IMG/VR virus record: IMGVR_UViG_3300013121_000037 | Span: 1 to 64,000 of that record | DNA from: a virus | Lineage: Duplodnaviria > Caudoviricetes | Length of the DNA stretch: 64,000 nucleotides | Strand: one strand, 5' to 3' | Shown here: positions 1 to 64,000 of the stretch, piece after piece | Layout: each line of letters opens with the position of its first letter | How positions within the stretch are numbered: the stretch's first letter is position 1 | The notes under the pieces: generated by a model | The model's database searches: none | What the model was told of the DNA's origin: nothing | The model's input: the letters and a program-made list of their open reading frames with translations, nothing else | Made by a program: the position numbers and the translations under genes

Positions 1-269
1 GCTGTCTCCGTGTCGTAGATCACCCGGTCAATGGCGAACACCAGGGTGTCGGTGCCGTCGCCATTGCTGTAGGTGAGTCCCGCTGCACCGCCACTCGGAT
101 CCAGCGTAAAGCCAGCGTGCCCGCTAACGGCCTCCGACAGGACGATGGTCAGCGTCTCGCCGTCGCTACCAATGGTCGCTGATACCAATTCGGGCGGCGT
201 GCTATCCGACACCACCACTGCTTGAAAACCACGCGGCACCCGCCGCAGATAGCGCAAGGATCGCCGCAT
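1..269 (-). CDS. N-terminal part of probable virion/tail protein with Ig-like (SwmB/Big-type) domain; runs off window edge
   Basis: Manual translation from ATG at 269: MRRSLRYLRR...DSTPPELVSATIGSDGETLTIVLSEAV, open to position 1. Confidence 0.5.
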   Translation of the reverse strand, partial: MRRSLRYLRRVPRGFQAVVVSDSTPPELVSATIGSDGETLTIVLSEAVSGHAGFTLDPSGGAAGLTYSNGDGTDTLVFAIDRVIYDTET

Positions 270-273
270 ATAC

Positions 274-786
274 TTACAACCTCGCATACAGGGCATTCAT
301 GCTCGTCACATTGGCGTTAATGTCAAAGACCACCTGCACATACTGCATCCCCTTGGTGTCCAGCAGCAGATGCCCCGTCAGGTTGTTCGCGGGCGATAGC
401 ACCTCCACGCTGACATTGGCGCTGCCATAGGTTAACGTCATGGTGTCCACAAACCGCTCCGTGTTCAGCACACTCTTGCCTGCCACCCCCACCATCGTGC
501 AGCAGGTACAGGCCACCTCGCAGAGCAGCACCGGCACCCACAGGTCGGTACTGAAGCGATACCCCCAGACCCGCAGGTTGAAGGTGCCGTCATCACTGGC
601 CACCGCGTACGGCACCAGCAGGAGATTGTTGTAACTGCGACTGGCCCCGCCCTGCCGCATGTCAATGACCCCGGCACCGGTCGGTTCTGTCGCCGTCGCC
701 GCCACGGACGGAAACGAGGAATCCGTGCTGTTGGTCGCCCGCGTCTTGGCGAAGTCGTAAATCGGTGTTTGCAAGATGGCCGACAT
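274..786 (-). CDS. hypothetical virion structural protein
   Basis: 170-aa beta-rich ORF in minus-strand structural cluster. Confidence 0.5.
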   Translation of the reverse strand: MSAILQTPIYDFAKTRATNSTDSSFPSVAATATEPTGAGVIDMRQGGASRSYNNLLLVPYAVASDDGTFNLRVWGYRFSTDLWVPVLLCEVACTCCTMVGVAGKSVLNTERFVDTMTLTYGSANVSVEVLSPANNLTGHLLLDTKGMQYVQVVFDINANVTSMNALYARL

Positions 787-806
787 TTTTCCTCAACTCC
801 TCACAC

Positions 807-1340
807 TCAGGACGCCACGGACACCTCGCCACGCACCACCAGTTCTGTTAGCGGCAGGACATAGATCATCTCGAACCGCAGCACACTCTGCCCCCAACCG
901 CGCTTGTCCTTGCGCTTTTCCGCAGCCGTCCCATCCACCAATCGCATCGGTTCCGCCAGCAGAATGTTGCCCGCCGCATCCTCCGGTGGGAAAATCTCCA
1001 GCGCCGCCAGTACCGCCTCCTCCAGTGCCAGATGCCGCGCATCATCCCGCAGCCAGTGCAGATCCTGCCCCACCTCATCCACTTCCAGCCGAGTTCGTAC
1101 CGCTATCTCCAGAATGCGCCGTATCCGCGTGTCGTACCGCCCTGCCCCCGTTTCATTCCCGGTCGGCAAGAACGAACCGGGACGCAACAGCAGGTCCGCG
1201 TCCCCCATCTCCAGCGGCACCTCCGTAAACGGCCTGGCCACCAGCAAAATGCGGTCTGCGTCCAGTACCTCCTGCGCCACCAGCCACGCCTGCACCGCTT
1301 CCAGTACCGTCCGAATCGAGGATGGTTTAACAGTCGCCAT
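807..1340 (-). CDS. putative tail-completion/terminator-like protein
   Basis: Size and C-terminal pattern (GWGQSVLRFEMIY) resemble tail terminators; start at MATVK chosen by eye. Confidence 0.35.
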   Translation of the reverse strand: MATVKPSSIRTVLEAVQAWLVAQEVLDADRILLVARPFTEVPLEMGDADLLLRPGSFLPTGNETGAGRYDTRIRRILEIAVRTRLEVDEVGQDLHWLRDDARHLALEEAVLAALEIFPPEDAAGNILLAEPMRLVDGTAAEKRKDKRGWGQSVLRFEMIYVLPLTELVVRGEVSVAS

Positions 1341-1467
1341 GCCCACAGAGTGACGCAAACCACCGCCCTAACGCAAGTTTTCAGCAAAATTTCAGCCAAC
1401 AAAAAAGCCACTGCGCAAAATGCAACTGTTACATTTTGCGCAGTGGCTACCTGGATGCTGGGTCAGA

Positions 1468-1704
1468 TCACTGACCGGGCAGGTCAAACACCGGCAGCGC
1501 GCGGGCAATCCCGGCACAGGACCAGAACATGACCTGCTCCAGATTGGTCAGGACCAGCGAAAGTTCCCGCCCCTCGGGCACCAGTTCCGTCAGACGGTGG
1601 GCCAGCGTCCGGCACTGCTGCCGTACCTCTTCCATCTGCGCGGTCTGGTCCGCCTGGAGTGACTGGCTGGCAAAATCGTGATTGATACGCTGGTTCAAGT
1701 CCAT
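1468..1704 (-). CDS. Acb2/Tad1-like hairpin-domain protein (candidate immune-signal sponge)
   Basis: Motif VPEGRELSLVLTNLEQVMFWSCAGIAR matches the RExSLAxTxLEEAxxWAxAxIAR family pattern; GGAGCAGG RBS before ATG 1704. Confidence 0.6.
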   Translation of the reverse strand: MDLNQRINHDFASQSLQADQTAQMEEVRQQCRTLAHRLTELVPEGRELSLVLTNLEQVMFWSCAGIARALPVFDLPGQ

Positions 1705-1761
1705 GAGATAACCTGCTCCCGTCAACAAGGGTCCAGAAACGTGGTACGTCATGCGACTCAA

Positions 1762-1953
1762 CTACCGCTGTTCCTTGTTCCTGACGACTGGAGCAGGTTG
1801 CTTTACCTGCACGGCGATCCTGAACTGCAAAAAGGATTGACCTGTTGTCAGGTTGCAGTTTCTGTCCACCTGATAATCCAGCACACCACCCACACGCGGT
1901 TCCATGTCAGCCAGCACTGCATTCACATTCGCCTTCAATTCTGCAAAATCCAT
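1762..1953 (-). CDS. small hypothetical protein
   Basis: 63-aa ORF with AGGAGG RBS. Confidence 0.55.
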   Translation of the reverse strand: MDFAELKANVNAVLADMEPRVGGVLDYQVDRNCNLTTGQSFLQFRIAVQVKQPAPVVRNKEQR

Positions 1954-1964
1954 AAAACCCTCCT

Positions 1965-3830
1965 TTAACTCCCGATGATCTGGGTCACGGTTGCCAGGTC
2001 GTTGCCAGTGTTATAGCCAGCAAAGGGCCGCAGACCCAGGCCCACCAGAGCAATCAGATTGGTCGTGCCCGCCCCAATCGTCACGCTGGCCCGCACATAG
2101 GTTTCGCCCGCAGGCAGTTCACTGGCCCGCACAAAGATGACCCACTGCTTGTTGTCATCATCGCCCGCCGTTTCCTGGACGATGGCTTTGGCCGTCACAT
2201 CGGCGGCACTGGTGAACCCCGAGTTGTCATCGCTTTCAATCTTGAAGTCCACCGTGTCGTCGTTGGCCCCCGTACACAGCACAAACATGGCCAACTGGAA
2301 CTTGGTCATGTCCACCGCATCAGAGGTTTTGGTGGCCCCCGTGCTGTCCTGCGGGTCGATGGTCGCCACCACCTGCGGCAGGTCACTGACCGACTCCAGC
2401 GAGGAAATCAGCGTGTCTGCCAGGGTTTCCGCACCACCCGTGTCTGATGGCAGTTGCAACCCAAGTGCCCGCATCCCAAAGACCCGGTCAAACCACTCCT
2501 GAAAACCACCGGCGCGGTCATTGGTCACCGCCACCGTGATCTTGTCGTCAATGATCCAGTCCGTGGACCCCGAGAAAACCGCCGCCCACGGCCCCTGCCC
2601 ATTGCCGTACAGGTCGGTCGCCTCACATAGAGCCAGATGGTCGATGTACACACTCTCGGTGTCCGTCAGGGCAGTGGTCACCTTGATGCGCAATTTGATG
2701 GTCGTCGGCAGCACCCGCGGTGTGCGGAAGAAACCGTTGAAGGCCGCGTAGGTACCAGAAGTGTCCGAGTAGGCAAAGGATACCGTGTTGGCCGTACCGG
2801 CATCGTCATTGATGACCGTGCCCGAACCATCCACCAGGGAAATGGCCACCACCCCTGCCGTCAACCCAGCGCCCGAATCCTTCGCGAAACAGTTGAGCGC
2901 ATAGACCGTTTGCGGCTTCAGCGTGGCCGTGGTGCCACTGGACGAGTTGAAGGTCTGCGCGATTTCCGACAGCACCGGACTGGACTGACCCTTGAGGCGC
3001 AACGCCTTGCTACTGCTGGCGTAGACAATGCTGGCCTCCTCCAGAATGTCCGTGCCCGCCACCCCCGCACTGCCCACCGCCCAGTTATCCGGCACATTGC
3101 TGGTGATGGTTTCAAACCCGCTGTTGACCAGCAGATTGCCACCCGAGTTGTCCAGTTCGGCGTTGACACTGGTCAGTTGCGTGTTGATGCCGCTGCCACC
3201 CGGCCAGTTGTAGGCCAGAGCATCCGACACCGCTGGTTCACCACGCACCTGGAACGTCTCGCTCCCCGCCGTGCCGCCCTCCTGTCCATCCGCCGTGCAG
3301 ATGGCCTCCATCGTCTCGGCCAGCAGCAACTCCCCACTGCGGCCATCCGGGCGCTTCACCGACACAATCAACTTGCCCGTGCCCGTGTTGGCACTGCTGG
3401 CAGTCGGCGTCATCGCACAGGTGGAGGCATCCACATCATTGTCTGGGTTGTACAGCGTCCCGGAACCAATCATCTGGGTTTGCAGTTCCTTCAGCGCCCC
3501 CGCCACACTTTTGTCCACGAGGGTAACATCTGCGTCGCAGGTTTCCACAAGTACCTGTTCCGCCAGCGTCTTCAGGGATTGCTTGTACTGGTCCAGTGCC
3601 GTCAGTGCCTGTGCCTGCGTGGCGTACAGCGACTGCGGCGTTTCCAGCACATATTGCAGGGAGGAGGTGAACTGGGCGCGAATCTTGGCGATCAGTGCCC
3701 CCACCGAATCCAGACCGCCCGCGTCGATGTCCCCCGACGCCAGGAACTTGTTCACCGAGTTTATACCACTGAAGCAGGCTCCCAAACGCGGGAGCAAGCC
3801 TCCTGGGTTGGTCGCTAATGTGACGGTCAT
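1965..3830 (-). CDS. large virion structural protein with CBM-like (NLLxNxxFE) beta domain
   Basis: ~620 aa, T/S/G/A/D-rich, NLLVNSGFE...PDNW motif typical of CBM4/9-like folds. Confidence 0.5.
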   Translation of the reverse strand: MTVTLATNPGGLLPRLGACFSGINSVNKFLASGDIDAGGLDSVGALIAKIRAQFTSSLQYVLETPQSLYATQAQALTALDQYKQSLKTLAEQVLVETCDADVTLVDKSVAGALKELQTQMIGSGTLYNPDNDVDASTCAMTPTASSANTGTGKLIVSVKRPDGRSGELLLAETMEAICTADGQEGGTAGSETFQVRGEPAVSDALAYNWPGGSGINTQLTSVNAELDNSGGNLLVNSGFETITSNVPDNWAVGSAGVAGTDILEEASIVYASSSKALRLKGQSSPVLSEIAQTFNSSSGTTATLKPQTVYALNCFAKDSGAGLTAGVVAISLVDGSGTVINDDAGTANTVSFAYSDTSGTYAAFNGFFRTPRVLPTTIKLRIKVTTALTDTESVYIDHLALCEATDLYGNGQGPWAAVFSGSTDWIIDDKITVAVTNDRAGGFQEWFDRVFGMRALGLQLPSDTGGAETLADTLISSLESVSDLPQVVATIDPQDSTGATKTSDAVDMTKFQLAMFVLCTGANDDTVDFKIESDDNSGFTSAADVTAKAIVQETAGDDDNKQWVIFVRASELPAGETYVRASVTIGAGTTNLIALVGLGLRPFAGYNTGNDLATVTQIIGS

Positions 3831-3937
3831 ATCTGCTACCCCACGGTATTGCTGGCCAGTCAAAGCAAAGCAACCGCAAGAGTAGAAGATGGGAAAGTCT
3901 TAAAGCAAACGAAGTGTGCAGTCTAAGGTGAGCAAAA

Positions 3938-4660
3938 CTAGACAGTAGCATTTTGCGCAGCAACCTGCCGGGCATGGCGCAGACAGGCATCCGAAAGGTT
4001 TGCCAGTGCCTGGTCGCGCGTCGCAGGCCAGGTCCACTCACATTTTTCCTGACTGGTGGTTACCAGGATGTTGTACAAGACTTCAGGCAAGTGATTATTC
4101 ACTTGCCTATGTTCCTGCTCCCAGAAGAATGCCCAGTATTGCCGGTTGGATCGCTCTGTCAAAAACGGTTCCTTGTCGCTCAACCAGACCTTTTGTACCG
4201 GGCATTGCTGGACAATGGCCGGACCATGTTCCAGCCAGTCGCCACACAGACAACGCACCATTTCGACAAAACCACGGCAAAACCGGCAACCAACGACATA
4301 CCCGGCATACTGATACCGTACCAGGGCAACTTCGGGCAGATACTGCACTGGCAACCACGGCCCCGGCAGGTCACACCATTGCCGACAGTACTGCTGCAAC
4401 AACTCACGCTCACGCTGCCGCAACCGGCACCAGATACAGGGACGGTCGTTTTCCAGCAAACGGCGGCATTCGCACAATTCCCGATAGCGCGGGTTGGTTT
4501 CCTGCCAGGCAGTCAACCGGGCAATCTCACACTGCACCCGGATAAACTCGGCACGCTCTGGCTGTCCGTGTTCCTCCAGCCAGTCGGCAAAAATGAGGCG
4601 TGGCGCGTCAGCAGCGGGATCGTCCAGAATGGCTGCCAGCAAACCGACTTGCTCGGTCAT
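3938..4660 (-). CDS. TIGR02996 domain protein (copy 1)
   Basis: LLAAILDDPAADAPRLIFADWLEEHGQPERAEFIRVQC; stop codon lies inside 33-bp repeat. Confidence 0.85.
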   Translation of the reverse strand: MTEQVGLLAAILDDPAADAPRLIFADWLEEHGQPERAEFIRVQCEIARLTAWQETNPRYRELCECRRLLENDRPCIWCRLRQRERELLQQYCRQWCDLPGPWLPVQYLPEVALVRYQYAGYVVGCRFCRGFVEMVRCLCGDWLEHGPAIVQQCPVQKVWLSDKEPFLTERSNRQYWAFFWEQEHRQVNNHLPEVLYNILVTTSQEKCEWTWPATRDQALANLSDACLRHARQVAAQNATV

Positions 4661-4711
4661 CGTCTTTTCTCCAACACACTGCACAAAACTAGACAGTAGC
4701 ATTTTGACCAG

Positions 4712-5530
4712 TTACGGTTTGCCCAGTAGCAAATCCAGCACCCAGCAACCACGGTAGTGTGCCGGCGACAGCAACAGGAAACCAGTGCCGCCACAGTTGG
4801 CGCAGTCAATCCAGTCCTGAACCACATCCACACCATAACCACGCTGGATATTCGATCGTTTGCGGTCCTGGACCACTTTGGGACGCTGACGGGTTACTCT
4901 GGCCTTGCCGGGAAACCCCAGCAGGTGCCCCTCATGGCACGCCGGACACCACGGCGGTTCCCGCAGATGAGTCAGGATGTCCACCCGATCACAACCCGCT
5001 TCCTCAAGCGCATCCGCCAGGATGGGTAACTGCTCCCAGTCGCGATTGTCGTAGATGGCTTTCGCCAGCGCTGGCACGGTGCCATCCCGCCAGGCCAGCC
5101 AGCGCGTTAGCGGCGGTTCAACCCAGTCCACAATGTGCCCTTCCGGCGTCTGTGTTACCCGCCGCAGTTGCGGACGCCGAAAGGGATTGCCCACAATTTC
5201 CCGCAGCAGTGCCGCACGGACAGCACGCGGCGCATGGGCAACACTGGGATGCGCCCAGCGCAGTGCCCATTCCGTATCACGATAATCCGGGATTACCGTG
5301 GGAACTGTTTCCGCTAAACAACCTGCTGCTTCGTTCCTATCAGCGTACTCAAGAGTTAAACCATCCGCCAGACAGCAGGCGATGGCAAACATCCGGCACT
5401 GGCGGTAACTGATACGCCAGCGTACACCTGAGGTATGCCAACCATACTCTGGTCCCTCTGCTGGTTCGGGCAGCATCCAGTACAGCATGGCCTGCGGATC
5501 AGTGCTGGTCAGCCACTCCTGCTCGGTCAT
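4712..5530 (-). CDS. Gemmata-type multicopy hypothetical protein with inserted CxxC zinc finger (copy 1)
   Basis: MTEQEWLTSTDP...LLREIVGNPFR...LADALEEAGC...HYRGCWVLDLLLGK; paralog at 50228-51106. Confidence 0.7.
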   Translation of the reverse strand: MTEQEWLTSTDPQAMLYWMLPEPAEGPEYGWHTSGVRWRISYRQCRMFAIACCLADGLTLEYADRNEAAGCLAETVPTVIPDYRDTEWALRWAHPSVAHAPRAVRAALLREIVGNPFRRPQLRRVTQTPEGHIVDWVEPPLTRWLAWRDGTVPALAKAIYDNRDWEQLPILADALEEAGCDRVDILTHLREPPWCPACHEGHLLGFPGKARVTRQRPKVVQDRKRSNIQRGYGVDVVQDWIDCANCGGTGFLLLSPAHYRGCWVLDLLLGKP

Positions 5531-5563
5531 GGTGATTGCTCCATTTGCTGCGCAAAACCTTCT

Positions 5564-5902
5564 TCACAAAACAGTAGCATTTTGCCCAGCGCGATAACGC
5601 AGGCAGGCTGCACCACCCACCTCGAACTCGCGACAGATGTCGGGTCGATGCTCGTAATGGCGGCAGCAGTGGGCGTCCTGGTCGTACCAGACACAGGGCG
5701 AACCATCTGCCGGTCCCTGCCAGTGCCCACTGTTGAGCCAGCGCTGGTAAGTGGTCTGCACATCGTCTTGCAGATGTGCAGGCAAGGTGGCGATGGTGCC
5801 GAAAACACGGTGGTAGGTGATCGGCAACCCCGCCTGCGTTTCACAGCACAACCCACACCCCTGGCAGGATACCACCAGCGGCAACTCAATTCTTTTGCTC
5901 AT
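5564..5902 (-). CDS. YkgJ-family CxxCxxCC cysteine-cluster protein
   Basis: CQGCGLCC...CVWYD...CRHYEHRPDICREF. Confidence 0.8.
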   Translation of the reverse strand: MSKRIELPLVVSCQGCGLCCETQAGLPITYHRVFGTIATLPAHLQDDVQTTYQRWLNSGHWQGPADGSPCVWYDQDAHCCRHYEHRPDICREFEVGGAACLRYRAGQNATVL

Positions 5903-6489
5903 GCTGTCACCTGATTCAGTTCCCGTTTCAGCCAGTCCCGCAGGACCGCATCCAGCGTACCCGTGGGCGGCACCACCCGGGCAGCCCGCTGGGCAATCTC
6001 GTCGTTCAAATCCCGCTCCCGCTCGTGGGCCTCGCGGGCAAACGCCAGTGCCAGATGCAGGTCACTGGTACGCAGCACCTTGTTGCCAGCAGCATCCCAG
6101 CGAATGAACTCACTACCCGCTGGCGACACTTCCCGCTCCGGATAGGGCACCCGGTAACGATAGCCCTTGCCGTTGTCCGTCCAGCCAGTTAGCGCCCACA
6201 CCGTACCCGCCAGCGTCAGATGGAGATAGATGCTGGCACACTCCGGAAACCGCACCGCCGGATAGGCGTGGTCGCAGAGGAGGTCAAAGGTATCCGGACG
6301 CTCCAGCGGCAAACGAAAGGGCGCCAGGTCCCCCAGCACGGCATCCACCGCCACCTGCACCCCCAGCCAGCGCTGCGTCAGGTCGGCCTCCCGTTGCTCC
6401 CGCTGCCGCCGTTCCTCAACTTCCTTGCGGCGCCGGGCATCGGTGAGTTTTTTCACCCCCGCCGCCAACGCCATCTCAAATGGGTTCAT
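5899..6489 (-). CDS. hypothetical protein
   Basis: ORF from MNPFEM, coupled to next gene by ATGA overlap. Confidence 0.55.
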   Translation of the reverse strand: MNPFEMALAAGVKKLTDARRRKEVEERRQREQREADLTQRWLGVQVAVDAVLGDLAPFRLPLERPDTFDLLCDHAYPAVRFPECASIYLHLTLAGTVWALTGWTDNGKGYRYRVPYPEREVSPAGSEFIRWDAAGNKVLRTSDLHLALAFAREAHERERDLNDEIAQRAARVVPPTGTLDAVLRDWLKRELNQVTA

Positions 6490-6553
6490 GACTCGCCCCC
6501 AATAAAAGCAGGTGGGCAAAACTAGACTGTTCACTTTTGCCCACCTGAACCTA

Positions 6554-6964
6554 TCAGATGATCTTGTTTTGTTCCCGCAGTGCGATGCAGGCGCGAATGT
6601 GTTTGCACCAGCGCCCGCGGAACAGCGCATCGGCACAATCGCAGATGTGGTTGCCTTCCTCAATCAGTACATGGTACTGCTCGCCATCGTCCTTCTGGAG
6701 CAGGTACGCCTCGCCCCAGTCCGAAGCGACCTTGTGCAGGTCGTAGCCAGTGACCACCGCTTCGCCCTTGCGGTTCGGTTGCGTGATGATGAACCGGGCA
6801 TTCCGCAGTTGCCTGTCGAACCCGCGTTCCAGTCGCACACTCCGCTGCACTGGCTTCTTCTCGGAAGTTGCTGGCGTGGCAGGCGTGGGTGGTGTCTCGG
6901 TCACGGGTGGCTTCTCAATCTTCGGACGTTGCCAGGTCGGTTGCTGCCAACTATGAACTACCAT
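6554..6964 (-). CDS. SWIM zinc-finger protein
   Basis: YHV...ICDCAD...WCKHIRA. Confidence 0.75.
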   Translation of the reverse strand: MVVHSWQQPTWQRPKIEKPPVTETPPTPATPATSEKKPVQRSVRLERGFDRQLRNARFIITQPNRKGEAVVTGYDLHKVASDWGEAYLLQKDDGEQYHVLIEEGNHICDCADALFRGRWCKHIRACIALREQNKII

Positions 6965-7045
6965 CGGTGCGTCTCCTCGCTAACAGGATGCGTGCCCGAG
7001 TGGCAGGTGTTGCAACCACCTGCCACTCATCGCTTTGTCTAGTAG

Positions 7046-7075
7046 TTATTCGTTGCCGGAAAGCGAAGATTTAAC
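7046..7075 (-). promoter_or_regulatory. bipartite promoter-like motif GTTAAAT-N16-CGAATAA
   Basis: Exact match upstream of SWIM gene. Confidence 0.7.
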
Positions 7076-7428
7076 AGAAAATGCAGCCAGCCAGCGGATA
7101 CGCGACTTGTCACCCACCCGTAAGCAAGCGACCGCGCTTGTAAGCGACAGATACCAAACCTCTGTCCGGGATTGTTTACCGCTGTCCTCTCTGACTGGCT
7201 GCGACTGGTGTGGGTCGGTCCTGCCCCGACTTGCCTTCAGCGCTCTCCTTGTACCCGTCGTCTTGCGCTGGACCGGACCATGCAAGGACTGATGGAAGGC
7301 TACCCTCTCGTAAGGTGGAATACGTCCACTAGCACGTCATCTCGCCGTGCTGCCACACCACAATGCAACCGGCGGGATTTGAACCAAGCACGCCCGTAAG
7401 ATGGCGCCGGTTGCCTGAATCGTCCCGC

Positions 7429-7671
7429 TCACTCCTGCTGTAACCAGAACAGTTGGCACGCTGGGCGTATGGTTCTGCTCAGGTCTTTCTCATGCCGGAC
7501 CAGACCACGCTGCTTTAGAGCTGTCAGTAATTTTCTGCCGCTATTGGGACTGGTGGCACCTACCGACAGCATCACCTCGCGTATGGTCACCGGTCGCCCG
7601 GCCCCCAGGATAAACCCCAGCGCCTGTAACTGTCTGCTGGTAAGAACGCCACGCCCACGCAACTGTGCCAT
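7429..7671 (-). CDS. LexA-like winged-helix DNA-binding domain protein (no peptidase domain)
   Basis: LTSRQLQALGFI...PVTIREV...SPNS...LTALKQRGLV...RTIR. Confidence 0.7.
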   Translation of the reverse strand: MAQLRGRGVLTSRQLQALGFILGAGRPVTIREVMLSVGATSPNSGRKLLTALKQRGLVRHEKDLSRTIRPACQLFWLQQE

Positions 7672-7962
7672 GTGCCAATCACTCCAAGAAAAAGCCATCC
7701 CAGAGCAGACGTTGAACCTGCCAGTCGGCACCAGCCAACCGTTGCCTCGACACGCAATCTGGGAGGTGCTTCCCTTACTGGCAATTCTAATGCCAATTAC
7801 GTGCCAATACCATTCGCTAACCACTGCGCAAAAGTAGACAGTTGCATTTTGCCCGGTACTGTACACCAATACAGTGTTGTGCGCTGGAGAGGTTTACCGT
7901 AGAATCTATCCCGCTGGTTGAGGATTGAGGTGTTGAGAAAAAGCAAGCGGGGTGAGCAGAAC

Positions 7963-8487
7963 ATGGGACGCCAGGAGCATCCGGCAGTGAAAGCGAAAAA
8001 ACTGGTCGCCAACTTTGGTCCGCGTCTGCGCGAATTACGCCAGCATCGCGGCTGGTCCATGCCCATGCTGGAGACAAAATCCGGTGTCCTCGGTGCCAAT
8101 ATCAGTGACCTGGAAATCAATGGCACCGAACCCACCTGGACCACTGTTTTGAAACTGGCCCTCGCCCTGGACATCAACCCCATGGAGTTCACCACCCCTG
8201 CCGGTAACCTCCCACCCCATCCTGACCTGCCCAAAGCCGGACGCCCCATCGAGGAACCGGACTGGTCGAAAATCTATCCCCGCCATGCCACCCAGAAAAC
8301 CCGCGCCGCCAGCCTCCTGCGCAACCTGCGCCTCCAGCGCCACCACAGCCAGGCAGCGGTCGGCAAACTCATCGGCGCCGACCAGGCCAAAGTCTCCGCC
8401 ATGGAGCGCGGTCAGGCCGCCCTCAACACCATCCTCCACGCCATTGAGATGCTTGGTGGCGATGTCAGCGAATTTGCGGAGAAGTAG
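7963..8487 (+). CDS. XRE-family regulator with two HTH domains
   Basis: FGPRLRELRQHRGWS...ISDLEING and LRNLRLQRHHSQAAVGKLIG...VSAMERG. Confidence 0.8.
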   Translation: MGRQEHPAVKAKKLVANFGPRLRELRQHRGWSMPMLETKSGVLGANISDLEINGTEPTWTTVLKLALALDINPMEFTTPAGNLPPHPDLPKAGRPIEEPDWSKIYPRHATQKTRAASLLRNLRLQRHHSQAAVGKLIGADQAKVSAMERGQAALNTILHAIEMLGGDVSEFAEK

Positions 8488-8545
8488 AAGCGCACCCTCT
8501 CCGCAGTTACGGGCAAAATCAACCTGGTCCGACATGCATTGCTGG

Positions 8546-10573
8546 CTACCCCGTCAATCGTAAATCCCCCCGATACCACTTCACTCGCTCCTGCCAGTGC
8601 TGTTCGGCCCGCTTTCGGCGGTCCCGCAGCACCTGGTCAGTAGTGGGTGCAGAGTGGAAAGAGGGATAGTTAGATTCCGGTGTGGAGTGGTCTGGGTCTG
8701 ACTGGTGGAGTCGCAACCCGGGTGTGGCGACAGCGGCAAACTCGATGATGAGTCCGCAAATATAGTGATTGCCGATACCCGTCTCCTCACCGGGATCACG
8801 AAAGCCTCTGCGCACCGGCATCAGGATGCCCACCTCCACCAGCATCCGGCGAATGGCCACCTGATGATTGGCATAGTTGGCGATACCCACCATCTCCAGC
8901 AACCTGCCCAGATAGGTCAGGGAAAGTTCGTGATACTGTTCCACGTTGGCACAGACCAGACGCAGCAGATCCTCTGCCTGCTGGCGGGAACAGTGGGCGG
9001 TGAGCATGATGGTTGGTAGCAGTGATAGCATAAATGGTGTCCACACAATTTCCCGTGCTGGTGCGGGTTCATGTTTTCCTTTGGCCCGGTGCCAGGTCGA
9101 TGGATCCAGCACCCGGAAACCACTCTGCTGCCAGGCATCGGCAGCATGCTCTAACTTCTCGGTCGAACCTTCCGGGTCAGACTGGTAACCGTTGTTCTGC
9201 CAGATCGCGGTGGCAGTGTTGTTGACCACCCGCTCCAGTTCCGGCAGGCCACCGTTGTTCCCGGAAAGGCGGTCGCTGAACGATTTGTGGGGCAGGTCGT
9301 TCAGAAAACCCAGGATGGCCGTTACCGCTTCTTCCTTGCTCTCGCCCTGTGCCCAGGCCATGCGCAGGGCCACCACCAGATACTTGCCTAAACTGTCCGG
9401 TTCGGCCTGCAACTTACCGGTGAGAAAATCCACAATGACCTGCGCACAGCGGCCCTCCAGTCTGGGCATGTTGCCCATGCCGCTGGCTGCTGACTGGTCA
9501 AAAGTAGACAGTCGAGTTTTGCGCAGCGGTGGACTGTCCGGGCAGTTGGAACAGGCAGCCAAAAGTTCCTGCTCCACCACGGTCAGGTTGCACGGTGACC
9601 GGTTCGGGTTGGTGAGCCAGGTCCAGTACGCGACGGCGTCATGGGCCAGATAGTCCACCTTGTGGCGGTCCTCACCCTGGCCCGCAAACCGGTAAGCGGG
9701 AATTTTTGGGACAAGCAACTGGTCGATGATGGCGGGTCGGGTGGGGAAGAGTGGCAGAAACACCGCCTGCAGGTTATCGGGATAGATCTCGACACCAGCC
9801 AGCCCGGGACAGTTTCGGCGCAGGTCGCCCACCCACTCCTGTACCTGCTCTAGGCGCCACAGTTCGGGCAGGACCAGGCCAACATGGCAGCTGCCATTGC
9901 CCGGATTCAGATTGGCGATATGGGGTGCCAGGTCGGCATGGTAACTTTGCAGGTAGGTCAGGATGGATAGCACCCGCTCACAGTGCCAGGTGGCTTCCAC
10001 CGCGCCGCCGTGGCGGTCGATGTCGAGCAAAAGGTGCCGGGTTGCCCAACCCTGCCGCACCCCCTCGTGTGCCAACCCCTGGCGATGCCGCCGCAGGTCC
10101 AGAAACCCGCTGACCGTGCGAACCTCCCGCCCCTGCTCGTCATAGAGGCCGCGAATGTGCTGGCGGTCACTGCCCACCTTCCAGAGATGCCTGAGTAATT
10201 CCCACGCCTCACCCTGGCGATACTGGTCGATGGGAACCACACTGCTCGCGGCATAGAGGTTGACCCAGGTGGCCTGAGCGGAGTGTTCGAGGTGCTGTAT
10301 CTGCTGGAGGTCGGCAGCGGTGGGTGGTGCGGCAGTATTGAGTCGGTAGCGCAGGTCCCGAACGGTGGCCGCTGGGACAGGTGCTTCGGGACAGCGGCGC
10401 CAACCGGTGGGCCACTCGTGCAGCAGCAGCAACTGGCCACTGGAGTCACCAGTAACCCGCTGACCGGCCTGCAGCCAGTCCAGACGGGTACGCCCCACAG
10501 ATTCCGCGGCCCGTGCCGAGAAAAAACCTGGTTGACCTGTTGACGTTGGGAGGGGGATGATTGTAAGATTCAT
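8546..10573 (-). CDS. probable AEP-type primase-polymerase / replication protein
   Basis: hhhDhD (LLLDID), sxH (GNGSCHV) and VEIYP motifs in N-terminal half; contains in-frame 33-bp repeat. Confidence 0.55.
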   Translation of the reverse strand: MNLTIIPLPTSTGQPGFFSARAAESVGRTRLDWLQAGQRVTGDSSGQLLLLHEWPTGWRRCPEAPVPAATVRDLRYRLNTAAPPTAADLQQIQHLEHSAQATWVNLYAASSVVPIDQYRQGEAWELLRHLWKVGSDRQHIRGLYDEQGREVRTVSGFLDLRRHRQGLAHEGVRQGWATRHLLLDIDRHGGAVEATWHCERVLSILTYLQSYHADLAPHIANLNPGNGSCHVGLVLPELWRLEQVQEWVGDLRRNCPGLAGVEIYPDNLQAVFLPLFPTRPAIIDQLLVPKIPAYRFAGQGEDRHKVDYLAHDAVAYWTWLTNPNRSPCNLTVVEQELLAACSNCPDSPPLRKTRLSTFDQSAASGMGNMPRLEGRCAQVIVDFLTGKLQAEPDSLGKYLVVALRMAWAQGESKEEAVTAILGFLNDLPHKSFSDRLSGNNGGLPELERVVNNTATAIWQNNGYQSDPEGSTEKLEHAADAWQQSGFRVLDPSTWHRAKGKHEPAPAREIVWTPFMLSLLPTIMLTAHCSRQQAEDLLRLVCANVEQYHELSLTYLGRLLEMVGIANYANHQVAIRRMLVEVGILMPVRRGFRDPGEETGIGNHYICGLIIEFAAVATPGLRLHQSDPDHSTPESNYPSFHSAPTTDQVLRDRRKRAEQHWQERVKWYRGDLRLTG

Positions 10574-10609
10574 TTCGTTACTTCTGATGCCGTCTCCGCT
10601 ACGAGACTT

Positions 10610-10638
10610 GAGAGCCGGGTTCCACAGACCCGGCTCTC
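10610..10638. terminator. stem-loop
   Basis: GAGAGCCGGGT-7nt-ACCCGGCTCTC. Confidence 0.45.
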
Positions 10639-10856
10639 TGCCTTTTCAGCACTTTACCCCACAGCCATTTCCCAGTTCCAGCACTCGCGGAAACCCGGAT
10701 TGATAGCGAAAGTTGTGCCATGCAACCGTAGTGAACAGGTGGTTACTGCGCAAAAGTAGACAGTTGCATTTTGCGCAGCAGGCGATTGCGGACACGGCAC
10801 AGGCGCTGTACCCTGACTGGTGGGGTGAGAAATTTCTACCTGTCGAGGGTGTGGTC

Positions 10857-11453
10857 ATGCGCGTGCTTGCTGGTGTCCTGTGTATGCTGGTGGCAGGGTG
10901 TGGTGGGAGCACTGGTAGTTTTCTGGGAGGATCTGGTTCTGGCCGCACTCTGCATGGGATAACCTTCACTCCAGTCTATGCGCAAAACGCGCCGCATACC
11001 TATGCCATGCTCATGGTGACTGCCGAGAATCGAAGCACGACCCAGATTGTGCGTCTGGTACAGGCAGACGGAACACCAGTGGTAACCGAATGGCAGTTCT
11101 CAGACAACCACGGTAATAATCTGACCTTGCCACCGGCAGATCCAGCAGCGGGACCACTGCCACTGTCAGCCCTTTATCCACCCCAACACATTGTTATTCT
11201 TCCAGCACTGTCGGTTAGGTTGCTGGCCAGCGCCACCACCCTAAACGCCAAACTGGCCATCACCCTGGACGGCAAAACCCAGTCCTGTTCCTGGTCATTT
11301 CCAGTACGACACCGCAAGGAACTGATTCCGCAGGTACTAACCGAATTGATCCCCAGAAAATCCACCGTGACTCCAGTAGAACACGAACTGTTCTGGCTTA
11401 ACCCCCAGTACAAGGTCATTGCCGAAAAGTTGGCGAAGGTTCAGGACTTGTAG
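10857..11453 (+). CDS. putative lipoprotein
   Basis: Signal peptide with lipobox LVAG-C followed by Gly/Ser linker. Confidence 0.65.
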   Translation: MRVLAGVLCMLVAGCGGSTGSFLGGSGSGRTLHGITFTPVYAQNAPHTYAMLMVTAENRSTTQIVRLVQADGTPVVTEWQFSDNHGNNLTLPPADPAAGPLPLSALYPPQHIVILPALSVRLLASATTLNAKLAITLDGKTQSCSWSFPVRHRKELIPQVLTELIPRKSTVTPVEHELFWLNPQYKVIAEKLAKVQDL

Positions 11454-11941
11454 AGCTTGTAGTCCGCGAAATTCAGTTGGGTAATCCGCAGCGCCTCACC
11501 AGAACTGTCGTCAGGTCGTACCCCCAGCGCAATACCCTGATCGGCAGTCCATGGTTTCTTGCGGAGATACCGATAGATTCCCGACACTGTGAACACCTTG
11601 GTGATGCCATCAGGTGCCCAGGCAATGGCTGCTGGTGTTATCACCCTGGAGTGAAAAGACTCGTTGGGGTCGCCACTATTCTCCAGAGGGAGAACTGGGA
11701 GTTCGCCTATTCTGGTCGCTGTCCAGTGCCAGACACGAATGGTATACGCTGCCGATGTCTTTACCACCCGTGCCGTGGTGCCATCTGCTGCTGGCGTGGA
11801 CAGTGGCACCAGCAACTTCCCCTCTTCGGTTTCCAGGGAATTGGTCCAGTCGTAAACTGTGGGCGTCTTGCGGTGCGCTGCATTGATGCTGGAATCGACT
11901 TCCGGCAAACTCGGCACCACGTCAATCAGGGTTGTGGTCAT
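11441..11941 (-). CDS. hypothetical tail-region protein
   Basis: Coupled to 11938-13431 by ATGA overlap. Confidence 0.5.
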   Translation of the reverse strand: MTTTLIDVVPSLPEVDSSINAAHRKTPTVYDWTNSLETEEGKLLVPLSTPAADGTTARVVKTSAAYTIRVWHWTATRIGELPVLPLENSGDPNESFHSRVITPAAIAWAPDGITKVFTVSGIYRYLRKKPWTADQGIALGVRPDDSSGEALRITQLNFADYKLYKS

Positions 11942-13431
11942 TGTGGGTTACTCGCAATGCGGTTGCGTGGTTGTGTGGGCACCGTAAGCACCTGAGAGGG
12001 ATCGGACAAAACCTGCGCGGCCAGTGCTGCCAGATAGGCACCACGACATTGACCGTTGCCAGGTGGAGAGTTTGGCCCCTGCCCCGTACCAGTTTGACTG
12101 ACGGCATCACGCACAGCAATGTCGCCACTGGCATCCTTGATATTATCGGTAACGCCTTCCGTGGTGGGAAATACCAGTGTGGTGTTAGGAATTTTTGTAC
12201 CAGTGCCACCAGTTGCTAATATCCGTGCTGCTCTGGCAATTGCTCCTTCCAATGCCATGCACGAGACGGCTACATAATTATCCATCAAGTCGCGAGTTTC
12301 CGTCACTAAAAACCCATACGCTGCCTGAGTAGCACCGTTCAGTTGCTGTGCCAGCACCCGATGCGCCACATAAGATAGCGTCCGATGATTGGTGGTGGTG
12401 GTGCCAAACACCTCCACCTGAATCTGATGGACAATACCAGGGAAAGAACTGTTCAGGAACCCCACCACAGACCGGCCCGCCTGAACTGCCTGGCCCACTC
12501 GACTTGGAGGCCGACCTGGATTGGTTTGCTGCCGCCTTCGTTCCTCAGCACGCTGCCGGCTATCCTCACCCATGGCAATATCTGCCGCAGCGCCTATGGC
12601 ATTCCCACCCATCGTGAGAAAATCGACCGATTTGGCTTCCACGCTATGCGTACCACGAATGTTCACCACCCCCGCAGCCTTGATGGATAGTTTTACCTCG
12701 CGGTCAGTCACCACATAGAGCAGTTCGTTGCCTTCTTCGGTGGCAGTAATCTCCACGGTGTCCCGCCGAAATCCCTGCGGAATGGGATGCAACAGGGATG
12801 AGCGAAAATCATCCGGCACCTTGCCCAGTTCGTAGAGACGGTCGGTGCGAAACAATGCCCGCCCGCGTATCGTCCGCACCACCCGGTAATGATCGGCGGA
12901 ATCCAGCGTCTCCGCCATCTCCCAGTTATTGGAGATCAAGCAGGGATTCGTCTGGGTGGAGTTTTGCAACCCCACCTCCGATATCCAGGTTTCTACCTGC
13001 ACGTCCACCTGAAACGTCTTGGACCCATGCACTTTCGTCACCCGGGCCACCTTGCAAATGGGACCATTGTTGGCGTCGATGTATCTGGCCGGATTGCCCA
13101 CCGCAGGCGTGTTGATGAGATCCACGTCACCAATGCGATAAATGATCTTCCTTTGCGGCAATTCCAGATGCTGCCGAATCGCTTCCTCGGTTTCCGGGGC
13201 AATCTTCCCCGTGCTATATCGAAACGACCCGGGAGGTTTCCGCTCATAAGTGGTCAGGGCTGGGTTGTAAATACACCCAACCTCCAACGAGAAATGTGTG
13301 TACAGATATCGACCTCTATTATCCAGAATTGGGGTTTTCTGGTAACTGCGGGTCAGCACGGCCTCCAGGTCGATGCCGTTGATTTGCAGTCGGTGTCCCA
13401 GGTTGCTTTCCACCAGTGCCATGACTATCAC
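11938..13431 (-). CDS. hypothetical tail/baseplate-region protein
   Basis: 497-aa ORF directly downstream of the tape-measure-position gene. Confidence 0.5.
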   Translation of the reverse strand: MIVMALVESNLGHRLQINGIDLEAVLTRSYQKTPILDNRGRYLYTHFSLEVGCIYNPALTTYERKPPGSFRYSTGKIAPETEEAIRQHLELPQRKIIYRIGDVDLINTPAVGNPARYIDANNGPICKVARVTKVHGSKTFQVDVQVETWISEVGLQNSTQTNPCLISNNWEMAETLDSADHYRVVRTIRGRALFRTDRLYELGKVPDDFRSSLLHPIPQGFRRDTVEITATEEGNELLYVVTDREVKLSIKAAGVVNIRGTHSVEAKSVDFLTMGGNAIGAAADIAMGEDSRQRAEERRRQQTNPGRPPSRVGQAVQAGRSVVGFLNSSFPGIVHQIQVEVFGTTTTNHRTLSYVAHRVLAQQLNGATQAAYGFLVTETRDLMDNYVAVSCMALEGAIARAARILATGGTGTKIPNTTLVFPTTEGVTDNIKDASGDIAVRDAVSQTGTGQGPNSPPGNGQCRGAYLAALAAQVLSDPSQVLTVPTQPRNRIASNPQ

Positions 13432-13455
13432 TCCTGCTGCGCAAAACTAGACTGT

Positions 13456-16296
13456 TTAGTTTTGCGCAGTTGCTTCATTGTTACGCCTGCTCTGATGCCG
13501 CTGCACCACGGAAGGAGCGCGGTTCTCAACTCCTGGCATCGAACCACGCACACCGCTGCTTTGTCCCAGTTTGCCCTTGAGATCACGCAGTTCCTTGCCA
13601 TTGTCCTTGAGGGTGCTCAGGATTTCCTTCAGCACTCCCAGGATTTCCCCGGTGTTGAGGCCCCGGCCAGCCCCACCTTGCGTATCACGGAACAGGTCAC
13701 TGCCCGCCAGGCCCACCCGCCGCTGCTCCAGCAGAGTGCCGGACGAACTCAGACGCGCCGCTGGTGGCAGCGGCCCACCACCGCTGCTGGCCACTCCAGT
13801 CACAGCGTCAGTCAGTGCTGCGGTCACTGGTTCTGCCACCACCCCGCCAGCAGCAGCAGCACCTGGAGCAGATACCGGTGCTGGTGTCATGGTAGCGGGT
13901 GCCGCCGCTAACCGTGGTGTGGGTTGTGCTGCTACTGGCGTGCTGGTAGGTATTTGCACACGACCAGGGCGCTGCCCGGCCATCTGAACAACAGACGGTC
14001 CAACGCGGTCAGGCAGGCCACCAGCACGCCCATGATTGGTAATAGCCGGGACAGTTAGCGCTGCTCGTTGTGGCCGCACAGTGGCGGTCTGTTCAGAAGT
14101 GCCAGGGGTAGCACTTGCCAGTGTTTTCGGCAACGGCACCTGACCTGGAATTGTGCTGGTGTCGTGAGCAACCCGTCGTGCGGACTGGTGTTCTACTGCG
14201 CTGGTGGGTAGGGTAACTGTCGGCACTGGCACGGAAGCAACGCCGCTGGCGTCAGAAAACTGCGCTGGCACTGGTGCTGGAGTCAACAATTCCGGAGCGG
14301 TTAGTGATGTTCGTGGTGGCGCACCTACCTGTTCGCCAGCAGCAACCACTGCTGGCCGATCCACGACTGTATCTGTCGTGTCGCTGGCAGGGTGCTCCAG
14401 CGCAGTGGTGGTGGCCAACCTGCCAGGCGTGCGTGCCGATTCATGGTTTGACTCTCCAGTTACCTGCCCCGGCAAGCGGAATGGACTGCTCTCTGGCCAG
14501 GAAGAACCAGCAGAAACGGTCAACCGCTGTGGTTGAAGTGCTTCAGTCGCGACTCCCGGTTCTTGCTGAGTAGCAACCACACGCTCACCCGGATCGACCA
14601 CCGCTTGCTGCGCTTGACCGCCCGTATCAGTCGTCCCTGCCGCATACCGGTGTCTGGGGTCCAGTGGATCGGGATTCAGGTTCTCGGCATGCTTGATCTG
14701 GGTGGGTTCAAAGGCAATCACCACCTGATGCTCGTCAACGCCCGGAACTTTCTGACCGGGACGTGCCCCGAACTGTCCCTTGTGGGTGATACCATCAAAC
14801 CCTTGCGACTGCAGCCACTTTTTAGCCTGGGTTTTGCTACCAAAACCACCCTGTTCTGCAGCACCGCTCAGTTTTTCGTACAGCCATTTTCCAGTTGGCT
14901 GGGCATCCGGATTATCCTGTCCCTGAAACTCACGGGTAAGCGCTGTGCTAATCTCCTCTGGCAGTTTGTCGTACAGGTTTTTGGGCAACGGTGCGTCAAT
15001 GTCGAACGGATTCTTGACACGCAGGTAAGCCGGGAGTACATGCCCTTCCGGTTCCGTAAACAGGTCGGTGGTACTGGCGCCGTAGGTGGTCTGCTTGAAA
15101 CCTATCCTGTCAACAGGCCGAACCGAGTTGGACTGGGAGGTAACTACCCTTTCCAGATCGGACAAATCCTCTGCTCGCTCCAGCAGTTTCAGTCGCTCTA
15201 AAGCATCCCCCCATCTTTTTTCGATGCCGTATATCACGTCTTCCAGGTGAGCGTATCTTTTGTAAAGTTCCTGGTCACCACCAGGATTGTCGCTAGTTAT
15301 GGAGTCCTTGAACGCAGCATACGCGGCAATTTGAGCAGTTTTGGTAGCAGCAATTTTGGGCAACGCTTGCGCCTGCGCAGACTTCAGTATTTCCCTGAGT
15401 CTTTCCTTCGCCACTGCTGGCGGAACCAGCCACTCCTTCACACCAACAGATTGCGTCAGGCCACTGCTACGCTTCTGGTAATCCCTGGCGATTTCTTCGC
15501 GGTCTGTAAAGTAGAATCCTGGTCCATACAGCAGGTTTTCTGGATTACTCAGTTTTTCCAGATCAAATTTTTCAAACTCGTCCCACGGCGAACCGTGAAA
15601 CATCTTGCGCGGTTTACCTTCCTCCGTGACAATCTTGCTGTCACCAAACCACGCCCGTTGTGCTGGCGAGAGATTGTCCACCCGCTCGCCAGGGTCCACC
15701 ACGGCCCGCTTCCCAGCACCGGTGTCAGTGGTGCCTGCCGCAAAGCGGTGCGTGGCCGGATGCGTGGCATCGCTCTGACGCTGCTGCAGTTCCGCAGTGG
15801 CAGCCGCGACGGCCAGCGGTTCCAGTGCTGGCGGCACCTGTCGTGTTTTCTCAGCCAGGTCCCGGGGCAACACCACCGAATGCGGTGCCAGGTCCGCCAG
15901 CACCGGTTTTGGTCCCACATCCCGCTGGCCCCCACGCATATCCCGCACCCGTTCCTGTGGAGCAGGTGGTTCCAGGTGAGCACTGCTTATGCCAGCGGGT
16001 GGTGGCTCCAGTGTGGCAGTTGTGTTCAGCCAGTCGGACAAGCGTTCAGGATGAACCAGCAACGGCGATTCGTCGGGAGTGACCGCAGAGGACAGACGCT
16101 CCGAGGGGAAGGAACGCAGCAGTGCGGCCAGTGCCGGCCCAGGCATTCCTGAATTATCCGGTGGTGCCTGGGTGGGCAAACTGAGGCGCTGCTGGTCAGG
16201 AATTTTCTCGGGAAGTGCGAGGTTTTTTCGTGGCATGCGCTCACCAGTGTGACTTGGCCTGCGCCCGGTTTCGCGCCGCGGCATCGGTGAACTCAA
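13456..16296 (-). CDS. tape-measure-position protein carrying an ART-PolyVal-like ADP-ribosyltransferase domain
   Basis: WFGDSKIV...MFHGS...GPGFYFTD...PAYLRVKNPF...GFDGI...IAFEPTQIK; located just after tail chaperones. Confidence 0.65.
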   Translation of the reverse strand: MSSPMPRRETGRRPSHTGERMPRKNLALPEKIPDQQRLSLPTQAPPDNSGMPGPALAALLRSFPSERLSSAVTPDESPLLVHPERLSDWLNTTATLEPPPAGISSAHLEPPAPQERVRDMRGGQRDVGPKPVLADLAPHSVVLPRDLAEKTRQVPPALEPLAVAAATAELQQRQSDATHPATHRFAAGTTDTGAGKRAVVDPGERVDNLSPAQRAWFGDSKIVTEEGKPRKMFHGSPWDEFEKFDLEKLSNPENLLYGPGFYFTDREEIARDYQKRSSGLTQSVGVKEWLVPPAVAKERLREILKSAQAQALPKIAATKTAQIAAYAAFKDSITSDNPGGDQELYKRYAHLEDVIYGIEKRWGDALERLKLLERAEDLSDLERVVTSQSNSVRPVDRIGFKQTTYGASTTDLFTEPEGHVLPAYLRVKNPFDIDAPLPKNLYDKLPEEISTALTREFQGQDNPDAQPTGKWLYEKLSGAAEQGGFGSKTQAKKWLQSQGFDGITHKGQFGARPGQKVPGVDEHQVVIAFEPTQIKHAENLNPDPLDPRHRYAAGTTDTGGQAQQAVVDPGERVVATQQEPGVATEALQPQRLTVSAGSSWPESSPFRLPGQVTGESNHESARTPGRLATTTALEHPASDTTDTVVDRPAVVAAGEQVGAPPRTSLTAPELLTPAPVPAQFSDASGVASVPVPTVTLPTSAVEHQSARRVAHDTSTIPGQVPLPKTLASATPGTSEQTATVRPQRAALTVPAITNHGRAGGLPDRVGPSVVQMAGQRPGRVQIPTSTPVAAQPTPRLAAAPATMTPAPVSAPGAAAAGGVVAEPVTAALTDAVTGVASSGGGPLPPAARLSSSGTLLEQRRVGLAGSDLFRDTQGGAGRGLNTGEILGVLKEILSTLKDNGKELRDLKGKLGQSSGVRGSMPGVENRAPSVVQRHQSRRNNEATAQN

Positions 16297-16474
16297 CTTC
16301 TGCCACCTGCTCCTCTAGCAAGCACAGAGCATCATACCAGGCAGTATCCAGTTCCCCTTCCGTCAACGCCACCTCGATACCACGACAGACCTCAATGGCT
16401 TTCTGCAAGCGTACACGGGGTACGTTCAGCCACAGGCCAATCTGGGCCTCGTAAGGCATGGTGGCCAGATTCAA
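16241..16474 (-). CDS. tail assembly chaperone, frameshifted extension (gpT-like part)
   Basis: In -1 frame relative to 16471-16812 and open back to the slippery site. Confidence 0.65.
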   Translation of the reverse strand: MNLATMPYEAQIGLWLNVPRVRLQKAIEVCRGIEVALTEGELDTAWYDALCLLEEQVAEVEFTDAAARNRAQAKSHW

Positions 16475-16812
16475 TCCGCCGTAGGTGCAGTGGAGGTCGG
16501 CGACGGTGCGGTACTCTTTTTTTTTGTGTCCAGCCAGTTCAGGAACTGTTCCAGCACCTCCAGCACCTCGCCCTCCGTGGTGCCTTCCCCGGTGGCCGAG
16601 TCAAAGGCCGGCAGGTCAAAGGTATCGCAGACCACCTGCACCAATTTATCCGTGGCCGGTGAGGACACCTTTTCATCGGCGCTGATGTGCTGGTTCAGCA
16701 ACTCCTTGAACTGCCCGTCACTGTGAAACCACAACAACCGGAGCAGTTTGGCCGGATCACCAAAGACGACTTTCCCACCCACCTCATACGCGAAAATCTT
16801 CTTCTCAATCAT
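16471..16812 (-). CDS. tail assembly chaperone (gpG-like)
   Basis: Between tail tube and TMP-position gene; ends with A AAA AAG slippery run. Confidence 0.65.
   Translation of the reverse strand: MIEKKIFAYEVGGKVVFGDPAKLLRLLWFHSDGQFKELLNQHISADEKVSSPATDKLVQVVCDTFDLPAFDSATGEGTTEGEVLEVLEQFLNWLDTKKKSTAPSPTSTAPTAD
16516..16525 (-). other. programmed -1 ribosomal frameshift site
   Basis: AAAAAAAAAG on minus strand; -1 frame reads KKEYRTVADLHCTYGGLNLATM without a stop. Confidence 0.75.
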
Positions 16813-17420
16813 GACTGATACCAGTTCAGATTTTCCACCGCCGACACGTCTTCGTCGTACAGCAAGAGATTGTTGCCGACGACGCCACGCATGGCCTGGA
16901 AGGTCAACTGCATCTTGTTGGCCTTCGTGCCAGTCTTGCGTACCGGTTTGCCCACCAGCATCGAGTAGGGAAAGCGCTGACCCTGGGGCATCTTGCCGTT
17001 ATTGGCGTTCTGGTACGCTGTCTTCGCCGAGTACGGGAAGAGACACCACAGACTGATAGCCAACCCCTCGGTCAGGATTGCGCTGCCCACATCACCATAC
17101 CCATTGGCGGCCCCACGCACCACGTTGACGCCCCGCACCGAACCGTTGCGGTAGGGCAACGCCATCACCCGGCGCACCGTCGTCTCTCGCCACCAGGTCA
17201 GCACCACAGAAACGACCGCTTCAGATCCCTCATGTAGCCTATCCATGGGCAGTTTCGAGCCCCAGACATCATTCATCACCGGTTCATGTTCGAGATTTTC
17301 CTCGATGTCCGGTGCGGTTTCGCCCGTCCCCAGGAACTCGATGGTGGCGATGCTGCTGGAACCTGGATTGCGAAAACCCACAAAAAGACCAACCGGCCCC
17401 GTGACATAAGCCTGTGCCAT
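16809..17420 (-). CDS. probable major tail (tube) protein
   Basis: 203 aa, beta-rich, immediately upstream of the frameshifted chaperone pair. Confidence 0.55.
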   Translation of the reverse strand: MAQAYVTGPVGLFVGFRNPGSSSIATIEFLGTGETAPDIEENLEHEPVMNDVWGSKLPMDRLHEGSEAVVSVVLTWWRETTVRRVMALPYRNGSVRGVNVVRGAANGYGDVGSAILTEGLAISLWCLFPYSAKTAYQNANNGKMPQGQRFPYSMLVGKPVRKTGTKANKMQLTFQAMRGVVGNNLLLYDEDVSAVENLNWYQS

Positions 17421-17576
17421 TGCCTCTCTCCTCTATCTGGAATCTGCCCCGGCAGATCTGTCAACAAAGGTCTGTTCCAGATAGCGAAGATGGCATAAGC
17501 ACCCGTCCTGAATCCAACGGATTGCCAGCAGCGATGTCAGGCACTGCGCAAAAGTAGACAGTCGCATTTTGCGCGG

Positions 17577-18104
17577 CTACTCATCTTGATCTGACCACGC
17601 TGCCCTGTTTCCGAATAATCTTCTACTTTGGTAGCTGACTTCGGCGCGATCCCTGACCTTTGCTTCGGTCATTTTTGGAGACTGCACCACGCCGGCATCG
17701 ACGGCCTCGACCGTGCCAAACAGACGTTCTCCCTTGCGGATAAGTTCGAGTTCGTCGAGTGCTTCCTTGATGAGGGGCGGCATGGGCATCTCCAGGTCCG
17801 GGCGGCGTTCCCAGAGGAAGAGGGTGGTCAGGCGAGAGAGCAGACGGTAGAGATGGGCCTGCGCGGCACCAGTGAGGGCCGCCAGGTCGGTGGGAGAGTA
17901 GCGCCCGCTGACCAGACAGGCGGCTTCCACGGCGCCGGTGGCGTCCAGCAGGGCCGCGGCCAGATTGGGGTCGCTGGCCAGCGCTCCGTCCGCGATGGCC
18001 GTGCCCGTGTCGCTGCACAACCGGGCCACCGTGCGCTTGTCGCATCGTGCCAGGTAGGCGGCCACGGGCAGCAGGGAAGTCGAGTTGGTTAAGGGTGTGA
18101 CCAT
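17577..18104 (-). CDS. head-tail adaptor (Mu gp36/DUF1320-like)
   Basis: AALLDATGAVEAA...RYSP...LFLWERR...EALDELELIRKG pattern. Confidence 0.6.
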   Translation of the reverse strand: MVTPLTNSTSLLPVAAYLARCDKRTVARLCSDTGTAIADGALASDPNLAAALLDATGAVEAACLVSGRYSPTDLAALTGAAQAHLYRLLSRLTTLFLWERRPDLEMPMPPLIKEALDELELIRKGERLFGTVEAVDAGVVQSPKMTEAKVRDRAEVSYQSRRLFGNRAAWSDQDE

Positions 18105-18406
18105 GCTGGCATTGTGCCAGCAGATGGCGTCCCAAAGCGAAAGCAGCGGGTTGGATATGGGATATCCCATATCCAACCCGCTGGTGGTTCAGCGGGGGTC
18201 ATGCTCGCAGTGGTTGCCCAGCGCCAACTTGCTGGTTGCGGCCAGGTTAGCTATGGCAGAGTGATAGACGCCACGGTTCGCCAGTTCGTACAACCGCTCT
18301 GCCAGTCGAGCGAGAACCACCCAATCGGCAGACTCGAGCGCGGCCGGGATCTCCACCGAGGCCAACCGCTGCCCTTCGCTCTGGATTTCCTCAATAGCAC
18401 GACTCA

Positions 18407-18757
18407 TCACAGCCACCTTTCCCCTGCGTTGAAGCGGTCGCACAGTTCCTGAACACGTTCCAGGGTTTCACCTGTGTACATCACCCCATTCCTGAACGCT
18501 GGCAGGTAGGGGCGGATCCCCTTGCGCCAGTCCTGGCGGTCGATGTACTCGGCACCACAACCCACAATGCTGAGAAGTGGTTTGCGGGTATCGGTCACCC
18601 ACACATACGGCTCCACCTGCACCTTGCGCGGTTTCTTCGGTCTGGAACCTTCCTTCTTGGCATTCTCGGGAATGGTGTTGAGGAATCGCCCGCCCTTATA
18701 CCATTCACCATTCGCACCGTACTCGCCACCCTTCTTCGCCCGTGCCATCGCTCTCAC
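18407..18757 (-). CDS. hypothetical protein
   Basis: MARAKKGGEYGANGEWYKGGRFL; RBS GAGGTGAG. Confidence 0.6.
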   Translation of the reverse strand: MRAMARAKKGGEYGANGEWYKGGRFLNTIPENAKKEGSRPKKPRKVQVEPYVWVTDTRKPLLSIVGCGAEYIDRQDWRKGIRPYLPAFRNGVMYTGETLERVQELCDRFNAGERWL

Positions 18758-18796
18758 CTCTCAACTGGTGGCGCTGGGCACGCCACCGAACCATTG

Positions 18797-19042
18797 TTAC
18801 GACTGCACCGTGCAAATCGCCTTGATCTCTTTCGCCACTGGCAAGTTCTTCTGCAAACGCGCCTCAAACTGGCGTCGGCCTTTCTCGCCAGGATGGTAGA
18901 TCACCTGAGCACAGGGTTCACCAGGAACCTGCAACGCCACATAGCCGCGCTCCAGTCCGTAGCGACTGACCTTCCAACCGTGCTGGGCAGCCAACTCTTC
19001 CAGTGCTGCCATCTGCTCGCGTGTCAGTTTCAACGTCGCCAT
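18797..19042 (-). CDS. small hypothetical protein
   Basis: GAGGTG RBS; downstream of promoter motif 19087-19116. Confidence 0.55.
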   Translation of the reverse strand: MATLKLTREQMAALEELAAQHGWKVSRYGLERGYVALQVPGEPCAQVIYHPGEKGRRQFEARLQKNLPVAKEIKAICTVQS

Positions 19043-19086
19043 CTCATCACCTCAGTTAGCGTTCCCGTCGTTGGCCTTACATATAG

Positions 19087-19116
19087 TTATTCGTCAGCGA
19101 TAGGCGAGTATTTAAC
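19087..19116 (-). promoter_or_regulatory. bipartite promoter-like motif
   Basis: GTTAAAT-N16-CGAATAA upstream of 18797-19042. Confidence 0.7.
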
Positions 19117-19181
19117 CGTGCTGCGCAAAACTCGACAGTTTAGTTTTAACCAGTAGTGTACGCCAATACACCAGAAAATCG

Positions 19182-19211
19182 GTTAAATATTCGTCTGCTG
19201 GCAGCGAATTA
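19182..19211 (+). promoter_or_regulatory. bipartite promoter-like motif
   Basis: GTTAAAT-N16-CGAATTA upstream of 19257. Confidence 0.7.
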
Positions 19212-19256
19212 CTTACACTGGGACGGTGACAGGACACTTGAAACGAGGTTCAGAGC

Positions 19257-19502
19257 ATGACTGAAACGACAGCCGTCGCCCGTAACAAGGTGACCACGGT
19301 CACCATCAACATGATGGGAGATTGCCGTGGTTACCACAAGGAAGGTGGCACAGTGGTACGCGATACCACGGATGGCCGCTATGCGGTGATGAGCAGCAAA
19401 CCGGAAAAGGACGGAACCTTTCGCCTTATCAAGGTGTTCACCGATTTGCTGCACGCCCGCCGTTACAACTTCGCCATTCACGGCGACAAACTTGGTATTT
19501 AA
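19257..19502 (+). CDS. small hypothetical protein
   Basis: First gene after promoter motif 19182-19211. Confidence 0.55.
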   Translation: MTETTAVARNKVTTVTINMMGDCRGYHKEGGTVVRDTTDGRYAVMSSKPEKDGTFRLIKVFTDLLHARRYNFAIHGDKLGI

Positions 19503-19553
19503 GTTCACCACAACGCCAGAGGTTGCCCACCACTGTTTACTGGAGAGAGATAC

Positions 19554-19805
19554 ATGCAGTTACCACTGATTCACCTGAACGGAACCAGCAAGGACAGCCT
19601 GGTCGAAGACCTGTGCAACGCCAGTCAGGCACTGAACGACGCCTACGATGCTCTCAAGCGGACTGCTCCCAATGGCCGCGATTACTACCCGCTGGGAGCA
19701 ATAGCATTCGAGAAGGCAATTGCCGAGCACAATGAGCGATTACGTTCCCTGGACGCCATCAAGGCGGAAATCGACGCCCTGACCACTGGTATCTACGATC
19801 AGTAA
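19554..19805 (+). CDS. small hypothetical protein
   Basis: MQLPLIHLNGTSKDSL...PNGRDYY; preceded by intergenic direct repeat. Confidence 0.65.
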   Translation: MQLPLIHLNGTSKDSLVEDLCNASQALNDAYDALKRTAPNGRDYYPLGAIAFEKAIAEHNERLRSLDAIKAEIDALTTGIYDQ

Positions 19806-19851
19806 CCACAACGCCAGAGGTCGCCCACTCTGGCTTACCAGAGAGGAAGAC

Positions 19852-20217
19852 ATGAAGAAGAAAGAATTGCTGGAACACTGGCAGAACCTGAAACGCAAAC
19901 GGAAACTGGCACCGCGCCCGGTAGCCTACGAACACGCTGGCAGCACGTTTGACCAGGACGGCATCCGCATCACTGGCAGCGCTCAGTTTATTGATGCCGT
20001 GCTGTCACGCCTGACCGAACTGCTGGACTTCGAGAACACCGAAACCCGCTTGCAGGTGTCATACCAGCAGGCCACCGACAAGGACTCCCGACGTCCCATC
20101 CCCAATTCGTATTCCTGCTACATCCAGGTTCACGAACGTGGGGCAGAGGCCCAGATGGTCAACGCTTACGCCAGTGCCATCTGTGGCCGCAAAGTTATCG
20201 TCAGCAAGCACTATTAA
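19852..20217 (+). CDS. hypothetical protein
   Basis: GAGAGG RBS within intergenic direct repeat. Confidence 0.65.
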   Translation: MKKKELLEHWQNLKRKRKLAPRPVAYEHAGSTFDQDGIRITGSAQFIDAVLSRLTELLDFENTETRLQVSYQQATDKDSRRPIPNSYSCYIQVHERGAEAQMVNAYASAICGRKVIVSKHY

Positions 20218-20266
20218 GAGCAACCCCGCCAGAGGTCGCCCACTCTGGCTTACCTGAGAGGAACCC

Positions 20267-20611
20267 ATGCCAATTATTACCCACGAACCAGGCCAGTATG
20301 ACCGCGGCCTCTGCCACGGTCGCCCCGTCGAATTCTCCCGCGCCCTCTGGCGCTGGATCTATACCGACACCCCCGAAGATAAGCCCGTCGAAGCCGTCCA
20401 CGGACGTATCGAAAGCGTCATGGTCGGCAGTCTGGACCACGAGGTACAGAAGATCGCGGCACAGGTGTTGCGGGTGCCCACCCTGACCACCCGTAACAGC
20501 GACCGCCTGGACTTCCACGAGTTAAGCGTGTGGCAGATCAAGGAAGCGCTCGAACAAGCCTATGCCGCCGGCTTTAAGGCTGGTCAGGAAAGTGAGGAAC
20601 CATCATCATGA
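20267..20611 (+). CDS. hypothetical protein (C-terminal TLxTRNSDxLDFHE...IKEALEQAYAAG motif)
   Basis: RBS within intergenic direct repeat; conserved-looking C-terminal motif. Confidence 0.6.
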   Translation: MPIITHEPGQYDRGLCHGRPVEFSRALWRWIYTDTPEDKPVEAVHGRIESVMVGSLDHEVQKIAAQVLRVPTLTTRNSDRLDFHELSVWQIKEALEQAYAAGFKAGQESEEPSS

Positions 20612-20862
20612 GCAGAGGCGATAAACCCTACACCGCCATGACCTACCGCGAATGGCTTATCGGCCAGATCGCCAATGGACTGGCTGCCAACCCAAGATTT
20701 GCGGATACTCTGGCGTCGTCTACCCCCCCTATACTGGTTAACATCGTCATTAACAACGCAGACGACATTATCCGCCGTCTGGACAGCGAACAGGAACATC
20801 CGGAGCAGGATGTCAGCGCTGAACTCCGCGACCCAGAAATCCCGTTCTAACCCATCACCGCA

Positions 20863-20895
20863 CTGCGCAAAATGCGACTGTCGCATTTTGCGCAG
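20863..20895. repeat. 33-bp palindrome, fully symmetric example
   Basis: CTGCGCAAAA-TGCGA-CTG-TCGCA-TTTTGCGCAG. Confidence 0.95.
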
Positions 20896-21690
20896 TGCCT
20901 GCGAGAACCTTTCTCATGACCCTGCGTGAACGACTCGACAAACTGGCCGCTGCTGGTTGCGGTGATCCTCAGTGCCAGGAGTGCGCCAAGCCCATGACAG
21001 GCGCACCCTGTTACCTGCACTCCTCCTGCCACCCCGAGGTGCCCCACCTGATCTATCACAGTTTCGGCGCCATCAGCGTGGAATGTCTCCGCACTGACTG
21101 CATGAAAACCATACTGTCCTTCCAGTCCCGCCGTACCCAGTTGCTCCTGGCCTCCTGGACCATCATTGCCACGCACGGCAAGGACGAACTGCTACACCTG
21201 ACCAACCAGTGCCACCCTGATACCCCTCTGTGGTGCTCCTACCAGCATGGCAGCGGTGTCATCACCGCCCACTGTGCCCAGTGCCAGCAACCCCTGGCCC
21301 GCTTCACCATCGACTAACTGGAGTGCGGAGAAAAACCATGTTCACCTCAGCACGGCAGCGCTGGCAGGCCGCCTATCGCCTGCACCGGGCCACCCGCCAC
21401 AGTCACGCCTACCCTTGCAACAGCACCCTCCTGGAAGCACTGGAGCACCTGGTTGGTAGCAGAATCGCCTGGCACTGCACCGCCCACCATGACCACGATC
21501 CACTCACCACTCCACTGGCACAGCGATTCCACCTCTGGAAAACCTTTGGCATTCACTGGTCACCCCACCTGCGCGGTCTGCGCACCAGGAAAGCAGTCAA
21601 GGTACTGATTGCCAGAACTTCTCCAAGCGTATTCACGGCAAATGTGCCCACCAACTAAATCTGACACCATTACCCAGGCAGTAAAACAAA

Positions 21691-21728
21691 CAACCCTTGC
21701 TGAGGTTACACAACCTCAGCAAGGGTTG
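21691..21728. terminator. bidirectional terminator between convergent operons
   Basis: Perfect 17-bp stem CAACCCTTGCTGAGGTT-ACAC-AACCTCAGCAAGGGTTG. Confidence 0.75.
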
Positions 21729-21755
21729 ACAGCAATCTGATATTTGTCCACTCCG

Positions 21756-22844
21756 CTAGGAGATGATGTCCTGGATCAAGTAGCCAGAGGCGGGGGCAGC
21801 AAGTCGCTCCGTAACTGACGAAATTACCCTTAACTCATCCAGGCGATTTCTGTTGTCGGGCAGGGTCTCGAGCTCGATCTCGCTGCCGTGGTAGAACAGT
21901 TGCATGGTGGAGTAGTTGGTGGTGCCGTAGGTGCCATCCAGTTTGCCCGGGCGCACGCAGACGATGGCCGAGTCCTCGCTCTTGATGAAGCGCCGTGCCG
22001 CCGGACTGCCGGTGGTGCTGGCTTCCACGCCCGACGCCTTCGGACGCTCACCCACTCGCACCGCATCCTCCACGACGATTTTCCAACCATACAGGTACTT
22101 GGGCAAACCGTAGTTCTCGATCATCTCCGCTTCCGTGCCGGTCAAGCGCCGGTAGGCATCACCCGCCGACCCTTGCAGGTAGGAGTGAATCTCGCTGGTC
22201 TGACTCATCTTCCGCGCCGCCCCGGGGGCCAGCACCAGAATCAGCGGCGAATCCGGATCGTTGAAGTTGACCACACCGTTGGTGTTGAGTTGCACGATCT
22301 GCGCCACCTGATCCAGCGTCTTCTTGATGGCCAGGAAATGCACATCGCCCGGGTCATTGGTGGCCTTGTCCCAGAACCCCGCCCCACCGTTGAGGTTGTT
22401 GGCCGTGTCGGTGTTGTTGCCCCAGTTCGCGGTGTTTTCCGCCATGGTGATGAGGCGCTGGGTCCGCTTGGCCATGTGCTGGTTCTGAATCCCCTTGGTG
22501 TTGGCCAGCAGCACCTTGTAGGCCGCCTGCTGTTGTACCAGCCAGCCAATGGTGGTGGCGTCCATGCGCCGGATGCACTGGAACTCCACCCAGTCGTGCT
22601 TGACCTGGTTCCACTTATTCTCCGGTGCCCTGGCGCCATCTGGCCAGGCGTCCTCATCATTGGTGACGAAGCGCTGGAAGTTGTCCACCTCCAGTTTCAT
22701 GTACACGCCGACCTCGGTCGGTGCTTTCACCAGCTGGGTATACTCGTTGTAGCGGTACGTTTTGGGATCGCGAATGAACGCGATTACCTGCCCGGTTGCC
22801 TCGGGAATGTAGGCGTTGAACTGCGATGTATACTGCAGGGTCAT
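21756..22844 (-). CDS. major capsid protein
   Basis: 362 aa, downstream of protease/scaffold and decoration genes; C-terminal AAPASGYLIQDII typical of capsid-E-like proteins. Confidence 0.7.
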   Translation of the reverse strand: MTLQYTSQFNAYIPEATGQVIAFIRDPKTYRYNEYTQLVKAPTEVGVYMKLEVDNFQRFVTNDEDAWPDGARAPENKWNQVKHDWVEFQCIRRMDATTIGWLVQQQAAYKVLLANTKGIQNQHMAKRTQRLITMAENTANWGNNTDTANNLNGGAGFWDKATNDPGDVHFLAIKKTLDQVAQIVQLNTNGVVNFNDPDSPLILVLAPGAARKMSQTSEIHSYLQGSAGDAYRRLTGTEAEMIENYGLPKYLYGWKIVVEDAVRVGERPKASGVEASTTGSPAARRFIKSEDSAIVCVRPGKLDGTYGTTNYSTMQLFYHGSEIELETLPDNRNRLDELRVISSVTERLAAPASGYLIQDIIS

Positions 22845-23055
22845 GGCGCTGCCTCTCTGGTTCCAGAAAAACAGCGAGGTCGCAGCGTTGCCGCCGCGAC
22901 CCCCTTACAGGCCACGAAGGATAAGGCTTCTCCCGGGTAATTAGGCCGGTTCAGCCTGCTGAAGCCGCAACGGCCACGTTGCGACCCCGCCAGATCTTTT
23001 TCAACTCTTCTACTCACTGCGCAAAATGTAACTGTCTACTTTTGCGCAGCACCGT

Positions 23056-23445
23056 TTAGTTGCTCACCTCACCGGGTTGCACCCGCATCGGGATCACCTC
23101 ACCGCTGACCCCATCGGCCAGCGCGAAACCACCATACTGCACCTGATCGGTCGTGGTGGCCACGCCCTTGCCATCGCCATCCGAGGCCAGCCGGTCTCCC
23201 TGGTTGACCGTGCCACCCAGTTCGATGCCGCACTCTTCACCCAGGCCATACGCCAGCACCGGTTCGCCCGCGGCAGCGTGCTTGCCCGAGGTGTCGATGT
23301 ACTGCGCCCGCCGCGTGCCCGGACCGGACACACCCAGCGGCAAATCGCCAGAGCCGGCCTGGGTGACCTTGCCATCCGTGCCCGATGCCTTGAAGAACCG
23401 GCAGGGATAGATGTCCCCCGTCGCGATAAAACCTTGAGTTGGCAT
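23056..23445 (-). CDS. capsid cement/decoration protein (DUF2190-like)
   Basis: AAAGEPV...GGTVNQGDRLASDGDGKGV...GFALADG.SGEVI. Confidence 0.75.
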   Translation of the reverse strand: MPTQGFIATGDIYPCRFFKASGTDGKVTQAGSGDLPLGVSGPGTRRAQYIDTSGKHAAAGEPVLAYGLGEECGIELGGTVNQGDRLASDGDGKGVATTTDQVQYGGFALADGVSGEVIPMRVQPGEVSN

Positions 23446-23501
23446 GACCAGAATCCCCTGCTATAAGGCAGCGCCCCCGGCGCGATGTTGACCAGAAAAA
23501 C

Positions 23502-24329
23502 TTACATGGCGGCAATGACCGCGTTGACCTTTCCCGCCACTTCCGCAATGGCATCCTGCAAGGCATCAATCGCCGTGCGATTTTCCGCCTGTCGCGCCGC
23601 CAGCGAGGCCACATGATTGACCAGCACCGTCAGCGCCGGATGACTGTACTCGAACCACACCTCGTAATCCCGCGTCCCGTTGGGGGCCGTGCCGGGAATG
23701 AACGAGTTATTGGTACTGTCCGTGGCCGATGGCGATTCCTCGGTGCCTGCCGTCACCAGTTTGACAATGCTCAAACCAGTTGCCCCGAAAGGCACTGGTA
23801 CTCCCAGTTTGGTGGCATAACCAAAATCGAGCGTGTCGCCAGCCGCTGACCCTGTGATGGAATTCAGCGTCACACTGGTCACCTTCGCAAACACTTTTAC
23901 CCCAGCCTGCACCAGACCACCAGCGAACACAAAGTTCTCGGTGATACTGCTGCCATCCGGAGCAGTGCCAGCCACGGTGATGTCAAACGCGGAGATGCTG
24001 GTGTCGCCATCCGTGACCGTGATCTTCACGTTGCGCGGCACGTCCGGCTGAGCAATGCTTGCCATCGTGGCGCCTGGACTGACCCCGTTCAGATCCAGTT
24101 GTGCGGCTCCACCTGTGTCGGCAGCTGCGGCAATGTCCACATAGTACACATACCCGGCCATGCTGTTGGTCAGGGCCGCCAGCGTGGCACTGGCACTGCC
24201 ACCCGATGAATCCGTCAACGCGGTGGGCAACGTGATAGCACCAATGGTACCATCTGTCGCCGCCCCACCCGAGGAATCCGTCAGCACTGCCGGTTTATAG
24301 CCCGTGGGCCGGTAACCTGAGAACCCCAT
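23502..24329 (-). CDS. putative head decoration/fibre protein
   Basis: LTDSSGG repeats, PDVPRNV motif, C-terminal coiled coil. Confidence 0.5.
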   Translation of the reverse strand: MGFSGYRPTGYKPAVLTDSSGGAATDGTIGAITLPTALTDSSGGSASATLAALTNSMAGYVYYVDIAAAADTGGAAQLDLNGVSPGATMASIAQPDVPRNVKITVTDGDTSISAFDITVAGTAPDGSSITENFVFAGGLVQAGVKVFAKVTSVTLNSITGSAAGDTLDFGYATKLGVPVPFGATGLSIVKLVTAGTEESPSATDSTNNSFIPGTAPNGTRDYEVWFEYSHPALTVLVNHVASLAARQAENRTAIDALQDAIAEVAGKVNAVIAAM

Positions 24330-24341
24330 GATGACCTCCCG

Positions 24342-25010
24342 TTACCGCTTGGTGTAAACCGCATCGACCAGTTCCAGCACGCCCGCATTGGTGCCGTTGT
24401 CCGATTGCAGGATCATCGGTTCATACAGTCCCGACAGGTCCGAACCCGGCAGGCCACCAATCGAGGACAGAAAACCCAGACTGTCATCGCCACCCATATA
24501 GGTGACCGTGGACGCCGGCAGGGTGTAACGCGGATGCGCGTTGCCATCCTTCGGGTTGGTGTCCGTGATGGTCCCGAAAAACCAAAACTTGCCCCCGACC
24601 TTCACGCCACCCGTTGGAACATTGTTGGTCAGCGTGATGGCCAGTGACGACACGCTGGCCACAAGGTCCACCACCACGTTACCATCGGCCACTTCGTAGG
24701 CCACATAATCGTTGGCTGCAATGACGTTGTTGCTGGTTTTTGGCGTAACCGAACAGTAACTGCTATACGCGCCCGGGTCGCGGACAATGTTCACGACCGC
24801 TTGCCCGGCGGCAGCAACAGCGGAAAACGTGGTCACTCCCAGCGGGCGCATGGCCGTGAGTACATGCGCCGTGGCCCCGGCGGTATACCAGGCCCGCCGC
24901 AACCGGGTCCGCAGACCCAACACTGGCTCCACCAGACGGGTAATGAGCGTGCCCGCGTTTTGTGTCAGTCGCCCGTAACCACGGGCATCACCAATGGGAA
25001 AACCATACAT
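24342..25010 (-). CDS. hypothetical virion protein
   Basis: Beta-rich ORF in head cluster with GAGGAG RBS. Confidence 0.5.
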   Translation of the reverse strand: MYGFPIGDARGYGRLTQNAGTLITRLVEPVLGLRTRLRRAWYTAGATAHVLTAMRPLGVTTFSAVAAAGQAVVNIVRDPGAYSSYCSVTPKTSNNVIAANDYVAYEVADGNVVVDLVASVSSLAITLTNNVPTGGVKVGGKFWFFGTITDTNPKDGNAHPRYTLPASTVTYMGGDDSLGFLSSIGGLPGSDLSGLYEPMILQSDNGTNAGVLELVDAVYTKR

Positions 25011-25102
25011 CGTTTTACTCCTCTTGCTCTGTTCCAGCCCTGACCGGTGTTCCGCGCCGGCTGAAGTCTGGAAAGTGTGCCGCTACACGCAGGGCGTGGC
25101 GG

Positions 25103-26488
25103 TTATTTCTTCCTACCGTTCAGTTTCTCAATGGCATACGCCTTGGCCTTCGCAAAACCGTCCTCACCCCAGAGGTTGTTGTCCCGCTGGTACTGAGCGG
25201 CTACCTCCATGTGTTCCCGGCTGAACACCGGTTCCTTGCCGCCTGGCGTCGGCCCCGTGGTGTCCAGCAGGGGCCGGTTGATCGGTGCCCGCCGGTCACG
25301 CTGAATCTTTTGCACCTGTCGCTCAAAATGCACCGCGGCCTTGTCCGCCGGAATCAACCGGGCCAGGTCCAGCGCCTCTGTCAGTTCGGCGTCCAGGTCG
25401 AACTCATAGCCATCGTCCTTGAGTTTCTGCAGTTCACGCTGGTACTGCGTGGCCTGCTCCTTCTCCCGCAATGCCTTCTCGTTGGCGGCGTTCTTGGCCT
25501 CCAGCGCCACCAGTCGCTCGGTCAGGTCCAGGATCTGCCGCTCGTACTGCGCCGGCGTGCTGGCGCGACCGTAGCCAGCACCCATCTTCACATCCGGTTT
25601 GGGCGGATTGACGGGTGGCAATGTGGCGTTGTTCTCGCTGGTCACCACTGGCGAGGCCGCCGGTGGATTGGCTGCGGCATAATCCGAATGCATCCGGTCC
25701 AGGTGTGGGAATTTTTCCCCCATGTAGTGAGTGGCGCAGGCATAAAACTTCTTCTTGAAGTCGTCGTCTGGTTGCCCCATGGGGTCATCCGGGTCCATGC
25801 CCTCGCCAAACATCAGCGGCTTGCCTTCCTTCTCATCGTCCTTTGGTGCAAACGGTGTATCAGCCACGGCAGAACCCCCTGGTTGCTTGGCGTAGAATGA
25901 GGCGACTGGAGCCGGGTTTTGTGGGAAGTTTTGTGGAAAGAAAACCCAGCGGGTGTCGCCCCGGGAATAGTGAACACAATCGGTAGTTTTATCGGTGCCG
26001 TAGATCAGAGCGCCCATGTCCAGACGTGGGTCGGTCCGCAACAGCGCCACGGCGGTCAGGTCGTCGGACTGGTCATAAAACTCCGCAGAGCGGAATGGTA
26101 ATTCGCTAACCTCGTGCATGCGGCCCTTGCGGACGTACATGTCCACCCGCAGCACCGGCGTGCCGTCTGGCAAGGGTGGGCCAATGCGGGCATTGCGGCC
26201 AAAGGCAAGAATGGCGGGTTGATCCCCCTGCGCTGTGGTGCGCGGGTCGCGGGTATGCCCCGACTGGAAGCGGAGCGGTACGCCCCGCCTCTGGTAGACG
26301 GCATTGATGCGCTCGGCAATTTTTCGCAACCGGTTGGCGTCCACGGCAATCTCGCGTTCCTCGCCATCGGCACCGACATGCGGCACCTTGTGCGGCACGA
26401 AGATGGGCACCCCGTACTCGATGTGATCCCAGTTGCCCGGGTCATCGAACTTTTGCAGTGAACGCAGTTCTGGCGCAGCCACAGCCAC
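25103..26488 (-). CDS. prohead protease-scaffold (Mu gpI-like)
   Basis: Protease-like N-domain (GHT...RSAEF...AVALL...P) plus acidic linker and coiled-coil scaffold; located between portal region and capsid. Confidence 0.65.
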   Translation of the reverse strand: MAVAAPELRSLQKFDDPGNWDHIEYGVPIFVPHKVPHVGADGEEREIAVDANRLRKIAERINAVYQRRGVPLRFQSGHTRDPRTTAQGDQPAILAFGRNARIGPPLPDGTPVLRVDMYVRKGRMHEVSELPFRSAEFYDQSDDLTAVALLRTDPRLDMGALIYGTDKTTDCVHYSRGDTRWVFFPQNFPQNPAPVASFYAKQPGGSAVADTPFAPKDDEKEGKPLMFGEGMDPDDPMGQPDDDFKKKFYACATHYMGEKFPHLDRMHSDYAAANPPAASPVVTSENNATLPPVNPPKPDVKMGAGYGRASTPAQYERQILDLTERLVALEAKNAANEKALREKEQATQYQRELQKLKDDGYEFDLDAELTEALDLARLIPADKAAVHFERQVQKIQRDRRAPINRPLLDTTGPTPGGKEPVFSREHMEVAAQYQRDNNLWGEDGFAKAKAYAIEKLNGRKK

Positions 26489-26623
26489 GATTCTTGCACC
26501 ATATCCAGGTGACAGAGTTCAGGGTACGGCACCCCGGCCACGTCACTGAGAGTGCAGAAAAGGAAGTTCCTGTTGCAAATGGCTTTGAGACAGGTCGGCA
26601 GTACAGAGGAGAGGTGGGCAAAA

Positions 26624-27361
26624 CTAGACAGTAGCATTTTGTGCAGTGGCGGCTTTGGCCCACTGGAGACAGGCGTCACTCAACGGTGACAGTGCTGCTG
26701 TTTTGGTGGGCCACCAGATAAAGCGCGATTCTGTTTTTAGCCAGACAGCGTACAGTTCTGGCGGCAATCCGGCTAAATCACCAGGATCTGTACTGTAGAA
26801 GGCCCACCAGTAACCTTCAGTCCCGGTCAACTCAGACATCGCCCAGGCAGGTTCTACATCGCTTAAAGTGACACGTTCTACTGGATGCTGCCGCACGATG
26901 GCCGGTCCGTGCCGAATCCAATCGTCTTTGGGGCAGGCGACGGACTGAATAAAACCACGGCGAAAGACTGCCACGTCCAGCCAGGAAACACCCAGCAAGA
27001 TACCGGCACTGGTAAGCGGTTCCAGCCAGCGAAAGGCATTGGACTGGTACGCAAAGTCAGCACAGGGATTCGACAGCAGTATTGCTACACGTTGCCGCAG
27101 TTTGTCACGCTGCCACCACAAGTCGCGACGTTTGCCTTCGCGACAGCGCGGACAGGGAACGGTGGGATCTGGCAGGCACTGGCACTTGCCCAGCGTCACT
27201 ATCTCGTCATCCACCTGCGCCAGTTCGTACTGTACCCGGATGAACTCGGCGCGGTCCGGGTCGCCGTTCTCTTCTAACCAGTCGGCATAGATCAACCGCG
27301 GCGCATCCTCTGCTGGTGCGTCCAGAATGGCTTGCAGCAATGCCTGGTGCTGTGAGATCAT
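26624..27361 (-). CDS. TIGR02996 domain protein (copy 2)
   Basis: LLQAILDAPAEDAPRLIYADWLEENGDPDRAEFIRVQ; stop inside 33-bp repeat. Confidence 0.85.
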   Translation of the reverse strand: MISQHQALLQAILDAPAEDAPRLIYADWLEENGDPDRAEFIRVQYELAQVDDEIVTLGKCQCLPDPTVPCPRCREGKRRDLWWQRDKLRQRVAILLSNPCADFAYQSNAFRWLEPLTSAGILLGVSWLDVAVFRRGFIQSVACPKDDWIRHGPAIVRQHPVERVTLSDVEPAWAMSELTGTEGYWWAFYSTDPGDLAGLPPELYAVWLKTESRFIWWPTKTAALSPLSDACLQWAKAATAQNATV

Positions 27362-27387
27362 ATCAGAGGTTTCAGCAAACGATATGC

Positions 27388-27750
27388 CTAGCGCAACCGC
27401 ACCGCGTCTTTGCGGTGCAGGTGGGAATTTCCCTCACCTTTCACTCTCACATTATCCCACACCCACTCACCCTTGCTCGGTGCGCGCAAGAGGTCCTCGG
27501 CCTCTTCCTGACTGAAGGGTGAGTAAAGCCAGGCCACTCCCTCTCTATACTCCACCATCAACCTGCCCGTGGCCGCGTCTGGACTGTCGCGCAGCCACTG
27601 GATGGCCACCACATTGGAGGAGGAGACAAACACCAGTTCTCCAGCCAGAAACCCCCTGGCGTCGGCCTCCGACATGGCCCCGCCACCCGTGCCCCGCTGC
27701 CAGGTGTGCTTTTTCCTCTTGCCGCCGAAGTAGTCGAATATGTTGGCCAT
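27388..27750 (-). CDS. KTSC domain protein
   Basis: VSSSNVVAI...LMVEY...YS...LLRAPSKGEWVWDNVR. Confidence 0.75.
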   Translation of the reverse strand: MANIFDYFGGKRKKHTWQRGTGGGAMSEADARGFLAGELVFVSSSNVVAIQWLRDSPDAATGRLMVEYREGVAWLYSPFSQEEAEDLLRAPSKGEWVWDNVRVKGEGNSHLHRKDAVRLR

Positions 27751-27778
27751 GCCCAACAGGATGCCAGAAGTGCCAGCG

Positions 27779-27829
27779 CAAAAGAAACTGGCCAGCGAGT
27801 GACAATTCACCGCTGGCCAGTTTCTTTTG
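27779..27829. terminator. long inverted repeat / stem-loop
   Basis: CAAAAGAAACTGGCCAGCG...CGCTGGCCAGTTTCTTTTG (19-bp arms). Confidence 0.6.
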
Positions 27830-27853
27830 TCTTTCGCCAACCGCAAGGTTGTG

Positions 27854-28114
27854 TCAGAAAATGACTGCGAACTCTTTCAGTTCCGGAAACTGCTTCAGAC
27901 ATGACTCACCGACCGGATACCAACCCAGATCGGCAGCAGCATTATTGTACTCATCGTCAGGGTGGCACAGATGACTGCCACCTTCCACCAGGTGTACCTC
28001 ATACCGCACCTTCACCACGGGAACGCCACAGACAGCGCACGGCAAGTTGTTGCCACCATGCTTCAGTGACTCAGGCACACCAATCTTCGGACAGCGAATC
28101 AACCTGGCCATCAT
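27854..28114 (-). CDS. small Cys-rich protein (paralog of 28447-28722)
   Basis: CAVC...PVGESCLKQFPE. Confidence 0.55.
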   Translation of the reverse strand: MMARLIRCPKIGVPESLKHGGNNLPCAVCGVPVVKVRYEVHLVEGGSHLCHPDDEYNNAAADLGWYPVGESCLKQFPELKEFAVIF

Positions 28115-28446
28115 CCACCCCTTTCAGTTGCACTGGACAGAATGCGCGAGTCGCATTCTGTCCACTTGATGTTAAAACGGCAGGTCGCTGTCGTTGTATT
28201 CAACGGCAAGCAACTTCCCTGCCGCATACTGTGCTTTCATGGACTGCCAGGAGCGTAAGGCAGATACCGCCGCCCACGCTGCCAGCAACCACGGACACTT
28301 GCTGCGCCGGGTCTTGCCCCAGCGCCAGCGGGAATCGTGGTCGGCCCGGATGGCGTCCTTCATGGTCTTGCCATGACGGCGCAACTGCTGCACCGCCTGT
28401 CGCAATTCAGCAGTCACCCCCGCTAGTTGTTCTTCTGGTGTGATCG

Positions 28447-28722
28447 TCATGGTTGCACCACAGCAAACCGCCATTCTGGATGTTGCCGCAGACAGTCAGA
28501 ACCAATCGGCAACGCAAACCGACCAAAAGTTATCTCGTCTGGCTGTACTGGTTCGGAAGGATCAACCACCCACCAATCACCGTCTTCGGTGCGTGATAAC
28601 ATCAAATGAACCGCACCAGCATGGACACGCTTAAAGCAATACAGGCACCGGTCTGGTGCATAAGCGTTTGAACCGTCTGGACACCATGACCTCGACTGAC
28701 AAAGCATGATTCTCCGTGCCAT
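28447..28722 (-). CDS. small Cys-rich protein
   Basis: CLYC...PIGSDCLRQHPE; follows promoter motif 28746-28775. Confidence 0.55.
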   Translation of the reverse strand: MARRIMLCQSRSWCPDGSNAYAPDRCLYCFKRVHAGAVHLMLSRTEDGDWWVVDPSEPVQPDEITFGRFALPIGSDCLRQHPEWRFAVVQP

Positions 28723-28745
28723 CTTTCACCATTCTCTCCACCATC

Positions 28746-28775
28746 TTATTCGCTGCCGACAGAATTAGATTTAAC
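28746..28775 (-). promoter_or_regulatory. bipartite promoter-like motif
   Basis: GTTAAAT-N16-CGAATAA upstream of 28722. Confidence 0.7.
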
Positions 28776-28852
28776 AAATCCCTGCTTTTCGCCGGCCAAT
28801 GGTGTACAGGTACAGCAGTTGCCGGAAATTTTCCGCCAGCAGGACAATTATC

Positions 28853-28882
28853 TTGAAATATCTGCCTGTGAGCATAGAATAA
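28853..28882 (+). promoter_or_regulatory. degenerate bipartite promoter-like motif
   Basis: TTGAAAT-N16-AGAATAA upstream of DUF932 gene. Confidence 0.5.
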
Positions 28883-28949
28883 TGCTGTGTGAGCAGTTGA
28901 GCGACTGACGCCAGCGACTGCGAAACCAACCTACGAAAGGGTAACTATC

Positions 28950-29753
28950 ATGCAACAGGCGAAATTGATGCTCCACACTGGTGCGGCCACCGTGGCGCGG
29001 GAACAACTGGCTCTGGTGCCGCTGCCCGCGAAGACCGCCTCCTACATGCCCATTCCCCACCATACGCTGCTGGAGCAGGTGGAGGGAGTGCTGCTCCAGA
29101 GCGGTTACAACGTGGTCACCCAGGCCCACGGTTTGACCCGCGACGGCAACCGCTACTTCGGCCTGCTCCAGGTCGCCAACGGTCATAACTCTGACGAATT
29201 CGGTCTGACCGTTGGCGTGAGAAACAGCCATGACAAGACGTTCCCCGCAGCCTTGTGTCTCGGAACCGCCGTGTTCGTGTGCGATAACTTGTCGTTCCAC
29301 GGCGACGTGAAACTGGCCCGCAAGCACACGGTCCACATTGAACGCGACCTGCCCGGGTTGGTACTGAAGTCCATTGGCCGCCTGGTCGATCTGCGCGGGC
29401 GGCAGGAGAAACGGTTCCTGACCTACCAGCACTCCGAGATTACCCATTGTCAGGCCAATGACCTCATCATCCGCGCCATGGATGCCCGCGTGTTGCCTGT
29501 CACCAAAATCTCGGAGGTGCTGGAAGAGTGGCGGAACCCGCGCCATCCTGAGTTCGCGCAGGGCGGGTTGACCGCCTGGCGTCTCTACAACGCCTTCACC
29601 GAGGTCGCCAAAGGCAATCTGATTGATTTGCCGCGCCGCAGTCAGGCCCTGCATGGCCTGCTCGATGCCGAACTGGGACTGATCTTCCCGCCCACGGTAG
29701 ATGTGACCGGAGACGCGGTTATCGAAACCGTGGCCCCCACCACCGCTGTCTAG
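28950..29753 (+). CDS. DUF932 domain protein
   Basis: YMPIPH...RNSHDKT...VFVCDNL...RKHT...TAWRLYNAFTE. Confidence 0.8.
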   Translation: MQQAKLMLHTGAATVAREQLALVPLPAKTASYMPIPHHTLLEQVEGVLLQSGYNVVTQAHGLTRDGNRYFGLLQVANGHNSDEFGLTVGVRNSHDKTFPAALCLGTAVFVCDNLSFHGDVKLARKHTVHIERDLPGLVLKSIGRLVDLRGRQEKRFLTYQHSEITHCQANDLIIRAMDARVLPVTKISEVLEEWRNPRHPEFAQGGLTAWRLYNAFTEVAKGNLIDLPRRSQALHGLLDAELGLIFPPTVDVTGDAVIETVAPTTAV

Positions 29754-29764
29754 GATCGCAACTC

Positions 29765-29801
29765 ATTCACCAGTGCCAACAAGTTGGTGGCACTGGTGAA
29801 T
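29765..29801. terminator. stem-loop after DUF932 gene
   Basis: 14-bp arms ATTCACCAGTGCCA/TGGCACTGGTGAAT. Confidence 0.55.
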
Positions 29802-29846
29802 ATGCTCTGAGAACCGTTTACCTTCTTTTTACCACCAGAGGAATCC

Positions 29847-30248
29847 ATGAACCATCAAACAAACGGCACGCAGCACAAAACGCAAAAGACTCTGACCCAT
29901 CCAGAGTTTTACCGCCTGTGCAACGCCCTGGCTGCCCACGAAGAGGAGTTTCTGCGTGACTGTCCACCGCTCCGAACCGTCGCTGAACTCCTCACCAAGG
30001 AACTCGGCTTTGAGGTGTCCGAACATGCCGCCAGTCAAGCCAAGGAAGCCACCGGGTTGACCTGGAAGGCAAAGGTCGGTGCCGCCGTCACCAATCCCAA
30101 AAACCGTGAACGATACCACCGCTCTACCACCAATGCCCTGGTGGAACTGTATCGCCGCCTGGGGGAACCAGTTCCCCAGTATCTGGCGCACCAGTTTGAA
30201 TCGCTCAATGGTCACCAGTTGCCCAAAGATGTGCAAGTGCAGTCCTGA
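29847..30248 (+). CDS. hypothetical protein
   Basis: 133-aa ORF with GAGG RBS. Confidence 0.6.
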   Translation: MNHQTNGTQHKTQKTLTHPEFYRLCNALAAHEEEFLRDCPPLRTVAELLTKELGFEVSEHAASQAKEATGLTWKAKVGAAVTNPKNRERYHRSTTNALVELYRRLGEPVPQYLAHQFESLNGHQLPKDVQVQS

Positions 30249-30288
30249 AAACCAGCTACAAACCGGGGTTTCGCCCACCCCGGTTTGC

Positions 30289-30318
30289 GTTAAATAATCA
30301 TCCATCGCTAACGAATAA
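30289..30318 (+). promoter_or_regulatory. bipartite promoter-like motif
   Basis: GTTAAAT-N16-CGAATAA upstream of ATG 30369, just after a terminator-like hairpin. Confidence 0.7.
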
Positions 30319-30368
30319 TAATACATCGGAGCGGTATTGGTGCCGCTCACTTCTGGGTGGAGAACAAC

Positions 30369-30945
30369 ATGGCTATCTCGATTGAGAAACAGGGGCAACG
30401 TGTCTATCTGCTGGGTGACACCTACGCGGTCAAGGATCGTATCAAGAAAATGGGTGGTCACTGGGACGGTGACCGCCGCGCCTGGTGGGTGGGTGGGTGC
30501 CAGGAAAGAAAATGAGGCAAAAGCGCTCGTGGAAAACATCACTCCAGTCGTTGGACAGGAAAACCCGGCCAGTATCCGTCTTACCGGCAAGGGTGTCTAC
30601 AAGGGCAAGACCTATTACCTGGGCAATCGGACGAAGGATGGTCAGCGGGTACGCTGTCTGACCCTGCCCAATGCCGCCGGCGAGTACCTCGACTTCTGGG
30701 CCAACGTGTCTGAAGTCGAAGTCACGAAGGAGTATCAACCGCGTGAAGTACGAGTGGGTTTCCGGGGGCGCACCGAAACACGCTACACGACACTGGGCAG
30801 CATTGCTGACTTCATCGCCAAACAGCGTGATGCTGCCCAACGTGGCGAGCAACCCTGTGCTGCCTGCGGCAAACGCGGACCACTGCATCACGACCTGGAA
30901 GATGGTTTGATGAAGTGTCTGGCTTGCTGTGACATTCCTGAGTAA
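30369..30945 (+). pseudogene. gene frameshifted by a (TGGG)3 tract
   Basis: ATG 30369 reads ...GDTYAVKDRIKKMGGHWDGDRRAWWVG then stops; removing one TGGG unit (30486-30497) joins the downstream frame to 30945. Confidence 0.65.
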
Positions 30946-30956
30946 CGAATCCATCA

Positions 30957-30989
30957 CTGGTCAAAACTAGACAGTCTAGTTTTGACCAG
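30957..30989. repeat. 33-bp palindrome, fully symmetric example
   Basis: CTGGTCAAAA-CTAGA-CAG-TCTAG-TTTTGACCAG. Confidence 0.95.
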
Positions 30990-32021
30990 CAACCCGTGAG
31001 AGAACCCATGCGTACCACCAGGATCTTTCTCGGCAGTCCCAACTACTCGCCCTGCCATCCGCAGGCCCAGTTCGTGGACGCACCGCTACCCCCAGGTTAT
31101 CGCCGCGTCTGGTCCGGTGTGGCCAAATGCGGCGACCTGTACCCCCACTGTGTGCTGCTGCACGCCGGCATCCTGCACTGGTTACCCATCAGGGAACAGG
31201 ATCTGCAGGACCGCAACACCAGTACCGTGGACGGCTACCTCTGCCTCATCCGCCCCGATGGCGAGGTGGAGGTGGAACAACCCTGCGAGCGCTGCCAGGC
31301 ATTCCGGCGCTGGCACAAGTGGCGGTTCTGTCGCAGTTGTGGCAAGCAAAATATCCGCGAAGCGAAGCAGCAGTGCAGGTGAGCAAAAGTAAACAATCTC
31401 ATTTTGACCAGCGAGGAACCCATGAGCGAACCAGTGCAAATCGCCACCGATACCCTGCCCGAAGAGCGCGGTATTTTGCTCCCCTGTCCCTGTTGCGGCG
31501 AACCGGAGGCCACCATTGACCTGACGCTGGCCACCAGGGTACTGCATTGCCAGGAGTGCGATACCGAGTTCACCACGCAGGACGTGGCCAACCTCATCGC
31601 AAAGTGGCAACCCGTGCTGGCGTGGCTCCAGCAGATGCCCGGTGCGGAGTAACCACCATGCCCACCACGAAAGTCGCTCTGGCGCAGACACTGGCCTTCC
31701 AGTGCCTGCGCCAGTATGGCCATTACCACTGCCTGCAAATCTACCTCACCGCTCGCCCCGGTGCGGATGGCAGTCTGTGCGAGGTGAGCATGAATACCAG
31801 CATCCCAGATGGACACTGGCTCATCGCCACCGTGCAGCACCGGCAACCCCTCGAACAACTCATCGCCCGCATCCACCAGGCACTGGCACACGAAAGCATT
31901 GTTACTCCCGAACAACCACTTGCCTGACAGAACCACCACCTGAAACGCAGAGCAGGTGGGCAAAAGTAGACTGTTTACTTTTGCCCACCTGCTCTGCTTC
32001 AGGCATATCCCCATTTACCTA

Positions 32022-32579
32022 TCACCCATCACGCTTCTGCACAATGGCCTCGGCCAGTTCCTGGTCCGTGGTGATGCCGTCCAGACTCACCCCGTAGTAC
32101 CGTGCTGTGTACTCCTGCCCGTGCGAGAGAATATCCCGCAGTAACTGCGCCTCATCTGGTCCCTTATCCCTGTCCTCGTCTTCCTCTTCTTCCTCTGCCG
32201 GTGCTTCCCAGGTGTCGGGATCAGGGAAACCACCCGCGGGCAGCGGAATGTCCTTGACCTGAAAATTGTCCAGGCCCAGAGCCATCGTATCCCACTCGGC
32301 GTCAATCTCGGCGTCCGTCAAGCGCTGCCCCGTCGTGGGATTGAGTTCATATCCCTGTTCGTCGTACCACTCCGCAATGCCCTGCCAGTTACCCGGCAGG
32401 ACGCGATTGGCCCAGCGCTTCGCGTTTGCGGCCAGTTGCCGCAAATTCGGTGGCAACCGCCGAAAGGCCCGGCACTTTTGCAGTACCTGGCCAGTCGGGT
32501 ATCCTGGCGGCAGATGCGACTCGAAATACGGCGTGGCGTGATAACTGTTCAGCGACCAGATGCTGTAATGTGCGCTCAT
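32022..32579 (-). CDS. acidic hypothetical protein coupled to the polyvalent protein (possible immunity)
   Basis: ATGA overlap with 32576-39463; D/E-rich. Confidence 0.5.
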   Translation of the reverse strand: MSAHYSIWSLNSYHATPYFESHLPPGYPTGQVLQKCRAFRRLPPNLRQLAANAKRWANRVLPGNWQGIAEWYDEQGYELNPTTGQRLTDAEIDAEWDTMALGLDNFQVKDIPLPAGGFPDPDTWEAPAEEEEEDEDRDKGPDEAQLLRDILSHGQEYTARYYGVSLDGITTDQELAEAIVQKRDG

Positions 32580-35500
32580 TGGATGTTGTGTCCCGTCGCG
32601 TCCTCTTCCTGCACCACCAGGATGCTGCGGTTGGGGACCACATAGTAACCCTTGCCGTAACTGTAATGCCGCGATGACTTGCCATCTACCTCAATGGCGT
32701 CATAACCAGCCAGCGCTGCCTGAATCCCCAACCATTCATCCTCATCATTGTGACCGTCGCTGTTTCTGGTGGCGTGGTTACCGTTCTTGTTAAAAGTCTT
32801 CGGGCATTTGGGAACCAGTTTCTCCAGTTCCGATTGCTTGATAACCTTAGCAGTCCTGGGCAACGCCGCCCGCACAATCTCGCCAGCACCATAACCAGCG
32901 TATTTGCTGGCCGAATTGCCACTACCTTTGGTGCTGTCAAAGTAGGTGCCATCACCAAAACAACCATACCCGGGGAAATGCTCGCCTCGCTTGAACTGCT
33001 CCACCAGTTGCGCCGCGGTCCGTTTGCCGCTCCCGTAACCCGTATCCTTCAAGCCACGCAGCATCTCGATATGCTGACCAGTTTGCACCAGTTTATCAAA
33101 ATCTGCCTTCTTCACCACCTGCGGCAGACCATTGAAACCCCGCATCTCCTGCACCACATGCAGCGTGGCACTTCCAGGCGCATCCCCGGACTGCTTCTTG
33201 CGTTCCGTGTACTGCTGCACTGCCGGTACAATTGCTTCGATGAACTTCTTCAGGGGTTCCGACCCCTTGCCCCGGGTGGTCTGCTTGACCGAAATCGGTT
33301 GCACAGTCATCAGTTGCGCCAGATCATCCGTGCGGTGCAGCATCTGCGCCGCCTTCGCTGGCGTGGTCAGAGTCACCACCTCGCTTTCTGCCGCTGGTTT
33401 GCCCGTCTTCTGGCTGATGATGTGCGGTTCGATCTTCCCTGCCCACGGCGACCCACCCACTCGCTTGCCAACATATAAACGACCGAAGCGGGCTGTGTTG
33501 CTATCCTCGAAATCCCCCAGATGGCCGGTGATCTCCACCTGCAACCCCGTCTCCTCCCAGACCTCCTTGAGAGCGTTCTGCTGCATGCTCAAGCCCGGTT
33601 CGATTGTACCACCCGGCATGGTGTACTTGCGATCTCCGTAGGCGTTGGTCGGTTGCACGATCCAGATTCGCCCATCGGGTTCCTGTATCATCACGCTCAC
33701 CCGCTCGATCTTCTTGACCGGTGCCGGTTCCCCCACATTCTTATCCGGGGTCTTCTCCCAGAATTTTGGCGCTGCCGTTGTGAACGCCACACCATTGAGA
33801 ATTCCTGGTTTCGCCTTGCCCATCTCCCAGTTGACCTCATCCTTATCCAATCCTGGTGAGGTTGCGCCAGTGGTAGACGCTTTCCCGGGTGCTGCCGCTG
33901 GCTTGGTAGGCAAACTTTTGCTGTTGGCCTGGTTGGTGTCGCGCAGAAACTTCTTCAGGTCACGAGCGGCAAACGACTTGAACCAGTAACCTGATATATT
34001 GGGACCACCCACCCACCACGATAGTTCCGCCAGTTCCTGGCCATCGAGCAACGTATCAATCACGACATCAATATCGTCCAGATCAGTGCTAGATACCACC
34101 TGACCAGACACCAGATTGCGCAGGACATCAGCATGATTCTTGCGTACATTCCAGGTGCCAATTGGTCTTGGCAATGGTTGTCCCTGTGCCGCCGGACTGC
34201 CATTACCCGTTGACGCTGGTGTCTGTGGCGATACTGCTGGTGCTGGTGCCACGCGAGGAGGTGTGACTGGTGCCGGTGTTGAAGGTGGTGGCGTTGGTGC
34301 CTGTGGTGCTGGAACCGGCGCAGGTGGTGGCGTTGGTGGCGTAACTGGTGTTGGCGTCGGTACTGCCGGTGCTGGTTGCGGTGGCGCCGCTGGTGGCTTC
34401 TGGGCGTGATGCAGTTCCAGCACATGATTCAGTTGCGACAGACGCAGACCCAGTGCCGCCTTCTTGGCCCCGGTGGCGTTGTGGTGCTCCAGGGCAATCT
34501 GGTCAAATAGATCACCCAGACGCTTTTCCACATTGGCGCCGTGATACCGCTTGAGGGCACCGTGCGAGCGCCGCGCCGTCTTCTTGTGGTCTGCCGTCAG
34601 TGGATACTGCTTGCCAAAATCCGCCAGTTTATCCTTGAGAGACCTGTTGCTTGGCGGCAACGGTTGCTTTTTCGGCTTCGGCGCTGGTTTGGGCTGCGGT
34701 GCCGCCGTTGGCTTGGGTGTGGGTGTTGCCGGTTTCGGCGTGGCACTCTTGCCAAGCCCTGGATTGGTCTTCTTGTAGACCTTTCTGCCGGTGTGGATAT
34801 TTTCCCACACTGACCCGCCGCGTGACCCCGCCCCACTTTTGCCTTTGGGCAACTTGCGCCAGTCACTGGCCGCATAGCACACCGGCAACCGGTCCTGCTG
34901 ATACGAGGACTTCACCTCATCGACCTGCCAACCATTCTCCTCATCCCAGAACAGTTCCTGCCCAGAACCATCCAACTCTTCCAAAGCCGACTCCAGCAGG
35001 TCATCTGGCACAGTCTCCCCCAGGTCGTTGAACAGTCCCGCATACCATTCGGCCAGGGCGTGGGCGTCCACCGTGGCTTCCGGTGTGGCCGGTTCCAGCC
35101 AGTCCAGCATGTGGTCGATGCTGGACAACTTGCGGCCTATCTCTACTTGCCTGGTGCCGGTCGCCTTCCGGTGCTGCCTGTCCAGTTCATCGTGCAGCAC
35201 CGCCAACCGGTGCCGGATGTCGTCGCCATGCCGCCAGCGAAACTGACCCAGCGCCCGACGGGCCGAGTTGATTTCCCGCCCATTGAGAGGATGCTGCTGC
35301 CGATGCGGTTGCAGTTTCTGGCGCAGCAACTTCGGTGATGTGAGCGTGACAGGACTGGTCCTGCTCTGCTGGTATGTGGTTGGTTTGTCCTCGGCAGCAT
35401 CACCAACCACCCACTGCTCCCCATCCCAGCGGAAGGACACCCCTGGCAGATCGGCTGCCAACTGGTTCCAGATTTCATCGGGCACGTCCTCGCCAAAAGC

Positions 35501-38500
35501 ATCCAGCAAGGTGGCATACCACTGGGCCAGGTGCGCAAAATGCGACTGTTTACTTTTGCCCACCTCGGAGGAGGTTACCTCGGGGTCAATGAGACGCAGA
35601 CCGGTGATGTCATCCAGCACAAACTTGTTGCCAGGACGATCCTTGCCATAAGTCACGGGACGATTGCCGCCTTTGGCTGAACCTGGTACGCGCATCTGCT
35701 GTTCTCCCGCCCCCGGAATGTGCTTGAGTTTCACCAGCGTGAAATGGGTCAGCGCCCCCGGACTGAACTCAAACGGTACATTCTCCTCAACCCCCAGCAC
35801 TTCATAGGCCGAATCATGATCCTGTACCAGTTCGTACTCACCGCTGTTGGTGGACAGCGACTCCACATATATACCGCGGCGCGTCTCGATCTCAAAGGCA
35901 ATACCGCGGCCACCACCAAACGACTGTATCTTTTGCGGATCGAACGAGGTGGACACAAAACCCGGCGTTTGCAAAAACATCCCTTTTCGCTGGGCCTCTT
36001 TGGCCAGGTCAAGGAAGTTTGTTAAATCCTGGCCATGCAACTCAATACCACGCCAGACCAGCACCGGTTCCGGTAACACGGGCGCCCGCCGAATCACCTC
36101 GCGCAACCGCCCAAAGTTGCGCTCCTGCTTGTCATCCAGGTCAAACCCGCGCCGCAATGACCTGTTCAGGTCCTTGAAATTGTCATCCGTGTACCACTTC
36201 ACCGCATACTGGCCCGCCTCGGGTACCTCCGCCAGATACTCCCGCATCAGGTCCGCAATTTCTTCTGGCGCATCATCCTGATGGGTGACTGCAAACGACT
36301 TCCGCAACTGCTCCCGCTGCTCCGGAGTAAAATCCGATTCCCCCATCGGCACCGGTGACGGTTCCTCCGGCAGGTCCAGTCCGGAGAAATCATCGTCCAG
36401 GTATTCGTCCTCGTCGTCCCGGTCATTGTTCTCGGCGTAAGTTTCGCCATCGGACTTGGCTTCGTGGTAATCCTGGGTCCATTCCCCATGATCATCGTAG
36501 TCGTATTCCCCCATCGACTCCCAGCGGTACAGGTCCACCGGTTCACTGTCGGGATGATCGGGATAGGGGTTGTAGGTGGCGTGTACCACAGTGACACTGT
36601 GTTCCTCACCGCCATCTTTCCAGGTGGCCACCAGGTCATCACTGCCGGTCGGTTCCACCCGATCCGGTTCAATGGTGCCATCCCAGTCCGGAGCCTGATG
36701 CTGCTCCTCGGCATACTTCACCCCCGCGTCCACCGCCTCCTCTTCCGAGGTGGTCCACTCACTCAGCGCCTCGCCATCATCATCTTCACAGCGGAACACC
36801 GGTACCGGTTCACTGTCCTCGTCGGGTTGGTACGTCCCCTTGACCAGTATCACGTCATGCTTCGTTGACTCACTGCTGCCATCTACCTCGTACCAGGACT
36901 TGATCTCCTCCGTATCGCCAATCTCCACCTCGTCCGGGTCAATGGAGCCATCCCATGCCGGTTTCGTGGCAGGCGGTGGCGCTACCGTCCTGTCTGCTGG
37001 TTGCTCTGGACTGGCAGTCCTGCCTGCCCGCGGCGACTTTGGCTGCGCTACCCGCTCCGGTCGCGCTGACCGGTCACCAGTGGGTTTCCTGGTCAACCGG
37101 GATTTCTCGGCAGGCGTGGCAGTGGCCAGCACATCGTCAGGGATGAACCACCCACCTGGAAAATGCTGGCCCCCAATATCAATGCCGCCCTTCGGCGCAT
37201 GCCGCACCTCATAATGCCGCGACTGGTCAAAATGCGACTGTCTAGTTTTGCCCACCTCCTGCCCATCCTGGGGGAAATCATCCGCCACTGGCGTGATGAC
37301 GTAGAAGTGGTCCCAGTCGTTATCCACGAAGCGGTTATAGTCCGGGTCCTCTGGTTTTTCCGGGTCAGCGTCATCCTGTTCTGGATTGGTGGCAGGACTG
37401 TCCTGGTAAAACAGGGGCAGAGCGTCCTGCTGGTAGTTGGCTCCCGTCACCCAGTTGGACAACCGCCTGAGCAGTGTACGCGGTGGCAACTGTGGAGCAG
37501 CTTCACCAGGTTGTGGAGGCACTTGCTCCATCTCAATCGTGGTGTGCCCCGTGTGGTCCGTGCTGACCTTGTGTACCTTGAACTGCGAGGTGTGATTGAG
37601 TAACAGTTCCTTTTCTGCCTCCTGGAAATGACCATGCGGCGTCACATCCAGACCATGCTTCGCCACAATCCGCAGTGTGACCAATCCCCGAAATGACACT
37701 GGAACTTCCTTTGCTGTCGAGGTGGACACATATCCTCCCATCAGCGTCGTGCCTTTGGCATGTGCCACCCCTGTCATTCCTTCAACAAATGCAGCAGCAT
37801 CTCGCTTTACCTTCTCCACTTGCTCCGGAGTCATGTTCGGTTTGATCTGGAACATGCCACGCACCACGTTGACCGGTTCACGGAACACATTCGCCTTACG
37901 AAAGGCATTCTGCAGGTGCTCGTGCGTGGCGGCGACCCGGTTGGGAATTTTTTTGCCCCGCCGCAAGGCCCGGTTCAAGGGTTGATCACCCTTGTAGGTA
38001 TAGTGCAGTACCGCTGCCGCCTCGTCCTGAGTCAGGTCGGGACGCGCCCCGTCTTCCAGTTTGGCATTGGGCGCAGCCCGCTCCAGAGGTGCCCGCATCC
38101 AGGCCCGCTGCACATGCTCCTTCATGTGCGGTTCAGCCCGCTCCCATTGCTCCTTCGAGATTACCGAACCTCCCGGGTGCTTGATACCAGCAATCTCGAT
38201 CTTGCCCTTCGGGGCATGCTGCCCTGTCTGCAATTGTGCCCGTTCCTGAGGTGTGGCTCTGGCTACCACCTCGGAAGGAACATATTCCCCACCCTTGAAA
38301 AACGTCCCCTGGATGGTGGCCCCGCCCTTCGGCGCATGTACCACCTCATAATCCAACCGCTCATACTCTCTCGGTGGCGTTAGCAAATGCTGGGCCCGCG
38401 GCACCACAGCATCCGCCAGCGTCAACGCCCGCGCCAGCGACCTCGTCTCATCCAGACTGGCCAGCACCGCCGCCTGGTACAGGTCGCTATTCCCAGCTGC

Positions 38501-39463
38501 ATTCATCCTCTGCAGTAGCGTAGCCACCAGCGAGGCCGGAACCCGGCCATACTGCAGCGGTTGCCCTGACCGCTGATACGGTGCGTGCAGGTCACGCTCC
38601 TGTAGCGACTCTTCCATGTCCTTCTGCTGCACAAAGCGGGTCGTTTCCCGGACCGCCGTCCGCACTGCCCGCAAGGTCGCCATGGGGTTGGTGACCGTGC
38701 TGTAAGCCAGATAGGCCAGACTGCCCCACGGAATCAGGTTGATCGGTAACGCCAGATTCGACAGTTTCAGGGCAGTCAGCGTCTCATCCAGGTATTCCTG
38801 CCGCTTCTCGCTGGCTACCGGTAGCAATACCGCGGCCGGGTCCTCCACAAAGGCATCGGCAGCATCCATGGCGGTGTCCAGGAACTCATCCGCCACCGCC
38901 ACAATGGCCGCGGTCTTCGCCACACTCTCCGGGCTGCCACCCTGCTCCCGGGCTACCTCCTTCACCAGTTCCAGCGCCGACTTTCTGGGTAACTCCAACA
39001 ACTCCTGCACTGCCGCCACCTGCTCTTTGAGATGATCCGGCACCTTCTGGAGTTGCTTCAGCAGGAAAAGTCCCGCCTCGGTTTCCGTCTGGCCAATCTT
39101 CTCCAGCACTTTTTGGCCCACCTGTGCCAGCGGTGCATGCCACCCTGGTTTCGCTGGTGCTGGTCGTGGTTGCGGTTTCTGCTGGATATGCTGTGCCCGC
39201 CGCTGGCCCAGTTTCCGCACCTTCGGTTGCGGCACGCCCGGTCTGGCACGACCAGTTGGTTTGACTGGTGCTGGAGTGGCTTTGGGAGTGGGTGCTGCCG
39301 TACTGCCGCCGCTGCCCTTCTTCGCGAATTGTCCCTTGTTCTTCGGCTGACCCCGCGGGTGCTGCTGGGCATCGAAGTCGTAGTGCAGAGCTTGCAGCGT
39401 GGCCAGTTCGTCCAGGGCACGTTGATAGGCCACCACATAGCGATCCGCAGGCATATCGGTCAT
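32576..39463 (-). CDS. 2295-aa polyvalent protein: two VIP2-like ADP-ribosyltransferases, NUDIX hydrolase, C-terminal ART-like domain
   Basis: ART1 YT...LNRALR...VVRG...STS...EKELL; ART2 YT...LNRSLR...VWRG...STS...EYELV; NUDIX PGGTIEPG...ALKEVWEETG; N-terminal HPRGQPKNKGQF motif. Confidence 0.8.
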   Translation of the reverse strand: MTDMPADRYVVAYQRALDELATLQALHYDFDAQQHPRGQPKNKGQFAKKGSGGSTAAPTPKATPAPVKPTGRARPGVPQPKVRKLGQRRAQHIQQKPQPRPAPAKPGWHAPLAQVGQKVLEKIGQTETEAGLFLLKQLQKVPDHLKEQVAAVQELLELPRKSALELVKEVAREQGGSPESVAKTAAIVAVADEFLDTAMDAADAFVEDPAAVLLPVASEKRQEYLDETLTALKLSNLALPINLIPWGSLAYLAYSTVTNPMATLRAVRTAVRETTRFVQQKDMEESLQERDLHAPYQRSGQPLQYGRVPASLVATLLQRMNAAGNSDLYQAAVLASLDETRSLARALTLADAVVPRAQHLLTPPREYERLDYEVVHAPKGGATIQGTFFKGGEYVPSEVVARATPQERAQLQTGQHAPKGKIEIAGIKHPGGSVISKEQWERAEPHMKEHVQRAWMRAPLERAAPNAKLEDGARPDLTQDEAAAVLHYTYKGDQPLNRALRRGKKIPNRVAATHEHLQNAFRKANVFREPVNVVRGMFQIKPNMTPEQVEKVKRDAAAFVEGMTGVAHAKGTTLMGGYVSTSTAKEVPVSFRGLVTLRIVAKHGLDVTPHGHFQEAEKELLLNHTSQFKVHKVSTDHTGHTTIEMEQVPPQPGEAAPQLPPRTLLRRLSNWVTGANYQQDALPLFYQDSPATNPEQDDADPEKPEDPDYNRFVDNDWDHFYVITPVADDFPQDGQEVGKTRQSHFDQSRHYEVRHAPKGGIDIGGQHFPGGWFIPDDVLATATPAEKSRLTRKPTGDRSARPERVAQPKSPRAGRTASPEQPADRTVAPPPATKPAWDGSIDPDEVEIGDTEEIKSWYEVDGSSESTKHDVILVKGTYQPDEDSEPVPVFRCEDDDGEALSEWTTSEEEAVDAGVKYAEEQHQAPDWDGTIEPDRVEPTGSDDLVATWKDGGEEHSVTVVHATYNPYPDHPDSEPVDLYRWESMGEYDYDDHGEWTQDYHEAKSDGETYAENNDRDDEDEYLDDDFSGLDLPEEPSPVPMGESDFTPEQREQLRKSFAVTHQDDAPEEIADLMREYLAEVPEAGQYAVKWYTDDNFKDLNRSLRRGFDLDDKQERNFGRLREVIRRAPVLPEPVLVWRGIELHGQDLTNFLDLAKEAQRKGMFLQTPGFVSTSFDPQKIQSFGGGRGIAFEIETRRGIYVESLSTNSGEYELVQDHDSAYEVLGVEENVPFEFSPGALTHFTLVKLKHIPGAGEQQMRVPGSAKGGNRPVTYGKDRPGNKFVLDDITGLRLIDPEVTSSEVGKSKQSHFAHLAQWYATLLDAFGEDVPDEIWNQLAADLPGVSFRWDGEQWVVGDAAEDKPTTYQQSRTSPVTLTSPKLLRQKLQPHRQQHPLNGREINSARRALGQFRWRHGDDIRHRLAVLHDELDRQHRKATGTRQVEIGRKLSSIDHMLDWLEPATPEATVDAHALAEWYAGLFNDLGETVPDDLLESALEELDGSGQELFWDEENGWQVDEVKSSYQQDRLPVCYAASDWRKLPKGKSGAGSRGGSVWENIHTGRKVYKKTNPGLGKSATPKPATPTPKPTAAPQPKPAPKPKKQPLPPSNRSLKDKLADFGKQYPLTADHKKTARRSHGALKRYHGANVEKRLGDLFDQIALEHHNATGAKKAALGLRLSQLNHVLELHHAQKPPAAPPQPAPAVPTPTPVTPPTPPPAPVPAPQAPTPPPSTPAPVTPPRVAPAPAVSPQTPASTGNGSPAAQGQPLPRPIGTWNVRKNHADVLRNLVSGQVVSSTDLDDIDVVIDTLLDGQELAELSWWVGGPNISGYWFKSFAARDLKKFLRDTNQANSKSLPTKPAAAPGKASTTGATSPGLDKDEVNWEMGKAKPGILNGVAFTTAAPKFWEKTPDKNVGEPAPVKKIERVSVMIQEPDGRIWIVQPTNAYGDRKYTMPGGTIEPGLSMQQNALKEVWEETGLQVEITGHLGDFEDSNTARFGRLYVGKRVGGSPWAGKIEPHIISQKTGKPAAESEVVTLTTPAKAAQMLHRTDDLAQLMTVQPISVKQTTRGKGSEPLKKFIEAIVPAVQQYTERKKQSGDAPGSATLHVVQEMRGFNGLPQVVKKADFDKLVQTGQHIEMLRGLKDTGYGSGKRTAAQLVEQFKRGEHFPGYGCFGDGTYFDSTKGSGNSASKYAGYGAGEIVRAALPRTAKVIKQSELEKLVPKCPKTFNKNGNHATRNSDGHNDEDEWLGIQAALAGYDAIEVDGKSSRHYSYGKGYYVVPNRSILVVQEEDATGHNIQ
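35531..35563. repeat. 33-bp palindrome in-frame in polyvalent protein
   Basis: Encodes VGKSKQSHFAH. Confidence 0.95.
37223..37255. repeat. 33-bp palindrome in-frame in polyvalent protein
   Basis: Encodes VGKTRQSHFDQ. Confidence 0.95.
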
Positions 39464-39589
39464 CGTCTCGTCTCCTCTGACAGATGCCTGCCAGAGTAGA
39501 CGAAAACGGAATCCAGTGAGAAATGCGGTCCGAGATGAGCACTGCGCAAAATGTAACTGTCTACTTTTGCGCAGTGCCAGTGGAATGGG

Positions 39590-39787
39590 TCAATCCAGAT
39601 TGGTCTGGTCAGCCTGTTCAGCCAGGATGTCGCTGGCGCGGTCGGCGACCTGCTGCGGGTCCAGACCCTGCTGCTGGGCTTTCTGAACCAGTGCCTTGTG
39701 CGCCCGGCGTTCTTTGGCCACCTCGGCAGAACTCTCCTCGGCGTCCAACCATTCTTCAGTGCTCAACTGCAATTCGTCCGGCATCAC
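39590..39787 (-). CDS. small acidic protein downstream of GNAT domain (possible immunity)
   Basis: 65 aa, overlaps stop of upstream gene. Confidence 0.5.
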   Translation of the reverse strand: MMPDELQLSTEEWLDAEESSAEVAKERRAHKALVQKAQQQGLDPQQVADRASDILAEQADQTNLD

Positions 39788-41727
39788 GCACCACCTTTCC
39801 GCTTCTGGAGATACTTCGCCAGTTTGTACTGCGCCCAGGAATTCTCCCGCAGGTCAAACCGCGCCTCATTCAGACTCTGCCCATGCACCAACCACCAATC
39901 CGCACCGGTGATCTTCTCCCGCTTCCGCTCCGGTCGCCCCCGCTTTTTGTCAAACTCGGACAACTTCGTCCTTATATTATTCGCTTCCTCGGGTGGAAGA
40001 TTTACTTCAGGTGCGTCAAAGATGTCCTGCACCGTTTCGGCATCCGGGAACAGTGCGGCCACCTTCTGGCCCAGACTGCCCTGATAGACTTTGAGCGTGG
40101 CAATGGTCTGGTCGTAGCCAAAGAGCGGCCAGGTGTAGTAACCATTCATGCCGCCGCCAAACCCGCCTGCCGCCCAGGTGGCAATGTAGTCAAATCCATG
40201 CGCCGTAGCGTTGTCTACCTGTCGGGTGAAGAGTTCCAGACCAACGCCTTTGGGGGCACTGTCGGCAGTTTCCAGCAACAGGTTGTGGATATAACGCCGC
40301 CCCTGACTGTCCACGCCAATAAAGCGCTCGGCAGAATCCAGATGGGTATGGAAACCATCCACCCGGAGTCCCCAGGAACCCGGCACGTCGTCATCCTCCC
40401 CCACCCGCAGCACCGTCACACGGCCATCATCTGGCATGCCCGCCAGTGACGCCAGCGCCTGGTAGGCAGCCTTCTCCTGCTCTGCGGACGTACCAGTATG
40501 GAATGCCTGTGGGAACAGTTTTCGTAACTGGTCCAGCACCTCCTGTCTGGATACACCACGCTCCAGAGACACCGAAGCCTGACTGACCGGCAACCGCTCC
40601 CGCTCATAAGGTGGCGCCTGCGCCGGTACAATCGCCTGCAGGTTGTCCAGTTCATCCTCAACCGGTTCCGCTTCCTCTTCTTCCTCCTCCGGAAGCGGCA
40701 TATCCTGTTCATCAGCCCGCTCGTTAACTTCGGCAACCACCTGGTCACGGTCTGTGGACCAGTCCCCTACCGCAGTTTCACTGTTGCTGCTGTCCCGTTC
40801 CTCCCAGCGCCACACATCCTGTGCTTCACTGTCAAGATCATCCGGGTAGGGGTCATAGGTACCCGGAACCACATAGATGTTCTGCTCCCAGACATTGTTA
40901 TCATCATCCACATGGTTCCAGGATCGCGTCAGTTCCCGGTCCCGCCAGTCCCGGTCCACAGCGTCATCGTCAATCGTGCCATCCCAATCAGGCAAATCCT
41001 CATTATTATCGCTGGCATAAGAATTGCCGTCCTCAATGGCTTGCTGGCGGTCAGCAGTCCACTCACCCACCTCCAGTTCGTTGCCAGCGTCATCCCTGGC
41101 CTCCCAGCGCCACACATCCCGAATTGGACTACCACTTACATCTGGGAAGGGATCATACTCCCCGTGTACCAGAACCACCTGATTTTGTTCTGGCACACCA
41201 TGCCGATTCACGGTGCGAAAACGCTGCAATCTCTCTGCTACCCGCTCATCAGGGGCAACCGTGTCAATGTTCTCATCCACCGTGCCATCCCACTGCGGTA
41301 GCGGTTTCGGTTTGCTGGATGGTTTATCCTGCGCTGGCTTGCTGGCAGGTTTCCCACCCGCTGGCTTTTCCGGACGCTCAGGCGGCGTCTGCCGGGGTTT
41401 CTGCCCACCACCCGGTTTCCCGGTCAACCGTGCCTTCTCCGCTGGCGTAGCCTGGGCCACCACCTCTGCCGGGATGAACTGGCCCCCCTTGAACTTCTGG
41501 CCCCCAATCGAGATGCCGCCCTTCGGCGCATGGCGTGCCTCGTAATGGGCCGACTGCGTAAAAGTAGACTGTTTTGTGGAAAAACTTTTGCCCACATCGT
41601 GATCGTCCACCACGGGCAAGTCAGCGATACCCCAATCAGCAGGGACTGGTTCAGCGGCAGACACCAGTGTGATATGACTGGTGTCATCATCCAGAAACCT
41701 TGACCGTTGCGCAGTTGCTATCATCAT
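39784..41727 (-). CDS. polyvalent protein with C-terminal GNAT-like acetyltransferase
   Basis: KGVGLELFTRQV...GFDYIATWAAG...NGYYTWPLFGYD; ATG 41727 overlaps portal stop. Confidence 0.65.
   Translation of the reverse strand: MMIATAQRSRFLDDDTSHITLVSAAEPVPADWGIADLPVVDDHDVGKSFSTKQSTFTQSAHYEARHAPKGGISIGGQKFKGGQFIPAEVVAQATPAEKARLTGKPGGGQKPRQTPPERPEKPAGGKPASKPAQDKPSSKPKPLPQWDGTVDENIDTVAPDERVAERLQRFRTVNRHGVPEQNQVVLVHGEYDPFPDVSGSPIRDVWRWEARDDAGNELEVGEWTADRQQAIEDGNSYASDNNEDLPDWDGTIDDDAVDRDWRDRELTRSWNHVDDDNNVWEQNIYVVPGTYDPYPDDLDSEAQDVWRWEERDSSNSETAVGDWSTDRDQVVAEVNERADEQDMPLPEEEEEEAEPVEDELDNLQAIVPAQAPPYERERLPVSQASVSLERGVSRQEVLDQLRKLFPQAFHTGTSAEQEKAAYQALASLAGMPDDGRVTVLRVGEDDDVPGSWGLRVDGFHTHLDSAERFIGVDSQGRRYIHNLLLETADSAPKGVGLELFTRQVDNATAHGFDYIATWAAGGFGGGMNGYYTWPLFGYDQTIATLKVYQGSLGQKVAALFPDAETVQDIFDAPEVNLPPEEANNIRTKLSEFDKKRGRPERKREKITGADWWLVHGQSLNEARFDLRENSWAQYKLAKYLQKRKGGA
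41554..41595. repeat. 42-bp variant palindrome in-frame in GNAT protein
   Basis: Encodes VGKSFSTKQSTFTQ. Confidence 0.9.
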
Positions 41728-44513
41728 ACCACCTGATCCAGATACAGGACATGCACGGTTTTCTGGCCCACTTTTTTTTGTTCCATCCTGGTGCAAGCAA
41801 AGCGACTGTTATGCGGTAGCATCATTTCATCCTCTTTAGGAACCATGCTATAGGGCATGCCATCCAATCCCAGTCGTGCTCGAATCACCAGCACCACATC
41901 TCCTTCTTTTACAAACTGATGCTGGTCACTGGTACTGGTAGAAACAATGCCAGCAAATTGCAGCAGTTTGCCTTTTTTGGCCTGCAGTGACTCCTGCGCA
42001 TCGGCCACCAATTTCTTGACAAAGTCATTGCCAGCATGACCGCTTACCCCGCGATAAACAGTCACCGGTTGCGCAAACGGTTGCGCCTTGGCAAACGCTG
42101 TCTCCAGGTGCTGTAACAGTTGAATGTCAGTTTTCGTGGCCTTGCCTTGCTGACGCAAGACCACATTTAACTGTTCGTGATAACCAGAACCAGCATAAGC
42201 ACCGATGGAATTCTTTTCGGCATTGGTCAAACTGGGACGGGTCGCATCGGGTAGCAACCTGTTGGGACGATTACCAGCATGGGGCAGAAAATCCTGATCG
42301 AAATCAAGTTGCTGGGGCATGCTTTTCAGTGCGGTCTGCAAATATTCCTTGGTAACCGTTGGCTCATACAATTTCGCCAACTTCAGCAGGCGGTCCCAGT
42401 CGGCATCTTTGGCCAAATCTGCCGTGCCTTCCTGAAACATCAAGCGCTTGAGTACACGCTGCGTGCGGGCCGCTTTGCCCTGCACCAGTTGCCCCACATG
42501 CTCGGCAACCACCTTGCCCACATCACCTACCACATGATGCCGAATGCCTGCTTCACGCGCCACCTCCTGCTGGTAGCCAAACGGCAGCGCGTTAACCAGG
42601 TCGGCCAGATGCTCAACATCACCTGGGGACAATTCGTCGGCACTCAGCATGGCCTGCACGTGAGCATGCACCTGCTCCTTTGTTTGGGGCTTGATGTCGG
42701 GATGGTGTTCATCCACCGCTTTCTTGCCCAGCAATTTGCCCAGCCACCCCGGCGAATTGGCCTGTGCCTTCAGAGCAGCCACCTTGCGCGGTTCACTCTT
42801 CTCCGCCGCCTGCAGTGCCGTATCCGGGATGAACCGTCCCCCCGGATAGAACGTCCCGTTGACGGTTACCCCACCCCTGGGCGCATGCACCTGCGCGTAA
42901 TGCGCCGACTGCGCAAAACTCGACTGTCTACTTTTGCCCACCCGCTGCATTTGTGCCGCAGGTTCCTGGTCGGCACCACCGTCCAGCCACTCATCTCCCT
43001 CCCGCTCCGGTACAGGTGTCTGCCCCAGCAAACTGTCGTCCTCTTGCTGCTGGTCAGCGTCCGGTGGTTGCTGCTGATCCATCCCGGGTTGTCCAGGCAT
43101 GCCACCGGGTTGCTGCTGCTGGCCCCCAATGACCTCATCACCCTCCTGCGGTGCGGAGGCACCTGTCAGGGCGCGTACCTCGTCCATGATGAACGTGACC
43201 CCCAGACTGGCCGCCGTCTGGATGGCCTGCAGTCGCTTCTGCGGGTCCGGTTCGTCGATGTCAAAGACCCAGCGCGGATAGATCCGGTCATAGGTGTCCG
43301 GCAAGGTCCAGCGCTGAATTACCCGCACAAAATCCCAGGTCAGCGTTTCCGCCAAATTGTTGGCATCAAAAGCAATGATCTTGCTCTTGGTGGCTGCGTG
43401 CATGGCCGCCACCCCCGTACCACCCAACCCCGAACCCTCCGTGTCCGAGGATAACGTCTGCCCTATGATAAACCGCTCCTGGAACTCGTCAATGTAGGTG
43501 ATGAGCTTGAACAGCAGTTCCGGTCCCGCCGTGGCCACATCCACATATTCCACCGGGGCCTTTTGCTGTGAATCCGGATTGCGCGGCACCAGGATATTGA
43601 CCCTTCGGGCATTGTCCTCCGCCGCCTCCTGCACCTCGCGCCGACTGCGGTCATTGCCGCTCTCGTAATACCAGAGCCGTACCCCCAACCCCGCCCGTTC
43701 GGCCCAGTCCGAGATGTTGGAAATCCACTCCATTTTGAGCCAGTTCCACCAGTACAGCACATGCCGCAAACCAATGCCGTGAATGGCCTCCGCCATCTCC
43801 GCATTCAGAAAGTCCTCATCGGAGACAATGTGCCGGTGAATGATGAACCGCTCACGCCAGTCCTGCCTTCTGAGCACCACCGCCCGCCCCCCCATCGTGC
43901 TGGAGGTGTACTCGATGCTGGCATTCGGGATGTCATCCTCCCCCGAGGCTGCATAGACGTGGATCCATGGGATATGGTCGTAGGTGTGGCCAATCTTGTC
44001 GCCATTGACCGGCAGATGCCGCTCGGCCACCAGCGAGCGAATCCCGCCAATGGCGCGGAATTGCCAGTCCAGTTGCACACCGTAACGACCATACCAGACC
44101 GCATCCAGCAGATTGCGAATCAGGTGGAACAGATAGGGAGTGCGGCGAATCACACTGGTCAGGTGCTTCTTGACAAACGTGTGCTCCTCATCGCGGTCGT
44201 CATCGGTGTCCAGATGCCATTTGAGCGAGACGGTCCCCAGATAGCGTTCCTGCAACTTGCCCATCAGGTTGACATCCACCCGCATGGCCAGAGCATCTTC
44301 CCGCGAGTGTCGCATCGCCTCATCAAAGCGCCCGTGAAAATACTTGCGCCAGGCCAGACCCAGGAAGGAGTTGAAGGTCAGGACATGCGGGATGGCAAAA
44401 CCATCGGACATTTCGCTATAGCGCACCGGAGTGCCATCCGGATACACCAACCCGCCTTGTGGCTGAGATGGCGAAAAAAAACCGTTGTGTCGCTGGCCAT
44501 TGACCGGAAACAT
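41724..44513 (-). CDS. portal protein (DUF935/Mu gp29-like) fused to C-terminal VIP2-like ART
   Basis: LLDAVWYG...IIGQTLSS...LAETLT...PRWVF portal pattern; tail AY...LNVVLR...VYRG...STS...EDEMML; start MFPVNG at 44513. Confidence 0.8.
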   Translation of the reverse strand: MFPVNGQRHNGFFSPSQPQGGLVYPDGTPVRYSEMSDGFAIPHVLTFNSFLGLAWRKYFHGRFDEAMRHSREDALAMRVDVNLMGKLQERYLGTVSLKWHLDTDDDRDEEHTFVKKHLTSVIRRTPYLFHLIRNLLDAVWYGRYGVQLDWQFRAIGGIRSLVAERHLPVNGDKIGHTYDHIPWIHVYAASGEDDIPNASIEYTSSTMGGRAVVLRRQDWRERFIIHRHIVSDEDFLNAEMAEAIHGIGLRHVLYWWNWLKMEWISNISDWAERAGLGVRLWYYESGNDRSRREVQEAAEDNARRVNILVPRNPDSQQKAPVEYVDVATAGPELLFKLITYIDEFQERFIIGQTLSSDTEGSGLGGTGVAAMHAATKSKIIAFDANNLAETLTWDFVRVIQRWTLPDTYDRIYPRWVFDIDEPDPQKRLQAIQTAASLGVTFIMDEVRALTGASAPQEGDEVIGGQQQQPGGMPGQPGMDQQQPPDADQQQEDDSLLGQTPVPEREGDEWLDGGADQEPAAQMQRVGKSRQSSFAQSAHYAQVHAPRGGVTVNGTFYPGGRFIPDTALQAAEKSEPRKVAALKAQANSPGWLGKLLGKKAVDEHHPDIKPQTKEQVHAHVQAMLSADELSPGDVEHLADLVNALPFGYQQEVAREAGIRHHVVGDVGKVVAEHVGQLVQGKAARTQRVLKRLMFQEGTADLAKDADWDRLLKLAKLYEPTVTKEYLQTALKSMPQQLDFDQDFLPHAGNRPNRLLPDATRPSLTNAEKNSIGAYAGSGYHEQLNVVLRQQGKATKTDIQLLQHLETAFAKAQPFAQPVTVYRGVSGHAGNDFVKKLVADAQESLQAKKGKLLQFAGIVSTSTSDQHQFVKEGDVVLVIRARLGLDGMPYSMVPKEDEMMLPHNSRFACTRMEQKKVGQKTVHVLYLDQVV
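42909..42941. repeat. 33-bp palindrome in-frame at portal/ART junction
   Basis: Encodes VGKSRQSSFAQ. Confidence 0.95.
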
Positions 44514-44586
44514 AACCCTGTCCCCCACTGGTTTACGGTGCCAGTGTAGACAGAACTGGTATCCTGTAGCGATTGGCCGCTCTAAC

Positions 44587-45811
44587 GTAAACTTCCCCCC
44601 GCCTTCAGGCGTGGGGCTTTCCGGCTGAGCATTAGCCCGCCAGTTCTGGGGCAGCGTTACGAGACTGCCCAAGCCATGAAAGATTCACGGCGGCGTTGTA
44701 ATCGGCGTTCGTGGAGTATTCGCAGTGCAGACAACGAAACTCACTCTGACTCTTGCGGTTGCCCTTCTCGCAATGTCCACACTGCGAGCAAGTCCGGCTG
44801 GTGTTGCGTGGATCAACAAGGATCACTGGGACACCGGCAAGTCGAGATTTGTACTCCACGAACGAACGCAACTGAAAGAAGGACCAACCTGCATGACGTG
44901 CTCGTTGCCGCTTGCGAAGCCGTTGTTCCGTACGCTGGCGAATGCCCGTGAGTTCTTCCAGGGCAATGCCGCGTCCGGTGCCTTTAGCCGTGGCAACAAG
45001 CTGCTTGCTGATCCGATGGTTTTCGTGTCGCCGAAAGCGTGCTTCACGCCCGGCCAGATTCTTCAATCGCTTCTTCGCTCCTCTGGTTCCTTTCTTCTGC
45101 AACCGGCAACGGTTGCGCTGATGTTTCTGGCGAACATTTTCAACTTGCTCACCGGTGTGAGTGTTGCCATCCGAATCGGTGGCGATATTGACGATGCCCA
45201 GATCGACACCAATGAAGTCCGTGGCTGGGACAGGCGAACCGTCAGGAACATCTACAGTGACGAGCAAAAACCACTTGCCGTCCTTGCGCAGCACGAGATC
45301 GGCTTGCCCCTTACGCAGCGTGAACCGTTCACGCTGGTAAGCCCCAAGTACAAAGGCGACCACGATACGACCCGTCAATGTCCACAGACTTACACGGTCG
45401 ATACCCTGAAAGCCCATGACACGCTGGTCGTACGTTATAGCGGCGTGCTTGCGGAACCTGGGACGTTTACTCCTGTCCCGCTTGTACGCTTCGACAACGC
45501 GATGGATGCACAGAATAGCCGTCTGCGCTGACAACTCAAAACGCTCCCGGACCTCACGATAGAGGAGTTTTTGGGCGGTGATCTTGTTGGCGAGTTGGCG
45601 TGAGAACAACTCGCCGGCAATCCAGTCGGCGGCAGCGTTAAATCGCTCCATCGTCTGGCGGAGAGTTTCCTTTTGTTCGGCGTCAGGTAGCAATTGGAGT
45701 TGCACGGTAAGTTTCATGCTTTTATCTTAGGAATGATTCACTCAAAGGTCAATTAGTTGCAACGCGATTCCTCCCCATGCCTTTAGGCAAGGGATTCCTC
45801 GCTAGGTTCAG
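44587..45811 (-). mobile_element. IS200/IS605-family (IS1341-type) solo-tnpB element; boundaries approximate
   Basis: Subterminal hairpins AAGCCCCACGCCTGAAGGCGGGGGGAAGTTTAC (right end) and CCCTTGCCTAAAGGCATGGGG (left end); no tnpA. Confidence 0.75.
44632..45717 (-). CDS. tnpB: RNA-guided nuclease TnpB
   Basis: RuvC GVDLG / IALEEL / NADYNAA plus CSQC...CLHC zinc finger. Confidence 0.95.
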   Translation of the reverse strand: MKLTVQLQLLPDAEQKETLRQTMERFNAAADWIAGELFSRQLANKITAQKLLYREVRERFELSAQTAILCIHRVVEAYKRDRSKRPRFRKHAAITYDQRVMGFQGIDRVSLWTLTGRIVVAFVLGAYQRERFTLRKGQADLVLRKDGKWFLLVTVDVPDGSPVPATDFIGVDLGIVNIATDSDGNTHTGEQVENVRQKHQRNRCRLQKKGTRGAKKRLKNLAGREARFRRHENHRISKQLVATAKGTGRGIALEELTGIRQRTEQRLRKRQRARHAGWSFFQLRSFVEYKSRLAGVPVILVDPRNTSRTCSQCGHCEKGNRKSQSEFRCLHCEYSTNADYNAAVNLSWLGQSRNAAPELAG

Positions 45812-45957
45812 TTGACGGCAGACCGGGAATGTACCAGAATGGACGGCGAACAAGGGGGAAATGAGCGAGCCAGAGGTGCCACCCGCCTCTGGCTCGCTGG
45901 CGTTTTATTCACAATTCCTGGTTGCAACTGGCAGGTCACTGCGCAAAATGCTACTGT

Positions 45958-46650
45958 CTACTTTTGCCCAGCACTGTCTTTGGCCCACTGGAGACAGGCC
46001 GCGGACATGATTTCTATGGCCGCAACCCTGGAATGGTATTCTCTGGGAAGTTGCTTACGCAACCGGATCAGATACTGTTGTAATGGTTCCGGGATAAAGA
46101 ACTGCTGCCCCCACCGTGCGGAGAAAAGCCAATAATACATATCCAATTCAGGGTTATTACTTTCTGGACCAGTGAACGGTTCCTGGCTGCCACTTAGGCG
46201 GTGCCGCTCTGCTGCCCCCAGTTGCCCCATCTGAAACGGTTCCTTGTCACTCAGCGTGACTTCCTGCACCGGTTGCTGCCGCACGATGGCCGGACCATGC
46301 TGGAGCCAGTCAGAGCAGGTACAGGTGACAGAGCAAACGAACCCACGAGAATATGTTGACGTGAATCCTGGTAGACGCACACCCCAGCGACAAAAGTCTT
46401 TCCCTAACAACTGTTGTTCACGCATCCGCAGGCATTTTTCCTCGCGGTCAGCATCCTGGTTACCCGTCGCCACAGGTTGCCCATCTGGCGGCACCCCGAA
46501 CCGCGCCGCCAGTTCGCACTGCACCCGGATAAACTCCGCCCGCTCCGAATCACCATGTTCATCCAGCCAGTCCGCATAGATGAGACGTGGAGCATCCTCG
46601 GATGGTTCCTCCAGGATGGCTGCCAGCAATGCCTGCTGCTGTTCGCTCAT
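45958..46650 (-). CDS. TIGR02996 domain protein (copy 3)
   Basis: LLAAILEEPSEDAPRLIYADWLDEHGDSERAEFIRVQC; stop inside 33-bp repeat. Confidence 0.85.
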   Translation of the reverse strand: MSEQQQALLAAILEEPSEDAPRLIYADWLDEHGDSERAEFIRVQCELAARFGVPPDGQPVATGNQDADREEKCLRMREQQLLGKDFCRWGVRLPGFTSTYSRGFVCSVTCTCSDWLQHGPAIVRQQPVQEVTLSDKEPFQMGQLGAAERHRLSGSQEPFTGPESNNPELDMYYWLFSARWGQQFFIPEPLQQYLIRLRKQLPREYHSRVAAIEIMSAACLQWAKDSAGQK

Positions 46651-46656
46651 GACTAC

Positions 46657-47121
46657 TTACCGAGATGGCAGGATGAAGGCGGGCAGGGTGGTATCATCCA
46701 CCCGCCGCAGTTCCACCAGGTCACAGGGTTGGGTCGTTTCTTGCAGGAACGGGATCAACGCACCATCAGGAACGATGTCAAAGGACGAGTGCCAGAGCCG
46801 GAGCACGAATTGCTTGCGATACCAGTCCTCGTACACTGCCTCAATCACCACATCGTCTGGAATGCCGCGGATGACTGGCAGTTGCAAGCAGTGCCGCTCG
46901 CCATTCCAGGCCCGCAGCACATCCAGCACCCAATTGTGATTGACTGCCACCAGTTTGTATCGCCTCTCCCGCTGAATCACCTTGTTCACAGGTTGTTCCC
47001 CCGTTGGCGCCGCCAGGCAGTTGGCCTGAGGCAAGAACTGCGCACACCTGTCATACAGATCAGCGGCGCCGTCTGCTTCATCCCACACCACTAGCAAACG
47101 CCGCACACCCTCTTTGCTCAT
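46657..47121 (-). CDS. hypothetical protein
   Basis: ORF with HSSFDIVPDG motif. Confidence 0.5.
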   Translation of the reverse strand: MSKEGVRRLLVVWDEADGAADLYDRCAQFLPQANCLAAPTGEQPVNKVIQRERRYKLVAVNHNWVLDVLRAWNGERHCLQLPVIRGIPDDVVIEAVYEDWYRKQFVLRLWHSSFDIVPDGALIPFLQETTQPCDLVELRRVDDTTLPAFILPSR

Positions 47122-47648
47122 AATCTCATCGCTAGTCCCGTCAACTCAATCCAACCCCGGAATATCCCAACGGTTCAATGCCGCTTCCAGTTCCTGTATC
47201 CGGGCCTGCAAGCGGGCATTCTCGTCCCTCTCTGCTGCCAGCAGGCGAATGTACGCAGGCAACGCCATGCGTGCGAGTGCCATGAAAACGCCATCCTCAT
47301 GACGATGCACACTGGGAGGTGTGGTACGCAGCATCCCTGACTGGTCAGGATTGGTGCGATGCAGTGGACCTGGTCCATACAGGTACACGTTGGCCGTGAC
47401 GTTAGACCACGCTACCTGCCACGGTCCCGGTATCGCCATTACCTGCACTCCCTGTCACTGCGCAAAACTCGACTGTCTACTTTTGCCCACCTGCTATGAC
47501 CATCGCACCCGTCTGTACCTGCGCCGCAGTCGCTTACCCTGCACTGGCAGGACGCGGGCAGGTTTGTCCCACTGGCGACAGCGGCGAATCTCTGCCACTC
47601 GCCGCCGCGTTTCTGCCAGTTTGTACCCGCCACGGGAGCGTGTACCCA

Positions 47649-48440
47649 TCAGTTGACTCCAAACTGGCAACCACAATTCGGGCAGTGCTCGCCATACTCA
47701 GGGTCACCCTCATCCGCGACCATTGGCGCATGGGTGCTGCAATACACCCCTACCTGCGGATGTCCCCGCCCATCACCACAATCACGACCCTGCGCCAGAC
47801 AGGTTGCCGGTTGTTCGCAACCAGCGTACTGGCACTGCTGCCCCGGTTGCACCGCCAGCACCGCCTTGCTTAATTGCTCACGCAACCGCTGATTCTCTTG
47901 CCGGAGCAAACCTGACTCGTTCCACGGTGAGTAGTACCACGTCCAGAACCGGCCACCACCGCTGCTGCTTTTGCTGCTCAGGCATAACCGCGTGTCTTGC
48001 GCGAAATCGTGGATGTGCATTAGTAGCAACCGTTCCTGCTCCTCCTCTACATGCAGTGGCTTTTCATCCTGGTCCGTTGGCACGTCGATGGCCACCACCT
48101 TTTTCTCCTGGTTCTCCCAGCGCGGCGTGGGCAGGAATTTTCGTACCGCCCTGTAGGCAGCAGCATCTGCCAGGTTGCGGTGGGCCTGCACGGCATACTC
48201 CAGATGCTGCACCGCCCGCTTCAGTCCGGGCAGATGCTGCAAGATGCTGCTTATCACTGCTTCCTCACTGGCATCTCCTGCTTCCACGCTGGACACCTGC
48301 CAGGCCATCTCCGCCAGCGGCACCAGCACTTCACCAATGACCTTTGTGTACGGCGACTTACCGCCTTCAGCATCCTCAACAGCGTACCGTAACTTGTCGT
48401 GAAAGAACCCACCCACCGCTTCACCGAATTCGCGTGACAT
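47649..48440 (-). CDS. hypothetical protein with C-terminal Cys cluster
   Basis: Start MSREFG after AGAGGA RBS. Confidence 0.5.
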   Translation of the reverse strand: MSREFGEAVGGFFHDKLRYAVEDAEGGKSPYTKVIGEVLVPLAEMAWQVSSVEAGDASEEAVISSILQHLPGLKRAVQHLEYAVQAHRNLADAAAYRAVRKFLPTPRWENQEKKVVAIDVPTDQDEKPLHVEEEQERLLLMHIHDFAQDTRLCLSSKSSSGGGRFWTWYYSPWNESGLLRQENQRLREQLSKAVLAVQPGQQCQYAGCEQPATCLAQGRDCGDGRGHPQVGVYCSTHAPMVADEGDPEYGEHCPNCGCQFGVN

Positions 48441-49122
48441 CACTTTTCCTCTTTTCGCGCACGCAGTTCTGCCAGACTCAACACCGTGACAATCACCGCA
48501 GTTGCCGTCCTGACAAACTTCACCACAAACACCACACCATCTGCCTGATTGACATGAAAAGTACCACCCAACGCCATCCGCTTTTTCGCGGTGAGTTTTT
48601 GATACTCCCACAGCAGTCGTTTCGTCTTCTTTCCCACGGGACGACTGCCCCGCAAGGACCGGAGAATGTCGTTGGCATCCGTACAACGAATCCGTTGCCG
48701 CCAGCGCGTCAGAGCATGATTGGAGATTAGAACAGTAGTTGAGTCTAGCATGGTTCCAGCACATCATCTTCCAGAAAAGTCCACGGGGGCGCCGCCCGGT
48801 ATGGTGCCGGGGCCGCCTGAAACCACGCCGCATCAATGAGACTGGTCGGTGTCCCGGCCTCCACCTGACAGCAGGGACACGGTTCGCCCGCATCGGCAGA
48901 TGCCAGCCAACCACTGGCACATTTCTGGTGCCGCTGTACCCAGGTAATCCTGCGCACCACCCAGCGATGCGCCCGGTAAAACTCCGTGGTCACCCGGTCA
49001 CCCACCTGGAACGGCGCTTTTTCCACAACTCCCACAACTCCCACAGTTCCCACAGTTCCCGAAGGCACTGCTGGTTCTGGTGGTTGTCGCTGTGGCTGGC
49101 GTCTGGCCATTATCGTTTGTCC

Positions 49123-49518
49123 TCAACGAAAAAGTCGCCGTGTCCCTACCGCTTGCCGCAAACCGGATTGCCGGGCGTGCTGGAGTTGTGACTGGATCCG
49201 CCAGTAGCGTTCCACCTCACCAGCCAGTTGTGGATTCTGCCGACACTGCTGCTCATATAGTTGCCGGTTGCGCTCCGTTGGGTAGAAGTCCAGCACCATC
49301 GCCCACTGAATCGCCTTCAATCCGCCCAACCGACTTAACGGTACATCGGCGTGGCCGCCAGAAAGCAACGGCACCCGCACCGTTTCCTCTGCAGGCGACT
49401 GCACCGCCACTTTCTCTGCTGGTGGCCGCACCGGTGGGCGCACCAGTGCCAGTGGCGGCAGGGAACAACCAGTCACCAGCAGGAACGACAGGCATAGCAT
49501 AAGATGGTTGGTTCGCAT
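49123..49518 (-). CDS. putative lipoprotein
   Basis: Hydrophobic N-terminus with LVTG-C lipobox. Confidence 0.5.
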   Translation of the reverse strand: MRTNHLMLCLSFLLVTGCSLPPLALVRPPVRPPAEKVAVQSPAEETVRVPLLSGGHADVPLSRLGGLKAIQWAMVLDFYPTERNRQLYEQQCRQNPQLAGEVERYWRIQSQLQHARQSGLRQAVGTRRLFR

Positions 49519-50227
49519 GGTTCACCTTCCAGGTAGACGAATACCTAACAGCGTTAGCACCAGCACCACCGGGGCCAGCAAGGACAGCGACAACCAGAAC
49601 AGCAGCACGGCGTACCAGGGGGCCAGACCACCACCCAGCACCTTGCCCATGTCCGTGCGAATCTGCTCGAAATGGCGGGCCAGCAGGGTTGCCAGCATCA
49701 GCACCAGGCCACAGTACACCCCGCCAAGAAACCACCACCACTCAGGTACCACCACCACCTCCGTTTGTTCTGTCCGCCAGCACGCTGGCACCGCGTAACC
49801 GCTGTACTTCCTCATGCAAAACATGCAACTCAGCACGAGCAATAATAACAGCATCCTGCAACCGCTCCCGATCGGCGTTAGCCAGTGACTCCCGTTCCTT
49901 GTGCAGGTTGACCTGCGCACGCAGCGTTTGCACCTCTGCCTGGAGTTCATGGCACTGCCGGACCACGGCATTCTTCGCCTCGGTCACTGCGGCCAGTTGC
50001 TGCGAAGTTTCAGAGTGACAGGCAAAGCAGATGCACTCTCCCTGCGTCCCCTGCAAGCGAAGCCCCGAGCAAAGTAAACAGCGTCTGTGCATGTTTCACT
50101 CCTCCACTGATCAAAATGCGACAGTCTAGTTTTGCGCAGTTGACTGTATCAGGGTGTTTCCATTAGGGGTCAAATCGCACCTGAAACAGGTCCGCTGCGC
50201 AAAACTAGACTGTTGCATTTTGACCAG

Positions 50228-51106
50228 TTACACCTTGACCCGCAGCAAATCCACCGCCCAGCAACCTCTGACGTGCGGACCGGCATCACCACCACAACGC
50301 GGGCAACCACCGATCACTTCCACGCTTCCGGTATACTCATCCATGCCAACCCCAGTGTTGCCACAAGTCTCGCAATTTGCTCGACGGCGTAGGTGCCGCA
50401 GTATCCTGTCCTCGCCGCACCCCGCTTCTTCCAGGGCGTCGGCAATGATGGCCAGTCGTGCCGGATCCAGTTCGCCCGTCTCCAGAGTGCCGGTGCCGTG
50501 GCAGTGCGGGCACGAATCTGCCCCCAACCCGGAAGCACAATTGCAACCGGTTTTATGCGACAGTCCCTTGCACCTATGTGGATAGGTGCATCTTCGCTGG
50601 TATGCCTCCTCGGCCAGGCGTGGGATGGTACCGTCGTTCCAGGTGAGCCAGACGTGGTTGACGGTGAGCGGGCGGAAAGGATTGCCGATGATGTCCCGGA
50701 GGAGGTTGGCTTGCGTGGCAGGTAAAACGGTTGGTCCAAACACAGTGGAAAAGACGTTGTTATGATAAATCGTCTGTCGCAATGCAACAGCAATGTCTGG
50801 GCAGGTTGCACACCACACCCAACCGTCTTCCGCTCTGGCTTGCCTTCTGGCTGTTAGCAGGCCACTGTGTGATAAATACTGGTCCGCATCCGCAAATTGT
50901 TCCGCAATTTCCACTGCCTTCTGACTGTGCTCGTTAGCCAGCAGGTTCCAGACCTGGCGACAGACGGTACAGGCGAACAGACGCAATTTCCTGTTGTCAC
51001 ACCGCCACAAAGTGCGTTCCATATCCAGCGTGCAATCAGTCTGATGCAGCAGCGTTTGCAGCATTTCCTGCGGGTCCGTGCTGGTTAACCACTCGGTTTC
51101 GGTCAT
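50228..51106 (-). CDS. Gemmata-type multicopy hypothetical protein with zinc-finger insertions (copy 2)
   Basis: MTETEWLTSTDP...LLRDIIGNPFR...IADALEEAGC...HVRGCWAVDLL. Confidence 0.7.
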   Translation of the reverse strand: MTETEWLTSTDPQEMLQTLLHQTDCTLDMERTLWRCDNRKLRLFACTVCRQVWNLLANEHSQKAVEIAEQFADADQYLSHSGLLTARRQARAEDGWVWCATCPDIAVALRQTIYHNNVFSTVFGPTVLPATQANLLRDIIGNPFRPLTVNHVWLTWNDGTIPRLAEEAYQRRCTYPHRCKGLSHKTGCNCASGLGADSCPHCHGTGTLETGELDPARLAIIADALEEAGCGEDRILRHLRRRANCETCGNTGVGMDEYTGSVEVIGGCPRCGGDAGPHVRGCWAVDLLRVKV

Positions 51107-51164
51107 CGCTGACTTCTCCACTGCGCAAACGTAGACTGTCGAGTTTTGCACACCTCTCACCAAT

Positions 51165-52868
51165 CTAGCGACGATGCAAGCCCCAACTGCGCCGGTCCTG
51201 TTGCAGTGGCCGATAGGAGGATTGCTCGCTGCTCCGCTGCGGTGGTTTATCCTCGGCATGGGGTGTCATGTTCCGCCGCGGCGTATCCACCCCTGAAGGC
51301 ACTCCCATGCTAAATCCTTCCGCGTAGGCCAAGTTCAGCGCGTCCATATCATCGGGACTGCGGCCAATCTTGTCCTTGGTGTCCCGCTTGGGTTCCACCA
51401 CCCGTCGCCCCTGACTGTCCAGCCAGTATTCCGGAGCCAGTGCCTGCTGCTTCAGTTTCTGCCGCAGCAATGGGTCCAGACGTACCAGCGACAATTCACC
51501 CCGCTTCGCTCTTTCAGCAACCGTAAACCATAATTCATCGCGTCGCCGTGGATAATCACTCGGTTTGTGCGGACTGGAGCCAGCATTGATCGGGATAACC
51601 CGGTAACCGGCCTCACGCAGGCCATCCACCACGCCACCGCCAACACCATCATCATCCACCTTGATCGGCACCTGTTTGGAAATTACCGTTTTCTGACACC
51701 ACTGCTGACTGGCCTTTTCTGCCCATTCCGTGGCCAGTTGTTTTAACCGGCCAATCGTGTGACTGGTATCCCGCTTGTTGAAGGACTCGTGTAGCAAACT
51801 GGTGCCACCCACCCGAACATGGATCGCCGTCCAGTCATCACCGAACCGGGCCACATCACAACCAATCTCGGGAACAGCATCCGCTGGCATGGGTAACACG
51901 TTCAATTCCACCGCCCCCCAGAGATTATCAGACCAGATTCCATAGGTTCCCGCAGAGGGCCAGCGCCCCAGACCGCGGGCCTCAAAGATCGGTCCGGGTC
52001 TGTACCAGCGCCCGGGCTTGCCAGTGATTGCGCTGGGTGGCCACTCAAAATCCGTGGCGGTGACTTGCTCAGGCGAGAGCGGTTCGCACCAGTCGGCTAT
52101 CCAGACCTCCACCTGATCTAGCGTCACCGCCGCCGGAATCGGTGGCTCGCGGCCCTGCACCTGAGCAATGATGTTGGGATGCTCGAGCGCCGACACCTCA
52201 AACCGGTGCCAGGCCGCTGTGCTGCTGGTGTCCTCCAGATACGCCCGACTGGTCGTATCGGTGGGATTGCAAATAGCGAGCCAGAACATGAAGGGCCGCG
52301 GTTTCCACATGGTAGCCGTGGTCGTCCAGTAGGTCGCATCCACACCGCACGCCTCATCGAATACCACCAGCATGCGCTCCGGATGCCGCCCCTGAAAACT
52401 CTCCCCTTTGGCTGCCGTGTACCCCTTGGCATAATGCTCCTGTGAGGAGGACATTTCCGGCGCCTTGGGCAGCAGGCCACCAAGTCCCACCCGCTCCCGC
52501 TGACTGCGCACCTGTGCCCAGAGCAGATCCACCACATCACGCTTGATCGGTGCCGTGGTGATGGCCAACCCCGGATCGAAGGAGTCGTAAAACCAGTTGA
52601 CCAGCACAGCGGCGAGATGGGTTTTGCCTACCGAGTGGGCCGATTTCACCAGCGTGCGATAGGGCGGGCGCAGCAGCGAACCCGCTATTTCCCGCTGCCG
52701 CTCCCACAGGTCGATTTCCAGGATGTTTCTGGCATAGGCAACCGGGTCAGTCGGGTAGGCATTGACCGGCAGACCCCGGTAATTGGTCACCTGGGGTTGG
52801 CCTCGGTTCTCCCGCAGGAGCAGTAGTTTGTCCACCTCCTGCATCTTGCGCTGCAATATGTCTGCCAT
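51165..52868 (-). CDS. terL: terminase large subunit
   Basis: Walker A SAHSVGKT, Walker B VVFDEA, nuclease GCDVARFGDD and RSPDDMDAL. Confidence 0.9.
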   Translation of the reverse strand: MADILQRKMQEVDKLLLLRENRGQPQVTNYRGLPVNAYPTDPVAYARNILEIDLWERQREIAGSLLRPPYRTLVKSAHSVGKTHLAAVLVNWFYDSFDPGLAITTAPIKRDVVDLLWAQVRSQRERVGLGGLLPKAPEMSSSQEHYAKGYTAAKGESFQGRHPERMLVVFDEACGVDATYWTTTATMWKPRPFMFWLAICNPTDTTSRAYLEDTSSTAAWHRFEVSALEHPNIIAQVQGREPPIPAAVTLDQVEVWIADWCEPLSPEQVTATDFEWPPSAITGKPGRWYRPGPIFEARGLGRWPSAGTYGIWSDNLWGAVELNVLPMPADAVPEIGCDVARFGDDWTAIHVRVGGTSLLHESFNKRDTSHTIGRLKQLATEWAEKASQQWCQKTVISKQVPIKVDDDGVGGGVVDGLREAGYRVIPINAGSSPHKPSDYPRRRDELWFTVAERAKRGELSLVRLDPLLRQKLKQQALAPEYWLDSQGRRVVEPKRDTKDKIGRSPDDMDALNLAYAEGFSMGVPSGVDTPRRNMTPHAEDKPPQRSSEQSSYRPLQQDRRSWGLHRR

Positions 52869-53259
52869 GTTCCGGTGTCTTCTCGCTCGCCTTCAGGCGG
52901 CGCTCCAGTTCATCCACCCGTGCCATCAGATGCAGAACTTCCGTGGTCTTGATCCCCTGGTCCAGGATGGCCTTTGCTGCCACATTGGCCACACTGGGAA
53001 ACTCGGAATCCAGGTTGTTATCCAGGGTCCGCACCGCCTTGCTCATCCGCGCCGCCAGTTGTCCGGCGGCCCGGTTGACCAAGTTATCCCGCTGCCGCAC
53101 CACCTCCTTGCGAAAGTCTTCTTCCAGCAGGCGCTTGTGTACAGTGCGCGCTGATACCCCCACCTTCTCGGCTGCCTTCTTGACGGTCAACCCCGAGGCC
53201 AGCAACAAGGCCAACTGCTGGTTTACCTGTCGGCGTGGTTTAGCCATAATGCGCAGCAA
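52747..53259 (-). CDS. terminase small subunit-like HTH protein
   Basis: LASGLTVKKAAEKVGVSARTV HTH directly upstream of terL. Confidence 0.65.
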   Translation of the reverse strand: MLRIMAKPRRQVNQQLALLLASGLTVKKAAEKVGVSARTVHKRLLEEDFRKEVVRQRDNLVNRAAGQLAARMSKAVRTLDNNLDSEFPSVANVAAKAILDQGIKTTEVLHLMARVDELERRLKASEKTPEHGRHIAAQDAGGGQTTAPAGEPRPTPGDQLPGSAGQCLPD

Positions 53260-53381
53260 AGAGAAACGGCGTGAATTTGTGGTTATTCATCACCCGCCTG
53301 TCCCATGATGAATACTGGCCATTTTACCAACTGGTGCTTGCCATGTCACACCGCACAAACTGCTGCGCAAAATGCTACTGT

Positions 53382-54119
53382 CTACTTTTGCGCAGTGGTT
53401 GGTTTATCCTGTCGGCACTGCGCACAGCAGACGTGGTCACCGAATACCAGATCGGCGCGGGGATAGTCCGCCCCACAATAACAGCAGTGTTCAATCTGCC
53501 CGTCCAGTCGCCAGAGTGCTGCCGCCACCCATTCCGGTGTGCGTCGGGAGCGGGACTCTGGCGAGAAACCGTACCACGTTTCCAGGTACATTTCGCACTG
53601 CCGCCGCAACTGACCGATTTCGTCCAGGGTCAGTTGATGCAGATTCACTGTTGCTGGAGAACACGCTGGAGTGGGTTGCTGGCGACCGCGGTCTTCAGGT
53701 GGGCGTTTGCTACCCGGTGGGTTGCGCCGGCCAAAGTCACCTTCGCTGCCATCGGTCTGCCAGGACTCGTGGTAGTAGGGTAAATCCGGGTCTGGCATCA
53801 TCAGGAGTCGCACAGGTGGCGTCCCCAGGATGGCCAGGTAACCAGCATGGTCATCAATCAGGATGTCGATATGGTGCTCCTGGCAGACCACCGCCTTGCA
53901 GCGTTCGCCATGAGTTTCGTAGTCGGCACAGATGACTTGCTGGGGCGGAACAGCAAACCCGTTATCGTGGCAGAAAGTGGTGGCTTTCTGGTGTGGCTTC
54001 ATGTCGCTGATAACGAACACCTCGAGCTCAGAGGAAAGCAGCAGGACTTGCACCAGCGGTCGGAAGATGTCCGGGTATTTGGACAGGCACCCGCCAATGT
54101 CGAAAGCAATCCGGGTCAT
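53382..54119 (-). CDS. HAD-superfamily (5'-nucleotidase-like) protein
   Basis: IAFDIGG motif I variant, K and ILIDD motif IV. Confidence 0.55.
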   Translation of the reverse strand: MTRIAFDIGGCLSKYPDIFRPLVQVLLLSSELEVFVISDMKPHQKATTFCHDNGFAVPPQQVICADYETHGERCKAVVCQEHHIDILIDDHAGYLAILGTPPVRLLMMPDPDLPYYHESWQTDGSEGDFGRRNPPGSKRPPEDRGRQQPTPACSPATVNLHQLTLDEIGQLRRQCEMYLETWYGFSPESRSRRTPEWVAAALWRLDGQIEHCCYCGADYPRADLVFGDHVCCAQCRQDKPTTAQK

Positions 54120-54187
54120 CTGGTTTTCCTCTTCCTGCGTGCTGCGCAAAAGTAGACTGTTGAGTTTTGACCAGTGGGTGGTATCAC

Positions 54188-54586
54188 TTAGGACCGCACC
54201 ACATACGCTTCCAGACGAATCAGGTCCGGGCGCTGCTCGGACAGATACATGCGCAGCGGTGACACCTGCTCACCTGCCTGGAGTTGTCCCACCTTCTCCC
54301 GTAACTGGAGCGTGGCCTGCCGGAATGCGGGCAGCGTGTCGTCGGCGTTGGGCGGGTCACGGAACTCCACCACCACGCAGCGCACCACCTGACCACTTAG
54401 AATGGCTCTCTGCACCGTGGTTTCTTTGGCCAGCGGTTGTGGCCAGAGAAGATCCCAGATGACATCCAGTTCACCGAACACCGGCACCCCGGACCAGACC
54501 ACCCGCTCCGTGCTGCTGCTGACAGTAGGTAATACCAGAGCGGTTGCTGCCGCGGCGGTCAAGGTGCAAAACTCACGACGATTCAT
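54188..54586 (-). CDS. protein with twin-arginine-like leader
   Basis: MNRREFCTLTAAAATALVLP. Confidence 0.5.
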   Translation of the reverse strand: MNRREFCTLTAAAATALVLPTVSSSTERVVWSGVPVFGELDVIWDLLWPQPLAKETTVQRAILSGQVVRCVVVEFRDPPNADDTLPAFRQATLQLREKVGQLQAGEQVSPLRMYLSEQRPDLIRLEAYVVRS

Positions 54587-55242
54587 GTTAGGCTCCTGTC
54601 GATGGGGTTGGCGGAGTTGGTGGAAAGTGCTGCAGCCAGTTGGGGTGCGTACGCGGCGGCCAGGGTGGCAATGGTGTTGACGTTGATGGCAAAGGCGATG
54701 TTCTCGGCACTGTCGCGGACTGCCACGTTCAGGCCAATCAGTTGCCCCTCGCTGTTGAGCAACGGACCACCCGAATTGCCCGGATTGATGCTGGCGTCGT
54801 GCTGAATCAGATCGTCCAGTACCGACCCCGTTGGCATGGTGATACGCCGCCCCAGTGCCGAGATGATGCCAGCGGTGACCGTGTTGGCATACCCCAGCGG
54901 CGACCCAATGGCCACCACGGTTTCCCCCACCAGCAGATCCGGAACCGGATGGATTTCCAGACAGGGCAGTGGTGTGGCATGATTGACCCGCACCACCGCC
55001 AGGTCATGCTCCTCACTGCGGTTCAGCACCAGGCCGGGCAAGCGCTCCCCCGTGGCCAGCACCACCTCCACATCGTCAAAAGTACCAACCACATGACGAT
55101 TGGTCAGGATGATGCCGCTTGGCGAGACAATGGCACCCGAACCAATGGAGGGACGCGAATCCGCCCGCGTGTACACGTTGATCGTCACCACAGCCGGTAA
55201 CACTTTTTCCACCACCTCGACAATGACACTGCGCCGACTCAT
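54583..55242 (-). CDS. HtrA/DegS-like trypsin serine protease without PDZ
   Basis: LTNRHVV, HDLAV, INPGNSGGPL catalytic triad. Confidence 0.9.
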   Translation of the reverse strand: MSRRSVIVEVVEKVLPAVVTINVYTRADSRPSIGSGAIVSPSGIILTNRHVVGTFDDVEVVLATGERLPGLVLNRSEEHDLAVVRVNHATPLPCLEIHPVPDLLVGETVVAIGSPLGYANTVTAGIISALGRRITMPTGSVLDDLIQHDASINPGNSGGPLLNSEGQLIGLNVAVRDSAENIAFAINVNTIATLAAAYAPQLAAALSTNSANPIDRSLT

Positions 55243-55925
55243 GACGAAATTCCTCTCTGGATAGTCAGGATAAATCGCGCCGGGCATCCTGGGGATGGTG
55301 CAGTTCCTGGCACTGCGCCGCCCGCTGCTGCAAAACCTGCCAGTATTCCGTGGTCCCGGGCAAATGTTGGGTCGGTTCCGGTTTGCTGGCCACGACATTG
55401 TCAAGCCCTGCCCCTCGCATGTTGCTCCGGCAAACCAGATGGCCAAACCGTGTCAGTACCGCAGGATCGTGATAACAGGTCCAGCACAATTGCCGGGGCC
55501 GATTGGCCACCTTCTGCTGACAGTTCCGGCACTGCGGTTTCACTGCGGACAACTCCATTTTGAAAAACGTCGGCACCAGGCACCCAGTACAACTATTTAT
55601 GGCGGATTTCCTGCAAAATTCGGTTGGCAATCCATCCCAAAGATTTGAACAGTTTGCTCCGGTCGCCGTACAGGTCTGGATAAAGCACCGTATGAGCGAG
55701 GTAGGTGCTGGCACATACCTCGCAAAACCAGAAATCATCATGGTTTCCTTCTGCCCAGCGCTCCGTCCCCTCACCGCGATAGTTTTTCAGCGGGATGCCG
55801 CGAAAACCACAGCACTCACATTCTCCTGGTGACTCTGTAGTTTGTTCCTGCTCACCCATGACAAAAACTCCTCTCCACCATTCACTGCGCAAAAGTAGAC
55901 AGTTGCATTTTGCGCAGTGAGCAGG

Positions 55926-57056
55926 CTACACCGGGGTTTCCTTGACCACGATTGGCACCAGCACATAGCGATAATGGTCCGCCGTGGTCAGCAAGGATGG
56001 CGAGGTTGCATCCTGCAAGTGCCAGGTCACCTCCTCGTCAGTCGGCAGCACCTTGAGAAAGTCCAGCACCGCCTGCGGCGCCAGGTAAATGGTGAGGGCC
56101 GGTCCCGTGAACGCGATGGGAATGGCCACCTTGGCCCGCCCCGTTTGCGGTCCCTGTGCCGACAGGGTCAACCTCCCATCCGTGAAGGCAAACTGCACCC
56201 GCCGCGTTTGCTCATCCGTCATCGTCGCCGCCTGCCGTACCGCCGTCAACAATACCCCAACCCGTACTTTGGCCGTGGCCACACAATCCTTGCTGGCTGG
56301 AATCACCGCCTGCCAGTTTGGAAAACGTCCCTCCACCAGCCGGCTATACAATAATCCCCGCTCACTCTGCACCAGTATCTCATTGGCGCGCAGCGTTACC
56401 ATGATCCGCTCGTCCGGGTCGGTCAGCAGCCGTGCCAGCAGCACCAGTGCCTTTTCTGGCACCACCGGTTGCCCCTGCGGTGGCGCAGTGCCATTGGTTT
56501 CTACCTCCTGCTCCGTCACCGCCAACCGCCGTCCATCCGTGGCCACCAGATGCAGCGCCGTCCCCCGCACATCCCAGAGAATGCCCCGGGTTGCCGTGTA
56601 ACGGGCATTCTCCTCTGCCACCGCGAACAGTGTCCTGGTAATGAATTTCTGCACGTCACTGGCCAGCAAAGAATACCCAACCAGGCCACTGACCACCGGC
56701 ATATCTGGGAAAATGCTGGGGTCTTCCCCCGGCAATTCAAACTCCGTGCTGTCAGTAACAATGGTCGTCGTGGTGTTGTCCGAGGTGATGGTCAAACTAT
56801 CGTCGGGCAACTCCCCCAAAATCGCAGTCAGTTTGGCCGCAGGCCACAGCGCCGCTCCCGCCTCCAGCACCGCCACCGAACGCAGGTCCAACCGTAGACC
56901 AATCTCGGTATCCGTGCCCTGCACCGTGATACCGTTGTCCGTGGTGGACACCTGGAAATTCGCCAGCACCGGCATGACCTGCTTGCCCGTGGGAATTACT
57001 CCCAGTATGGTCTTGCACAGTGCCAGTAGTCCCTGCCGATGTACCGTGATCTTCAT
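55926..57056 (-). CDS. dnaN: DNA polymerase III beta sliding clamp
   Basis: PVLAN...GTDTE...VATDGRRLA...SRLVEGRFPNW...YVLVP, 376 aa. Confidence 0.9.
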   Translation of the reverse strand: MKITVHRQGLLALCKTILGVIPTGKQVMPVLANFQVSTTDNGITVQGTDTEIGLRLDLRSVAVLEAGAALWPAAKLTAILGELPDDSLTITSDNTTTTIVTDSTEFELPGEDPSIFPDMPVVSGLVGYSLLASDVQKFITRTLFAVAEENARYTATRGILWDVRGTALHLVATDGRRLAVTEQEVETNGTAPPQGQPVVPEKALVLLARLLTDPDERIMVTLRANEILVQSERGLLYSRLVEGRFPNWQAVIPASKDCVATAKVRVGVLLTAVRQAATMTDEQTRRVQFAFTDGRLTLSAQGPQTGRAKVAIPIAFTGPALTIYLAPQAVLDFLKVLPTDEEVTWHLQDATSPSLLTTADHYRYVLVPIVVKETPV

Positions 57057-58970
57057 GATAATTCCTTGCCGGTTTTGAGTCGTTCCAGGTCGCGTTCCGC
57101 CCGCAAGAGTGTGTCCACCCAGGGTTCGCCTGGCTGCTGCTCGGCCAGGTCGTGGTGCCAGACCGAACCACCATAGCCGTAGTCGAGTACAAAACTCCAG
57201 CGCAGAGTATGACTGGACAGGTGCAACCGCACCGCCACGATTTGCCGCGCCCGCCGGTGAGATTGGTTGAGTTGCACCGCCAGTTTTCCCTGCGCTTTCA
57301 GGAGGGATGTCAGTCGCTGTTCAATGACAGCCTGACTCCAGGGAGCATCCTGGTAACCGTAATGCGGAAACCAGATACGCTGCTGGCCACCCACCCGGAT
57401 GTCGAACGCCTCCCGCCAGGCGTCCACCGAGTCGTTGCCAATGTCCAAAAGGGCGTAGTGAAAACGCCGCTTCAGGTCGCCCAGACTGACCACGGGCCGA
57501 ATGCTGGTCATGCCAGTGCAGGTGGGTTGGCACGATAACAGCGCCTTGACAGCGTGGGCCACCCAGGGTTGCCGCTGGCGCTCGGGCGTGTCCAGTTCCT
57601 GGGCCGAGCGCACCATCCAGGCCAGCACCCCAAGTGCCTGCTCAACGCTGTAGGGATAGGGCCAGTAGCAACCAGGGCGCACCAGTTCCACGAAGTGACA
57701 GGTAACACAGCGTTTGAGTTTGCTGAGCGCTGGCATCACTCCATCCTCTCTGCCAACCGGGTACACTCGGGTTGCGACCAGGCCACCCGCCAACCAAATA
57801 GAGACTTTGCATGCTGCCTTCCTGATAGCACATGCCATACCACCACCACAGCATTTCCCAGAGGAGAGTGCTAAATCCAGAAGTGCTCACTGCGCAAAAT
57901 GCAACTGTCTACTTTTGCCCACTCACTCAGCACCCTGCAACTCCAGCAGGCGCAGCACTCCCGCCGAATCCAGGTGCTGTTCCAGCAGGAAAATCACCTC
58001 TGGCAATTCCTGCTGCGGCACCAGTCGCAACACCTGCGCCGCCACTTCTGCCGGACTGCCCACCAGCACACCAGTTGCCTCTCTGCCGCCGAGCAGCGGC
58101 GCAGGTGACTTCTGGACCACTGCTACCTCTTTCGCTGGCAGATGGGCATCCCGCAGCGCCAGGAACTCTGCAATTGCCTCTGCACTGACTACCTTGCCCA
58201 GCAAACACCGCCGCCATCCCGACTGCAATGGCCAGGACACCCCAAGCACTTCCAGCTGCTGCCGGTTCCAACCACCATTCCGACTCATCCCCTCTTCCAG
58301 CAACTCCCGCGTTACCACTGGCATACCAGCACCTCACTGGGCAAAAGTAGACAGTTGCATTTTGCGCGATTTGTGGAAATTTTCGATGAAATTTGTGCGG
58401 ATTTCCGTGCGCACTTCTAGCGCTAGCTATTTCTTTGTCTTCTGGTCTGAGAAGACCTGTCGTGTTATCTAGCACATCATGTACCACTGAGAAGAGTAGT
58501 GGTCTGCTCCCAAAATCCTTCGGGTTCGCAGGCGGGCGCACCGACCCCGTGCGGAGTCGGTGCAAGTGGTCAAAATCCCCCTGGGACGGCAGTTCGGTTC
58601 GACCTTCCGGGGACCGGTTGGGGTTGCCAACCATGTGCCAGGACAGTGCTGCCTGGCGTGGTTTTTTAACGCTGTTCACCCGGAATTCGCACCCGTCACA
58701 GCGTCCATCGTGAGCGTTTGTCAGACCGTTTCGGCAGGCACATCTGACCGATGGAATACGAACAACCTTGACCCTTGGCGCTGTACTTGTTTGGACTTCA
58801 CCAGTCCCTTTGCCTCGGCTGTCGGTGGGTCAGATACCGTTTCCCAAATGGTGGGTGTCGTTTTGACTTCAGCAGTATCCCGCACCCGGCAACAGGCTTT
58901 TGGGATGTGCTGGTGGTCAAAATGCGACTGTCGCATTTTGACCACTGGTTAGTCGTGGCCAGAAACAAAA

Positions 58971-59052
58971 TCAGCCATTGTTTCCAGCAGTGTGACCTGC
59001 GAGTCCACCCTCACGACAGAGGTGATTCGCAACTGCTGGAAACAATGGCTGA
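58971..59052. other. long hairpin with perfect 21-bp outer stem
   Basis: TCAGCCATTGTTTCCAGCAGT...ACTGCTGGAAACAATGGCTGA with additional inner pairing. Confidence 0.8.
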
Positions 59053-59108
59053 GAGTGTATTCTCAGTGTCGTGATGCTGCTTTTCAAGTGCCGGTCAATA
59101 GCACAGAA

Positions 59109-59855
59109 TCAGAATTTACCCGAAGCGTCATCCCCGTGCAACCGACGCTGCTCTACAAAATCGATAATTTCTTTGGGCACGAACATGCCGGGCATGTAGT
59201 TGGTGCCCTGGTAACGAAACGGCAGCAGGACGCGGGTAACACCGTTCTCGGTGCGCAGGCAGCGTGCGGTTGGTTCGCGGCGCTCCAGTTCTGCCAGCAC
59301 TGCCGCTGCCTGCCGGTGACTGTACCCGGTCGCAATGGCCTCGGAGATACCATACTGCAACAGGCGTTTCAGTTGCATATCGCTGACACGCTCCCGCGGC
59401 GAAAAGGTAAACGGTTCATCCGCCTTCAGTTCTACAGGATTTCCGGATAACTCAGCAACGAGTTCCGCCAGGTTGCTGTTCTTTTCCTGTCGGACAGTGT
59501 TGAGCAACTCTTCCGTCAACTCATACGCCCGCTTCTCTGTCAGGTTGGTGGCAGTAACCCCCAATTGTTTCAGCAACTCCATCTGCCACTTCAGTGCTGG
59601 TCGCTGGTCGCTCAGGCCGACTGCAACCGGTTCCGGTTTCTTACCGAAACTGACCACATGCGGCACTGCCACGGTTTTCTCGGGTGCTGGTTTCAGCCAG
59701 GTCGTTGCCAGTACACTGTCCAGCAGTTCGCCGTTGCGGCCATGCCAGAGACAGCGGCAGGTTGGTCCGTCCCGGTGAACTTCGGCCACCGTCATCCGGG
59801 GACCGCCGGACTTCAGTTGTACCACGTCACCCACCGCGAATTTCACTTCAGCCAT
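59109..59855 (-). CDS. YodC/DUF2158 N-terminal domain protein
   Basis: FAVGDVVQLKSGGPRMTV. Confidence 0.65.
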   Translation of the reverse strand: MAEVKFAVGDVVQLKSGGPRMTVAEVHRDGPTCRCLWHGRNGELLDSVLATTWLKPAPEKTVAVPHVVSFGKKPEPVAVGLSDQRPALKWQMELLKQLGVTATNLTEKRAYELTEELLNTVRQEKNSNLAELVAELSGNPVELKADEPFTFSPRERVSDMQLKRLLQYGISEAIATGYSHRQAAAVLAELERREPTARCLRTENGVTRVLLPFRYQGTNYMPGMFVPKEIIDFVEQRRLHGDDASGKF

Positions 59856-60223
59856 CGACTCACCTCGCTTCTGCTGCGCAAAACTCGACTGTCTACTTTT
59901 GCCCACCTTGATCAGGAATGCGATTCACTGCTGCGCAAAATGCAACTGTCTACTTTTGCGCAGTTACTCCAGTTCCCAGCCAGCGGCAACCAGTTCGTCA
60001 TGGGTGATGACTGCCACTTTCAGCAACTGGCAGGTGCAGACAAAGAAACCGCTGGACACAACATAGGTCACCGCCTCGATCCGAAACACCCGGCCAACCC
60101 CTGGAAATGGCACATTATCGAGTTGGCAGGCCAGTCCTGGGAAGGGCGGGAACGGCAAACGGATACGCTGTTCGTAGACGTGTCCCGTGGGCGCCACAAT
60201 TTTGCAGTGAACAGGGAAGCCGC

Positions 60224-60709
60224 TCATGCCGTCACCTTCAGCAACAACCGCGCCAGGCAGACAGCGTGGGGTGCCGTCTTTGCTTCGACAAATTCCACTT
60301 GATTGCTACTGGCGTAATCCCAGATCGTGACAACGTAGTCACCACGTTGGCGCCGCGTCAAAATCACACCGCAATCAGTGCCAAACGACTCCAGCACCTC
60401 TTCCAGGTCGCGGAATTCGGTGCTGTAGTTCGGTAGGTCGCGGATCACTTCGCCTTGCGCGTCACGCTGCCGCGAACCGCAACGCCACCAATCTGCGTAG
60501 CGATTGTCTGGGAACTCGTCGGGCAATTCCGTGAACACCAATGGGTTGAAATTCCAGCGCACGAAATCCGGTGTGTCGGGCGGAAATAACCCAGCCAAAT
60601 TATGATTATTGTTGCGCCACCAGCGCCAGCCAAAGACGTGATAGGCTATCAGGCCGTCGAGTTGCCGTCCGGGTGGCAGAGCGAGAATTTCAGCACGGGT
60701 CATGGTCAC
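60224..60709 (-). CDS. phage ABA-sandwich (BC1872-like) protein
   Basis: GRQLDGLIA.HVFGW...PNYST...TAPHAVCLARL. Confidence 0.65.
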   Translation of the reverse strand: MTMTRAEILALPPGRQLDGLIAYHVFGWRWWRNNNHNLAGLFPPDTPDFVRWNFNPLVFTELPDEFPDNRYADWWRCGSRQRDAQGEVIRDLPNYSTEFRDLEEVLESFGTDCGVILTRRQRGDYVVTIWDYASSNQVEFVEAKTAPHAVCLARLLLKVTA

Positions 60710-60947
60710 TCCTCCTGGCCGCTCAGGGTACGCTGCACCAGATCCAGACGGCGCTGCAAGATAGCCTTGTCACGCTCCAATCTGCCAATGGTATCCAGGT
60801 GCCGGTCGGCACAATGCGACCACGTTCGGGCGTTGTCCAGGTTGCTGTTAGCCGCATGGAGTTCCTTGCGACACAGCACAAAAAACACCAGCGCCAGGCC
60901 AAAGGTGACCAACAGCAACACTTCACAGTATTCCGGAGTCAAAAACA

Positions 60948-61415
60948 TCAGCAGTCCTCCTCGAATGGTCCGTACACCTCGACCATCAGCGCCGCAGCCT
61001 CGTGCAGTCCCAGTTTTTTGGCTTCAGAGACGTAGTGGGGCCAACCATTGCCGTTGCTCACCTCCTCGCTCAATCCGCATAGACTGGGCCGCGACTCCCA
61101 CCCCTTGCACCCTTCTGCTTTCTCGATTCTCTCGATGGCGTCCAGGATGGCCTCGCATTTCATACATCGGACGTAGTCAAATGTCTCACCGAAATCGTGC
61201 TGATCGTTGGGACAGGTGACACCCGTGGTGCCGTCCTCGCTGTTGGCATCCTCGCAGAAGCGGCACAACTCATACTGCTGCTGATGGATGGTGCGCCGCT
61301 GTTCGCTGGCAGCGATGAGACGGTGGCACTCGTTGCAGGTGGTAGCCGTGGCTGATGCCACGATGTTGCTATCGACTACCTCCGCGTACCAGTCATAGTC
61401 GATGTCAAAGCACAT
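60948..61415 (-). CDS. Cys-rich hypothetical protein
   Basis: Multiple CxxC; GGAGG RBS. Confidence 0.55.
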   Translation of the reverse strand: MCFDIDYDWYAEVVDSNIVASATATTCNECHRLIAASEQRRTIHQQQYELCRFCEDANSEDGTTGVTCPNDQHDFGETFDYVRCMKCEAILDAIERIEKAEGCKGWESRPSLCGLSEEVSNGNGWPHYVSEAKKLGLHEAAALMVEVYGPFEEDC

Positions 61416-61511
61416 AGGTTGCCTCCATTAGCACAAGTGGTCTTCCAACCGCGACACATCACGCTGCAAGGCTGCGCATTGTCGCTCCAGTTCCTGCACC
61501 CGCTGTTGGCT

Positions 61512-62495
61512 TCAGTGACGTAGTGGATACCTGCCCTGATACCAGAACTCTTCGGGTTTCACCCGTCCCCACAATCCCCGAATGCTGTAGAACCGCTGCC
61601 AGGCGATCAGCGTTGGTTCATCCCAGTCGTACAGGGTTGGCAATGGCCCACCCAGCCAGTCCAATGGACGCAGGCGTTGCGGCCAGGGGTGGGCACCGTT
61701 GGCGATAATCTCCCGCAAGCGCTGGGCGCAAGACTCTTTCGGCTCATTGCCGATCAGGCAGTACACCCGGACCTTTTCCCCGGTATAGCCATGCTCACGC
61801 AACAAGCGTAGCATGGTCAGCGCTTCGTCGCGTTCGCTCAAATCGTCGTAGCCAAAGCGCCAGTAGCGCAGGGGGAATTGCCGCCAGCGCTCCAGGGTTG
61901 CGCCGTCAAACGTATGCGGTTCAAAACCACTGTTGCAGTCTACCAGTCCACCGCCCCAACTCTCCTGATAGCGGCGAATGATGTGCAGTTGATATTCCGC
62001 TGGTAATGCGGACAGGTTGTTGTCCAGCAACAGCGGCGATGGTTGGGCATCGGGATAGTACCGAAACGCTGTCCACTCCAAACGCGGTACAGGGCAATTG
62101 CCGCAGGCTTTGGTGTACGCTGGACAGCCGCGACTGAAGTAGACCATCGGATATTGACCGGGTTCGCGTTCAAAGCGGTCGTCGATGCCGACAAATGGCT
62201 CTATGCCCGTCTCCCGCCGTACATAATCGGTGTTGGCTGGATGGAACGATACCGCTGGTCCGCCAATCCACACCTCTCCGCTGTAACGGTGCTTGGCGAG
62301 GCGGGCCATCTCCACCAGTGTCGGCAGACGCCAGGAGAACACTGCCGAGAAACAGTAGAGGTCCGCTTGATCAAAGAGCGGATCCAGAGTTGTCTGCTCG
62401 CTCACCTCCCAGCCCTGACGACGTAGCCACCGGGCCAGTTTGAGTGCGCCCAGAGATTCTAGACGACAACCTACTGTGACCACAATGGCTTTCAT
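61512..62495 (-). CDS. radical-SAM protein with B12-binding-like N-domain (Cx6Cx2C variant)
   Basis: WIGGPAVS...FSRGCPAYTKACGNCPVP...LLDNN. Confidence 0.7.
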   Translation of the reverse strand: MKAIVVTVGCRLESLGALKLARWLRRQGWEVSEQTTLDPLFDQADLYCFSAVFSWRLPTLVEMARLAKHRYSGEVWIGGPAVSFHPANTDYVRRETGIEPFVGIDDRFEREPGQYPMVYFSRGCPAYTKACGNCPVPRLEWTAFRYYPDAQPSPLLLDNNLSALPAEYQLHIIRRYQESWGGGLVDCNSGFEPHTFDGATLERWRQFPLRYWRFGYDDLSERDEALTMLRLLREHGYTGEKVRVYCLIGNEPKESCAQRLREIIANGAHPWPQRLRPLDWLGGPLPTLYDWDEPTLIAWQRFYSIRGLWGRVKPEEFWYQGRYPLRH

Positions 62496-62547
62496 GTCAC
62501 CTCCGCGTACCAGTCGTAGTCAGCCGTGAAGCACATGGTTACTCTCC

Positions 62548-63048
62548 CTATGTCGCCTGCCGTAGACGGTGGAACCCGGCGATGCCTTCCTGTTGCGCAG
62601 CCACCTGCCGCTCCAACTCCAGCACCCGTGCCTGGAGTTGGTCCAGCATTTTCTGCTCGCCATCGGAGAGCGTGCGCCAACGCGCCGCCTCGGCGCGGGC
62701 AGCAGCACATTCACGCTCGGCGGCGTGGCAGCGGCGGATGATGGCTGGTGTGGCGGTACGAGCGAGAGCGAGGAACTCACGATCTGCACTCGGCGCAGAG
62801 CATCCGCAGTCATTACAGCCAACGATGGCTAAGGGGCGAAACTCGCCGAATAATCTCTGCTCGAAGTCGTCTTTGACAGGGCGGTGCGTGGTCAAGGTGT
62901 TTCGATTCGAGCCGCCATCTCTGGTCCAATCTTCCCATGTCCACGGCCCAGGCGTGGCAGCCTCACACACGGCCAGGTCTGCCGCCAGGTCGCGGGCCAG
63001 GTCGTCAGGCGTGGGTGGGGGGATGGTGGATGGTGGATGGTCGCTCAT
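62548..63048 (-). CDS. Ead/Ea22-like phage protein
   Basis: AATPGPW...ADREFLALAR...coiled coil. Confidence 0.55.
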   Translation of the reverse strand: MSDHPPSTIPPPTPDDLARDLAADLAVCEAATPGPWTWEDWTRDGGSNRNTLTTHRPVKDDFEQRLFGEFRPLAIVGCNDCGCSAPSADREFLALARTATPAIIRRCHAAERECAAARAEAARWRTLSDGEQKMLDQLQARVLELERQVAAQQEGIAGFHRLRQAT

Positions 63049-63354
63049 GGTTCATCTCCGTGCGCAATGCGGGTCTGCCTGTGCTCCTCGCGACAGTCAG
63101 GACAGTAATTGCCGTCCGCTACACCGTGCTCACAGATACCCGCCTCACTGAGCCAATCCCGATAGGCATTGTGAACCGCCACGGCGCAGACGTGGCAGAG
63201 GACAAATGACGCCACGGTGCCGTTGTGCTGCGGCACCTCGACAACAAGACAATCGCTGTCGCCCAGCACCAGGAGGCAGTCACAGCACTGGCAGCGTGTG
63301 GTGTCCTCGATAATGGCATCTTCCAGAGCGGTAAGTTCAACGAAGTCACTCACT

Positions 63355-63792
63355 TCATTTGTCCTCCACGGTGCCATCTAGCCAGATCACCTTGACCGGC
63401 TTGCCTCGCTTGATGGCATAGTCCATCGTGTAAAACGTGCCGCCATGATTTTGCCAGGTTGCCACGCCCGAACAGCCAATCAGCAACTCAGTGGCGTCCA
63501 CGATGTCGCGATTGCGGGCGAGGTATGGCTTCGCGGGCAACGTCTGGTCAGCGTGTTTGTTGAAGGCGCGGTGGGTTTCATCCACGGGCGGATGGCAGAT
63601 GATGTCCCAGGTGTCGCCATCCTCAGCGTCCTGTCTCAGTTCATGCACCATGTCGGCGGCATCGTCGTCAGCACCAATGCAGTCGCCGTGGTGGAACTCG
63701 GTGAACGTCGGCAGTTCACTGATGATAGCCGTGAAAGCCTGACATTGCTCCGGGGTCATCCCGTTGCGTGTGCCAGTGAAGCCGATTTTCAT
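63355..63792 (-). CDS. SLOG (DprA/YspA-like) Rossmann-fold protein
   Basis: IGFTGTR...HHGDCIGAD...ARNRDIVD...GGTFYT..YA...KPV. Confidence 0.75.
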   Translation of the reverse strand: MKIGFTGTRNGMTPEQCQAFTAIISELPTFTEFHHGDCIGADDDAADMVHELRQDAEDGDTWDIICHPPVDETHRAFNKHADQTLPAKPYLARNRDIVDATELLIGCSGVATWQNHGGTFYTMDYAIKRGKPVKVIWLDGTVEDK

Positions 63793-64000
63793 TTCGCACC
63801 TCCACGATCATAGTTAAGTAGCCTTATAGTATCCACAATCATCGCATTTCTGATGAAAGTCGGAACCGCATTTGTAATCAGAGGAAGTCCATTTTCTTAG
63901 GTTAGGATGAGTGCAAACAGTCTGCAAAGCAGTTATTTGCGCTTTCACCTCAGTAACCTTTCCTTCTAAAACCACCAATTTTGCTATCAATTTTGCATGT

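What the first reader, a model, noticed from the sequence alone, without database searches (positions are those of the whole stretch)
1411..59963. Genome-wide family of 35 33-bp palindromic sites marking gene and module boundaries
Seen: STG-NN-CAAAA-N4-A-CWG-T-N4-TTTTG-NN-CAS recurs 35 times, and no gap between copies exceeds about 4.4 kb from 1.4 to 60 kb. Five stop codons abut the 33-bp boundary exactly (ORF ends 4712, 17577, 50228, 57923, 59964). Seven more genes take their stop from inside it (3938, 5564, 13456, 26624, 31382, 45958, 53382), giving several QNATV or QK C-termini. Its length of 11 codons allows in-frame residence. It is absent from the TnpB element. Inference: it is either a recombination site defining gene cassettes (integron-like but not attC) or a dispersed binding site for a dimeric phage protein (stoperator/parS/genome-organising). 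I recognise no described element with this consensus, and no recombinase is encoded in the window.
Basis: partly seen in the sequence, partly recalled or inferred. Interest (0 to 1): 0.93.

Follow-up and report, generated by a model that had tools for sequence, protein, structure and literature searches.

The report
Phage-wide 35-bp palindromic sites
An uncultured temperate phage, probably of Planctomycetota, carries about 55 evenly spaced copies of one 35-base near-palindrome just after its genes' stop codons; they look like docking sites on double-stranded DNA for a phage protein, but their job is untested.

Summary
The window holds 33 copies with at most 2 mismatches (0 expected), two 42-bp variants with a 9-bp insertion, and one degenerate copy. 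The whole 112-kb viral contig holds about 55. The unit is really 35 bp: R-STGNNCAAAA-N4-AC-W-GT-N4-TTTTGNNCAS-Y.

No such family turned up in IMG/VR, JGI metagenomes or GTDB genomes, so it is not a host REP or MITE. A related phage carries a different 35/36-bp palindrome at the same two gene junctions. Positions are kept while the sequence changes in concert.

Arm mismatches are G·G or C·C, not wobble pairs, and only 24 of 55 stems are perfect. Both core orientations occur. This fits recognition of double-stranded DNA, not an RNA hairpin.

The inner 13 bp is a directional unit, heterotypic in 44 of 55 copies. Spacing is more even than chance. Thirty-six of 55 copies lie within -23 to +33 nt of an upstream stop codon.

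Best reading (confidence 0.4): stoperator-like, gene-end docking sites of a phage DNA-binding protein, homogenised by gene conversion. A lox- or dif-like recombination role is not excluded.

It is a new variant of a known kind. Other windows of this scan noted the same repeat.

The parts
1411..1443 (.). site, exact; 25 nt after stop of 1468-1761(-)
3928..3960 (.). site, exact; supplies the stop of 3938-4702(-) (ends ...QNATV)
4679..4711 (.). site, exact; abuts the TAA stop of 4712-5530(-)
5548..5589 (.). 42-bp variant with a 9-bp insertion in the 3' half; supplies the stop of 5564-5902(-)
6512..6544 (.). site, exact; 22 nt before the likely start of the 5899-6489(-) gene
7824..7856 (.). site, 1 mismatch; in the divergent region between the LexA-DBD-like gene and the XRE gene
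9494..9526 (.). site, exact; inside ORF 8546-10573(-), read in frame 1
10746..10778 (.). site, exact; in a divergent intergenic region
13437..13469 (.). site, exact; supplies the stop of 13456-16296(-)
17544..17576 (.). site, 1 mismatch; abuts the TAG stop of 17577-18176(-); lies between two core genes that are adjacent in relative L062
19121..19153 (.). site, 1 mismatch; in a divergent region; followed after 3 nt by the 14-mer box
20863..20895 (.). site, exact and nearly perfect palindrome; between two + strand genes
23017..23049 (.). site, exact; 6 nt after the stop of 23056-23445(-), upstream of the likely capsid gene
26614..26646 (.). site, exact; supplies the stop of the TIGR02996 paralog 26624-27361(-)
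28133..28165 (.). degenerate copy with 4 mismatches; 6 nt after the stop of 28172-28474(-)
30957..30989 (.). site, exact; between + strand genes
31379..31411 (.). site, 1 mismatch; overlaps the stop of 30996-31382(+)
31956..31988 (.). site, exact; in a convergent region, 33 nt after the stop of 32022-32579(-)
35531..35563 (.). site, exact; in frame 1 inside the 2295-aa polyvalent ORF
37223..37255 (.). site, exact; in frame 1 inside the 2295-aa ORF; its flanks are paralogous to those of 41554 and 42909
39542..39574 (.). site, exact; 15 nt after the stop of 39590-39787(-)
41554..41595 (.). 42-bp in-frame variant with a 9-bp insertion, decayed
42909..42941 (.). site, exact; in frame between the portal domain and the ART domain
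45939..45971 (.). site, exact; supplies the stop of the TIGR02996-family paralog 45958-46650(-)
47458..47490 (.). site, exact; 18 nt before the start of 47146-47439(-)
50107..50139 (.). site, exact; second of a close pair; 14 nt before the next ATG
50195..50227 (.). site, exact; abuts the TAA stop of 50228-51259(-)
51121..51153 (.). site, 1 mismatch; 11 nt after the terL stop; relative L059 has its own palindrome at this junction
53363..53395 (.). site, exact; supplies the stop of 53382-54149(-)
54142..54174 (.). site, exact; 13 nt after the stop of 54188-54586(-)
55885..55917 (.). site, exact; 8 nt after the sliding-clamp stop; relatives L066 and L069 have their own palindrome at this junction
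57890..57922 (.). site, exact; abuts the TGA stop of 57923-58324(-)
58337..58369 (.). site, 2 mismatches; 12 nt before the start of 57923-58324(-)
58913..58945 (.). site, exact and nearly perfect palindrome; intergenic
59874..59906 (.). site, exact; second of a close pair; 18 nt before the next ATG
59931..59963 (.). site, exact; abuts the TAA stop of 59964-60227(-)
7429..7698 (-). small winged-helix protein with a LexA-type DNA-binding domain; candidate binder, untested
7918..8487 (+). XRE-family protein with two HTH domains; candidate binder, untested

Best explanation
The 35-bp elements are docking sites on double-stranded DNA for a phage-encoded sequence-specific protein. That protein would be a dimer or a two-domain pseudo-dimer. 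The protein's identity, its binding and any roadblock effect are inferred; nothing was tested at the bench.

Each half-site has invariant patches (TG, CAAAA, AC) around a dyad. Some positions require only the type of base pair: S at positions 1 and 4, W at the centre.

The sites stand about every 2 kb, directly after stop codons and ahead of the next gene's RBS or regulatory region. A few stand in divergent control regions, one of them between the two HTH regulator genes.

The most likely job is genome-wide transcriptional insulation or silencing of this temperate phage. Bound protein would block RNA polymerase at gene ends, as the stoperators of Cluster A mycobacteriophages do.

The copies are probably kept alike by gene conversion between sites. 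Because the arms are inverted repeats, conversion can copy the directional core in either orientation. This would explain chimeric arms, both core orientations, and the wholesale change of the consensus in a related phage.
For: - The family is far beyond chance and specific to this phage: 33 copies in the window against 0 in shuffles; no such repeat family in IMG/VR, JGI metagenomes or GTDB genomes.
- Only 24 of 55 copies have a perfect 10-bp outer stem. The mismatches are mostly G·G, C·C, T·C and G·A at positions 1, 4 and 5. Only 3 G·U-type pairs occur inside the 10-bp arm, so pairing is not protected while half-site identity is.
- Outer hexamers co-vary only weakly (24 against 17.7 expected). 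The inner N4 anti-co-vary.
- Both core orientations occur relative to transcription, 36 to 19. Recognition of double-stranded DNA allows this; loop-specific RNA recognition would not.
- Four sites lie in divergent intergenic regions where no transcript ends. One lies between the LexA-DBD-like gene and the XRE gene.
- Spacing is more even than a random choice of gene boundaries: CV 0.61 against 1.0 under the null, with none of 20,000 simulations as low.
- The phage is temperate: it has a tyrosine integrase and HTH regulators.
- A relative (TerL 84%, clamp 62% identical) has a 35/36-bp palindrome with arms ACTGCTCAYCG at the same two junctions, after terL and after the clamp gene. Cluster A stoperators and their repressors co-evolve in a similar way (PMC6550527).
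- Precedents exist: stoperators (PMC9283540) and the 17-bp palindrome of Cluster O phages (PMC4351075).
Against: - No binder has been identified, and no binding or transcription data exist.
- A 35-bp site is long for a repressor operator.
- The tight tie to upstream stop codons is not predicted in detail by a roadblock model. Median distance is 2 nt, and 9 sites abut the stop exactly.
- The heterotypic directional core (44 of 55, p = 4e-6) needs an asymmetric binder or a historical explanation.
- Stoperators are 13 bp, asymmetric and oriented with transcription. These sites are neither short nor strictly oriented.
- Relative L067 lacks sites at two junctions where this phage has them.
Confidence: 0.4

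Rival explanations
1. The sites are recombination sites or linkers that define gene and domain modules. The inverted arms with a directional 13-bp core would work as lox- or dif-like sites for the phage's Xer-like tyrosine recombinase. Alternatively they would serve as 35-bp homology patches for its Rad52-type annealing protein. Either way, whole genes and in-frame effector domains could be exchanged between genomes.
For: - The architecture recalls loxP or FRT: inverted arms around an asymmetric core whose centre base tracks the X/Y order.
- The arms are chimeric.
- ORFs end at or inside the site, and the next gene often starts 10-25 nt after it, as in compact cassettes.
- Five sites punctuate a 6.5-kb accessory block between terL and portal. 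Those genes are adjacent in L060 and separated by only three small genes in L062.
- All in-frame copies use the same frame and separate paralogous effector modules.
- In relative L069 the genes after the clamp-site junction differ from ours.
- The contig encodes a Xer-like recombinase and a Rad52-family protein.
- Recombination between dispersed palindromes has been documented in Cluster O phages (PMC4351075) and for PeSLs (PMC2839356).
Against: - Sites of both orientations are intermingled, so an active recombinase would invert or delete essential DNA.
- + strand gene blocks are not bounded by inverted site pairs.
- The 2-gene indel in L069 has a site on one side only.
- Sites also stand between core genes where nothing is inserted (17544, 23017).
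- A 13-bp core is longer than the 6-8-bp crossover regions of tyrosine recombinases (background knowledge).
- The recombinase is not an integron integrase.
Confidence: 0.22
2. The sites work as RNA. They would be intercistronic hairpins at the 3' ends of genes that terminate or attenuate transcription, protect upstream mRNA, or are cut by an RNase, like the RNase III sites of T7.
For: - Thirty-six of 55 sites lie within -23 to +33 nt of an upstream stop codon.
- The site stays with the upstream gene (terL, clamp) in a relative even when the downstream genes differ.
- Perfect copies fold at -22 to -32 kcal/mol, z -6 to -7.
- Canonical terminators are not enriched in the tested stretch 45-64 kb, so another 3'-end signal could be in use.
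- The relative's copies are near-perfect hairpins.
Against: - Thirty-one of 55 stems carry non-wobble mismatches.
- Some copies do not fold better than shuffled sequence (37223: z +1.0).
- No T-run follows the stem.
- The unpaired core is conserved yet occurs in both orientations.
- Four sites lie in divergent regions.
- No Rfam family matches.
Confidence: 0.15
3. The sites are a selfish miniature palindromic element, REP- or MITE-like, that spread through the phage genome and is tolerated only at gene ends.
For: - Many copies are identical 33-mers.
- Copies fall into subfamilies, and half-sites behave as inherited haplotypes.
- Two variants carry 9-bp insertions and look decayed.
- Relative L067 lacks sites at two junctions.
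Against: - No Y1/HUH transposase is encoded.
- The two TnpB genes have no TnpA partner, and no site lies in or beside either gene.
- The host-scale scans found no copies.
- No conserved flanks or target duplications extend beyond the 35 bp.
- Spacing is more even than random.
- Positions are conserved in a relative whose consensus has changed.
Confidence: 0.1

Closest known systems
Stoperators of Cluster A mycobacteriophages (L5, Bxb1; PMC6550527, PMC9283540)
   Same: They occur as dozens of copies of one site, about one per 2 kb. They lie in short gaps between genes of a temperate phage. The site consensus changes together with the phage lineage. One copy lies in the immunity control region.
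   Different: Stoperators are 13 bp and asymmetric. A monomeric repressor binds them, and they are oriented with transcription. The sites here are 35-bp near-palindromes with a directional core that occurs in both orientations. Their binder is unknown.
17-bp palindromic repeat of Cluster O mycobacteriophages (TGTTCGGNNNCCGAACA; PMC4351075)
   Same: It has dyad symmetry and more than 30 copies. It is absent from the host and from other phages. The centre is weakly asymmetric with no strict orientation. Some copies lie in coding regions. Recombination between copies has been seen. Its function is unknown.
   Different: It is half the length, has invariant arms and no combinatorial half-site alleles. 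A third of its copies lie well inside genes. Here only 5 of 55 lie inside ORFs, and most hug stop codons.
PeSL cassettes of T4-type phages (PMC2839356)
   Same: About 50 intergenic elements per genome lie between a stop codon and the next Shine-Dalgarno sequence. They mark plastic regions and mediate module shuffling.
   Different: A PeSL is a sigma-70 promoter plus a terminator stem-loop of variable sequence. No promoter consensus lies in or beside these sites, and the sequence itself is conserved.
loxP/FRT and pdif sites (dif modules of Acinetobacter plasmids; PMC6449649)
   Same: They have inverted arms around an asymmetric centre and two kinds of half-site within one site. Many copies flank modules.
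   Different: Those sites are 28-34 bp with 6-8-bp spacers. pdif sites depend on host XerCD. Neither such dimensions nor any link to a recombinase is shown here.
REP/BIME elements with RAYT transposases
   Same: They are imperfect palindromes of about 35 bp at gene ends, in either orientation.
   Different: REPs are chromosomal, number in the hundreds and go with a Y1 transposase. None of these features was found here.

Membership tests
Integron attC / gene cassettes | An IntI-type integron integrase is present | tested here: not met
   The only tyrosine recombinase scores 39 bits against TIGR02249 (cut-off 265), over its C-terminal stretch only.
Integron attC / gene cassettes | All sites share one orientation in a co-directional array | tested here: not met
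   The core orientation splits 36 to 19 relative to transcription, and sites also lie in divergent regions.
Integron attC / gene cassettes | An inserted cassette has a site on both sides | tested here: not met
   The 2-gene indel in L069 has a site on one side only. This is a single case.
REP/RAYT (REPtron) | An associated Y1 (HUH) transposase is present | tested here: not met
   PF01797 has no match in six frames of the contig at E <= 1. The contig is only 79% complete.
REP/RAYT (REPtron) | Many copies occur in the host chromosome | tested here: not met
   An exact-pattern scan of 185,579 species genomes gave only single, unrelated hits and none in Planctomycetota.
Stoperator system | Many copies of one site lie in short intergenic gaps of a temperate phage | tested here: met
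Stoperator system | Sites are asymmetric and oriented with transcription | tested here: inconclusive
   The core orientation shows only a 36 to 19 bias (p = 0.03). The 3' arm is more constant than the 5' arm (18 against 5, p = 0.01).
Stoperator system | The immunity repressor binds the sites and blocks elongation | not testable with these tools
   This needs EMSA, ChIP and reporter assays.
Intrinsic terminator | A G+C-rich stem is followed by a T-run | tested here: not met
   No site was called by the terminator scan, and terminator-like hits equal the number in shuffles (17 against 16.9). The 3' flanks are TGA or CAG, not T-rich.
PeSL | A sigma-70 promoter is embedded with the stem-loop | tested here: not met
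   No promoter-like match lies in or next to the sites scanned.
ParB-parS-type dispersed sites | A ParB-family protein is encoded | tested here: not met
   PF02195 has no match.
Known RNA families (Rfam 15) | A match at the gathering score | tested here: not met
   There were 0 matches in the window.

The most novel reading that the evidence does not exclude
The sites form a phage-wide lox-like system. Inverted arms flank a directional 13-bp core. The sites sit at gene ends, and always in the same reading frame when they lie inside polyvalent effector proteins. This would let the phage's Xer-like recombinase or Rad52-type annealing protein swap whole genes and in-frame toxin domains between co-infecting genomes. 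It would be a dedicated cassette-exchange machine in a virus, distinct from integrons.
Probability: 0.15. Interest if true: 0.9.

Novelty: new variant of a known kind. Interest (0 to 1): 0.6.

Why it matters
Dispersed palindromes recur in phage genomes, and for most of them nobody knows the function. This family is unusually informative for four reasons.
- It is long, and its half-site alleles combine freely.
- It has a directional core inside symmetric arms.
- Its spacing is close to regular.
- A relative keeps the positions but has changed the sequence.

It therefore gives clear, cheap tests: which small phage protein binds the 35-mer, and whether binding stops transcription or promotes exchange. 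It does so in a lineage of Planctomycetota-type phages with no cultured member. If the sites prove to be recombination sites, they would explain how the phage's polyvalent ADP-ribosyltransferase effectors are assembled from modules.

Tried and rejected
- **Host REP or MITE:** rejected. The pattern scans found only single, unrelated hits.
- **Look-alike palindromes:** a low-GC family (CCATGGCCAAAATG..ACWGT..CATTTTGGCCATGG) in one set of metagenome contigs shares the core pattern. It has no other similarity to this phage, so I treated it as coincidence.
- **Close relatives in IMG/VR by portal:** none found.
- **The relative's arm motif in IMG/VR:** none found.
- **Public sequencing runs holding window 50001-60000:** none was listed and no RNA holder was listed. 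Read-level tests for nicks, circles or RNA ends could therefore not be run.
- **Rfam:** no match.
- **ParB:** none.
- **Y1 transposase:** none.
- **Promoter inside or beside the site:** a TTGTGC-17-TAGAAT that I read by eye right of site 7824 did not pass the promoter scan. I make no promoter claim.
- **Inversion of + strand blocks between inverted sites:** not supported.
- **Walking the relative's contigs further:** this ended at 3.7 kb.
- **Cultured relatives:** TerL is at most 30% identical to any deposited phage.
- **Distant relatives:** those with TerL about 52% identical (L060, L062) have no repeated palindrome family in the roughly 20 kb fetched from each.
Full report
**What is there**

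The window is the first 64 kb of a 112,344-bp IMG/VR viral contig, rated 79% complete by CheckV. It occurs 0 times in 100 shuffles.

Two more copies carry a 9-bp insertion, at 5548-5589 and 41554-41595. One copy at 28133 is degenerate. The family continues to the end of the contig, about 55 copies with at most 2 mismatches.

Aligned in the direction of transcription, the base before the site is always a purine. The base after it is a pyrimidine in 54 of 55 copies. The unit is therefore 35 bp.

**Where the sites lie**

Nearly all genes are on the minus strand.
- Thirty-six of 55 sites begin within -23 to +33 nt of the stop codon of the upstream gene on the same strand. The median is 2 nt.
- Nine sites abut the stop exactly. 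Nine overlap the stop codon, eight of them supplying it from their own TAG.
- The distance to the next start codon is much more variable, 10 nt to several hundred, median 78.
- Five sites lie inside called ORFs. Four of these are robust, all read in the same frame.
- Four sites lie in divergent intergenic regions, where no gene ends.
- Spacing is more even than a random choice of the same number of gene boundaries. The CV is 0.61 against about 1.0, and none of 20,000 simulations was as low.

**Anatomy of the site**

T2, G3, C6, A7-A10, A15, C16 and their mirror positions are almost invariant. Positions 1 and 4 are C or G on each arm independently, and position 5 is G or T.

As a result only 24 of 55 copies have a perfect 10-bp outer stem. 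The mismatches are G·G, C·C, T·C and G·A rather than wobble pairs. Outer hexamers co-vary only weakly, 24 matches against 17.7 expected.

The two inner tetramers avoid complementarity. They fall into two classes:
- X: TGCG, TGCA, TGTA, TGCT, CTCG
- Y: GTAG, CTAG, GTAA

Forty-four of 55 sites pair one X with one Y, against 27 expected (p = 4e-6). The centre base follows the X/Y order in 38 of those 44 (p = 4e-6). The site is thus a directional 13-bp core, X-ACTGT-Y', inside inverted arms.

The core occurs in both orientations relative to transcription, 36 to 19. The arm on the downstream side is more constant than the upstream arm, 18 against 5 discordant sites (p = 0.01).

**RNA or DNA**

Perfect copies would fold well as RNA, at -22 to -32 kcal/mol. 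Some copies fold no better than shuffled sequence. No T-run follows the stem, and canonical terminators are not enriched. Rfam gives nothing.

Four observations fit a protein reading double-stranded half-sites better than a hairpin:
- the stem mismatches are not wobble pairs;
- the 'loop' is conserved;
- the core occurs in both orientations;
- some sites lie in divergent regions.

**Origin and relatives**

The motif is not a host repeat. Pattern scans of IMG/VR, JGI metagenomes and one genome for each of 185,579 species gave only isolated, unrelated hits.

The host is probably a member of the Gemmataceae. The phage's sliding clamp is closest to Gemmataceae DnaN among named cellular proteins. 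A three-member paralog family, two members of which were scanned directly, carries the Gemmata domain TIGR02996. No cultured phage is close.

Distant relatives, with TerL about 52% identical, have no such repeat.

The closest relative is known only from short Logan contigs. Its TerL is 84% identical and its clamp 62%. After terL and after the clamp gene, at the same two junctions as here, it carries 35/36-bp palindromes with arms ACTGCTCAYCG...CGRTGAGCAGT. The one complete copy also has an AC-T-GT centre. The outer CTGC.C and the dyad are kept, while AAAA/TTTT has become AYCG/CGRT. Positions are therefore conserved and the sequence has changed in concert.

Another relative, L067, has a methylase 82% identical. 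It lacks sites at two junctions where this phage has them.

**Modules and recombination**

Five sites punctuate a 6.5-kb accessory block between terL and portal, which also holds a TnpB gene. Those two genes are adjacent in L060 and separated by only three small genes in L062. In-frame copies separate paralogous effector modules of the portal-ART fusion and the polyvalent proteins.

Three observations count against a strict cassette model:
- Sites also stand between core genes that are adjacent in L062, with nothing inserted (17544, 23017).
- In L069 a two-gene indel begins right after the clamp site but has no second site at its other end.
- + strand blocks are not bounded by inverted site pairs.

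The contig encodes a tyrosine recombinase (91311-92375) that is generically Xer-like, not an integron integrase. It also encodes a Rad52-family protein and two TnpB genes without TnpA. It has no ParB.

**Candidate binders**

Site 7824 lies between a small gene for a protein with a LexA-type DNA-binding domain and a divergent XRE gene with two HTH domains.

Three nucleotides to the right of this site, and of site 19121, lies the same 14-mer, TGTACRCCAATACA. The first copy lies within a CTGT-N8-ACAG box, the only one in the contig. These are leads, not evidence of binding.

**Verdict**

- The best-supported mechanism is sequence-specific docking of a phage protein on double-stranded DNA at gene ends. 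The most likely consequence is stoperator-like insulation or silencing (confidence 0.4). The copies are probably homogenised by gene conversion, which can flip the core because the arms are inverted repeats.
- A lox- or dif-like recombination role (0.22), an RNA hairpin role (0.15) and a selfish element (0.1) remain open.
- The closest known things are Cluster A stoperators (PMC6550527, PMC9283540), the Cluster O 17-bp palindrome (PMC4351075), PeSLs (PMC2839356) and pdif modules (PMC6449649). It is a member of none of them.
- Other windows of this scan noted the same repeat. Similar dispersed palindromes were also noted in other phages.

Noticed in passing
window 7860-7873 and 19157-19170: The 14-mer TGTACRCCAATACA occurs twice, each time exactly 3 nt to the right of a 35-bp site in a divergent intergenic region. 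The first copy lies within a CTGT-N8-ACAG box of the E. coli LexA type, the only one in the contig, and sits next to the LexA-DBD-like gene. It may be a second operator.
   Followed up: partly
window 32576-44672 (-): The Mu-type portal is fused to an ADP-ribosyltransferase domain. It is followed by a 670-aa ORF and a 2295-aa polyvalent ORF with ART and NUDIX domains. The modules are paralogous, and each begins after an in-frame copy of the site.
   Followed up: partly
window 44632-45717 (-) and contig 72921-74117 (-): Two diverged TnpB (Cas12f-like) genes are present with no TnpA/Y1 transposase anywhere in the contig. No 35-bp site lies in or beside either gene.
   Followed up: partly
window 3938-4702, 26624-27361, 45958-46650 (-): Three dispersed paralogs form one family. 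The first two matched the Gemmata-type TIGR02996 domain directly; the third is their paralog and was not scanned. Each takes its stop codon from inside a site. A second family of four paralogs lies at 4712-5530, 50228-51259, contig 64142-65230 and 100110-101012. Together with clamp homologs from Gemmataceae, this points to a Planctomycetota host.
   Followed up: partly
contig 83165-83445 and gene 83458-84186 (-), outside the window: A self-similar repeat stretch lies downstream of a 242-aa gene that earlier notes called Cas7/RAMP-like. Pfam and NCBIfam give no family for that protein. A CsrA-family gene is encoded somewhere in 64-90 kb, so a CsrA-sponge reading of the repeats deserves a look.
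   Followed up: no
contig 1-206 and 111768-111973: The two ends of the contig share a 208-bp direct repeat at 92% identity, inside paralogous genes. This is not a clean terminal repeat.
   Followed up: no
contig about 66720-66785, outside the window: A tandem repeat of GAGGAAGAAATT, 4-5 units, lies between site 66787 and the next start codon.
   Followed up: no
window 274-31652: One gene in this stretch matches the Acb2/Tad1 hairpin domain, an anti-CBASS/Thoeris sponge family (E = 1.6e-16). Others match DUF932, Lar and KTSC. I did not map which ORFs.
   Followed up: no
L059 1790-1819: The relative's terL contig ends inside its palindrome. This suggests that short-read assemblies of this phage group break at the repeated sites.
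   Followed up: no

What the first reader, a model, noticed from the sequence alone, without database searches (positions are those of the whole stretch)
3928..59963. Half-sites are mixed combinatorially rather than co-varying
Seen: outer arms (CTGCGC, GTGGGC, CTGGTC, GTGAGC, CTGGGC, CTGCAC and others) and inner 5-mers (GTAGA, CTAGA, CTCGA, TGCGA, TGCAA, TGCTA, TGTAA, GTAAA, CTAAA) come from a small vocabulary. They are paired left/right in many mismatched combinations, e.g. 37223 = CTGGTC/TGCGA with GTGGGC/CTAGA. Only 20863, 30957 and 58913 are fully symmetric. Inference: this argues against pure RNA-hairpin selection. It fits crossovers at the central 3 bp that reassort half-sites, or independent recognition of each half by a protein.
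Basis: partly seen in the sequence, partly recalled or inferred. Interest (0 to 1): 0.72.

Follow-up and report, generated by a model that had tools for sequence, protein, structure and literature searches.

The report
Mosaic 33-bp palindrome family in phage
An uncultured phage carries about 58 copies of a 33-base near-palindrome at its gene boundaries; its small variable blocks are shuffled among copies but its centre has a fixed direction, so the sites were probably patched together by copy-to-copy exchange, not by crossovers at the centre or by RNA-hairpin selection.

Summary
The window holds 32 clean copies plus 3 variants of one 33-bp element, and the 112-kb virus record holds 53 plus 7. 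Its form is outer6-AAAA-inner5-C[A/T]G-inner5'-TTTT-outer6'. Chance would give 0.01 matches.

The small vocabularies, the 37223 example and the three fully symmetric copies all check out.

There is no compensatory covariation. Across the full stem, 74.6% of cells pair against 74.8% in shuffles. The inner arms pair less often than chance predicts. So pairing selection on an RNA hairpin is not what shapes the family.

The mixing is not free, however. Oriented by the central base, a GTAG-type arm sits on the A side and a TGNNA-type arm on the T side in 30 copies, against 3 the other way. The two inner arms are linked across the centre. The outer arms are unlinked from the inner arms.

The breakpoints of the mosaic therefore lie mainly in the invariant A4/T4 tracts. 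Central crossovers are not supported.

Best reading (confidence 0.4): a REP-like element recognised as DNA, kept as a family and patched by exchange between copies.

Two contigs of a related phage carry a different 33-34-bp palindrome at the same two gene junctions. The function is unknown.

The parts
1411..1443 (-). Copy, core TGTAA-CAG-TTGCA (YY type), intergenic
3928..3960 (+). Copy, CTAGA|TGCTA core; the upstream ORF (TIGR02996-domain paralogue) ends at the TAG inside it
4679..4711 (+). Copy, CTAGA|TGCTA core; the stop codon of gene 4712-5530 abuts it
5547..5588 (.). Long variant: one inner arm replaced by a 12-nt insert (CTTCTTCACAAA), 2 nt upstream of the start of gene 4712-5530
6512..6544 (-). 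Copy with GTGGGC arms on both sides (XX type)
7824..7856 (+). Copy in a divergent region, 3 nt from the 14-bp palindrome 7860-7873 and 61 nt upstream of the double-HTH gene 7918-8487
9494..9526 (+). Copy inside the 650-aa ORF 8546-10498(-), read in frame as LRKTRLSTFDQ
10746..10778 (+). Copy, GTAGA|TGCAA core, at a strand switch
13437..13469 (-). Copy (XX type); the upstream ORF ends at the TAG inside it
17544..17576 (+). Copy, GTAGA|TGCGA core; a stop codon abuts it
19121..19153 (+). Copy in a divergent region, 3 nt from the 14-bp palindrome 19157-19170
20863..20895 (.). Fully symmetric copy (TGCGA on both sides)
23017..23049 (-). Copy, GTAGA|TGTAA core
26614..26646 (+). Copy, CTAGA|TGCTA core; the upstream TIGR02996-domain paralogue ends inside it
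30957..30989 (.). Fully symmetric copy (CTGGTC/CTAGA on both sides)
31380..31412 (.). Degenerate copy (centre CAA)
31956..31988 (-). Copy with GTGGGC arms on both sides, at a convergent junction
35531..35563 (-). Copy inside the 2295-aa ORF, read as VGKSKQSHFAH; its arm with one flank base, GGTGCGCAAAA, matches 10 of 11 bases of the XerC arm of E. coli dif
37223..37255 (-).
39542..39574 (-). Copy, GTAGA|TGTAA core, upstream of the 2295-aa ORF
41553..41595 (-). Degenerate in-ORF copy with a frame-preserving insertion
42909..42941 (-). Copy inside the 929-aa ORF, between the Mu-type portal domain (aa 77-450) and the ADP-ribosyltransferase domain (aa 760-924)
45939..45971 (-). Copy, GTAGA|TGCTA core; same core type as 26614 but inverted relative to the paralogous upstream gene
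47458..47490 (-). Copy, GTAGA|CTCGA core
50107..50139 (+). Copy; exception to the polarity rule (Y-CAG-X)
50195..50227 (-). Copy; a stop codon abuts it. Its upstream gene is a paralogue of the gene upstream of 4679, and it differs from 4679 by point changes, including the central base
51121..51153 (-). Copy 11 nt after the large-terminase stop; relative L003 has a different palindrome here
53363..53395 (-). Copy, GTAGA|TGCTA core
54142..54174 (-). Copy (XX type)
55885..55917 (+). Copy 8 nt after the sliding-clamp stop; relatives L076/L077 have a different 33-nt palindrome here
57890..57922 (-). Copy; a stop codon abuts it
58337..58369 (+). Copy, GTAGA|TGCAA core
58913..58945 (.). Fully symmetric copy (GTGGTC/TGCGA on both sides)
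59874..59906 (-). Copy, GTAGA|CTCGA core, 24 nt from the next copy
59931..59963 (-). Copy; a stop codon abuts it

Best explanation
The sites are copies of one dispersed quasi-palindromic DNA element of about 37 bp, broadly like a REP. It sits at gene and protein-module boundaries of an uncultured phage, probably one that infects a planctomycete.

Each copy has an invariant, dyad-symmetric scaffold: TG..CAAAA....AC-W-GT....TTTTG..CA. Four short variable blocks lie between the invariant tracts: left outer arm, left inner arm, right inner arm and right outer arm.

Shown: each block takes a few discrete alleles. Alleles are tightly linked within a block and unlinked between the outer arms and the inner arms. 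The two inner arms and the central base form a directional 13-bp core, typically GTAGA-CAG-TNNCA.

Inferred: the scaffold is recognised as DNA by a paired or two-domain protein of the phage or its host. The family is maintained and patched by exchange between copies, either gene conversion or ectopic recombination. The phage encodes a Rad52-type annealing protein and a Xer-like tyrosine recombinase that could do this. The exchange junctions lie in the invariant tracts, mainly A4 and T4. This would produce both the apparent mix-and-match within the genome and the family-wide change of sequence seen in a related phage.

It is neither an RNA hairpin kept by pairing selection nor an intrinsic terminator. 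What the element does for the phage is not known.
For: Non-uniform conservation. Fifteen of the 37 aligned columns are invariant in all 53 copies and four more are at least 90% conserved, while the neighbouring variable columns are often only about 50-70% conserved. That is sequence-specific constraint, not simply recent copying.

The invariants are dyad-symmetric and the element occurs in both orientations relative to transcription: central A 35, central T 18. This is hard to square with sequence-specific RNA recognition.

No pairing excess overall, and a pairing deficit in the inner arms.

Block structure of linkage. Associations are strong within the left arm including 2 flank bases, within each inner arm and within the right arm. 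Outer-arm columns against inner-arm columns give 0 of 80 pairs at p<0.01. The AGGTGGGC arm differs from CACTGCGC at 4 linked positions, recurs about 9-12 times, and is joined to many different cores. It was therefore copied, not re-evolved.

Core types are scattered, not clustered: 4 adjacent same-type pairs against 3.0 expected.

Copies inside ORFs keep the DNA consensus at synonymous positions, although the flanking paralogous modules are only 32-37% identical as protein.

Related phage contigs have a different palindrome with the same geometry at the same two junctions. After the clamp stop: CTGCTCACCGTTTCAC-T-GTGAAGCGGTGAGCAG, 33 nt (clamp 62% identical). After the terminase stop: CTGCTCATCGTTTAACCGGTTAAACGATG..., cut by the contig end (terminase 84% identical). 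AAAA/TTTT is replaced by A[C/T]CG/CG[G/A]T on both sides. That is concerted change of the whole family.

A Rad52/22-type protein and one tyrosine recombinase are encoded.
Against: No binding protein has been identified. There is no ParB. The only clear HTH protein, the double HTH_3 gene 7918-8487, has a better candidate operator of its own: the 14-bp palindrome at 7860 and 19157.

The discrete vocabularies could also reflect a few functionally allowed words per block, with no exchange between copies.

There is a modest bias relative to transcription, which pure double-stranded DNA recognition does not predict. The central base is A in 35 copies and T in 18 (p=0.027). The 3' arm is canonical in 36 copies against 24 for the 5' arm. 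A stop codon abuts the element in 9 of 53 copies, p=7e-4.

The relative's two copies have complementary inner arms, as expected if hairpin or cruciform formation matters there.

With only 53 short sequences, the linkage tests have limited power.
Confidence: 0.4

Rival explanations
1. The elements are site-specific recombination sites for the phage's Xer-like tyrosine recombinase. The 10-11-bp arms bind the enzyme and the asymmetric 13-bp core acts as the overlap region. Genes and protein modules between sites are exchangeable cassettes, as in Acinetobacter dif modules or integron cassettes.
For: One tyrosine recombinase, 91311-92324(-), is encoded, with copies about 300 nt away on each side. 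Its best matches are XerD, XerC and XerA.

The layout, arm ending in AAAA / centre / TTTT-arm, 33 bp, resembles the single-recombinase sites difSL (31 bp, 11-bp centre) and difH (PMC5357621). The arm at 35531 with one flank base, GGTGCGCAAAA, matches 10 of 11 bases of the XerC arm of E. coli dif, GGTGCGCATAA (PMC3025954).

The left and right arms are not linked to each other, while the core behaves as a unit. This is the pattern expected if strand exchange happens at the arm/core borders.

Paralogous genes and in-frame protein modules begin or end at the sites. In the relative, a two-gene indel starts at its palindrome.
Against: A 13-bp centre is longer than any described tyrosine-recombinase overlap. 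The recombinase hits are far below the family cut-offs (59.6 bits against 329.6) and look like an ordinary phage integrase.

Seven copies share each of the two commonest cores. An active enzyme would therefore delete or invert essential genes.

The dif resemblance is 8-9 of 11 for the common arms, and I found it by recall. An earlier cassette-exchange reading elsewhere in this scan did not survive later checking.
Confidence: 0.15
2. The elements are selfish miniature mobile palindromes (REP/REPIN or MITE-like). A transposase encoded elsewhere spreads them, for example a host RAYT, and copies survive only where they are tolerated.
For: About 58 dispersed copies, with core sub-families scattered over the genome. 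The unpaired tetranucleotide GTAG, the hallmark of one REP super-family, is the commonest inner word, and GTAG REPs are reported from the PVC group (PMC3733652).

Copies lie just past stop codons or in frame in linkers, and all five in-ORF copies use the same tolerated frame. The family has been replaced wholesale in the relative.
Against: No Y1/RAYT gene is found in the record, though the record is only 79% complete. The element was not found in 185,579 species genomes, in JGI metagenomes or in IMG/VR.

GTAG lies inside the palindrome, not at its end. The lack of linkage between arms and core argues against simple whole-element copying. The absolute conservation of AAAA/TTTT suggests ongoing constraint.
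Confidence: 0.2
3. The elements act in the polycistronic mRNA as stem-loops placed just after stop codons. They would protect the upstream message, act as a processing site of the T7 RNase III kind, or uncouple translation of neighbouring genes.
For: Most copies start 0-30 nt after a stop codon and lie 10-30 nt before the next ribosome-binding site. A stop codon abuts 9 of 53 copies. Mean predicted stability is -13 kcal/mol. The outer stem shows a weak pairing excess. There is a modest orientation bias relative to transcription. The relative's palindromes are almost perfect hairpins.
Against: There is no compensatory covariation overall, and the inner arms avoid pairing. Thirteen copies fold weaker than -7 kcal/mol.

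About a third are in the opposite orientation, so the conserved core would be read as its complement. Copies at 7824, 19121 and 95130 lie in divergent promoter regions, not after genes.

No T-run follows the stem and the terminator scan does not call them. Canonical GC-stem plus T-run terminators stand next to copies at 45864-45898 and, beyond the window, just after the copies at 87168 and 96148. Rfam has no match.
Confidence: 0.15

Closest known systems
17-bp palindromic repeat of Cluster O mycobacteriophages (5'-TGTTCGGNNNCCGAACA; PMC4351075)
   Same: More than 30 dispersed copies per phage genome. Invariant inverted arms around a variable 3-nt centre. Mostly between genes, but some inside ORFs. 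No consistent orientation relative to transcription. Function unknown, presumed to be a protein-binding site.
   Different: The element here is twice as long. It has four variable blocks with discrete alleles and a directional 13-bp core. It lies tightly against stop codons. It is read in frame as a linker in large multi-domain proteins.
PeSLs of T4-type phages (promoter-early stem-loops; PMC2839356, PMC4122927)
   Same: Short conserved motifs at gene boundaries that act as portable homology for exchanging modules. Here, paralogous genes and protein modules start or end at the element, and an indel in a relative starts at its palindrome.
   Different: PeSLs combine a sigma-70 promoter with a working terminator. 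Neither was found here. PeSLs cluster in hyperplastic regions, whereas this family covers the whole genome, structural genes included.
REP/REPIN elements with RAYT transposases (GTAG REPs; PMC3733652)
   Same: A 20-40-bp imperfect palindrome, mostly just downstream of coding regions and sometimes inside genes, with sub-families and an unpaired GTAG.
   Different: GTAG lies inside the palindrome instead of at its end. No RAYT was found. The element sits in a phage, not a chromosome, and was not found in any searched bacterial genome.
Xer recombination sites, especially single-recombinase sites (difSL, difH) and plasmid dif modules (PMC5357621)
   Same: Two inverted arms of about 10-11 bp that end in an A-run next to an asymmetric centre. 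Total length about 31-33 bp. Arms resemble the XerC arm of dif. A Xer-like recombinase gene is present.
   Different: The centre is 13 bp, against 6-11 bp. There are about 58 sites rather than one or a few. No recombination has been shown. The recombinase looks like an ordinary integrase.
Stoperators of Cluster A mycobacteriophages
   Same: Dozens of copies of a short asymmetric site in the short gaps between genes of a temperate phage.
   Different: Stoperators are 13-bp non-palindromic sites, all in one orientation relative to transcription. Here the orientation is mixed, 35 to 18, and the site is a 33-bp quasi-palindrome.

Membership tests
RNA hairpin under pairing selection | More base pairing than column composition gives, with compensatory changes | tested here: not met
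   74.6% of cells paired against 74.8 +/- 0.7% in shuffles. Inner positions pair less often than expected. Only the outer 12 bp are weakly above the shuffles, reached by 7 of 500.
Intrinsic terminator | GC-rich stem directly followed by a T-run | tested here: not met
   The terminator scan calls none of the 11 copies in 40-60 kb. The 3' flank is mostly TGA or CAG. Canonical terminators lie beside some copies.
GTAG REP / RAYT system | GTAG at one end of the palindrome, outside the stem | tested here: not met
   GTAG is the commonest inner word, but it lies inside the palindrome between the A4 tract and the centre.
GTAG REP / RAYT system | An associated Y1 (RAYT) transposase gene | tested here: not met
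   PF01797 has no match in the record. The record is estimated 79% complete and the host is unknown, so absence is not proven.
GTAG REP / RAYT system | High copy number in a bacterial chromosome | tested here: inconclusive
   Exact and scaffold patterns found no genome with this family among the GTDB species representatives. The true host may not be represented.
Xer/dif-type recombination site | Two arms of about 11 bp around a 6-8-bp centre (11 bp in difSL) | tested here: not met
   The geometry is 10-11 + 13 + 10-11 bp. The centre is longer than any described.
Xer/dif-type recombination site | A cognate Xer-family recombinase | tested here: inconclusive
   One PF00589 protein is present. XerD, XerC and XerA are its best NCBIfam and PDB matches, but far below the cut-offs.
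Xer/dif-type recombination site | Recombination between sites | not testable with these tools
   No sequencing runs holding this phage were listed, so no population data were available.
Integron attC | R''/R' boxes (RYYYAAC / GTTRRRY) and a length of 57-141 nt (features taken from my own knowledge) | tested here: not met
   The element is 33 bp and has no such boxes.
PeSL | A composite of a sigma-70 promoter and a terminator stem-loop | tested here: not met
   None of the promoter-like or terminator-like sites called in 40-60 kb falls on an element.
PeSL | Insertions and deletions between relatives bounded by the motif | tested here: inconclusive
   One two-gene indel in relative L077 begins at its palindrome. 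No longer relatives could be obtained.
Dispersed operator sites (stoperators, Cluster O repeat, KorB OB sites) | Many copies of one invariant site, mostly in short intergenic gaps | tested here: met
   53 clean copies plus 7 variants. Fifteen of the 37 aligned columns are invariant.
Dispersed operator sites (stoperators, Cluster O repeat, KorB OB sites) | A cognate DNA-binding protein | not testable with these tools
   No ParB was found. The candidates are a double-HTH protein or an unknown protein.

The most novel reading that the evidence does not exclude
The phage uses its Xer-like recombinase on about 58 dif-like 33-bp sites as a genome-wide cassette-exchange system. The arms bind the enzyme and the asymmetric 13-bp core sets direction and compatibility. 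Because the site is 11 codons long and open in one frame, the same system would shuffle whole enzymatic domains in frame within the portal-linked multi-domain effector proteins.
Probability: 0.1. Interest if true: 0.85.

Novelty: new variant of a known kind. Interest (0 to 1): 0.55.

Why it matters
Dispersed palindromes at phage gene boundaries are known, but none has a settled function. This family shows internal population structure within a single genome. Four allele blocks are reassorted at invariant tracts, and the core has a fixed direction. A related phage has changed the whole family in concert.

This gives concrete, testable predictions about how such families are maintained: exchange between copies, as opposed to independent site evolution.

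The element is also translated as a linker between domains of very large virion-associated proteins. If exchange at these sites is real, it would be a simple route to in-frame domain shuffling and to phage mosaicism.

Tried and rejected
**Searches for the element elsewhere**
- The exact consensus pattern gave no hit in IMG/VR, JGI metagenomes or GTDB genomes.
- The invariant scaffold gave 5, 15 and 37 loci. None belongs to this family. Some belong to other palindromic families; see Noticed in passing.
- A 37-nt BLAST against GenBank phages gave only a chance 18-nt match. Megablast of 25 kb against phages gave nothing.

**Searches for relatives**
- A terminase search in IMG/VR gave nothing.
- Terminase relatives at about 54% identity (L001, L002, L004) carry no repeated palindrome.
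- The relative's palindrome pattern gave no hit in IMG/VR.
- Contig walking in the relative stopped at 3.7 kb.
- The search with the four-copy gene family found only distant planctomycete-type proteins.

**Sequencing runs**
- None was listed for window 50001-60000, and no RNA holder was listed. Read laying therefore could not be used.

**Other ideas checked and dropped**
- Rfam: no family matched.
- IS200/IS605 link: the two TnpB elements share no DNA with each other or with the repeat.
- Core types do not cluster among neighbouring copies.
- The idea that the four-copy gene family is a Q-type antiterminator rests only on a zinc-finger match, so I dropped it.

Full report
**What the DNA is.** The window is the first 64 kb of a 112,344-bp linear IMG/VR virus record, estimated 79% complete and 58% G+C. 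Nearly all genes are on the minus strand. The record encodes:
- a Mu-type portal fused to an ADP-ribosyltransferase domain, a large terminase and a sliding clamp;
- a 2295-aa multi-domain protein;
- two TnpB genes;
- one tyrosine recombinase;
- a Rad52-type protein.

The clamp's closest cellular homologues are from Gemmataceae. A three-copy gene family carries the Gemmata TIGR02996 domain. The host is therefore probably a planctomycete. This is an inference.

The scaffold CAAAA-N4-ACWGT-N4-TTTTG occurs 33 times in the window, against 0.01 expected. There are 32 clean 33-bp copies in the window and 53 in the genome. Seven more are degenerate or long variants, among them two with the same 12-nt insert. 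Those three are the only symmetric copies in the whole genome.

**No hairpin-type covariation.** I aligned the 53 copies as 37-mers, oriented by the central base.
- The full 17-bp stem is paired in 74.6% of cells, against 74.8 +/- 0.7% in shuffles.
- At the four variable inner positions, Watson-Crick pairs are fewer than independence predicts: 20 vs 25.9, 7 vs 15.9, 20 vs 21.5 and 8 vs 11.0.
- The outer 12 bp show a small excess, 85.5% against 83.4%, reached by 7 of 500 shuffles. The tool's own notes warn that related sequences can produce this without any structure.
- Predicted RNA stability runs from -2.3 to -28 kcal/mol.

**The halves are not mixed freely.**
- Oriented so the centre reads CAG, the left inner arm is GTAGA, CTAGA or GTAAA in 41 of 53 copies. 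The right inner arm, read as its complement, is TG[C/T]NA in 33 copies and CTCGA in 7.
- By class the counts are XY 30, XX 17, YY 3 and YX 3. The XY to YX ratio gives p=1.4e-6.
- The element therefore has a built-in direction. Its commonest cores are GTAGACAGTTGCA (7), GTAGACAGTCGAG (7), GTAGACAGTTACA (6), GTAGACAGTAGCA (5) and GTAAACAGTCGCA (4).
- The two inner arms are associated across the centre (p<5e-5; within XY alone p=0.0105).
- A column-by-column linkage table shows four blocks: left arm with two flank bases, left inner arm, right inner arm, right arm. Linkage is strong inside each block and partial between the two inner arms. Outer arms against inner arms give 0 of 80 pairs at p<0.01.

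A crossover at the centre would give the opposite pattern. The junctions of the mosaic lie mainly in the invariant A4 and T4 tracts.

**The blocks were copied, not re-evolved.** The arm AGGTGGGC differs from CACTGCGC at four linked positions. It recurs about 9-12 times and is joined to many different cores and to the other arm type. This calls for exchange between copies. A simple family tree of whole elements would not give it, and neither would repeated point mutation.

**Placement.**
- Most copies start 0-30 nt after a stop codon and end 10-30 nt before the next ribosome-binding site.
- A stop triplet abuts the element in 9 of 53 copies, p=7e-4. In seven copies the upstream ORF ends at the TAG inside it.
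- Copies also lie in divergent regions at 7824, 19121 and 95130.
- Five copies lie inside ORFs, all in the same frame. One falls at the portal / ADP-ribosyltransferase boundary.
- In the direction of transcription, the 3' arm is canonical in 36 copies and the 5' arm in 24 (17 against 5 discordant, p=0.017). The centre is A in 35 copies and T in 18 (p=0.027). All 12 copies whose 5' arm starts with G have centre A (Fisher p=0.0044).
- There is thus some polarity relative to genes, but a third of the cores are inverted.
- Two paralogous genes carry the same core type in opposite orientation at 26614 and 45939.

**Not a terminator.** No T-run follows the stem, and the scan does not call the elements. 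Canonical terminators stand beside three of them.

**Relatives.** Terminase relatives at about 54% identity have no such family. Two short Logan contigs from one study come from a closer phage, with terminase 84% and clamp 62% identical.
- Twenty-five nt after the clamp stop they carry CTGCTCACCGTTTCAC-T-GTGAAGCGGTGAGCAG, 33 nt.
- Just after the terminase stop they carry CTGCTCATCGTTTAACCGGTTAAACGATG..., cut by the contig end.
- Place, length and termini (CTGC.C ... G.GCAG) match the family here. But AAAA/TTTT is replaced on both sides, and the inner arms pair.

This is a family-wide, concerted change. It argues against the idea that each site evolves independently. It fits a family kept uniform by copying or conversion. 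In that relative, a two-gene insertion begins right at the palindrome. That is a single case.

**Candidate partners.**
- There is no RAYT and no ParB.
- The single recombinase is Xer-like only weakly.
- The arms do recall Xer sites. GGTGCGCAAAA at 35531 compares with the dif XerC arm GGTGCGCATAA. The arm-A4 / centre / T4-arm layout recalls difSL and difH. A 13-bp centre is unprecedented, however, so I keep this as a rival.
- A double HTH_3 protein (7918-8487) is encoded next to copy 7824. However, a separate 14-bp palindrome that occurs only twice, each time 3 nt from a copy, is a likelier operator for it.

**Verdict.** The inference against hairpin selection is supported. The central-crossover model is not supported. 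The family is a new variant of the dispersed phage palindromes, with a clear mosaic block structure and polarity. Its function is unresolved. Other first-stage notes on this genome describe the same family. None had been followed up.

Noticed in passing
window 7860-7873 and 19157-19170: A 14-bp palindrome, TGTAYTGGYGTACA, occurs exactly twice in the genome. Each occurrence is 3 nt from a copy of the 33-bp element, in a divergent region upstream of plus-strand genes. One of those genes is the double-HTH gene 7918-8487. It is a likely operator of a lysis/lysogeny-type switch.
   Followed up: partly
window 18144-18183: A perfect 40-bp palindrome with no spacer (CAGCGGGTTGGATATGGGAT / ATCCCATATCCAACCCGCTG) lies between two small minus-strand genes. 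It is unrelated to the 33-bp family. It could be an origin or a telomere-resolution type site.
   Followed up: no
window 9494, 35531, 37223, 41553, 42909: All five in-ORF copies are read in the same frame, as x-x-K-[ST]-[RK]-x-S-x-F-x-[QH]. They lie at module boundaries of very large proteins. The 929-aa ORF joins a Mu-type portal to an ADP-ribosyltransferase through one copy.
   Followed up: partly
window 44632-45705(-) and genome 72921-73940(-): Two unrelated TnpB (OrfB_IS605 plus Cas12f-like TNB) genes with no TnpA are carried in a phage. A strong 15-bp terminator hairpin at 45864-45898 lies upstream of the first.
   Followed up: partly
window 3938-4684, 26624-27361, 45958-46650; and 4712-5530, 50228-51121, plus 64142-65230 and 100110-101012 beyond the window: Two multi-copy gene families. 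One has three paralogues with the Gemmata TIGR02996 domain. The other has four paralogues of a very large planctomycete-type family of hypothetical proteins. Most are flanked by copies of the element. With the Gemmataceae-like clamp, they point to a planctomycete host.
   Followed up: partly
loci L040-L047, L060, L062, L063 (metagenome contigs); L019, L022, L027 and G001 (Kribbibacterium absianum): Unrelated sequences share the same invariant scaffold. One metagenome family reads ATGGCCAAAATGNNAC-W-GTNNCATTTTGGCCAT, has compensatory inner arms, and often sits near contig ends. A second palindrome, ATGTGCAAAAAGGGAC-W-GTCCCTTTTTGCACAT, occurs 6 times in one actinobacterial genome and, with compensating outer-arm changes, in several other taxa.
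   Followed up: partly
genome about 66700-66785 (beyond the window; locus L006 about 3700-3785): Directly after copy 66787 there are about five tandem 12-nt units (GAGGAAGAAATT). If translated, they would encode an acidic repeat.
   Followed up: no

Follow-up and report, generated by a model that had tools for sequence, protein, structure and literature searches.

A portal-linked viral effector array whose protein linkers carry copies of a genome-wide palindrome family

A row of predicted effector modules beside the portal gene of an IMG/VR virus is punctuated by similar palindromes, several of them inside reading frames, which raises the question of whether these are junctions at which modules are exchanged or belong to a site family with another role. 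A sequence-only reading of the locus had proposed a cassette-shuffled, virion-delivered effector system. The window analysed here is the 64,000-nt stretch at positions 1-64,000 of record IMGVR_UViG_3300013121_000037, which is 112,344 bp long in full and 79% complete (Table 1). The explanation that we favour, with confidence slightly above even, is that of a polyvalent effector set together with an evenly spaced family of docking sites, which are merely tolerated in the protein linkers.

Effector modules encoded beside the portal gene

The effector genes run on the minus strand from 44.5 to 32.0 kb, beside the portal and terminase genes, and the array spans ~3,900 residues across three genes. 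For the portal gene the probable start is 44513, giving the 929-aa protein P0006. P0002 begins at ATG 41727, where its start codon overlaps the stop codon of the portal gene (ATGA), which corrects the earlier position 41796. In P0003, an N-terminal region is followed by HAPKGG leaders, ART1, RFVDND, a palindrome and a further HAPKGG leader, and the second half continues with two WDG repeats, ART2, KFVLDD, another palindrome, a duplicated helical domain, NUDIX and an ART-like fold.

Table 1. Coordinates of the array, its palindromes and related features in the window
Feature	Position	Strand	Remarks
TnpB (OrfB_IS605 + Cas12f-like TNB)	44632..45717	-	directly upstream of portal gene
Portal-ART3 gene (P0001/P0006)	41724..44513	-	ORF open to 44672; probable start ATG 44513
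Portal_Mu domain	~43164-44285	-	P0001 residues 130-503; Pfam
Palindrome copy	42908-42940		linker after portal domain; minus-strand reading RVGKSRQSSFAQS (42914)
HAPRGG...GGxFIP module-leader motif, ART3 module	42753..42887	-	
ADPrib_exo_Tox domain (ART3)	41742-42236	-	P0001 residues 813-977; Pfam
P0002	39784..41727	-	order: RFLDDD, decayed site, HAPKGG leader, two WDG repeats, C-terminal GNAT-like fold
Decayed palindrome copy	41553-41594		in P0002; minus-strand reading DVGKSFSTKQSTFTQS (41554)
P0002 HAPKGG leader	41398-41532	-	
P0002 C-terminal GNAT-like fold	~39790-40467	-	predicted fold
P0005, acidic ORF, 65 aa	39590..39787	-	
Palindrome copy	39541-39573		intergenic; 14 nt past P0005 stop, 77 nt ahead of P0003 start
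P0003, polyvalent protein, 2295 aa	32576..39463	-	
P0003 HAPKGG leaders before ART1	38204-38338	-	
P0003 ART1	37526-38062	-	residues 468-646; Pfam
Palindrome copy	37222-37254		P0003 linker; minus-strand reading EVGKTRQSHFDQS (37228)
P0003 second HAPKGG leader	37067-37201	-	
P0003 ART2	35783-36241	-	residues ~1075-1227; Pfam
Palindrome copy	35530-35562		P0003 linker; minus-strand reading EVGKSKQSHFAHL (35536)
P0003 NUDIX	33491-33703	-	residues 1921-1991; Pfam
P0003 ART-like fold	32588-33121	-	predicted fold
P0004, acidic protein, 185 aa	32022..32579	-	
Long near-perfect palindrome copy	31947..31997 (repeat-search copy 31955-31987)		25-nt arms, 96% complementary
Fifth truly intragenic palindrome copy	9499..9521		linker of 675-aa protein (8546-10573, -); equivalent frame, reading PLRKTRLSTFDQS
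Repressor-like gene, two HTH_31 domains	7918..8487	+	candidate site binder

The modules named in the sequence-only reading stand on different footings: the ARTs and NUDIX were recovered with Pfam and the WDG repeats and helical duplication were borne out, whereas the "GNAT" and "ART-like" domains had no Pfam match and are weakly to moderately backed by predicted folds. STS and ExE motifs are present in all three ARTs, P0002 and P0003 carry two WDG(T/S) repeats each, and the helical-domain duplication of P0003 reaches a local score of 148, compared with 34+/-5 in shuffles. Most modules open with a conserved leader of ~45 residues, YExxHAPxGG...GGxFIP...ATPxEK, and RFxDD motifs lie ahead of three sites; no Pfam model was found for the repeated junction of RFxDD, linker and HAPKGG leader. 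Portal homologues carry fused TopoIB, 2H ligase, ART-PolyVal, InPase and PI3K domains, the C-terminal domain of P0002 has 1199 homologues within giant multidomain proteins, and in other phages the NUDIX and ART-fold unit has P0004 as its conserved partner gene. In all, the array, fused or adjacent to the portal, holds three ADP-ribosyltransferases of the Alt/VIP2 type, one NUDIX hydrolase, a GNAT-like domain and one more ART-like fold.

This domain content, the portal/terminase neighbourhood and the location of array homologues in the head regions of many other phages support the proposal of a polyvalent, MuF-position effector array. It is a further case of the known polyvalent, head-packaged effectors, portal/MuF fusions and head-packaged ART and Nudix having been covered previously (PMC5512222 and the NAD-ADPr survey, PMC9503650). 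As in polyvalent and portal- or MuF-fused effectors (Iyer et al. 2017, PMC5512222; PMC9503650) and T4 Alt, unrelated ART, NUDIX and GNAT-like domains share one polypeptide, their place in the packaging and head region is beside the portal or in fusion with it, and homologous domains occupy varied positions in the giant proteins of other phages. Unlike those systems, the array is unusually long, has three paralogous ARTs and a repeated RFxDD-linker-HAPKGG junction, and carries copies of a genome-wide DNA site in its linkers. Judging from T4 Alt, MuF fusions and polyvalent proteins, the effectors would most likely be made late, packed into the head and delivered with the DNA, and the enzymes are probably injected into the host, as the surveyed systems suggest (PMC5512222, PMC9503650).

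Palindromes of the array belong to a genome-wide family

The six palindromes reported for the array are all present; five are canonical, but site 41554 is decayed, with the arm CAAAA changed to TAAAA and 9 nt (3 codons) added in frame between ACTGT and TTTTG, its nearest neighbour sites being 1.35 and 2.0 kb away. The ORF at 31235-32014(-) has a codon-usage score of -13 and is not coding, so that site 31956 separates the end of the minus-strand operon (P0004 stop, 32022) from a convergent block of the plus strand. Repeat search and direct reading place the central ACTGT on the plus strand in all array copies, and the four intragenic ones all read V-G-K-x-x-Q-S-x-F, confirming the shared frame noted earlier. 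Their shared orientation was likewise borne out but is unremarkable, as ~70% of the sites overall point the same way as the minus-strand genes.

Within the window there are 33 occurrences of the core CAAAA-N4-AC-N-GT-N4-TTTTG, compared with 0.17 expected, and the 112,344-bp record contains 56 copies of one oriented 39-bp quasi-palindrome, with an invariant AC(A/T)GT centre. Copies recur about every 2 kb, the largest gap being 5.4 kb versus 9-10 kb expected, and their spacing is far more even (CV 0.59-0.60) than that of random positions (0.98; P ~1e-4) or random gene boundaries (0.99; 0/20,000 simulations). Most copies lie -24 to +30 nt from the stop codon of the upstream gene. Orientation matches transcription in 36 of the 50 assignable sites (72%; P 0.0026), and all four sites among plus-strand genes point plus (Fisher P 0.013). 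Across 185,579 species genomes, JGI metagenome contigs and IMG/VR, the family gave only chance matches.

Probable docking sites rather than RNA hairpins

Arm variants do not covary (P 0.09), the inner tetranucleotides of the two halves are more different than shuffled pairs (P 0.0014), the sense strand has no G-U excess (27 versus 35 A-C), and hairpin fold energies span -2.3 to -31.4 kcal/mol. With neither covariation nor G-U bias, and with such variable hairpin energy, a double-stranded docking site fits better than a hairpin. The family would most likely consist of stoperator- or operator-like docking sites for a phage DNA-binding protein.

These same observations weigh against an RNA element, namely stem-loops in long minus-strand transcripts acting as REP-like 3'-end stabilisers, in RNase III-type processing or as factor-dependent terminators, with the intragenic copies tolerated or serving as attenuators. 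Many copies can form stable hairpins (to -31 kcal/mol), the sites are mostly co-oriented with transcription and lie a few nucleotides from stop codons, ahead of the next start, and copy 1416 has a T-tail resembling an intrinsic terminator; such proximity to stop codons would also be in keeping with an element acting at RNA 3' ends. Yet the inner halves are mismatched beyond chance, hairpin energy is not conserved, the sites as a class are devoid of T-tails, and cuts or termination within ORFs of 2-7 kb would yield stop-less mRNAs. We regard an RNA element as unlikely.

The best candidate for the binder of the proposed docking sites is the two-HTH_31 protein encoded at 7918-8487, the sole Cro/CI-type HTH among the called genes of this 79% complete record. 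A co-oriented palindrome copy at 7829-7851 lies ~60-105 nt upstream of its gene, and the virus has temperate-type content, a tyrosine integrase together with this repressor-like gene on the opposite strand. A parallel is seen with the operators and stoperators of Cluster A mycobacteriophages, 13-bp asymmetric sites of the L5 gp71-type repressor (PMC6550527, PMC9283540). Like those, the palindromes number dozens genome-wide, roughly one every 2 kb, are found chiefly in short gaps between genes with orientation biased relative to transcription, have a lineage-specific sequence and occur in a phage that looks temperate (integrase, repressor-like HTH gene). Unlike stoperators, they are 39-bp quasi-palindromes with two unlike inner half-sites, their 72% orientation agreement is weaker than that reported for L5, and the candidate binder has two HTH domains. 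In addition, a portal homologue in the planctomycete Tuwongella suggests that the host, unlike that of Cluster A phages, is probably not an actinobacterium.

A probable reason for copies in protein linkers

If the sites are evenly spaced docking sites, genes of 2-7 kb would be forced to carry internal copies, which would persist only between protein domains, in linkers, and only when read in the frame encoding a hydrophilic peptide. Each of the five intragenic copies falls within a linker between domains and is read in the same frame, giving the hydrophilic peptide (V/L)(G/R)K(S/T)(R/K)(Q/L)SxFxQS; one of the five is outside the array. Three of the five are paralogous, so that about three independent events underlie the frame rule (chance ~1 in 9). 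The frame is shared because of this paralogy of junctions and because it yields a hydrophilic peptide devoid of Cys or stop; three or four array copies agree in frame and position because they derive from one duplicated junction (RFxDD, linker, site, HAPKGG). The sites would thus mark module borders since linkers alone tolerate copies, and not through module exchange.

Quite unlikely, in our assessment, is that the linker copies are relics of gene fusion, in which once-separate genes, each trailed by an intergenic copy, were joined by stop loss and their sites frozen in the linkers. The general order elsewhere is indeed stop, site, start, other phages have stand-alone genes for the NUDIX plus ART-fold unit and for its P0004 partner, and site 39541 is still intergenic inside the array. 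However, the one true gene border within the array, between P0001 and P0002 (ATGA overlap, 41727), precedes RFLDDD and falls ~45 codons ahead of the site rather than at it, the stand-alone NUDIX unit starts near P0003 residue 1900, ~600 residues past site 35531, and HAPxGG leaders already occur within fused, site-free polyproteins of distant relatives.

A selfish REP- or MITE-like miniature element, spread by an IS200/IS605 or RAYT transposase and inserting close to the ends of genes or, at times, in linkers that tolerate it, would account for the high number of very similar copies and for a post-stop position resembling that of bacterial REPs, and two TnpB genes are present. As in REP/BIME elements, the palindromes are ~35-40 bp long, have many copies and follow stop codons within operons. 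Unlike these, they have no hairpin signature and an even spacing unexpected for selfish insertion, a search of this record yielded no RAYT or Y1 transposase, and the palindrome was not found in any bacterial genome searched. Together with the chance-level database matches and with flanks that show neither target-site duplications nor any conservation outside the 39 bp, this makes such an element very unlikely.

The least probable of the accounts weighed here is the original proposal, that the in-frame, co-oriented palindromes are crossover sites at which a tyrosine recombinase or homologous exchange swaps, duplicates or deletes modules with the frame kept. The geometry permits it, given the common frame and orientation of the four intragenic sites; each interval between sites holds one module, as had been noted; there are paralogous modules (three ARTs and two HAPKGG-WDG blocks); the virus has a tyrosine recombinase gene; the invariant centre could be a common overlap region; left and right palindrome halves are freely mixed; and the junction copies resemble each other in DNA from the palindrome onward, as would also be predicted if the palindromes were the junctions. 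However, the homology between P0002 32-469 and P0003 710-1095 (E 2e-60) begins at RFxDD, 30-45 residues upstream, and spans the palindrome, which is therefore not the junction. Promiscuous exchange among 56 sites in both orientations would delete or invert the essential genes between them, one array site is decayed, another gene that is not part of the array carries a fifth in-frame copy, and the recombinase gene is 50 kb distant. Relatives rearrange the same kinds of module (HAPxGG leaders; NUDIX, ART-fold and P0004-like gene) in the form of entire genes or of fusions, and none of the relatives' DNA examined contains the palindrome family; nine distant relatives with portal fusions share the conserved HAPxGG leader, and in none of them does the VGKSxQS peptide precede it. 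The genome-wide family, the homology through the site, the decayed copy and the site-free relatives, none of them close, leave cassette shuffling unsupported. Through the site family and distant relatives, the outcome comes close to the counter-case named in the sequence-only reading, sites merely tolerated in linkers.

Unlike integron attC sites, the palindromes lie in both orientations beside essential genes for structure and replication and show no structural covariation, the array adjoins no integrase, attI or promoter platform, and no exchange is seen, the relatives compared being distant. The likenesses, imperfect palindromes directly after ORF ends and an encoded tyrosine recombinase, are the analogy behind the shuffling model.

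A palindrome family dispersed over the whole genome

The palindromes that delimit the modules of the effector array, the minus-strand genes that run from the portal gene at ~44.5 kb down to 32.0 kb, belong to a family spread over the entire viral record (linear, 112,344 bp, 58% G+C, the window being its first 64 kb; CheckV completeness ~79%). Chance predicts 0.17 matches to the core CAAAA-N4-AC-N-GT-N4-TTTTG in the window, which contains 33; the whole record contains 56. Including the arms, the element measures ~39 bp and is oriented, one half reading mostly CAAAAGTAGAC and the other CAAAATGCRAC or CAAAACTCGAC. The six array sites recognized in the sequence-only reading all exist, five of them canonical and the sixth, near 41554, decayed, with one arm changed and 9 nt inserted in frame. 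Four of the six are intragenic and share one frame on the minus strand, as that reading had held.

The copies are spaced far more evenly than random positions (CV 0.59-0.60 versus 0.98, P about 1e-4) or random gene boundaries (expected CV 0.99, the observed value being reached in 0 of 20,000 simulations), and the largest inter-site gap is 5.4 kb, versus 9-10 kb expected. Most copies lie -24 to +30 nt from the stop codon of the upstream gene, and for some genes the TAG of the element supplies the stop codon itself. Almost all genes are on the minus strand. Orientation follows transcription as a bias, not a rule: 36 of the 50 assignable sites are co-oriented with it and 14 are inverted (P 0.0026), while all four copies among plus-strand genes are oriented plus. 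The single orientation of the six array sites was thus correctly seen but is unremarkable, because orientation tends to follow transcription throughout the genome. Sigma-70 promoters and intrinsic terminators, scanned for over 1-20 kb, were not enriched at the sites.

Two close pairs of copies, 88 and 57 bp apart, possibly represent true operators or a control region; the former is made up of opposite orientations and lies in a ~1-kb gap devoid of a confident gene. By codon usage, five genes form a plus-strand block convergent with the effector operon, within which sites 30962 and 31384 are oriented plus; the 259-aa minus-strand ORF at 31235-32014 looks non-coding.

Coordinates of features in the record, its relatives' DNA (L043, L044) and the palindrome family
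Feature	Position	Strand	Remark
Two-HTH protein	7918-8487	plus	Cro/CI-type
ART-PolyVal effector-like protein	13456-16296	minus	946 aa; far from portal; palindrome copies flank the gene, none internal
Major-head-like gene	21756-22844
Plus-strand block	28950-31652	plus	five genes
Canonical array palindrome	31955-31987
NUDIX/ART-like + P0004-like cassette	32022-33703		window
NUDIX/ART-like + P0004-like cassette	10001-11646		L043
NUDIX/ART-like + P0004-like cassette	3198-5077		L044
Canonical array palindrome	35530-35562
Intragenic site peptide	35536	minus	EVGKSKQSHFAHL
Leader motif	37067-37201
Canonical array palindrome	37222-37254
Intragenic site peptide	37228	minus	EVGKTRQSHFDQS
Leader motif	38204-38338
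Canonical array palindrome	39541-39573
Leader motif	41398-41532
Intragenic site peptide	41554	minus	DVGKSFSTKQSTFTQS; decayed site
Leader motif	42753-42887
Canonical array palindrome	42908-42940
Intragenic site peptide	42914	minus	RVGKSRQSSFAQS
TnpB (OrfB_IS605 + Cas12f-like TNB)	44632-45717	minus	between upstream gene and portal start; without TnpA
Close palindrome pair	50112-50222		88 bp apart
Large terminase	51165-52868
Close palindrome pair	59879-59958		57 bp apart
TnpB (OrfB_IS605 + Cas12f-like TNB)	72921-74117		whole record; without TnpA
Tyrosine integrase	91311-92375		sole tyrosine recombinase

Probable duplex recognition and known site systems

The arm variants TGCG, TGGG and TGGT pair almost independently between left and right (P 0.09), left and right inner tetranucleotides diverge more strongly than shuffled pairs (P 0.0014), sense-strand mismatches show no G-U excess (27 G-U versus 35 A-C) and predicted hairpin energies are scattered from -2.3 to -31.4 kcal/mol, all of which argues against a hairpin. 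T-tails are absent from the sites as a class. A structure in RNA, or a cruciform, would fit less well than recognition of the duplex DNA sequence through two unlike half-sites. The called genes include one Cro/CI-type protein, which has two HTH_31 domains (Pfam, PHROGs) and a co-oriented palindrome copy (7829) upstream of its gene; it is the candidate binder of the sites, and its two domains would fit two unlike half-sites. Two other candidates were dropped: the CsrA homologue as an RNA binder, given that the site is devoid of GGA, and a dif/Xer identity, since the arm GGTGCGCAAAA resembles the XerC arm of Escherichia coli dif but the arms here are 13 bp apart and not 6.

Among described systems, the stoperator network of Cluster A mycobacteriophages comes closest, with up to about 30 sites that are distributed genome-wide and oriented with transcription (PMC6550527). 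The palindromes are likewise many dispersed copies of one site, here 56 in 112 kb and evenly spaced. However, stoperators keep one orientation relative to transcription, whereas the palindromes show a bias, and a stoperator is a short asymmetric site at which a monomeric immunity repressor blocks elongation, whereas the present element spans 39 bp and is a quasi-palindrome whose halves differ. The sequence evidence points to a new form of stoperator-like punctuation across the genome, with docking predicted. If the sites act as repressor roadblocks, stoperator-like silencing would extend beyond actinobacteriophages, probably to a Planctomycetes phage.

Neither the palindromes nor the array fit an integron-like attC system. 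attC sites are folded, conserved in structure rather than sequence and uniform in orientation, whereas here sequence is conserved, structure is not and 14 of 50 sites are inverted; an integron also has its integrase, attI and promoter beside the cassettes, whereas the only tyrosine recombinase lies ~50 kb from the array. REP/RAYT elements are associated with a Y1 transposase (PF01797, RAYT/IS200-type), which was not found in the 79% complete record, and a search of 185,579 species genomes returned 8 single chance matches to the palindrome and hence no host REP-like family.

A portal-linked array of probable polyvalent effectors

The first array protein, P0001, joins a Mu-type portal (Pfam Portal_Mu, residues 130-503) to the C-terminal ADP-ribosyltransferase ART3 (813-977), and its gene likely starts at ATG 44513. 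P0002, whose start (ATG 41727) overlaps the portal stop (ATGA), contains RFLDDD, the decayed site, an HAPKGG motif, two WDG repeats and a C-terminal domain. P0003 (2295 aa) carries two ARTs (468-646 and about 1075-1227), a helical region that is significantly duplicated internally (score 148 versus 34+/-5 in shuffles), a NUDIX domain (1921-1991) and a C-terminal domain of its own. Both P0004 (185 aa) and P0005 (65 aa) are small and acidic. PF03496, the profile of Alt/VIP2-type R-S-E ADP-ribosyltransferases, scores 54.9, 97.1 (two stretches) and 49.3 bits (cut-off 23.4), and all three ARTs have both the catalytic S-T-S (911 in P0001, 580 and 1171 in P0003) and an ExE motif (EDE 947 in P0001, EAE 615 and EYE 1209 in P0003); by profile and motifs they are predicted Alt/VIP2-type enzymes. 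The NUDIX domain scores 41.7 bits with PF00293 (cut-off 21.1); compared with GX5EX7REUXEEXGU, its Nudix box reads G-x5-L-x7-K-E-V-W-E-E-T-G-L, with the EE pair kept, the first E replaced by L and the R by K.

Pfam and PDB sequence searches name the C-terminal domain of neither P0002 nor P0003, so predicted folds were needed. That of P0002 has 1199 homologues, located at varying positions within giant multidomain proteins. The protein itself matches no Pfam model in this domain, GNAT included, and 3 of 20 homologues match GNAT models weakly (E 1e-4 to 1e-3); the best Foldseek matches of its AF2 model (pLDDT 96) are the GNAT acetyltransferases NatD, Naa50 and PaiA (E 6e-4 to 3e-2, low TM). For the P0003 domain the best structural matches, all of middling strength (Z 5-6.5), are nearly all ART folds (cholix toxin, exotoxin A, ParT, diphtheria toxin, MbcT and PARPs), and the fold also matches a pre-ejectosome chain of cyanophage A4 (Z 6.5), the sole structural hint of packaging and delivery.

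Polyvalent, head-packaged effectors (PMC5512222) have at least two distinct effector-type domains per polypeptide, as P0003 does (two ADPrib_exo_Tox, NUDIX and the ART-like fold), and are encoded among head and packaging genes or joined to a portal or MuF protein, as Portal_Mu is here fused to ART3 in a window that also encodes the large terminase and a major-head-like protein. Among signature domains such as LPD and ART-PolyVal, the array shows only a weak LPD22 match, below the cut-off (E 0.029); an Atlas lead (score 0.91) connects the array with an ART-PolyVal cluster, and an ART-PolyVal domain is present in the separate gene at 13456-16296. The array joins this known kind of effector as a large and clearly modular case comprising three ARTs, a GNAT-like domain, a NUDIX domain and a further ART-like fold. 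By analogy, its proteins are probably delivered with the virion. The effector-array half of the sequence-only reading is supported by the domains and the portal fusion; no support was obtained for cassette shuffling at the palindromic sites.

Why sites coincide with module borders

Only five copies in the record are truly intragenic. Four are those of the array; the fifth belongs to a gene outside it, for a 675-aa protein (8546-10573), and lies in a linker, CPDSP-PLRKTRLSTFDQS-AASGMG, in a frame equivalent to that of the array copies. The shared frame yields a hydrophilic peptide. Translated in the other two frames, the read-through copies examined give peptides that contain Cys or are hydrophobic, and the half-site variants GTAG, CTAG and GTAA, which are common, place a stop in one of those two. 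If gaps were capped at about 5 kb, the largest genes would be forced to carry internal copies. The decay of the 41554 copy, where neighbouring sites are close, is expected if spacing alone matters. Residues 32-469 of P0002 align with 710-1095 of P0003 (33% identity, E 2e-60), and this homology begins at RFxDD, which precedes the palindrome by 30-45 residues, and continues through it; the three RFxDD junctions resemble one another to either side of the palindrome. The shared frame within the array is therefore largely due to descent, and the palindrome is an inner part of a repeated junction rather than a breakpoint. The best reading, which we hold to be somewhat more probable than all others together, is that these are genome-wide sites of predicted docking that are tolerated in linkers. 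DNA sites needed every few kb would then constrain protein evolution, being written into giant genes at the only tolerant places and in one frame. Where one palindrome recurs all over a genome, its presence at module borders is no evidence of shuffling.

Modules and a leader motif in relatives

Portal homologues (35-60% identity), one of them in the planctomycete Tuwongella, often carry other C-terminal effectors, including TopoIB, 2H ligase, ART-PolyVal, InPase, ART and PI3K-like domains; the closest long relative, with the portal protein P0008 (53% identity), is a 50-kb contig. The unit of NUDIX and ART fold recurs as a stand-alone gene (48-59% identity) followed by a P0004 homologue (43-50% identity) in phages whose portal belongs to another family, Phage_portal_3; there it comes directly behind portal or MuF-like genes. 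In these phages the NUDIX/ART-like enzyme, unfused, and the P0004-like acidic protein form a conserved two-gene cassette. The palindrome family is absent from the fetched relatives' DNA, so modules move in this group without palindromes; L001, L021, L022, L043 and L044 have no over-represented 12-mers of any kind. Coming from distant relatives, this counts in a weaker form against the proposed in-frame shuffling. That the co-oriented, in-frame palindromes double as crossover points, at which the tyrosine recombinase or homologous exchange over 39 bp would add, remove or swap whole modules between co-infecting relatives, seems to us very improbable; if true, it would amount to an integron-like cassette system inside coding sequence, with the polyprotein frame kept.

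Database searches gave no closer comparison: INPHARED (known phages) contained neither a DNA nor a portal-protein match, IMG/VR neither a palindrome match nor, by peptide patterns, a portal relative, and the palindrome pattern had 16 single matches among JGI metagenome contigs, each a chance hit in low-GC sequence that does not resemble this genome. One DNA sequencing run, from activated sludge, shares 7% of words, and its short, identical, low-depth contigs contained no informative joints; no RNA run was among the matching runs. A 115-kb JGI contig (L020, with portal relative P0077) has its own dispersed element of ~18-23 nt (GAGGCTGGCCAGAGGGAG, core CTGGCCAG), with about 9 good copies within 24 kb that point both ways, several of them immediately preceding start codons and one located in the linker that follows the portal domain; as a counterpart of the palindrome family it was set aside, being a different element and not clearly analogous.

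Most effector modules of the array open with a ~45-residue leader, (Y)ExxHAPxGG(V/I)x(V/I)xGxxFxGGxFIPxxVxAxATPxEKxxL, to which no Pfam model matched. Nine portal homologues in distant relatives (P0009, P0010, P0013, P0036, P0050, P0103, P0118, P0120 and P0123) carry YExxHAPxGG...GGxFIP...ATPxEK after the portal or within a fusion, and in 0 of the 9 is it preceded by the VGKSxQS peptide. The leader is therefore an old protein motif and the palindrome a lineage-specific DNA addition. Common to many portal-fusion phages, the leader may serve as a signal for packaging, docking or processing.

The record also encodes a sliding clamp and a set of counter-defence or host-control genes: an Acb2/Tad1-type hairpin-domain protein, a Lar-like restriction alleviation protein, the CsrA homologue, a dCTP deaminase, and D12 and N6/N4 methyltransferases.
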